DNA of 32,900 bases, taken from NCBI RefSeq assembly GCF_004010195.1, contig NC_057751.1:8152137-8185036 (forward strand), given 5' to 3'. The stretch comes from Chiloscyllium plagiosum (lineage: Eukaryota). This document shows positions 1-32,900 of the stretch, piece after piece. Numbering within the stretch: position 1 is the stretch's first letter; every line of letters starts with the position of its first letter. A model generated the notes under the pieces. It worked only from the letters and a program-made list of their open reading frames with translations, was not told the DNA's origin and made no database searches. A program made the position numbers and the translations under genes.

Positions 1-222
1 GAAAAGACCTTATCTATTTACCCTATCCATGTCACTCATTATTTTATAAACCTCTGTGAGGTCACCCCCCTCAGCCTCTGACGCTCCAGGGAAAACAGCC
101 CCAGCCTATTCAGCCTCTCCCTATAGCTCAAATCCTCCAACCCTGGCAACATCCTTGTAAATCTTTTCTGAACCCTTTCAAGTTTCACAATATTTTTCCT
201 ACATCAGGGAGACCAGAATTGA
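1..222 (-). mobile_element. CR1-clade LINE fragment (ORF2 C-terminal region), cut by the window edge
   Basis: Minus strand reads the CR1 motif KLERVQKRFTRMLPGLEDLSYRERL; near-identical to parts of 17792-18148 and 22808-23312. Confidence 0.9.
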
Positions 223-250
223 GCAGGGTATTACACCGAAGAAGCTTTTA

Positions 251-1215
251 TTGATCATAAAAGATCTGGAAGGGGGCACTATTGGTACAATCAGCAAGTT
301 TGCAGATGACACGAAGATTTGTGGAGTAGCAGAGAGCATAAGGGACTATCAAAGAATACAGGACGATATAGATAGACTGGAGAGTTGGGCGGAAAAGTGG
401 CAGATGGATTTCAATCCAGACAAATGTGAGGTGTTGAATTTAGGCAAGACAAATTCTAGAGCGAATTATACAATGAACGGAACAGCCTTGGGAAAAGTTG
501 GTGGGCAGAGAGATCTGGGAGTGCAGGTCCATTGTACCTTGAAGGTTGCTGCACAAGTGAATAGTGTGGCCAAGAAAGCATACAGTATGCTTGCCTTCAT
601 TGGATGGGGTACTGAGTATAAGAGCTGGCAAGCCATGTTAAAATTGTACAAGACATTGGTTCGGTTGCATTTATAATACTGTGTACAGTTCTGGTCGCCA
701 CATTACCAAAAGGATGTGGATGCTTTGGAGAGGGTGCAGAGAAGGTTTATGAGGATGTTGCCTGGTGTGGAAGGTGCTAGCTATGAAGAGAGGTTGAGTA
801 GGTTAGGTTTGTTTTCATTAGAAAAGAGGAGATTGAGGGGCGACCTGACTGAGGTTTACAAAATCATGAAGGGTATAGACAGGATGGATAGAGACAAGCT
901 TTTTCCCAGGGTGAAGGATTCAATAACGAGAGGTCACGCTTTCAAGGTGAGAAGTGGAAAGTTTAAGGGGGATACACGCGAAAGTTACTTCACAAAGAGG
1001 GTGGTGAGCGTCTGGAACGCGTTGCCAGCAGAGGTGGTAGAGGCAGGCATGGTAGCTTTATTTAAGATGCATCTGGACAGATGCATGAGGTAGGGAGCAG
1101 AGGGATACAGATGCTTAGGAATTGGGCAACAGGTTTAGACTTGGATCGGCTCAGACTTGGAGGGCCGAAGGGCCTGTTCGTGGGCTGTAAATTTTCTTTG
1201 TTCTTTGTTCTATGT
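251..1215 (+). mobile_element. 5'-truncated CR1 LINE: RT C-terminal part (SKFADDTK) plus 3' UTR, with one premature stop
   Basis: ORFs 251-676 and 716-1093 share a frame, split by TAA at 674-676 (LHL*YCVQFWSPHY). Motifs WQMDFNPDKC, LERVQRRF, RRLRGDL and WNALP; short ttct(t/a)tg tail at ~1193-1215. Confidence 0.95.
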
Positions 1216-1254
1216 CAGTGCCAAAAGATTGCAGGATAGTTCTTCACATCATTC

Positions 1255-1330
1255 ATCGCAGACGTTAACTCTGTTTTTGTTCTTAACCACAGATGCTGCC
1301 AGACTGGCAGAAATCCTCCAGCACTTCCTT
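1255..1330 (+). mobile_element. Degenerate Penelope-like 3' end fragment
   Basis: acgttaactctg...cacagatgctgccagac matches the elements at 22249, 24678 and 28395. Confidence 0.55.
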
Positions 1331-1627
1331 ACGAGCTCAGCAACATTATCAGTGCATCATTATCTCTTCCATTGACAATGGGAGAGCACATCAACCTGAG
1401 GACCAGTCATGCAATTTAAATTAACTACAAGAGCCAAGTTATTGGAGACTTCGGTGATTAGTCATTGATTTATCGTCTTCCAAACCCTCCTCATTCCAAT
1501 CAAACGTCTGACATTTTCACCACCTTTTCATTGCTGGTCTGTTTGCACGCCTTGCACTCATACTAATCCCCATCAAACACAATGCCACTGAACTCTGGAG
1601 TTCTGTTTTGTCTTGGCCGTGTCTTCT

Positions 1628-2236
1628 ATTGTGAAAAGGGATATTGTTTAAGAGCAGGGAGGTTAGCTGGAACTGCATAAAACCTTAGTTTGGCAACAGC
1701 TGGAGAACCGTGTGTCGTTCTGGAATTCACATGACAGGAGGGATGTGATTGCACTGGATAAGGTGCAGAGGAGGTTCACCAGGATGTTGCCTGGTCTGGA
1801 GAGCTTCAGTAGTGAAAAGGGAGTGGACAAACTGCAGTTGTTTTCCTTCAGGCAGAAGAGAATAAGAGGGAAACATGCATGAGATACATATCATTATGAG
1901 GAGCACAGATAGGGAGACAGGAATAACATTTTCCCTTTGATGTAAAGAATCAGTAACTTGGGACATGGAATTAAGCTAAGGGGCAGGAGGTTTGGAGGGG
2001 ATGTGAGGGTTTTTTTTTCATCCAGGGGATCTGAAACTCACTTCCTGAAAGGATGGTAGATGCAGAAACCCTTGTCACAATGAGGAAGCATTTAGATATG
2101 CACCAACAATGCCAAGACACACAAGGCTATGGGGCCAAGAGTTGTAAAATGGGATTTGAATAGTTAGGTTGTTGTTTCTGACTGGAACTGACTTGATGGG
2201 CCAAAGGGGCTTTTATCTGTGCTGTAGAACTCTTTG
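1628..2236 (+). mobile_element. Degraded CR1 LINE 3' fragment
   Basis: Remnants of LDKVQRRFTRMLPGL followed by a CR1-type 3' UTR (gatgggccaaagggg...gctgtagaactct). Confidence 0.85.
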
Positions 2237-2636
2237 AGTCTCTGGATTCAGGACTCCGGAACATTGCGACGATGCTGTGGCATCAGCATGAAGTTAGAGC
2301 AGTGTATCTGGAGCAAGGCCACGTTGCATGGTGCACTCTGGAAGAACACCAACAGACTGCAACCACTTGGAGTGCAACTTTCACATGAGCACACGGACGT
2401 GGACATAGAATTTTCTTCACTGAAGGTGAGTATGGGCAGAATCTTCGTGGGATTTGAGTGGTGTGGCCTAAGGTAAGGTTTGTCAGAGAATCAGACAACA
2501 CCCAATTAGACCTACTTCGACATTGGGAGCATCTTGTTCTATCCTTTCTGCTTTTGCCAAGTGCAAGGGTGAATTTATCACCTGGCAGCAGTGAATTTCC
2601 AATCAAGGGTTATTACAGCTTGCTAAATGCACTGCT

Positions 2637-2949
2637 TATTAGATTAGATTCCCTACAGTGTGGAAACAGCATAGGGAACCAGTCCACACTGACGATCCAA
2701 AGAGTAACCCACCCAGACCCATTTCACTCTGACTAATGCACCTAACACTATGGGCAATTTAGCGTGGCCAATTCACCTGACCTGCACATCTTTGGACTGT
2801 GGGAGGAAACCGGAGCACCCGGAGGAAACCCATGCGGACACAGGGAGAATGTGCAAACTCCACACAGTCAGTCACCCAAAGCTGGAATCGAACCTAGGAC
2901 CCTGGTGCTGTGAGGCAGCAGTGCTAGCCACTGAGCCACCGTGCCGCCT
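2637..2949 (-). mobile_element. HE1-type tRNA-derived V-SINE, near full length
   Basis: Minus strand: ggcggcacggtggctcagtggctagcac (A box), ggttcgattcc (B box), V domain gtgtggagtttgcacattctccc...gggtgctccggtttcctcccacagtccaaaga, aatctaatct tail. Confidence 0.92.
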
Positions 2950-3229
2950 CAACATATCTCATTTTGATTGCACTTCCTATCACGTGCACCAAAACAAGCA
3001 AGACATTGAGAAACCTCAAAACGGAAAATCGAGCAGGAACCTGGTGATTTCAGCTCACCACTGATTGTGAAGAATCTCCATGTTGACCCAATTCTTCATT
3101 GCCCCATCCGAGAGAGTTGGGGTGCCGAAGAAACATGCTACTGATGACTTGAGGAACAGCACAATCCAAGACCATGTCCTTGTGCCTACCCTGCACAGAC
3201 TTGGCACACAAGGCTCATAGGACCTCATC

Positions 3230-4325
3230 CAACTTGGGTTCAACCAGGGGAACTCAGCTTCTGATCTCATTATAGTCTTAGTTCAAACATGGAGAGAAGA
3301 GCTGAACTCCAAAGGGGAGGTGAGAGTGACAGCCCTTATTATCAAGGCTGCATTCAACAGAGTTTGGCATCAAGGACCCTTGTAAATGTAGCGGTAGTGG
3401 GATAAAAACTGTCCTTTGGGCAGATCTAGCACAAAGGAAGCTGGTTGTAGTTGTTGGAGTTCAGTAATCCAAGATCCAGGATAACTCTGCCGGAGTTCCT
3501 CAGGACAATGTCCAACACTCAACCATCTTCAGCGATTTGTCATCGAACTCCCCTCCACTATAAGGTCAGAAGAGGTGATTTTCACTGATGACTGCACAAA
3601 TATTCTGCACCGTGTCAGACTCCCCAGATAACAAAGCTGTTTATATCCAAATTCAACAAGACCTGGACAATGTCCACATTTGGACTGACAGCATTTGCAT
3701 GTACTTGCCAAGTAAAGACCATCTCCAATCAGAGACAATCCAACCATCATTTCGACATCACTGAATCCTCGACTATCAATATACGAGGGGTTATCATTGG
3801 CCACAAACTGAATTGGACTACCAGATCAGTGCAGGGACTACAGAAGTGGGTTAGAAGTCTCAAATCCTGACCTCCCAAAACATGTACACCATCTACGAGG
3901 TACAAATCAGGATTATGATGGAATACTCTCCACCTGCTTGGATGAAATTTGACACCATCCATGACAAAGCAGCCTGCTCCTTCCACCACCAACACTCACA
4001 GTACACCATCCACATAGGTAGTCTGCAGAAATTGACAAATGTTTCTTTGTCAGCACCTTTCAAACTCACAATCATTACCAACACCACCACCTGCAGGACC
4101 CCCTCCAAATCACACATGATCCCAACATTGCCAATCCCCTTCACTGTCACTGGCTCAAAACCCTGGAACAACCTCTTCCTAACTGCACTGTAGATGTATC
4201 TACAACAAATGGACCACTGCAGTTCAAAAAGGCAGTTCATCACCATCTTCTCAAGAGAAATTATTGACGGGAAGTAAATGCGGGCCCAGTCAGCAATGCC
4301 TATACCCCAAGAATGAATGAGAAAG
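3230..4325 (+). mobile_element. Degraded non-LTR retrotransposon (second LINE family, CR1/Jockey-group RT), 3' part
   Basis: Translates to GFNQGNSASDLIIVLVQTWREELNSKGEVRVTALIIKAAFNRVWHQG, later FTDDC (FADD equivalent) and MEYSPPAW; ends in a ...gaatgaatgagaaa tail. Confidence 0.88.
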
Positions 4326-4591
4326 AAACCCAAACATTCCCCTCTCCCCCATCGCAATTTCCTTCCCGCAAACCTGCAAGATATTCCAATTGCTATTCGT
4401 TGGTCATCCAAGACTTATAATTATGGTCCAACACCCTTCCAATTAACCAGTCATGACCCCCAATTTTAATCAACTGATGACACTCCAACAATGCAGCCAG
4501 CAATTGCAAATAGCGTGTCATAAGGTCATACTTGCAGTAACATGAGGAAATATCCATATCCCAAGATTTCTCAGGATGGGGCACTAGAGTG

Positions 4592-4630
4592 TTATTCCTG
4601 ATGAAGGGCTTTTGCCCGAAACGTCGATTT
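4592..4630 (+). ncRNA. Minimal hammerhead ribozyme motif, core intact
   Basis: CTGATGA 4598-4604, extra A, stem II GGGC-TTTT-GCCC, GAAA 4618-4621, C-GTC. Predicted cut after 4625; stem I weak. Confidence 0.75.
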
Positions 4631-4685
4631 CGAAGCTCCTTGGATGCTGCCTGAACTGCTGTGCTCTTCCAGCACCACTAATCCA
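4592..4685 (+). mobile_element. Penelope-like element terminal (pLTR) fragment, family A
   Basis: ttattcctgatgaagggcttttgcccgaaacgtcga...ggatgctgcctgaactgctgtgctcttccagcaccact; matches the reverse complement of ~12512-12606. Confidence 0.8.
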
Positions 4686-5426
4686 AGGACAAATAATGGT
4701 GAGTGGCTGTGGGTCCAGGTGTACAAGGGGACTGCACAGTCAACTTTCCTGCTCATTTCCCACTCTCAGGGAGCCCTCAGGCAGAATTCAGTATGCGCAG
4801 TCTATTGCAAGTTGTTCAACAAACAGTCATTTATTTCTTCATGTGAAATTATGTTGACATGTTTGGTTCTTTCAAAAACTGTTCAACGGCACAGTAAAAA
4901 TTTACATTTACATTTAAAGTGCTGCTATGGGAACCTTTTTTGTTTGACTTCTACAGTTATGCCCTACTTTCCAATTAACTATTGTAACTCAGTATTGCTG
5001 CTGCCTTGTTTACAGGCAGAGATGTAGACACAGTCACTGTGGATTTATTATTGAGGGCCATTAACAAGATTTTTGTCTAAAGTGTGTCTACATAAAAATG
5101 TTTCCACGAAAAGAGAGCTTGACTTGATTTAACTCCTTTTTACAACTTCAGGGTATCCCCAAGGAATCTTAAAGGTTCTGGAGCACTTGTGAATTCTAAT
5201 CATTGATACACGTCTGAAAAAGCAGTTTAACTAGCGTTTGTGTTCATGTGGCTTCCAGACCTGAACTATCAAAACCCCTTCGTAACCTGTTTGCGATAAT
5301 TATGCAAATTTGAACACAAAATCCAGGGGAACACATCAGCTTTTAATGCCCAGTTTACACCTCCGTCCCATTTGGATCTGGGCAAAATCTTTAGCTCAAA
5401 CATTACATTCAGCTGGCTGGGGATTT

Positions 5427-5552
5427 GGGGAGGTGACAGCCTTGTAGTATTATCCCTGGACTGTTCACCCAGAGACCCAGCTCATGTTCTGGAGACCCAG
5501 GTTCAATCCTGCCATAGCAACTGGTGGCATTTGCATTCAACAATAAAATCTG
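5427..5552 (+). mobile_element. 5' head of a tRNA-derived SINE (same family as 6522-6856), abutting an HE1 copy
   Basis: gggaggtgac...ccagagaccca...ggttcaatcc...tggtggcatttgcattcaa...aaaatctgg matches 6522-6640 and 29915-30025. Confidence 0.75.
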
Positions 5553-5850
5553 GGGCAGCACCAGGGACCCAGGTTTGATTGCAGCCTCAGGCTACTGTCT
5601 GTGTGGAGTTTGCACGTTCTCCCTGTGCCTGCGCGGGTTCCCTTCGGGTGCTCTGGTTTCCATCCACAGTTCAAAGATAAGGAGCATTGGCCATGGGAAA
5701 TTGCTGACAGTGTCCCAAGGATGTGTAGGTTAGGTGGGTTAGCCATGGGAAATGCAGGGTTACAGGGATAGATGGGTCTGGGTAGGGTGCTCTTGGAGGG
5801 TTTAGGTGGACTTGATAGGCTAAACAGCCTGCTTCCACACTGTAGGGATT
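5553..5850 (+). mobile_element. HE1-type V-SINE
   Basis: V domain gtctgtgtggagtttgcacgttctccc...ggtgctctggtttcc; 3' gcctgcttccacactgtaggga. Confidence 0.9.
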
Positions 5851-5934
5851 GTATAAGCTCCCAATGTCCGACTGTGGAGTTCTTGTCAGCTGTTTCCTCA
5901 TTTTATTGAACCAACCCTCTGATCTGGTTACAGC

Positions 5935-6025
5935 ATACCTGCACAGTCTTTACATCCTGCGATGGGACTTGAATGTTGACCAACTGGCCCAAAGGTAGGA
6001 ACATTGCCAAAATGTGACAAGAACC
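5935..6025 (-). mobile_element. Short tRNA-derived SINE fragment
   Basis: gatgggacttgaa...aaaggtaggaacattgcca is the reverse of the family at 17071 and 24435. Confidence 0.55.
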
Positions 6026-6069
6026 TGTCAAAGGTTAAATTTCATAGGTACATGTGGGTAACTATATTA

Positions 6070-6165
6070 CTCTTTCACATCTGGCCTGCGTGGGCAGACC
6101 TGCCTTGGTGTAATGCCTCATCTGAAAGATATCCACTTCAGTTAGTATAGCACTCCTGCAGAATG
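6070..6165 (-). mobile_element. Deu-domain SINE fragment (SacSINE1/AmnSINE1-like)
   Basis: gggcagacctgccttggtgtaatgcctcatctgaaaga...gcactcc resembles a reversed Deu domain. Confidence 0.55.
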
Positions 6166-6439
6166 GACCATTCTGATATACTGAACACTGACAACAGCTC
6201 TCGAGAACAGTTCTTCAAATCCTCTCTACTCACAGCGTCAATACAAGTGTCTGTTCCATTCACATGTACATCATCATCATTGACACATTCATTCCTATTA
6301 TACTGCAGCTATTTGTGCACCAAATCTTTCAGTTCATAACCTTCTTCACAGAAGGCTATTCTCTAAAAGTTTGACCCTCTCTGTTGTTGATGCACCAAAC
6401 ATCCCACCCATTATGGCACTTCAAATATAATGCACAATT

Positions 6440-7090
6440 AGAGTCAGAGAGTCATACAGCACAGGAAGAGACCCTTCGGCCCAACTTATCCATACCTTTC
6501 CTAAACTGAACTACGTCCTGCAGGGAGGTGAAGGCCCAGTTGGCCTGTTAACCCAGAGACCCAGGTAATGTTCTGGGGACTTGGGTTTGATGCCTGCTAC
6601 GGCAGATGGTGGAATTTGAAATCAACGAAAACGTGGAATTAAGAGTCTAATGATGATCATGAATCCGGAGACAACTGTTAGAAAAACCGATCTGGTTCAC
6701 TAATATCCTTCAGAGAAGGAAATTGGCATCCTTACCTGGTCTGGCTCCAGACCCACAGCAATGTGGTTGACTCTGAACTACCCTCTGGGCAATTAGGGAT
6801 GGGCAATAAATGCTGGCCTATCCAGTGATTCCCTCATTCTGTGAATGAATAAAACAAACTAGCCCCACTTGCCAGCATTTGGTCCATATGTCTCAAAACC
6901 TTACCCATGCATGTACCTGTCCAAATGTCTTTTCAATGTTGTAATTGTACTTGCCTCGACCTTCCTCTGGCAGCTGGTTCCATATACGATGCAGCTTCTG
7001 TATGAAAACATTACCCCTCGGTTCCCTTTTAAATTCATGCCTTAATGCCCTCTAGTTTTGGACTTCTCTACTCCAACGAAAAGACCTGGG
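6440..7090 (-). mobile_element. CR1 3' end interrupted by a SINE insertion
   Basis: gagtcatacagcacag...cccttcggcccaac tail, resuming at ~6860 with gcatttggtccatat...cttcctctggcagctggttcca. Confidence 0.85.
6522..6856 (+). mobile_element. Full-length tRNA-derived SINE with a Meta-like central domain and a LINE-derived tail
   Basis: Central ctggttcactaatatccttcagagaaggaaa...ccttacctggtctggc; tail gggcaattagggatgggcaataaatgctggcc...gaatgaataaaa shared with the LINE at 3230-4325. Confidence 0.85.
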
Positions 7091-7129
7091 AAAAATCAAC
7101 CACATCTCTGTGCATCTGCTGTTATATCT

Positions 7130-7445
7130 GGAACAGACCAAGGAAGGCTGTCAGATGACCTACCCTAAACAACACGAATGAACCAGATGTTTTTCTATGA
7201 CACACAATGAGAATTTCATGATTCCCCATTACTGAGGCCAGCTTTCAGTTCCTGACTTATTTGACTGAGCTTCATTTTAAACCAAAATTGTCACCATCGT
7301 TTCACTGACAACAAGCTTCAAATTGTTTCGAACAAAAGCTGCAACCAAATTGTCACAATGAGGATGGTGGGATTTAGAATTAGATTCCAGCAGATACTGA
7401 ACTCAGGTACGCGGATTGCCAGTGACAAAGAATTATACCACCATA
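7130..7445 (-). mobile_element. Older diverged copy of the Meta-like SINE group
   Basis: gaatgaaccagatg...atttcatg...cattactgaggccagctttc...ggtgggatttagaa resembles the reversed core and head. Confidence 0.55.
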
Positions 7446-7964
7446 CCTGGTATAACATTATTGAGCTTTACATTGTGCGTTTGACACACTTTTTTGGAGA
7501 CTGAATCTCAAGAAGCCCCTTCTGTGGACAGCCAATTATCATTTTGGAAACTGCAGAAGTCTTCAAGATGCTCATGACAAGTCTAAATCCAAACAGCTGA
7601 TTCCCCAAATGAATGCTCAATAAATGAGCCACTCAGCTGAACAGTAAAACTCCGAACATGTGCCTGCCAAACAGGGTGTTTAATAATGGTGCTATACCTG
7701 CATTCTTCTGTGGACACAATGTGGTTAGATTTATTCCTCTAATAAGTTTTAGGTGAGAGCAAAAATGATGAATGGATCCATGGCACAGCTACAGATGTAA
7801 CCAGATTAGCAAGATGTTTTTATTTTATAGAATGGCTGTAGGCCTGACGGAAGAACAGCAAAGTTTTCCCAAAGGGCTGCTTCTGACTTTATAGCCACTA
7901 TTCCATCCAATTTTGAAGATGGTGCTGACTTTGTGTTATGTTTAGAATTGCACTCAGTAATTTA

Positions 7965-8280
7965 ATTAAGGGGCAACTTGATTGAAAGTTTTCAAGTTAT
8001 TAAGGGGAACTGACAGAGTAGATGGAGAGGAACTGTTTCAACTGGCTGAGGATTTTAGAACTCAGAGAGACAGATCTGAATAATGTGGAGCCAGATCTTC
8101 ACAAGGCTAGGTTCTGAAACACATCCACATGTCAAGGATGGGACAGGTTTTGAACAATCTTCTGAAAATAGCAGTTAATGGGATTTCAGCTGTCATTTTC
8201 AAGTTCCACCAAGTTGCATTTTTGTGAATTAAACATAGGAAGTGACAGGGAAACAGGCACACATATGGAGATGGGTCAAA
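7965..8280 (+). mobile_element. Old CR1 3' fragment
   Basis: ttaaggggcaacttgattgaaagttttcaag encodes an LRGNLIE remnant of the RRLRGDLIEVFK motif. Confidence 0.65.
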
Positions 8281-9524
8281 AAACAGTCACAACCTGATAC
8301 ATTAATGGGGGAAGAGCCGAAACTGGTTCCTCAGGTCTGAAGTGCCCTTCTGCCTCCCTGTCCAAATGGATAACCCCAAAGCCCAGATAGAACTTGAGTT
8401 GAGTTGAGACATGCACAGCAGGCTTTTGTATCACCCTCAGGTTTCTCGAGGGTAAAAAGATATGATGTTGGCCATGAGTGTGTGGTGATATTCTCATCTG
8501 ACAAGATCAACAACTTCTTTGAAGTGGATAGCTGGTAATGAGGTAAGGCTGGTCTCTGTTCCCTCAATCATGCAATACACTGCTGCCGTTCATTGTCCAG
8601 GTTACAAAGAATTTGAACAAGTGGCATTGGGGTAAGCAGGTAACTGTGTAACATGTTCCACAATCCCATCAAGGGCAGGGGTGGCAGTGGAGGAGAGAAT
8701 GGGGAGGGCAGTGAAAGGATGAAAAAGAAAATGTCACCTCCACATTGCAAAACAGAAATTCATTACAATGTTGGAGCTCTCACAAGGATTGGAGTGATGA
8801 CCACAGATTAGTCAGTGTGGAAGATGGGATGCACATGTAGAGTGGAGAGGCTGAATGAGTTGCTGTGCTGAAGGAGTTCCATCATGGATAGGACTGGAAT
8901 TCCCATGTGTGGACAGACAGCCATGTTCATTTCACTTGGCTTGGTGTGTGTTCTTTACAGAGAAAAGCCAGCCAAAAGCTAACATGAGTTGCCCCCACCT
9001 CTTGTCCTCCCTCTCTCGTTCTCAGAAACAATTTAATACAATTACCGACTCCTTTATCTGGGAAACCAGTTACAGCATTTTGAATTAAATTGTCTCCCTA
9101 AGTGGGACCATTTTCTGCAGAGGGAATAATTTAATGGATGATGAATCAAGATGAACTAATGTGTACTGAGCAAGCCATAACACAGACACAAAATGCTAGT
9201 ACTACTGATCTGAAATTCTCACTCTACGGGGAAGCACGACACAGAATGCTCAAAGAGGCTCTTGTGAAATGGGGCTCTTTGTCTGCAGGCTGCTCATTAT
9301 TTAGGACTTTAACCACTTAAGGGTGTGAATTTAATTACAGAATCTAAAGCCCAGTTGTTTGTGTCCAAGGCCCTAGAAGGATGAATGCAGAATAAAGAGG
9401 GCTTTATATTGGGAACTCTAATTAGTGCTCAATACGTTGCCATGGTGGCAAGCCAACATTTGAGAGGCATTCATGGACATTTTGTGAAGATGGAGCATGG
9501 TGGGCCATCCCTCTGGCCCCTATG

Positions 9525-9818
9525 AGTGGCTCGGTGGTTAGCACTGCTACCAGGGACCTGGGTTCGATTCCAGCCTCAGGCAACTGTCTATGTGGGGTTT
9601 GCACATTCTCCCCGTGTCTGCGTAGGTTTCCTCTGGGTGCTCTGGTTTCCTCCCATAATCCAAAGATGTGCCATGCCAAATTGCCCGCAGTGTTGGGTGC
9701 ATCGGTCAGGGGTAAATACAGGGCAGGGGAATGGGTCTGGGTGGGTTATTCTTCAGAGGGTCAGTGTGGACTAGGTGGGCCGAAGGACCTGTCTCTACAC
9801 TGTAGGGAATCTAATCAA
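9525..9818 (+). mobile_element. HE1-type V-SINE
   Basis: gtggctcggtggttagcac A box, ggttcgattcc B box, V domain, gaatctaatc tail. Confidence 0.9.
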
Positions 9819-10184
9819 ATGAGGCATGGTGTGCTGGACAGGGCAGGACACGTGCTGTATCTCAGCATGGAGAACTCAGCATTGAAGAGGTTGTTTTATG
9901 CTTCATCTCATCCATATTACCCCTGGCTTGAAATTAATTTTCCAGCATAGCACACAGATTGACAATGACACTGTCCCGAAAGAATACACAGTTTGTGCAC
10001 AGAAGCAGATAAGTTTTGGAAGAGGCTATTTGGCCCATTGAATCTTCAAACGAGCATCATCACTAAATGTGAGTCTCCTGCATTATCACCAGACCCTTGA
10101 TGATATGATAGAGAATGAGTTCAGTCCAAATGTCTCTTCAAACTGGACCCTGGAAAGAATCCAGGAACAGAACAGAAACTGTTG

Positions 10185-11380
10185 AGTCATAGAATGATAC
10201 AAAACAGAAAGGAGGCCATTGTCCCATTGTGCTTATTGCTGCCTCCTTCACAGAACAATCTAATTACTTCCAATTGTCTGAAATTTCCCTACAGCCCTGT
10301 AATCATCTTTTCTTCAAAGTTCTTACCAATTTATTTTTGATTTTACCATTGAATCTTATGATGGAAATATCCTGGTCGACGAGGGAGATAATTGTAGATT
10401 TCAAGAGCACAATGTTAGGACAGTGGAAAGAGTGGACATGCAACAGATAGAAATTAACACAGTGAAATGTGAACTGATAGACTTTGATCAAAAGCGTGGA
10501 GAGAGGCAACATGCAAAATAAATAACAGACTTCTTAAGGGGTTTGGGGTATTATCAAATAATTGAAGGTGGCAGGGGAGGTGGAGGAACCGGTTGAAAAG
10601 GCAGACAGGATGCTTAGCTTTATCAATAAAAGCATAAAGTAGATAATTACTTTTGTCCTGATGCAACTTGATAAAACAATACTCCAGCCTTAGCAAGAAC
10701 ACTGTATCCAGTTCTGCTCCCAGCCCCTCTCGAAGGAAGTGGAGGATTCAGAAAACATTCATGAGTCGGGCTCAAGTTGAGAGATTTGAGAGAGATGGTG
10801 AAAAGCATGACTGGTGAACAGAGATGGGAAGTCCTCAAATAATGAGGGATCTTGCTGAGAGTGAGAAACCTGAAGCAATGGCAACGGCAGCATGGGGAAA
10901 GAGCTTATCGAGCAGCAAGTGGTCAGGATCTGGAGTGGACTGCCTGAGAGAGTAGTGGAGGCTGATTCACCCTTGGCTTTGAAAAGAAAACTGAAGGAGG
11001 ATGCCAGTATTTGCTGCAGCGAACCAGGGTGGGAGAGGGGAAGGAGATGAGCTGAGTTGGTCTTGTTGTGAGCCAGTACAAATATGATGGGTCGAATGCC
11101 CTCCTTCTCTGTTGTAGCCATTCCCTGATCCAAATGAGTCTGCTTCTACCAATGCTGTCAAACAGTATACTCTGGATCTCAGCTCAGTGGAGAAACAAAT
11201 ACTGCTCGGTCACTTATGGTTCTTCTGCCAGTTTCCTTCAATCTGTCATCGCTAACCTTTCAGTCACCAGAGCCAATCTCTCTTTATTTAATCTATCGGA
11301 AACCACTCAGACATTTGAATAGCTTTATTCAATTTCCAATTAAGTTCCATCATCCAAAGATAGCAGTCCCCAGCTTCTCC
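10185..11380. mobile_element. Nested degraded CR1 fragments: a minus-strand copy at ~10185-10355 and ~11130-11380 flanking a plus-strand copy at ~10375-11125
   Basis: Minus tail gagtcatagaatgatacaaaacagaaaggaggccatt; plus-strand remnants (ggagtggactgcctgagagagtagtggaggc; gatgggtcgaatgccctccttc). Confidence 0.7.
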
Positions 11381-11384
11381 ACTT

Positions 11385-11712
11385 AGACTCACAGGATCCC
11401 TGCAGTATGGAGGCAGGCCATTCGGTCCACCAAGTCCCCACCGACCAGCATCCCACCCACACCCACCCCCCTTAAACCCTGTATTTCCAATGGCTCATCC
11501 TCCGAACCTACACATCCCTATGCACTCGGGACAATTTAGCATGGCCAATTCATCCAACCTGCACATTTTTGAATTGTGCGAGGAAACCAGAGCAAACCCA
11601 CCCAGATACAGGGAGGATGTGCAAATTCCACACAGACTGTTGCCCGAGGCTGGAATTGACCCTGGGTCCCCTGGCACTGTGAGGCAGCAGTGCTAACCAT
11701 TGAGCCGCTGTG
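11385..11712 (-). mobile_element. HE1-type V-SINE
   Basis: Reverse complement of the HE1 head (cagcggctcaatggttagcactgctgcctcacagtgccagg) and V domain. Confidence 0.9.
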
Positions 11713-12254
11713 ACTGAAGTCCCTCGGTCACTGGTACCATTCCAATATATTGGCTCTGCACCCTCTTTAGTCCTTGAAGTGATAAGTAATGGTAACTTGA
11801 GTGAAGTGCAATAACTCACCCAGTGACAATGGAAGAGGGTCCCCTGTTGTGAATCAAGAAGAGAAAAGGAGGAAACTGGTAGCAAGGGAATCCGTGGACC
11901 AGTGTCTGTTGAGGCTCTGTGCATTCAGTTTGTTAACTGAGGGCCCACAGGAGTCTGGGAGGAAACTTTCGACATAGTTTCCCCACTGTCATTGATACAA
12001 ATTGCATTAAGTGGAGTGGATTGATATTTTGACATTTTTCATCCTTGAGTATTGCCCCTAATTCTTGATGTGAATGGAGTGGAACCTAATGAAATCACTG
12101 CAGGAACAAAGCTGGACAAATACAGGAATAATGGATGAATGAACACTATCAGTCAGAGGACTATATCTTCATTGTGAGACAATGAGGACTGTGTGGAATC
12201 TAAGTTAAAAATCATACAACACCCGGGTTATAGTCCAACAGGTTTAATTGGAAG

Positions 12255-12289
12255 CACTAGCTTTCAGAGTGCCGCTCCTTCATCAAGTG
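12255..12289 (-). ncRNA. Minimal hammerhead motif, C3U variant
   Basis: Minus strand: CAC TTGATGA A GGAGC GGC ACTCT GAAA GC TA GTG. Confidence 0.55.
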
Positions 12290-12295
12290 GACAAC

Positions 12296-12330
12296 CACCT
12301 AATGAAGGAGCAGCGCTCCGAAAGCTAGTG
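12296..12330 (+). ncRNA. Minimal hammerhead motif, G5A-mutated (probably inactive)
   Basis: CAC CTAATGA A GGAGC AGC GCTCC GAAA GC TA GTG. Confidence 0.55.
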
Positions 12331-12474
12331 TGCTTCCAAATAAATCTGTTGGACTATAACCTGGTGTTGTGTGATTTTTTAACTTTGTACACCCCAGTTC
12401 AACACCGAACTCTTCAAATCATGTGTGGAATCTGAAATGGATATCAACTTTACAGCAGGCAAGGTTTTGTTTCA

Positions 12475-12786
12475 AGGTAAAAACAATGACTGCAGATGCT
12501 GGAAACCAGATTCTGGATCAGTGGTGCTGGAAGAGCACAGCAATTCAGGCAGCATCCGAGGACAGGCAAAATCGACGTTTCGGGCAAAAGCCCTTCATCA
12601 GGAATAAAGGCAGAGAGCCTGAAGCGTGGAGAGATAAGCTAGAGGAGGGTGGGGGTGGGGAATCTCAGGGAGTCTCTCTCCCACTGCAACTCCCAGGTCA
12701 TTTCCTCAGCCCTGAAGCTCTTCAACCATGTCCTGAAACAAACTCGACTCTATGCTACTCTCTCCCCACCCCGGATGCTGCCTGAA
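12475..12786 (-). mobile_element. Rearranged Penelope-like element (family A) with a 14-bp TSD
   Basis: Flanked by aaggttttgtttca at 12461-12474 and 12787-12800. Minus-strand terminal repeat 12475-12660, then a plus-strand piece reading NLRESLSHCNSQVISSALKLFNHVLKQTR. Confidence 0.85.
12568..12606 (-). ncRNA. Minimal hammerhead ribozyme motif, core intact
   Basis: Minus strand: TTATTC CTGATGA A GGGC TTTT GCCC GAAA C GTC GATT; predicted cut between 12574 and 12573. Confidence 0.75.
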
Positions 12787-13123
12787 AAGGTTTTGTTTCA
12801 GTCAATGGAGAAGCAGAGGGCTCTGCATTAGTATCTCACAGCACAGGAGGAGGCCATTCAGCCCATTGTGTTGAAGTGGGACCTCAAAAGCAGTAATCGC
12901 AGCAATTACTCCCTTTGCCTCGTGCTGGGCAGCATAAGAACAGAAGAATTAATCAACTGAATATGTGGCTGGGAGCTGGTGTAGGAAGGAGAGCACCTGA
13001 CTTCTGAGGGAACTGGGATAGATTCTGGGGCAAGTGGGAGGTGTACAAGCCCAACAGATTACATAGTGAAATTGATATGCTCACAGAGTGGTTGGCTCAT
13101 TTTGTTCGGGTAGGTTTGAACTA

Positions 13124-13259
13124 CCCCAACATTCCTGAAGAAGGGCTCATGCCCGAAACGTCGATTCTCCTGCTCCTTCGATGCTGCCTGACCTGCTGCG
13201 CTTTTCTAGCAACACATTTTCAGCTCTGATCTCCAGCATCTGCAGTCCTCACTTTCTCC
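13124..13259 (+). mobile_element. Short Penelope-like end (family A variant) with a 13-bp TSD
   Basis: Flanked by taggtttgaacta at 13111-13123 and 13260-13272. Confidence 0.88.
13131..13166 (+). ncRNA. Minimal hammerhead ribozyme motif, core intact
   Basis: CTGAAGA 13135-13141, extra A, GGGC-TCAT-GCCC, GAAA 13155-13158, C-GTC; predicted cut after 13162. Confidence 0.75.
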
Positions 13260-13519
13260 TAGGTTTGAACTAGTCTGTCAGGGGGACTGGGGACCTAATG
13301 GGTAACCCAAATTGGAAGGAAGTAAAGTTGGGAACTGGAAGTTGAAAAGATGCTCGGGACACTCGGCCACAGGAGAACCCAAACTGAGTACCGAGACTGC
13401 TTCCAAAGAAGGATGATATAAAAAAGGCAAAGTTTGGGGATCTCTATCTGAATGCACACAGCATTTGCAACAATGTACATGATCAAAAGGCACAAAGAGG
13501 GATACACAGGTACGATCAC

Positions 13520-13757
13520 ATTGTCATTTGTAATTTGGAACTTATAACTTTCTTCCTTATTTCGAACTTGAAACTGACAAGAACTGTAATGCTGAACTTC
13601 TGCCTTATTTATTTTTCTCCTCCTTACTTAAGATTTTGTACGTAGATACCTTGCACCTGAGATGGCACCGTAAATGGTGACATTGTACACTTTTCACTGC
13701 ATTCCTGTATCCCTGTACATGGGCACACACCACAATAAAGCCTAATGCTAATTCTAA
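13520..13757 (+). mobile_element. 3' end of another non-LTR element (Rex1/Babar-like tail) inserted in the CR1
   Basis: cacttttcactgcatt...gtacatg...acaataaagcctaatgctaattcta tail; interrupts the CR1 EN region between tacgatcaca and attacagaaaca. Confidence 0.5.
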
Positions 13758-14823
13758 TTACAGAAACAGGCACGAACATGAATGGTGTTGCGGGGCATGG
13801 TATTAACCAGGAGATGAGAAGCATGTCACATGGGGAATACAGTTATGGTGGGTGACTTCAATCTGCATATAGATCTGGTGAACCAACTGAGCACAAACAA
13901 CCTGGAAGTTAATTCCTGGAGTGCTTTAGAGATGGTTTAATGATGTAGCACATTGAGGAGCCAGTCAGAGGACATGTTATTTGACTATTATAACATTAAA
14001 AAGGACTCTGTAACAATTTGATTGCAAAACAACATTTATGGACGAGTGACCATAACATGATAGAATTTTACATGATGTTAGAAAGTGAAGATGTTTATTC
14101 TGAACCAAGGGTTTTAAACTCGAATGAGGGAAATTATGAAACCATGACACACAATTTGCCCGAGGTGGATTGGGAAAATAAATTGAAAGGCAACTGTACA
14201 AAAGCAAAGGCTAGTCTTTGAAGGACTTGTAGCACCAAAGCATTCTTTCAAGATCCAAGAGCTCAGAAACAGTCAGTCAACGCTGACTAACAAAGGATTG
14301 TCAGGATTGTATGTGATCAAGGATGAGGCCCATAAAGCTGCCAGAAATAACAGTCACACTGAGGATTGGGGACTATAGAATGTAATTAAGAGGGACCATG
14401 AAACTGATGAGGGGAGAATTGAATATGAATGCAACCTGGCCAACAACAAAGAAGCTGACAGTAAAAGTTTCTCTCGGTATGCAAAAAGGCAACGTGGAAC
14501 TAAAATGGATGTGGGTTCATTGCAGGCAGAGCCAGGAGAGGTTTTCAATATGGGTGAGTATTTCTAGCACTTACCTCCATCAAATTTCTTCCCAGCCTGA
14601 CCACTGGGAAGGGATGCACCCTCAGTCAAAATGGGACCAAGGGCACAGTGGAAATGGATAGACTTTGGGCTGCACAGCTGGGGGAGGAGGGGTTATCCTT
14701 TTTAAATAACAGGTGCTTGAGGAGAAAAGAAAGAAGGCAGGAGGGTAAATGTGATTTCAAGGGAAAGGTCCAAAGATAAAATAAAATACTCAGGAAACAG
14801 ATGCCACCCTGACATGTAACAGC

Positions 14824-15795
14824 AACTTGCAATTATTTAGCATGTTTAACATAATCAGATGTGCCACTGTATTTTGTGACAAAAGATAACCCCAAAGAAC
14901 ATGATTAGGTGTTAGGATGGGTGATCAAAGACTGAGTCAGAGATGTGACTTTTAAGGAACTTGTAGCGATAAGAGAAAGACAGAGATTGGGCATTCAGTG
15001 GCAAATAACTCACCTCCTTGTTGCTCAAAACCTGTCCACCTACAAGGCACAAGTCAGGGTGTCCAAGAATACTATCCATTTGCCTGAATGAGTGCAGGAA
15101 ACAATCAAGAAGCTAAAAATTGTCCAGGACAAAACGGTCCACCTGACTGACAACCCATCCATCAGTGCCAACAGTGTATACTGTCTACAAGAGGCACTGC
15201 AACAACGCAGTGGCACCTTTCAAACCCACAACCTCTACCATCTACAAGGACCAGGACAATGCTTTTTGTCCAGCTTATCAGACATCAAGGACCTGCAAAG
15301 GGCAACAGATAGACAAGGACATCACAGTCTATAAATTCCCATCCAAATGACAGACCAAACTGACTCAGAACTGCAATACCGTCCGTTAGACGTCGACGGA
15401 TAAAAATGCTGGAATACCCCTCTGAACAGCACTGTGGGTGTACCTATCCCTGCCTTGGGATGAAGTGGTTCAAGGAGGCAACTCATCACCACCTTCTCAA
15501 GGGAAACGAGAGATGGGCAATAAATGCTAACCAAGCCACTGCTGCTCACAACATGTGGAACAATTTGTTAAATGAGGAGGGAGACGTCGAGACACTGACA
15601 AGTTAGGACGGCAAAGGCTGAGGTATGGCTACCAATGGTGTAACATTTCAAATTAGGACTTCTGATGAGGCTATAATTGGAGGGTGCAGAATTCTCAAGA
15701 GTTGTGGGGCTGGATGATGAAGTGAGATAGGGAGGGGTTAAGCCATGGAGGAGTCCAAAAAATCAAGGACGGTAATTTTAAAATCAAGCTGTCAT
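14824..15795 (-). mobile_element. L2-type LINE 3' end, split into ~14824-14990 and ~15570-15795 by a younger insertion
   Basis: aacttgcaattatttagcatgtttaac...gggtgatcaaagac...ttttaagga, continuing accaatggtg...gagatagggaggggttaagccatggagga...aattttaaaatc. Confidence 0.6.
14995..15570 (+). mobile_element. 3' fragment of the second LINE family (as 3230-4325)
   Basis: actcacctcc...cctgtccacctacaaggcacaagtcagg...ggcaactcatcaccaccttctcaaggg...gatgggcaataaatgc. Confidence 0.85.
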
Positions 15796-15819
15796 GTAAA
15801 ATAATACAGTCCATAACTA

Positions 15820-16230
15820 AGCAAGGCTAACTATTCAAAAACATAGCATCATGGATAAAGAGATAAAAAGCAAATTGAAATTGAAGCAAGGGAGAAGCAT
15901 TAAATACATATGCACTGAAGGATGACAATATGAAATACAAAGAGCCTGGGAAAGAAGTCAAAACATTCAGAAAGCGAAGTGGAATTATGAAATGAAATAG
16001 CAAAGAATTGACACTGAAGTAATGCTATTCTGTAGACATATTGGTAATAAGAGGAAATTTTATCAGGGCACTAAAGAAGACACAAGATTAAAGTACAGGC
16101 AATGACAATGAGACGGCATGAGTATTGAATAATTACTGGGAAAAGATAAGATTCTGCGTTTGAATGGATTCCATCCTAATATACTCAAAGGAGCAGGGGA
16201 AGAAATAGTCAAGGCATCATCATTTATAAT
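15820..16230 (+). mobile_element. Highly degraded CR1 ORF2 internal fragment
   Basis: catcatggata...; gcatgagtattgaataattac; atggattccatcctaatatactcaaagga (GFHPNILKG, resembling DGIHPRILKE). Confidence 0.5.
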
Positions 16231-16654
16231 AGTTTAGTGAAGTCGTAAAACTTGTCACATGTCTGGGCAAGGAGAAACTTAAAGCAGCAAATGCATTCAG
16301 AAGTTTCGATTGAACCTTGGTTCACCCGACTCTCATATTATGAACATTTTATTGCTCTCTTTTTTTAAAAACACAAAAAAAGGGAAAACTAAGAGAACTG
16401 TTCCCCACAGTAACACTAGCAGTGTGGCCAGTCAGCTCAGAGTCAGTCCTCCACTGAGGAGATTCTAAATCTCCTGGTCATTTAAAAAAATTTATATTTT
16501 TCTTATTATGAACATTTTATTGGAAAGGGACAAGGTCATCTAGCCCATCAAACTTGACTCACCATTTAATAAGATTATGATAGGATCTCGTTGTTAATGT
16601 CAGGAGCAGTTAAGCAGGTGCTTGTAGTTAAATGATCAATTCATCGTCTGTATT

Positions 16655-16870
16655 CCATAGAACAATAGAATCCCTACCATGTGGAAGCAGGCCATTCAGC
16701 CTATCAAGTCCACACTGGCCCTCCAAAGAGCATCCCACCCAGATCCAACCCCCTAGCTATCCCTGTTACCCTGATTTCCCAGGGCAAATCCACCTAGCCA
16801 GCATATCCTTGACACTGTGGGTAATTTAGCATGGCCAATCCACTCAACCTATGCATCTTGGGACACAGGG
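16655..16870 (-). mobile_element. HE1-type SINE 3' part
   Basis: catagaacaatagaatccctacc...gcaggccattcagcc...taatttagcatggccaatccac. Confidence 0.85.
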
Positions 16871-17070
16871 GGAAATTAGCCCCCTCCCTCCCTCTCTCCT
16901 TATGATGATCTGCATTGCCCTGAATGGATTTTGCACATAAGTTGGAAAACATCAGCAATTTACTGGTGGTGGTTAACTGATGAAAAAAACAAAAACAGGG
17001 AATTTTCTGGTAAAGAAAAACGTTCAGTTCAGTGGAACAGCACTTCCGGATACAAAGAAAAGAACATAAG

Positions 17071-17185
17071 GGACTCTTTTGGTCTTGTGGTGGTGTTCCT
17101 ACCTTTGACCCAGGAGGCCTGGGTTCAAGTCCTATTTGCTCCAGAAAAAAACACATGCAAACAGATTGATTTGAAAATGTCTACA
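17071..17185 (+). mobile_element. Short tRNA-derived SINE
   Basis: tggtggtgttcctacctttgacccaggaggcctgggttcaagtcc (B box); homologous to 24435, 25225 and 27820. Confidence 0.7.
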
Positions 17186-17299
17186 AATGGGGAACAAGTC
17201 CAAATGGAGCCATGAGACTGAGTGGTTCATTAAACTGAATCACAAAGAATCTTGTGCTGGTTTCTGTCTCACCAATTGGCTTAAATCCATACTGACACT

Positions 17300-17785
17300 G
17301 CTAGGGGTTTCAGTTCCACTTTCCTGTCTATGCTCCTGAACCCTTTTCTCCCTGGTGTATCAAAAATTTGTCTCATTCAGTCAGCCCTGAAGAAATATCA
17401 AGATGCAACCTCCACTAACTCTTGAGAATTCCAAATGTGAACAACATGCAAAAAATTCCCCTCACCTTTTTCTTAAAAGGGAGACCTTGTCTTCTCAAAC
17501 TGGGTCTCTTAGTTTTAGTCTCAGTCACACCAGGGAATATCTTCCCTGGTATCAAGCTTAACCAGTCCTCTTGAAATCTTCTAAGTTACCGTAAGATCAT
17601 TTGCAATTTTTCTAAATTCCAATGGATCTTGCTCAAACCTTGACCTTTTGTGTTAGACAAGCACTTCATTCCAGGAATGAACCAAGTAAACCACCTATGA
17701 ACTGATTCTGAAACAATGATATAATTTATCATACAAGGTGACCAAAATGATACAAACTCCCAGATGCAGTCTCACCAATGCTCTA
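17300..17785 (-). mobile_element. Old CR1 fragment
   Basis: gagaattccaaa...aaattcccctcac...gaccaaaatgatacaaactcccagatgcagtctcaccaa. Confidence 0.65.
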
Positions 17786-17791
17786 AGTCAA

Positions 17792-18148
17792 AGAGTCACT
17801 GAGTCATAGAGATGTACAGCATGGAAACAGCCCTATAGCTCAAATCCTCCAACCCTGGCAACATCCTTGTAAATCTTTTCTGAACCCTTTCAAGTTTCAC
17901 AACATCTTTCCAATAGGAAGGAGACCAGAATTGCATGCAATATTCCAAGTGGCTTAACCAATGTCCTGTACAGCCGCAACATGACCTCCCAACTCCTGTA
18001 CTCAATACTCTGACCAATAAAGGAAAGCATACCAAACGTCTTTTTCACTATCCTATCCACTTGAGACTCCACTTTCAAGGAGGTATGAACCTGCACTCCA
18101 AGGTCTCTTTGTTCAGCAACACTCCCTAGGACCTTACCATTAAGTGTA
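17792..18148 (-). mobile_element. Young CR1 fragment with an internal deletion
   Basis: ORFs 17796-18035 and 17890-18096 give QVHTSLKVESQVDR, EYCMQFWSP and LERVQKRFTRMLPG; the tail joins the coding part directly at ~17830. Confidence 0.92.
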
Positions 18149-18329
18149 TCTACAGAAAAATGTTCCTCCTATAATGTTCCACTGCCCTTGAAAGAATTGG
18201 AAACATGAGGACAAATGTCTATTCCTTTCTTTACCTGTATGTGGTAGCCTCCATCCACTGTGATATGACACTTTGGCATGTTTGAATCCTCACGATACAG
18301 CTTTACCGCTTTGCTAATTATTTCTGTAA

Positions 18330-18557
18330 GAACATGACATTTCTTCCCAAGAATGGGCGAAACAATCCCTCAGTGCTACATTGACAAAGTCTCACAGCAA
18401 AATTCAGTGAAATGCTCAGGCAAATCTTAGGGTGTGCTGCTTTGCTCATGATGCTGTTCTGTCAAACAGAGGCTGACTCTGCCTTCTCAGGCATACGTAA
18501 ACTGTTCTATGACATTATTCCAAAGATGTTAGGGTACATCCCCCCAGTGTCCTTGGT
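18330..18557 (+). repeat. 228-bp direct repeat, copy 1 (copy 2 at 20148-20375)
   Basis: About 88-89% identity by manual alignment, including a 42-bp exact match ttcagtgaaatgctcaggcaaatcttagggtgtgctgctttg. Confidence 0.95.
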
Positions 18558-19879
18558 GATCAATTCTAATTATTTTTCAGAATAAAGTGAAAGTGAATTT
18601 TCTTGTCAGTGTATTGCACAATGGGAAAGCAGGACATTTGGTGTTAGTTGACTGTCTGCAAAATGAACCTGCATTCTTATAGGAACTACTATCACCTGAC
18701 GTGAACTGTATCCAACTGACGGAGCTCTTCATCAGGCTTCATCATGGTTAGTCCAAATATTTACACTGAGGAGCAGTCAAAACATCAATCAAACCAAGTT
18801 GGCATCTTCATCCCTTAGGTTTCCAATAGGTCTTCTTTCCATGCTCAACATGAAAACCACACAATGACCATACACACCATCGCAAAGTGAAACAAAGAAT
18901 ACAATAATCAATGTAACTAGATATTAAGTAATAGGTAATTAACATCTTTAACTGAGACTGAGCCTATCTTCTGCCCAATGTGTATTGTGAGTATTCTTTC
19001 CCAATAACGTACTCATATTCGGAAGAAGACGCTGGCAGCGAATCAACCCAAGATGTCCTCAATGATTTCAGCAAATTCAGCAGTAGTAATGGGCATTACG
19101 TATTTCGGTATCCCAAAGTGAAAATGTAGAAGTGTGCAGGTGAAACACCAGTTGTGTGTCACATCATCTCACCTCAGATATGTGCAATGGGACTCCCAAA
19201 CTGGTCTTCGCAGCTTGGGATTGCAAAGGGAGTTTTCCTGCCCCCAAAAGTTCACAGAAAATCACGCCAATTGATGGATAAAAGCAAGACGGAAAGATCA
19301 TCTTTCTGCATTGCCCAGACTCACACATGAAAGATGGGCGAATTATGTTGATAGGTTCACTAAAAGAGAAGTGGGTGGGGGTGGGAAGGGTGGTGGTGAG
19401 TGGGAGCGCTGAAAAACTAATGCGGTAAAACTAATTCTGACTCATGAGCAATGGAGAGGGAGATGAGAAACTGTCACTTTCCACACCTACAAAAAGTGGA
19501 AACATTTCTGTTCTCTGTGCAGCTTGATAGCACACAAGTGCATAAATGTTACTACAGCTGTCATGACTCTGATTCACTCACATTACAATGTCCAATTGCT
19601 TGGCACTACAAACCAATCTGGATAGTGAGAGCCTTGCCATAAGGAGGGGGGACAGCACAGATAAAGATAAATAGTAATTCTTCAGTGCATCCTAAATTAT
19701 TTTTCTGGATTTGTGCCACACTTTTGATCAACAGTCAAAGATGGAAAGGAAACTGCACAAATATTCAATACCATAGATAAGGTATTATAATGCATTGAAC
19801 ACTACTGTCAGTCTCTGGTGGCTGTTGGAAACATTTCTATGATGTAACCCCAAGCCTGATAAGCCAGACAGAGTCAAAG

Positions 19880-20200
19880 CATTTCATACTGTTACGTCAG
19901 GCCTATTCCAAACATCCCACTTGAGCCTAAAGTGTGGGGACTGTTATTATTTCAGCAAATAAACCTAAATTTTGTGCACAACAGGCTTCCAGCAATGCAA
20001 TGTGGAAAGCACATCATGCTGATTTGTTATTTATTTTGAGGTGGAGTGAATATTACTTGAGGGAGACATGCTGTAGCTACATTGGTATAACTACCTGCAC
20101 TTCTGTCACTGGGGTCTTCAATGCCCCCTTGAAATTAAACAAAGCCTGAACATGACATTTCTTCCCAAAGATGGCAAAACAATCTCTCAGTGCGACATCA
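19880..20200 (-). mobile_element. Old Deu-domain SINE, reverse orientation
   Basis: aagtgtggggactgttattat...aattttgtgcacaacaggcttcc...gcaatgtg...ggggtcttcaatgcccccttga resembles the reversed tail and Deu domain. Confidence 0.5.
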
Positions 20201-20375
20201 ACAATCCCTGACAGTACAGTTCAGTGAAATGCTCAGGCAAATCTTAGGGTGTGCTGCTTTGTTCATGATGCTGTTCTGTTAAACAGAGGCTGACTCTGCC
20301 TTCTCAGGCACGCGTAATCTGTTCTGTGACATTATTCCAAAGATGTTAGGGCACACCCCACCCAGTGTCCTTGGT
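20148..20375 (+). repeat. 228-bp direct repeat, copy 2
   Basis: Aligns to 18330-18557. Confidence 0.95.
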
Positions 20376-20535
20376 CAATAATGATCTTTCAGCCAATGTC
20401 ATCTACTGGGTTCCTATTTCTTGGGGTTTTCTGAATTTGGTTGCTGTGCTTTCTGCTTCCACTGCAGTTCAAGAAGCACTTCATTGGTCGTGGCATCCAG
20501 AAAGACATCAAGCAAATACACATTCTCTCTTGCTT
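20230..20535 (+). mobile_element. Old Deu-domain SINE (SacSINE1-like)
   Basis: ttaaacagaggctgactctgccttctcaggcacgcgtaa...cagtgtccttggtcaata...ttcaagaagcacttcattgg. Confidence 0.65.
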
Positions 20536-20599
20536 TCCATAATGCGCATGCCTTGGGCATTTTTTTCTTTAAATCTTCTCTTCTGACTCAGGGGTGAGA

Positions 20600-20806
20600 G
20601 CACTGGATGTAATTTTGCTCGCTGAGCTGGAAGGTTTGTTTTCAGACGTTTCGTCACCATACCAGGTAACATCATCAGTGAGCCTCTGGTGAAGCACTGG
20701 TGCTAGTGACCCGCTTTCTATTTATATGTTTAGGTTTCCTGGGGTCGGTGGTGTCATTTCCTGTGGCGATTAGTTATTTCCTGCTCTTTTCCTCAGAGGG
20801 TGGTAA
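20600..20806 (-). mobile_element. Penelope-like element end (family D)
   Basis: ttgctcgctgagctggaaggtttgttttcagacgtttcgtcacc...ggtaacatcatcagtg; carries a hammerhead motif. Confidence 0.75.
20642..20681 (-). ncRNA. Minimal hammerhead ribozyme motif, core intact, 6-bp stem II
   Basis: Minus strand: TCA CTGATGA T GTTACC TGGTAT GGTGAC GAAA C GTC TGA. Confidence 0.8.
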
Positions 20807-21189
20807 GAGACCGCTGTCCACTGAGCCAAGTTAAGGGTCACCTCAATTCCTTGTTGGTGCCAAGTCGTCAGATCTCAGGGCTCATTGGTCAAGGATCAAC
20901 AGTCAGCATTCCTGTTGATGGTCAGCAGCAACTGACCTGATGAGTCAAACACTGCCCTGCAACACCCAAAACTGGTCACCCACCACACCACCCTCACCAA
21001 CCCATACAGCTGGAAAACCAGAGCAACTGAACACTGGGTGGCGACCAAAACTGACCCAATCACAACTCCCTGGTGTAAGTCAATGCCCTGATTCAGAAGG
21101 TGGGCGCAGAGCCCTAGCGGAGGGGACCAGCAAACACACAAATCCCAACACACACGGGAAGAAGGAGGAACTGAAAAAGGAGAGTTGGG

Positions 21190-21930
21190 TAACACTGCGC
21201 ATGCACTCAGTTTCTCATTCCTCCCACACAACACAGCAGAGGCAATGAACTCTTTCTATCATTTTCTTTTTAATTTCCAAAACGCGCATTAAGAAATTCC
21301 CCGTGATTTCATGCCCCATTTGAAGCGACACCAAGTGACATTCGTGGAGACTCATTGTCACTGCCGCGTATGGCTCATCCTCTGCTGTGTGCGAGGAAAT
21401 GGTTTTTAACAAATCGGCGAGATTAATTGCTCGCCTGTGTTATGCGCTCGTCGTCTTCTTCCAAATGAACTCGTCATTTCTGCGGAAACGCTGTGGAGCA
21501 GGATCAATAAGTCGGGGGAAAATCAAGGTGAAAAGGAACCTCTCGAGTCCAACGCGAAGTTAAGAGCCGTGTAAATATTTTTAACCCCTAACACGCTGGC
21601 CACCCACCCCAGCTCCTGCGCCAGTATCATAATGCGACATCGGACACTGAATCCGACACCATGCCAGTCCGTTTTGTCACCGCTATGTATGACCAGAGAA
21701 AGATGGTTTCGCCGCCAGCATTAGCCCAGTTAACTGATTCAGATATCATTCATTTGCTGACCAGCTTCCCGTCAGTATGTCCATTTCAGCGACAGTGAGC
21801 TGAGTGGCGCACGGTGGGCGCTGAGTCTCGGCCACAGCCCACCAAAGTTGCAAACGGAGTTTTCACTTCAAGGCAAACACGAGCTGTCAAGAATCAACGC
21901 TCCCCCGGAGAAGCTGAAAATCGGGGAGAT
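21190..21930. promoter_or_regulatory. CpG-island-like, repeat-free block (candidate enhancer or promoter)
   Basis: About 40 CpG in ~750 bp by manual count, against sparse CpG in most of the window; NRF1-like tgcgcatgca at 21196-21205. Confidence 0.65.
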
Positions 21931-22248
21931 AATTACTCATGTGTGTGTTATGTGTGTGCCATCTTCTCCCAAACGGACAGCGAACAAAACTCCCTGCACA
22001 GACCTTTCCCCAGCAAGCGTGGCCCCTCCACACACACACACAAAAAAAAACTCCCCCAAAGTCAGTTGAGTCTCAGACCACTTTTTATTTTTGCTTCTCT
22101 TCCCCCATTCTCCAGCACTTCAATTTTGATCAGCCACGTGATCGGCAGGACCAGCATTTTGTCTCTCCTCATCTTGCCGAACATGGAAGGGGGCCTGTTT
22201 AACTCATGGGAGTTCCCAAACACTGTCCCCACTCTCCTCGGGGCGGCT

Positions 22249-22293
22249 CAGAGTTCTGAGGAAGGGTCACTCGACCCGAAACCCTGAACTCTG
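22249..22293 (+). ncRNA. Hammerhead motif with a 7-bp stem I but mutated stem III/cleavage triplet
   Basis: CAGAGTT CTGAGGA A GGGTC ACTC GACCC GAAA CCCTG AACTCTG. Confidence 0.55.
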
Positions 22294-22385
22294 ATTTCTC
22301 CCCCTTGCTGAGCTTTACCGACAATTCCTGGTCTGGGTTTCTGATTTTGCACAACATCCGCAGTTCTTCCGTGTTGTTTTGTTTC
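22249..22385 (+). mobile_element. Penelope-like end (family C)
   Basis: gagttctgaggaagggtcactcgacccgaaac...tgctgagcttt...catccgcagttctt; homologous to the reverse of 24678-24812. Confidence 0.75.
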
Positions 22386-22807
22386 ACTCAAGAGCGATCT
22401 GAGTGACCATCATTCTGCAGTGACAGAGGCAAGAGAGGGAAATCAGGGCCCGACAGAAAGTCAGACCTCTGATTATTCAATGCATCGCAGGACCATTTAC
22501 TAAATCTAGGGAACGGATAGGACTGCAGAATAGAGCAGGCGAAAAAGTACAACTGCGGGAGGACATTCGGCCCCTCAAGTCGTGTTCTTTTGAAGAATAA
22601 TTAATTGAGCTTGCCCTCCTTTGGGTTCTGTATGAATTCCTCAGTCCTCACCTGGAGTTGCTAATCATCTCCCAACTCATCATCCACCCCACTGAAAACT
22701 GGGGGGAAGGCTTTCAGTCTGAACCAGTGGTTCTCACCCCAGCCAACATCTGCACAGTGAAACGGCTCCAACTCCATCACCTGGGTCATGTCACACATGA
22801 TACAAGA

Positions 22808-23312
22808 CATAGAGTCATAGAGATGTACAGCACAGAAACAGACTCTTCAGTCCAAGTCGTCCATGCTGACCAGATAGCCTAAATTAATCTTGCCCCATTT
22901 GTCAGCATTTGGCCCATATCCCTCCAAACCCTTCCTATTCATATACCCATATAGATGCCTTTTAAATGTTGCAATTGTACCAGCCTCCGCCACTTCCGCT
23001 GGCAGCTCATTCCATATATGTACCACCCTCTGTGTGAAAAAGTTGCCCCTTAGGTCCCTTGAAAATCTTTCCCCTCTCACCAAAACCTATGCCCTCTAGT
23101 TCTGGACTCTCCCAACCCAGGGAAAAGACCTTGTCAATTTATTCTATCCATGCCCTTCATGATTTTCTAAATCTCTCGAAGGTCACCCCTCAGCTTCGAC
23201 CCTCCGGAGAAAACAGTCCCAGCCTATTCAGCCTCTCCCTATAGCTCAAATTCTCCAACCCCGGCAACATCCTAGTCAATATTTTCTGAACCCTCTCAAG
23301 TTTCACAACATC
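22808..23312 (-). mobile_element. CR1 LINE 3' end
   Basis: ORF 22847-23083 gives RGNFFTQRVVHIWNELPAEV; ctatgactctatg tail. Confidence 0.93.
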
Positions 23313-23389
23313 CTTCTGACAGTGGGGGATACCTCTCTACACATTTTATCTGCACAGAACAGTGCAACATGGTTTGGTGCAGCATGCTT

Positions 23390-23640
23390 TGGTTTGATTT
23401 ATTATTGTCACATATGCCTTGGGACAATGAAAAGTTTTGTTCTGCATGCTGTACAGACAGGTCATGCCATACAAAGATCATAGGCTGGTAGAACAGTGCG
23501 AGGAATACAAAGTTATGGCTGCTAAAGGTGACAGACTTAGAATTGAGGTTTAAAAGTGCAAAACGATTAGAGGAAAAAGGAGATAAGACATTCTGCAGTG
23601 GGCTCACTAAGAGCCATCTTGTGTTGGTGTCATCTTGATC
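23390..23640 (-). mobile_element. Rex1/Babar-like non-LTR 3' end
   Basis: tttgatttattattgtcacat...acaatgaaaagttttgt is the reverse of a cttttcac...gtgacaataa type tail. Confidence 0.45.
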
Positions 23641-23754
23641 CATGATAAGCATGATTTGTGTTACTGCTTTCAGATCAACCTATTATTAGTTTCCCAAAAG
23701 ATGATTGCAATAATTTAATCAAACATGCCATAATGTCTCAAAGAAGTGCTCCCC

Positions 23755-24185
23755 TGTCATAGAGTTATGAAGAACTGAAACAGACTGTTCAGTCCAACCA
23801 GTCCATGCTGACCATAATTCCTTGGATGCTGCCTGACCTACTGCGCTTTTCCAGCAACACATTTTCAGCCATAATCCCAAAGTGAACTGGTCCCAAAGGC
23901 CTGCACTAGGCCCATATCTCTCCAAACATTTCCTGTTCATGAACTTATCCAAATGTCTTTTAAACATTGTAACTGTGCCCACACCCATCACTTCCTCTGG
24001 CAAGTCATTCCACACATGAAGCACCCTCTGTGTAAAACAAGTTGTCTCTCATGTCCTTTTTAAATTCTTCTCATCTTAAAAACATGCCACCCCCCACCCC
24101 TCCTAGTTTTGAACTCCCCTATCCTTGGGAAAAGACCCTTCTCATTCACCTCTCAACCCGCTCTGCTCCAGTGAAATATAATCCA
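23755..24185 (-). mobile_element. CR1 LINE 3' end carrying a 50-bp insertion
   Basis: ORF 23719-24024 gives VWNDLPEEVMGVGTVTMFKRHLDKFM. Confidence 0.9.
23819..23868 (+). mobile_element. 50-bp Penelope-like (family A) micro-insertion with a 7-bp TSD
   Basis: Matches ~13174-13223; flanked by ccataat at 23812-23818 and 23869-23875. Confidence 0.85.
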
Positions 24186-24434
24186 GTATACTTTTTATTT
24201 CTCAAATCCTCCATTACATATTGACTGCTTGTAAGATGAAAATATTTATGTTTTGTTTTGGCATGGATTAATTATTTGCCTCTGATGTATCATTTTAAAT
24301 AAGTAGGAACAACCTTAGTTATAAAATATGAATGCACATTAATTTACTGATCAATGGTTTCAAATCCCACCATGATGAGGTCATTGTCCAAGGAAATTGA
24401 GTCAGAAGGAATATTCAACAGCCAACCCATAGAC

Positions 24435-24545
24435 AGGTGTCTTCTGGAACAGTGGCAGTCCCTACCTCTGAGCCAAGTGTATGGGGTTCAAGCCCCAACT
24501 GCTCTAGAACAAGTTGTTGAAGGGTCACTGCTTAACTGATTTATA
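24435..24545 (+). mobile_element. Short tRNA-derived SINE
   Basis: cagtggcagtccctacctctgagcca...ggggttcaagcccc. Confidence 0.65.
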
Positions 24546-24677
24546 GTTGCAAACATCTCCATCAAATCTCCCCAGCCTTTTGTGATCACAGGACAATGAT
24601 GCATGTTTCTCCACTCAACTGCCACCCCTAATTCTGGAAACCATTCCAGCGGCAGCCTTCCAAATTTTACAGAATAT

Positions 24678-24812
24678 AAACCAAAAGAACTGCGGATGCT
24701 ATACATCAGAAGCAAAAACAGAAGTTGCTGGAAAAGCTCAGCAGGTCCGGCAGCATCCATGCAGAGAAATCACAGTTAACGTTTCGGGTCAGTGATCCTT
24801 CCTCATAACTGA
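24678..24812 (-). mobile_element. Penelope-like end (family C) with a C3A-mutated hammerhead at 24774-24811
   Basis: Minus strand: CAGTT ATGAGGA A GGATC ACT GACCC GAAA C GTT AACTG, followed by gatgctgccggacctgctgagcttttccagc. Confidence 0.8.
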
Positions 24813-25180
24813 AAGTCCAGGCTCCCACCCAATCAAGAGCCCTTGAGCAAACAATCAAAAGTTGGCATCTCATTGGAGCGGTCCAGACAATAGCTCAGTC
24901 TGACCTCTAAGGGCAACCTACTCTTCACTGAAGATTCATAGAGGAGCTGGGGGACTTTTACGTGAGGAGTCCTGCCCACTCTTTCCCCTTCAGTAGCATC
25001 ACTGAATCGGATTAATTGGTCTGCACATCATTATCTTTTGGTTGGTTCTTGCTGTGTGTAAAGGGGTTGCCACATTTCTGATAGCGATCATTCCAAATCA
25101 AAAATACCTGTATCGGCTGAAGAGCGCTGTCAGACACCCTGAGATTCTCAAAGATGCTATAGAAATGCAATTTTTTTCAA
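24813..25180 (+). mobile_element. Old Deu-domain SINE
   Basis: cttgctgtgtgtaaaggggttgccacatttc...ggctgaagagcgct...aaagatgctatagaaatgcaa tail. Confidence 0.55.
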
Positions 25181-25224
25181 CTTTACTTTCGTGGATACTT
25201 TCTAATCATCAAATTCAGAAATGT

Positions 25225-25305
25225 TATTACACACCTCTGGTGGACATAGGAATTGAACCTGGGCTTTCTGCCTCAGACGTAGGAACACTATCACTCCACC
25301 ATCGG
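25225..25305 (-). mobile_element. Short tRNA-derived SINE
   Basis: ttatacacacctctg...ggaattgaacctgggctttctgcctcagacgtaggaacacta-like segment, reverse of the 17071 family. Confidence 0.7.
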
Positions 25306-26794
25306 AATACCATCCCAAAACAAAACCCAAAGCATTTACCTGGTGTCCTGAATTGCGAGCCTCATGATATTACCAGGACAGTACTGCCTTCTCAGTAACT
25401 TTCTTACTTGGATACCTAGCCATTCCACTTTAACTACCAATGCTGTCGTGCATTCTCAGTGGTTGACTGCACGGCTTCTCTCCTTTCATATATGACAACA
25501 TGTCCACAAAAGGTGCCCCCAAAACATCTGGAAATTGATTAAAAAGAAACAGCGTCTTCAAAAATGAAATAAAACTTCATTCAAACCTCAACAGAACTTA
25601 AACAAATAAACTTGAATGTGGGTTGAGAAACTGTTTGTATTAGCAAGCCTTCATCCAAATATAGTTCAAGTGAAGATAATTCCTGACAACAAAGTGGTAT
25701 TTTAAATGCAAATGTGCCTTGCAACTGGAAGGTCTCCATATATCAGTGCATGGGTGGATGTGCGAACATATAAGCTAACTGCTGGTGACTACATTTTCTT
25801 GATCCCATACATTCCAAGTGAGTTGAGATTGATTGTGAATTGTGGCTGATGATTAGCGTCATTGTCACATGGTAGGGCAACATCTTATACTATGCTTCTC
25901 ATCTGCAGGATGATATCTAAGAGATGAAAGTGTTAAAGTAGATGACTTGTGGAGAATAAAACAGCTGGGATAGAGGACTGAAAAGAAATGTTTCAAGATT
26001 ATTCAAATGAAAAAAAAAAGAGGCATTGAGCTGACATTGCTGTTTGGTGCTTTCAAGAGGATGTGTGATGCCATCTTCAAAAAACTTGTTTAAACTTCCA
26101 AGGGATCACATTATTCTAATTCAAGCATATATTTGTGTTTTTTTGACTCTGTTGCTCGGATTGTCAATAGGTCTGTCAGTGCAGGTTACAATTGTATCTC
26201 TGGAGACTTAGATGCACAATTATGAAGGGAAGTTTAATAAATATTGCAGATTTCTTCCGCAGTCATGCAAATGTGATGTTTGTACTAAATTTTTTTTCTA
26301 AGTTGTACCTGTCAGTATGTCCAGACCATAGTTTGTAGCACTAAAAATTAGGTAATTATTTACCACTATTTATACCATCGCTATTCAACAAATTCTCCAA
26401 CAAACAATTAACTATGGACAGGATTAATTTGTGATTTACTAATCCCTGGTGTGGTAAATCAAAACAATGCAGGAGTCAAGCTGACGTACAAAAGGGCATT
26501 CAGAATGGTGGACATCCTGTCTGTAAACAGCTTAGTCCTTAGTCCGAGCCACAACTTCCTCAGAAGTGCCTTACCTTCATCAAAGTTAACGCTGTCCCCA
26601 TTTCCCACTATGTTAAGTAGAGTTGGTGATGCCTGATTGTGAGTTGTTCTACAAAGTGAGCATTCCTGACTACCTCAGACTGCACCTGTTTGGGTGCTGC
26701 ATTGTTATGACATGTATGGTTAGGTACAAAGATGGGTTCACACGAAATGTGACACAATTTGTAAAACGAAACAATCCAGGTCGTTTCTCATTCC

Positions 26795-27095
26795 CTTCAG
26801 TGTCATTCACAGGAAACAGGCATCACTGCAAAGTCCAACATTTGTGGCCCATATCTACATGTCTTTGAGAAGGCAGTGGAGAGTTACCTTCCTGAATGTC
26901 CCTCAGGCTGACAGAAATATCTTTGAGAGCAAACATGTTGCTATGTGTTTTGAGTCATGCATTGGCCACTACAGGTAAGAACTGCAGATTTCCTTTCTGA
27001 CATACACTGGTGAATCAGGTGGGATTTTTAATGAAAATTTGGTAGTTACATAATTTCCATGACTAACTCCAGTTTTCTTTTATATTCTAGATTTA
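26795..27095 (-). mobile_element. Old Meta-like SINE copy
   Basis: catttgtggcccat...tttgagaaggcagtgg...gagtcatgcattggcc...caggtaagaactgcagatttccttt...tggtgaatcaggtggg. Confidence 0.6.
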
Positions 27096-27819
27096 GTCCA
27101 AGTTGAGATCCTCCTTAAAGCTGAAATTCTTTTGGTATTTCACACCTAGTTTTTTTTTGCGGTGTAGCCTGAATGTTACAGCAGTAAAAAGCCTTCTGCA
27201 AATATAAATAGATTTCTGGTACACTGCAAACAAAGTAAAGGTTGTAGGAATAACCAAGGTCAGAATTCATGTCAAAGATATAATAGATGACACATTACCC
27301 TGTTATCAATGCAATGTTTCGGAAAATAAGCGCTCTGTGCTATTAGAAGGATCAAAGACTAATCTTCACAGGAGTTGGGCAAGAGGGATAATGGTCATCC
27401 GAGCATTATAAATAGCTGAGTGTGGGCACTGGTTGAGAGGGTTTCGACAACTAGCCTCCAACATCAGGTAAATCAAAAGCGACAGGTGGAATGAGAGCGA
27501 GAAAGAGAAAGAGGATTCCATGGAAACAAGCCACCACCTTCTTGGGAGAAGACCAGGAGTCCGCCAACATCAGTCTCGGGGAAACATAAAGTCTATTATC
27601 ACCAAAGACTGCATGATATCAGGGGCGTACTATGCACTACTCCAAAACCGTAGGGGTCCACTGCACCTGCTCCTTCATTCTACAGATCAGCTTCAGAATC
27701 ACGAAAGTGTTTGCATCTGTCAATGATCATAGATTCTTTTTATTTGCCAAATAAACCAATGTATCACATTGGAACATATGTTTCTTTTTATATTTTCTAA
27801 CCAAGTGATCAAAGTGTTG

Positions 27820-27900
27820 GTGCACACCTCTAGAACAGATGGGACTTGAAACCAGATCTCCTGGCCCAGAAGTAGGGTCACTACTATTGCATAAGAGCTC
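27820..27900 (-). mobile_element. Short tRNA-derived SINE
   Basis: cacacctctagaacagatgggacttgaaaccag...ctggcccagaagtagggtcactac. Confidence 0.7.
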
Positions 27901-27928
27901 CTAAACTGGTGCTTCTTAGCAAACTCAA

Positions 27929-28270
27929 TAGAATCGTAGAGACGTAGAGATATACAGCATGGAATCAGAGCCTTCGGTCCAACTTTTCCATGCCAACCTC
28001 ATATCCTATGTAAATCCCATCTCATTTTCCAGCATTTGGCCCATATCCTTCTACACCCTTCCTATTCATATACCTGTCCGGATGCCTCTTAAGCGTTGCA
28101 ATTGTATGATCCTCCACCACTTCCTCTGGCAGCTCATTCCACTCCCCCACCTCCACCGCCCCCCCCCTTCCCACCAACACACACCACCCTCTGCCTGACA
28201 AAGTTGCCCCTCAGGTCCCTTTCAAATCTTTCCCCTCTCACCTTAAATCTATGCCCTCTAGTTTTGGTCT
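27929..28270 (-). mobile_element. CR1 LINE 3' end containing a C-rich low-complexity patch (~28141-28180)
   Basis: Homologous to 22808-23100. Confidence 0.9.
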
Positions 28271-28394
28271 ATTCACCCTCATCATTTTAAAGATTTATGT
28301 GCACTCACCCCTCAGCAAATTGTCACTTGCCTGTATTAGGTAACTGTGATCACGAACCACCACTTCTTGTCCCCACTACAACATCCAAAATTAA

Positions 28395-28495
28395 AATAAA
28401 GACAGTCACTGGGCATGAAACGTTAACTCCGCTTTCTTTCCACAGATGCTGCCAGATTTGCTGAGTTTCTCCGGCAAGTTCTGCTTTAAGATTGA
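28395..28495 (+). mobile_element. Degenerate Penelope-like end
   Basis: gaaacgttaactccgctttctttccacagatgctgccagatttgctgagtttctcc. Confidence 0.65.
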
Positions 28496-28556
28496 TTTGA
28501 ATAAACTTATATTCATTGGTCATCATCATGGGATTTGATTGTGTTTCTGAATGATC

Positions 28557-28710
28557 TGGAGAAAGTGAGTACTGCAGATGCTGGACACCAGAGTCGAAAA
28601 GTGTGGTGCTGGAAAAGCACATCAGGGCAGGCAGCATCCGAAGAGCAGGAGTGTTGACGTTTCAGGCATAAGATCCTGATGAAGGGCTTATGCACAAAAC
28701 ATCTACTCTT
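28557..28710 (-). mobile_element. Penelope-like end (family A) with a short inverted hammerhead segment
   Basis: Minus copy 28558-28672, then plus-strand cctgatgaagggcttatgcacaaaac; imperfect TSD tgaatgatc (28548-28556) / tgaataatc (28711-28719). Confidence 0.8.
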
Positions 28711-29049
28711 TGAATAATCAGTCCAGTGAATGAAATTACTTGCAAAGTTCCATAGCCACAATGCTCTTAAACTTTATTAACATGGTGCTTAGAATGAGTT
28801 TCTAGGTTAGACCAATCTTCATAGATTTGTTTCTTTCCAGTCTCCACCAAAAGAATAAATTTGACATTCTTTTCTGATACAGGATGATGACATTCAATTC
28901 CAAGAGGCTCCTAACGTTTGATACCTCCACTATTATCAAAGTGACAACTTTAAGAATCAGGGCTCAAGAAATTGAGGGATAGTGTTTCAATCAGTGGAAA
29001 TTACTTGTTTTAAGACATTTTCTATTCCAAATGGCACCCATTATGTTGT

Positions 29050-29405
29050 TTTCATCCACTCATGAGATGTGGACATCACGGACTGGGTGAGCACTTATTG
29101 CCTCTCTACCAGTTGTCCTTGAGATGGTAGAGGAGAATAGCCCTCTTGAACTGATGCAGTCCATTTGATGCAGAGAAGGATTTCTGGAATTTTAACCGAG
29201 CAATACTGAAGGAACAGTGATTTATTTCCAAGTCAGGATGGTGAGTGCTTGAGGGGGGAGCATGCTGATGTGGTATTTCCATGTATCTGCTGCCCTTTTC
29301 CTTCTAGATAGTGGAGGTCTGATGTTTGGAAAGTGCTGGGTAAGAATTACCACAGTGCATCTGTAAGCGACACACACTGCTGCTGTTGAGCTTCAGTACT
29401 CGAGG
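29050..29405 (-). mobile_element. 3' end of the second LINE family
   Basis: Reverse of the tail seen at ~4100-4325 and ~15200-15570 (gcacttattgcc...ccttgagatgg...atttccaagtcaggatggtg). Confidence 0.75.
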
Positions 29406-29914
29406 GTGTCCATGTGTCAGTGCAGTTTTATTTCCTTGTATAACTCACAAATTAAAATATTCCCCTGTTAAATGTATCCATAACATTCATAATGTATGTT
29501 TCCACTTGTTTGTAAACCATGAATCTTCTTTCTGATCTCCAGCAACCAAGGACTGGAGGCAAGTGCAGTCCTGTGGAGGACATACTTTTCTCCCCGATAT
29601 TTTCTGGTTAGGGAGCTGGAGAACCCCTGCCAGGAAGAGATTTCCTGTCTCCTGAAAGTTTGCAGGACACAGAGAGCCTCTCCATTTGAAATTGTTATCA
29701 CTGTGTCATGTCTATCCACCACTCCTCACCTTCCTTTGGCATTTCCAGCTAATAAATGGGCAGCAAGTTGCTTCCCAGACGTGAAAAGGTGTAACCATAT
29801 GTCCAATGTGTCCAGCTTGCTCCTTCTTTCTCGTTCCATTTGTGAATTGGATTTCTCAGACTATTGCCCATAATTGTTGTTGTAATTGGTTTAGCACAGC
29901 TGGAGGAACAATTC

Positions 29915-30246
29915 AGGGGATGCGCGCTGGACCGTTAATCTAGAGACCCAAGTAATGTTCTGGGGTCCCAGGTTCAAATCACATGACGGCAGATGGTGGA
30001 ATATGAATGCAATAAAAACCTGGAATTAAGAGTCTAATGATGGCCATGAATCTATGTTGATTGTCAGAAACAGCCATTTGGTTCACTAATGTCCTTTAGG
30101 GAAGGAAATTGCCATCCTTACCTGATCTGGCCTGCAGGTGACCGCCGACCCACAGCAATGCGGTTGACTCACCACTGCAATTAGGGATGGGCAATAAATG
30201 CTGGCTCAGCCAATCATACCCATATCCCATGAATGAATTTTTAAAA
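29915..30246 (+). mobile_element. tRNA-derived SINE with a Meta-like core (same family as 6522-6856)
   Basis: ggttcactaatgtcctttagggaaggaaattgccatccttacc...aattagggatgggcaataaatgctggc. Confidence 0.88.
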
Positions 30247-30249
30247 AAT

Positions 30250-30421
30250 TGGTTTGCAAGGCAGTGTGATCCCGACAGCGTGGGTTCAATGGTTACCATG
30301 AATGACTGTCTTTCTTAACTTCTCCCCTCGCCTAAGGTATGGTGGCCCTCAGGTTAAATCACCATTAGTTATCTCTCTCTAATGAGACAGCAGTCCGATG
30401 GTCTGATAAGACTATGGCAAC
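30250..30421 (+). mobile_element. Different tRNA-derived SINE-like repeat
   Basis: B-box-like gtgggttcaat, then tctcccctcgcctaagg...ccctcaggttaaa...gactatggc; family recalled, single copy here. Confidence 0.45.
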
Positions 30422-30604
30422 AGAATAGTTGTTGTTACTTAGGAAAAGGGGCATTACTGTATATCCCCTTTTTTTCACAGGCCAGCTGGAGAATTCATGT
30501 CCAGTGTGTTGAAAGCTTTGGGGGTATGAGGCTCTGGGTTGTTATATTCTTAAAAGCTTGCATCCAGTGACATTTTGTTTCTCTCTCTAAGAGCAGGTTG
30601 AATT

Positions 30605-31400
30605 TTAATAGAATCTTGATGGCCCCTCGGCCCATCGATTCTATTCTGCCAAAAATGCACTCCTACCTCCACTCATCCCACCTTCCAGCCTTGAATGTTA
30701 TAACATTTCAAGTGCTCATCCAAGTACCTTTTAAAGGTTATGAGGTTACCCACCTCAAGTACCATTCCAGCCACTGCATTCCAGATGCCCACTACTCTTG
30801 GGGTGAATACATTTTCACATTGAAGCCTCCTGCCTTGCACTGCAGAAGTATGCCCTGGACCCCTTTCTTTTTGACCCTACGACTCAGATGGAACAGCTGC
30901 TTTCTGTTCATTGTGTCCACGCCCCCAATAACCTTACACACCTCTGTCTGTTCCTCCCCACCAGCCCCTTTCCAGCCTACTTTGCTCCAAAGAAAACAAG
31001 CAGAGCTTATCCAGCCTCTGTTCACAGCTGAACTGCTCCATCCCAGGGAACAGGCTGATGAATTTCTTCTGCACCCCCTCAGGTGCAATCATATGGTTCC
31101 TACAGTGCAGTGATAAGAATTGTATGCAGTACTCCAACTGTAGCCTTACCAAAGTTCTGCACAGCTCCAACATGATCACCTTGCTCTTAGAATCTGTGCC
31201 ACGACTGATAAAGGCAATCCTTTATGTCTTAACTCCCCTATTAACCTGTCCTGCCACCTTCAGTGATCTCTGAATCAGAACCCCAAGATCCCTCTGTTCT
31301 TCTGAGCTTCTGTAGTGCACTTTCCATTCACTGAGTACTCCCTTGTTTTGTTCCTTTTTCCAAACTGCAACACCTCACACTTACCAGGATTAAATTACCA
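30605..31400 (-). mobile_element. Degraded CR1 ORF2 C-terminus and 3' UTR
   Basis: ORF 30934-31179 gives LELCRTLVRLQLEYCIQF...EGVQKKFISLFPGM. Confidence 0.88.
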
Positions 31401-32068
31401 TTGATTCCCTTCTTCATAATCTCCCTGACAACACCCCCACCAAAAAAAAACAGATGTCAACCAAATTGCTCCAGCCCTGTTCCCAACATTGCGGAATCCA
31501 ACTGAGACATTAAAAATATGAGACTTTTTTTTAACAAACAACATATCTTTTTTCCTGCACGTTCCAAAACACTGAGCCTGTATCGATAAAGTGCTACTAC
31601 TGTTCTAGGTGAGGGCAGGAAAGACAAGACAACCACTATAGATTGTCTACCGGGCAATCTGTGATCTTTGATAAACGCTGAGGAAAATTCCAAATGCAAT
31701 TCCGGAATAGAGGCGTGGGGATCTGCTCAGGAACAGACCAGGGCTGATATTGGTGGCACTGTTCTAGTGCCCTCCTGTTAACCATAATCCTGACCTTCCA
31801 CTTGCCCCAACAATCATGGATCAGAACTCTCCTGCTCTCCACCGTCGTGATTCTCTCTCCGTCAGACTTGCCCACACCTTCAACAGAAGTGAACACTGGG
31901 TCTGAAGCCATACCACCAGGACAGAAGCGCCGAAATGGACAACCAATAAATCACTCGGTGGGAAAAAAAACTGGTCAATTCTTTCAATATCGCCCATCCC
32001 AGAAACTCCTGAACTGCTCGATCATCGAGTAATGTACCCGGACCCAGACCCGAGAGGACTGGGTATAA

Positions 32069-32083
32069 GTGTGTGTGTGTGTG
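32069..32083. repeat. (GT)n microsatellite
   Basis: gtgtgtgtgtgtgtg. Confidence 0.85.
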
Positions 32084-32710
32084 GGACCAGGAGGTTAATG
32101 TACCTTCAAGATCAATTGGCGATAAGGAGGGGCGGTTGGTTAAAAAATAATTAAAACCACTAAGTTATCATCACTTTATGAGTTTGCACTGAGGATCAAT
32201 GAATGGATAGAAACAGGTTAAAACTCTCGAAGACACAACATACAGTTATCCCGAAAGTATAGGAAAGTCACAAGTGCACACATCATACATCCGCGTGCAT
32301 ACTGCGAAATGAATGAAGACAAGAGCTGAATTGAACGACAGAATGCTACAGTGAAAAATGATTTATATGGAATAATCCTCAAGGCAGGGACAAATCAAAG
32401 ATTTGTTTTTGTTTTGTTTTTCAAAAAGTTTTAAGATCCGAAGAGTGTCGGCGCTGGAAAGGAAGTGGGTTGAGTTGTTCTTTGAAATAAATGGGGTGAA
32501 GGCGGGACGGGGCGGGATGGGACGGGGGTGGGGGGGGGGGGTGATTTATTTTGGTGAAGGGATGCTGGGGAGATTTGGTTCACAAGGTACGCCTATCTAG
32601 AGCAGTCGCCCCAGATCGTGTGGTATCCCCAGCGTAAGTCATCAGGGAAACTGGAACCGGCAAGATAAACATGATATTTGGTCCTCCCTCTCTCCCTGTC
32701 GCCCTCCATG

Positions 32711-32741
<31 letters not shown>

Positions 32742-32760
32742 GTCTCACTTTCTGTCTTTT
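32711..32760. repeat. Imperfect (TC)n microsatellite / polypyrimidine tract
   Basis: tctctctgtctttctctctctctctctctctgtctc. Confidence 0.85.
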
Positions 32761-32900
32761 GCACACCTCGGCCTCCAGAAAACACCAGACCCGTCAGACA
32801 CAAGATTTTTGCTCAGCGCCCTTGTCACTTCCTCTGATTATCAATCTTCCCTTCCCTCCTCAGACCCGAGGCACAATCCCGACCCCCCCCCCCCCCCCAA

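Follow-up and report, generated by a model that had tools for sequence, protein, structure and literature searches.

The 32,900-nt window analyzed here, the whole stretch of Chiloscyllium plagiosum DNA from positions 8,152,137 to 8,185,036 of the forward strand of NC_057751.1 (GCF_004010195.1), very probably carries minimal type I hammerheads in the pLTRs of at least four families of Penelope-like elements (PLEs), namely, A (with two subfamilies), B, C, and D. The ribozyme class itself is already known, with nothing new at the class level, and its massive abundance, family-level covariation, and extra base have been published. With this assignment, the known range of PLE minimal hammerheads comes to include a shark genome, whose load may be 10 to 100 times the vertebrate counts of 2014.

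Detection of hammerhead motifs

The hammerhead descriptor check proposed by a first-pass annotation of this DNA was run allowing one additional base after A9, ahead of stem II, and gave 4 strict matches in the window, whereas none of 60 dinucleotide shuffles yielded any. Allowing one core deviation gave 9 matches (60 shuffles; mean, 0.45; maximum, 2), and allowing two gave 20, with 7.7 expected by chance; a descriptor without the extra base found no exact-core match in the window. Seven of the 9 one-deviation matches are family members, and those at 27007+ and 18373- resemble chance. These two strings, along with 20190-, 6647+, and 30034+, were dismissed for lacking helix I and the G10.1-C11.1 pair and for counts in the chance range.

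All eight places listed in the first-pass annotation hold hammerhead-like strings, the numbers given there being those of C3 or of the helix I edge; the C3 coordinates are 4598+, 12286-, 12299+, 12601-, 13135+, 20678-, 22256+, and 24806-. The recurring core described there, CUGANGA...GAAA...NUH, is exact in four (4598+, 12601-, 13135+, and 20678-) and deviates in the other four. The proposed check with Rfam models found no hammerhead: searching the window at an E value of ≤10 returned 7 matches, all unrelated. Rfam thus misses these motifs, as had been anticipated for standard annotation.

Core, helices, and families

All nine motifs fit the 2014 consensus (CUGANGAH G..C GAAAN-palindrome-UH), including features outside the descriptor (G10.1 and the extra base). 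The additional base that separates A9 from stem II (position 10.1), on which the earlier note was silent, is present in 9 of 9, and an extra base after A9 defines PLE minimal hammerheads (Cervera and de la Pena 2014, PMC4209133). Pairs were counted without automatic alignment of the nine motifs, since the alignment misplaced family D. Position 10.1 is a G in 8 of 8 motifs, which the descriptor does not demand, and the closing pair 10.1-11.1 is G-C in seven of eight and G-U in one. Positions 15.2 to 16.2 form a palindrome without loop 3, ACGU or AGCU, again in seven of eight; the ACGU form is common to families A, B, and D.

Intact cores belong to families A and D. Subfamily A1 is represented at 4596..4627 (+; helix II of 4 bp and helix I of 2 bp) and 12572..12603 (-), and subfamily A2 is represented at 13133..13164 (+); these three family A motifs do not differ in their stems and vary only in their loops. 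The family D motif at 20642..20681 (-) has a helix II of 6 bp and a helix I of 3 bp, and ~150 bp of upstream element sequence is present. The two family C motifs are defective, that at 12255..12289 (-) by C3U and two helix II defects (a C-A mismatch plus a G-U closing pair) and that at 12296..12330 (+) by G5A. Family B has no intact copy in the window, its two copies being broken at different places: in the motif at 22249..22293 (+), the helix III palindrome and the cut site are both damaged (the 15.2/16.2 palindrome is lost, and an extra base puts G at position 17), and that at 24773..24811 (-) has C3A, one helix II mismatch (A-C), and a helix I of 5 bp.

The earlier statement that stem II always pairs is contradicted by the mismatches at 12286- and 24806-. 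As for stem I, described there as varying while pairing, it is no longer than 2 bp in the three GGGC/GCCC (family A) copies, and the 7-bp CAGAGUU/AACUCUG stem is that of a broken copy. Helix I pairing probability is ≤0.034 in seven of eight copies (0.02 for the family D motif). The helix covariation noted earlier is a difference between four unrelated families; no compensatory change was found within any family in the window.

Insertion anatomy and probable Penelope-like origin

The window copies are short insertions, truncated at the 5′ end, that show target-site duplications, a tail in some cases, and head-to-head inversions; a full-length PLE is absent from the window. PLEs are characterized by tails restricted to one arm and by head-to-head inversion, and the family C pair combines a tail, such an inversion, and a target-site duplication: a tail-less minus arm (12202-12290, containing the 12286- motif) and a tailed plus arm (12295-12421, containing the 12299+ motif) are flanked by 12-bp repeats at 12190 and 12422. 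The tailed A1 piece that holds the 12601- motif (12475-12660) is part of a larger insert (12475-12786) with a 14-bp duplication at 12461 and 12787, which also encloses an inverted N-terminal piece of a PLE open reading frame (ORF) (12661..12745, +). The A2 solo unit headed by the 13135+ motif (13124-13259) has a 13-bp duplication at 13111 and 13260. Duplications of 12, 13, and 14 bp were found at 3 of 10 inserts tested, with 7 bp at one more; none was found for 4598, 22256, or 24806, and three others gave doubtful duplications of 6 to 7 bp. A headless A2 piece (23819..23868, +), inserted in another repeat, has a 7-bp duplication. The A1 piece headed by the 4598+ motif (4592-4687, +) is tail-less, and tail length differs by ~35 to 38 nt in families A and C.

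The remnants noted earlier at ~28660-28700 are real and make up an A2 head-to-head remnant on both strands (28558..28703), in which the minus copy (28558-28672) is truncated in loop 2 and the plus-strand head (28674-28703) carries G12A and G16.2A. A family B piece at 28417..28487 (+) starts at GAAA, the first motif half being absent, and a similar piece lies at ~1260-1325.

The ORF piece matches a Chiloscyllium punctatum protein (88%) and a Stegostoma tigrinum protein (74%). The latter leads in a second step (E values of 4e-7 to 5.5e-4) to four proteins of 882 to 927 amino acids with a C-terminal GIY-YIG, three of them with an RVT_1 match; the Pfam cutoff is passed by RVT_1 in one of the four full-length proteins and by GIY-YIG in one of four. 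Aligning the 32-amino-acid ORF piece directly with one full-length PLE protein gave no alignment, and P0001 and P0002 had no reverse transcriptase (RT) or GIY-YIG match. P0075 was set aside as an unrelated match. These comparisons weakly suggest a two-step PLE protein link for family A alone, and insertion anatomy would tie in families B, C, and D. The duplications, optional tails, ORF piece, and published consensus support the Penelope-like origin, within a known class, that was proposed originally.

Genomic population

Contig records from two species, derived from other loci, mapped on 1,140 bp of the window in numbers of 207,063 and 193,048; depth ratios were not taken as copy numbers. These ~200,000 records on ~1.1 kb bear out the earlier claim of a very large genomic population, and the motif density suggests 10^4 to 10^5 or more copies. 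A family A/B flank anchor recovered 1 viral and 69 metagenome loci, and 0 of 70 aligned to the window beyond the anchor (E value of ≤1e-6).

In these families of very many copies, the majority sequence keeps the core and loop 2 varies. At 12286-, the letters in the majority among mapped reads bring back C3 along with both helix II pairs, and G5 at 12299+ is present in 96 to 97% of the mapped depth, versus G5A in the window copy. Of 40 variant rows shown (of 250), 8 fall within the four motifs; of these, 4 repair a core or helix position that is mutated in the window copy, 4 lie in loop 2, and none breaks a constrained position. Because 40 of 250 rows are shown and reference-like reads are favored, these counts do not amount to a formal conservation test. 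The shark copies form a large natural alignment in which selection might be located (master elements versus dispersed copies).

Activity of the copies

The motifs had been described at first as self-cleaving, a claim that fares poorly in the window. Half of the eight are broken, no same-strand tandem pair was found in the window, the ends of RNA reads do not accumulate at cut sites, and published monomers did not cleave; in the 2014 tests, metazoan minimal hammerhead monomers were inactive and dimers were weak (PMC4209133). Since the copies are lone, helix I barely forms, and RNA reads lack cut ends, the window copies are probably inert, although cleavage products of 30 nt would escape the single-cell oligo(dT) library used, and the absence of cut ends therefore weighs little.

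Published work indicates that in tandem element RNA, two motifs pair via the 4-base palindrome (ACGU/AGCU), form helix III, and cleave slowly, possibly aided by the element's protein. Selection may have maintained the core in active master elements. A lone inserted copy, having no partner motif, would decay neutrally, often at CpGs in C11.1-G12 and 15.2-16.2, and would not cut host RNA. The shark families provide several fresh candidates for dimers.

A poly(A) signal in family C

In one RNA run (X21), 1,346 of 7,898 reads were polyadenylated directly behind the family C AAUAAA/AUUAAA, as judged from loose poly(A)/poly(T) ends. The hexamer begins 12 nt past the hammerhead cut site, and both forms are kept in the family. 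In the plus arm, the signal region (12339..12379) consists of AAUAAA at 12339-12344, the junction at 12356-12359, and a GU/U-rich stretch at 12360-12379; the minus arm mirrors it with AUUAAA and junctions at 12228-12231. No genomic A-run lies downstream in either arm. We tentatively suggest, as a proposal with the chances against it, that family C is a mobile 3′-end cassette in which a minimal hammerhead, a working poly(A) signal, and a downstream GU/U-rich element, spread in many thousands of copies, would provide shark genes with cryptic poly(A) sites, and in which an activated cut (by a dimer or with the element protein) would strip the signal and tail, acting as a 3′-end on/off switch. If confirmed at many loci, the signal would bear on PLE transcript ends and the hammerhead's purpose, as well as on how repeats shape shark transcript ends.

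Alternative explanations

The PLE explanation might be refined if the short hammerhead-headed units have a route of their own, which we consider possible but the less likely case. They could be run-off cDNA of the 5′ leader, the RNA starting at the hammerhead head and reverse transcription starting internally 95 to 135 nt downstream, or nonautonomous units resembling retrozymes, which would assemble into tandems and undergo cleavage in dimeric form. Internal RT start has been demonstrated for an Anolis PLE (PMC11167929), and by duplications and pairwise alignments, six of nine motif-bearing pieces start 2 to 11 nt before C3 (two start further upstream, and one is unplaceable). However, these nine were selected for carrying a motif, subfamily A2 confounds the breaks at 12605, identical ends would arise if RT stalled at helix II, and the Drosophila virilis transcript begins ~125 nt before its motif. 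For one chondrichthyan, tandem retrozymes derived from PLEs have been reported; here, head-to-tail joints of the 130-nt unit occur, among the rows shown, in 23 + 14 + 38 + 18 contigs (X1) and 9 + 18 + 26 + 20 contigs (X12), and one RNA read spans such a joint, but in the rows shown such joints make up ~93 of the 207,063 records, with none in the window.

It is improbable that the dispersed copies are active ribozymes cutting host pre-mRNAs, pairing in trans or across kilobases via the shared ACGU palindrome. Four intact cores in 32.9 kb, a palindrome spanning three families, and transcription of family sequences (the 7,898 reads in X21) would fit such a population. The intermolecular helix, however, would have 4 bp and -3 to -4.5 kcal/mol, about three quarters of sense reads continue past the cut site of family C and into helix II, cleavage failed for 8 of 9 Xenopus dimers in the literature, and, besides the inactive monomers and weak dimers of the 2014 tests, the Anolis motif required protein (PMC11167929). 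Still less credible is domestication of the family D motif as a regulator of host transcripts; its intact core, longest helix II, and position ~300 bp from a CpG island (the CpG-rich stretch 21001-22000) invite the idea, but the motif is single, sits inside its element, and barely forms helix I. That the matches are chance strings, as the random yield of the two-deviation scan and the silence of Rfam might imply, is refuted by the strict scan, and the matches occupy the same place in repeat families and agree with the published consensus; we give this reading practically no weight.

Comparison with known systems

The PLE hammerhead assignment can be set beside several known systems. No motif in the window matched the canonical type I hammerhead of Rfam, with its helix III and loop-loop contacts. 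Like the rodent Clec2 3′ UTR hammerhead, family C has a cut site upstream of a poly(A) signal; as summarized in PMC6765202, the Clec2 ribozyme is split, active, and confined to a single gene, whereas family C is a minimal, repeat-borne candidate ribozyme. Non-LTR retrozymes (Cervera and de la Pena 2020, PMC7229834; Li et al. 2026, preprint 10.64898/2026.07.22.740005) are likewise short noncoding PLE-related units with type I hammerheads, and rare head-to-tail joints of a 130-nt unit exist in this genome; unlike them, the window holds monomers and inverted pairs rather than consecutive tandem units, and its minimal motifs lack the contacts between loop 1 and loop 2 that canonical retrozyme hammerheads have.

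PAc (Poseidon) of Anolis carolinensis (Frangieh et al. 2024, PMC11167929) shares the hammerhead in a pLTR (a probable one in the shark families), the optional 30- to 40-bp tail (from two RT start sites in PAc), and the lack of RNA-Seq reads ending at the cut site, but relatives of the family A ORF carry the CX2-5CxxC linker typical of Neptune/Nematis and not of Poseidon. The 2-bp helix I of family A has its counterpart in D. virilis. The PLE minimal hammerheads of 2014 (PMC4209133), for which single scattered copies, pairs on opposite strands, covariation, and copy numbers in the thousands in a vertebrate genome were reported, differ in that no shark stands among the aligned examples examined and in copy number (~4,000 in coelacanth and ~9,000 in Xenopus, versus the larger load suggested here). 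Features in common are these: type I topology, without loop 3, palindromic at 15.2-16.2, with the extra base between 9 and 10.1, G10.1-C11.1, and a short helix I, in several families per genome, mostly as single copies and with opposite-strand pairs.

Hammerhead motifs in the window

The window was searched with a descriptor of the minimal type I hammerhead (CUGANGA with zero or one base added, a helix II of 4 bp or more, GAAA, one dinucleotide that pairs, and UH), and 60 dinucleotide shuffles of the window were used as a chance control. Four exact matches were found (C3 at 4598+, 12601-, 13135+, and 20678-), with none in any of the 60 shuffles; a descriptor without the extra base after A9 gave no exact match in the window. 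Allowing one core deviation gave 9 matches (shuffle mean of 0.45, maximum of 2), including 12286- (C3U), 12299+ (G5A), and 24806- (C3A); two of the 9 were judged to be chance-like strings. The motif at 22256+ was matched only at two deviations, a level where chance gives 7.7 matches. By descriptor and shuffles, all eight places listed as hammerheads in the first-pass annotation are real, but only four have an intact core. The expectation that standard annotation would miss them was borne out for Rfam: none of its 7 matches in the window (E value of ≤10) was a hammerhead.

Self-comparison of the window placed the motifs in families A (A1 and A2), B, C, and D and revealed further headless pieces at 23819, 28417, 28558, and about 1260. 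Helix II was completely paired in 6 of the 8 motifs, and helix I measured 2 bp in each of the three copies of family A, 3 bp in families C and D, and 5 bp in the better family B copy. The helix covariation previously read from the window holds between families, where pairing varies, but no compensatory change was found within any family. The remnant at 28676 lacks G12 and G16.2, both in CpGs. A hammerhead-like string inside a 190-bp direct repeat (18356-18545 and 20173-20362; 89% identity, 1.8 kb apart) lacks helix I and was judged to be due to chance.

Insertion anatomy and Penelope-like origin

Exact target-site duplications of 12, 14, and 13 bp flanked 3 of 10 inserts tested, and one more had 7 bp; three had none, and three had doubtful 6- to 7-bp matches. 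The family C pair lies head to head (12202-12290, minus strand; 12295-12421, plus strand) with a 4-nt spacer, and the last ~36 bases are present on one arm only; a tail is likewise present on some copies of family A and missing from others. Among the hallmarks of Penelope-like elements (PLEs) described in PMC8557442, PMC3846280, and PMC11167929 are copies that are truncated and inverted and a 30- to 40-bp tail that may be absent.

An 85-bp open reading frame (ORF) piece within the 14-bp duplication matched two of three candidate proteins (88% to a Chiloscyllium punctatum protein and 74% to a Stegostoma tigrinum protein), which suggests a carpet shark or a close relative of one as host. The S. 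tigrinum protein has 100 relatives at an E value of ≤0.001; among 11 scanned against Pfam, GIY-YIG was matched at the C terminus of 4 (882 to 927 amino acids [aa]), of which 3 also matched RVT_1, with most of these matches below the Pfam cutoff. These relatives contain the CX2-5CxxC linker given for Neptune and Nematis in PMC8557442. Direct comparison of the ORF piece with a full-length protein gave no alignment. Only family A is tied, weakly, to a PLE protein by this two-step sequence link. Two gene models have absorbed PLE sequence: ~120 aa of this PLE ORF form the end of P0003, annotated in the whale shark as "prostatic acid phosphatase-like isoform X1," and P0004, a Hemiscyllium protein labeled "mucin-2-like," consists largely of the same ORF.

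A complex insert closes at 12746-12786 with two more short pieces of its own element, one (~25 nt) drawn from upstream sequence and the other (~15 nt) from the region that follows the motif, which points to template switching that occurred repeatedly. The putative reading frame at the end of the family D piece stops at a UGA consisting of core bases U4-G5-A6 (20675-20680, minus strand), so the ribozyme core may share bases with the end of the ORF.

Elsewhere, two CpG-rich stretches (21001-22000 and 31501-32500; observed/expected ratios of 0.74 to 0.85 and 0.51 to 0.78) are likely promoters. Many LINE 3′-end fragments, presumably CR1-like, were present (161-1093, 1640-2150, 22810-23320, 23720-24140, and 27940-28290), with a weak RVT_1 match at 161-676 (E value of 8.5e-4). 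A SINE-like dispersed repeat of 68 to 85% identity (2680-2945, 5550-5855, 9545-9825, 11435-11710, and 16665-16885) is one that we take to be HE1-like.

Population size and variation

Public runs were mapped on 12151-13290 at 80% likeness. Contig records numbered 207,063 in one species (contig set X1) and 193,048 in a relative (85% of the run read), and summed depth, which does not represent copy number, was 10^6 to 10^7 on repeats versus 2.5 to 90 on unique bins. Mapped records and depth show that the PLE families are very large. With four intact motifs in 32.9 kb, extrapolation to the 2.68-Gb contig set gave about 3 × 10^5 motifs (Poisson range, 0.9 × 10^5 to 8 × 10^5), an estimate biased upward because the window was chosen for its motifs; PMC4209133 gives counts of about 4,000 for coelacanth and 9,000 for Xenopus.

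Among the 40 of 250 variant rows shown, from a table that favors reference-like reads and provides no formal conservation test, 8 variants fell in the four motifs. Four put back a canonical base that the window copy has lost: G5, mutated to A in 12299+ (96% and 97%; 816 of 852 RNA reads), C3, mutated to U in 12286- (87% and 81%; 323 of 374 RNA reads), and two helix II bases (44 to 76%). The other four lie within the 14 loop-2 positions, and no variant in these rows breaks any of the remaining 108 constrained positions. This pattern is compatible with selection having acted on master elements and with neutral decay having set in afterwards.

A poly(A) signal behind the family C hammerhead

In X21, a single-cell, oligo-dT RNA run, poly(T) preceded 12228 and 12231 in 558 and 442 reads, and poly(A) followed 12359 in 346 reads; in total, 1,346 of 7,898 reads were tailed, at mirror positions on the two family C arms (12339-12379, plus strand; 12228-12231, minus strand). 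The junction lies 11 to 15 nt past AAUAAA (12339-12344; AUUAAA on the opposite arm) and directly precedes a GU/U-rich stretch. Both hexamers are common in mapped reads (AUUAAA share at 12340 of 39%, 18%, and 51%). Neither arm has a genomic A-run (more than 3 A in the 10 nt downstream of the junction); A-tailed genomic copies could occur among the 2,428 loose-end rows beyond those shown. Reads sense to the hammerhead made up 79 to 91% for family C versus 42 to 61% for family A. The poly(A) signal is apparently used in vivo in this one run, in which at least two sequence variants, perhaps from few genes, are represented. In the 2014 alignment (PMC4209133), AAUAAA also follows helix I in several examples, where it was classed as AU-rich. 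A literature search, most subscription journals lying outside it, found no paper on a poly(A) signal in PLE terminal repeats.

The putative cut site, 12327, precedes the hexamer by 12 nt. Sense depth was 1,414 at 12247 and 1,043 to 1,109 in helix II, indicating that most family C sense RNAs are uncut. That family C is a mobile 3′-end cassette of hammerhead plus poly(A) signal seems doubtful.

Cleavage and tandem units

The motifs had been described as self-cleaving; their class was correctly named, but intactness and activity were overstated, with four of eight broken and the copies very probably inert. According to PMC4209133, minimal hammerheads require a second copy for helix III, monomers being inactive and dimers weak. 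The window contains no same-family pair in tandem on one strand, the closest same-strand intact motifs are 8 kb apart, and the intermolecular helix would be 4 bp. Helix I probability was ≤0.034 in 7 of the 8 motifs and higher only at 22256, which is broken; the family C pair is predicted to fold into a single long hairpin (-124 kcal/mol). In X21 (2% read; 7,898 reads mapped, 97% from other loci), read ends accumulated at no position, although such a library would lose cut products. These observations together argue for inertness. For Anolis, PMC11167929 reports a motif whose cleavage required the protein of the element; this motif was dispensable for insertion in vitro and had no RNA-seq read ending at the cut. 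One of nine Xenopus dimers cleaved according to a 2026 preprint (10.64898/2026.07.22.740005).

Dimer-competent arrangements do exist outside the window: head-to-tail joints of a 130-nt hammerhead-headed family A unit (13131-13260; 12605) occurred in ~93 X1 contigs and 73 contigs of the relative (X12) among the joints shown, and these are candidates for dimer cleavage. In 6 of 9 motif-bearing pieces, the 5′ start lies 2 to 11 nt before C3, which, in these few copies, suggests either run-off cDNA from RNA starting at the hammerhead head or stalling of reverse transcriptase there. Joints of 12379 to 12475/12476 and 13255/13260 place family A tail to tail with family C, often and in both species at one T-rich family C position (119 contigs in X1 and 132 in X12 among the rows shown); one PLE family may be targeting another for insertion.

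Comparison with known systems

A literature search on Penelope hammerheads in sharks yielded a single review, in which "shark" is merely the origin of a name. The whale shark paper names Penelope among the repeats, and the 2026 preprint (10.64898/2026.07.22.740005) describes tandem retrozymes in one chondrichthyan. The 2014 class of PLE minimal hammerheads, as presented in PMC4209133, already covers single dispersed copies, opposite-strand pairs, and family covariation. Every structural feature of the window motifs agrees with that class, confirming their earlier assignment to it.
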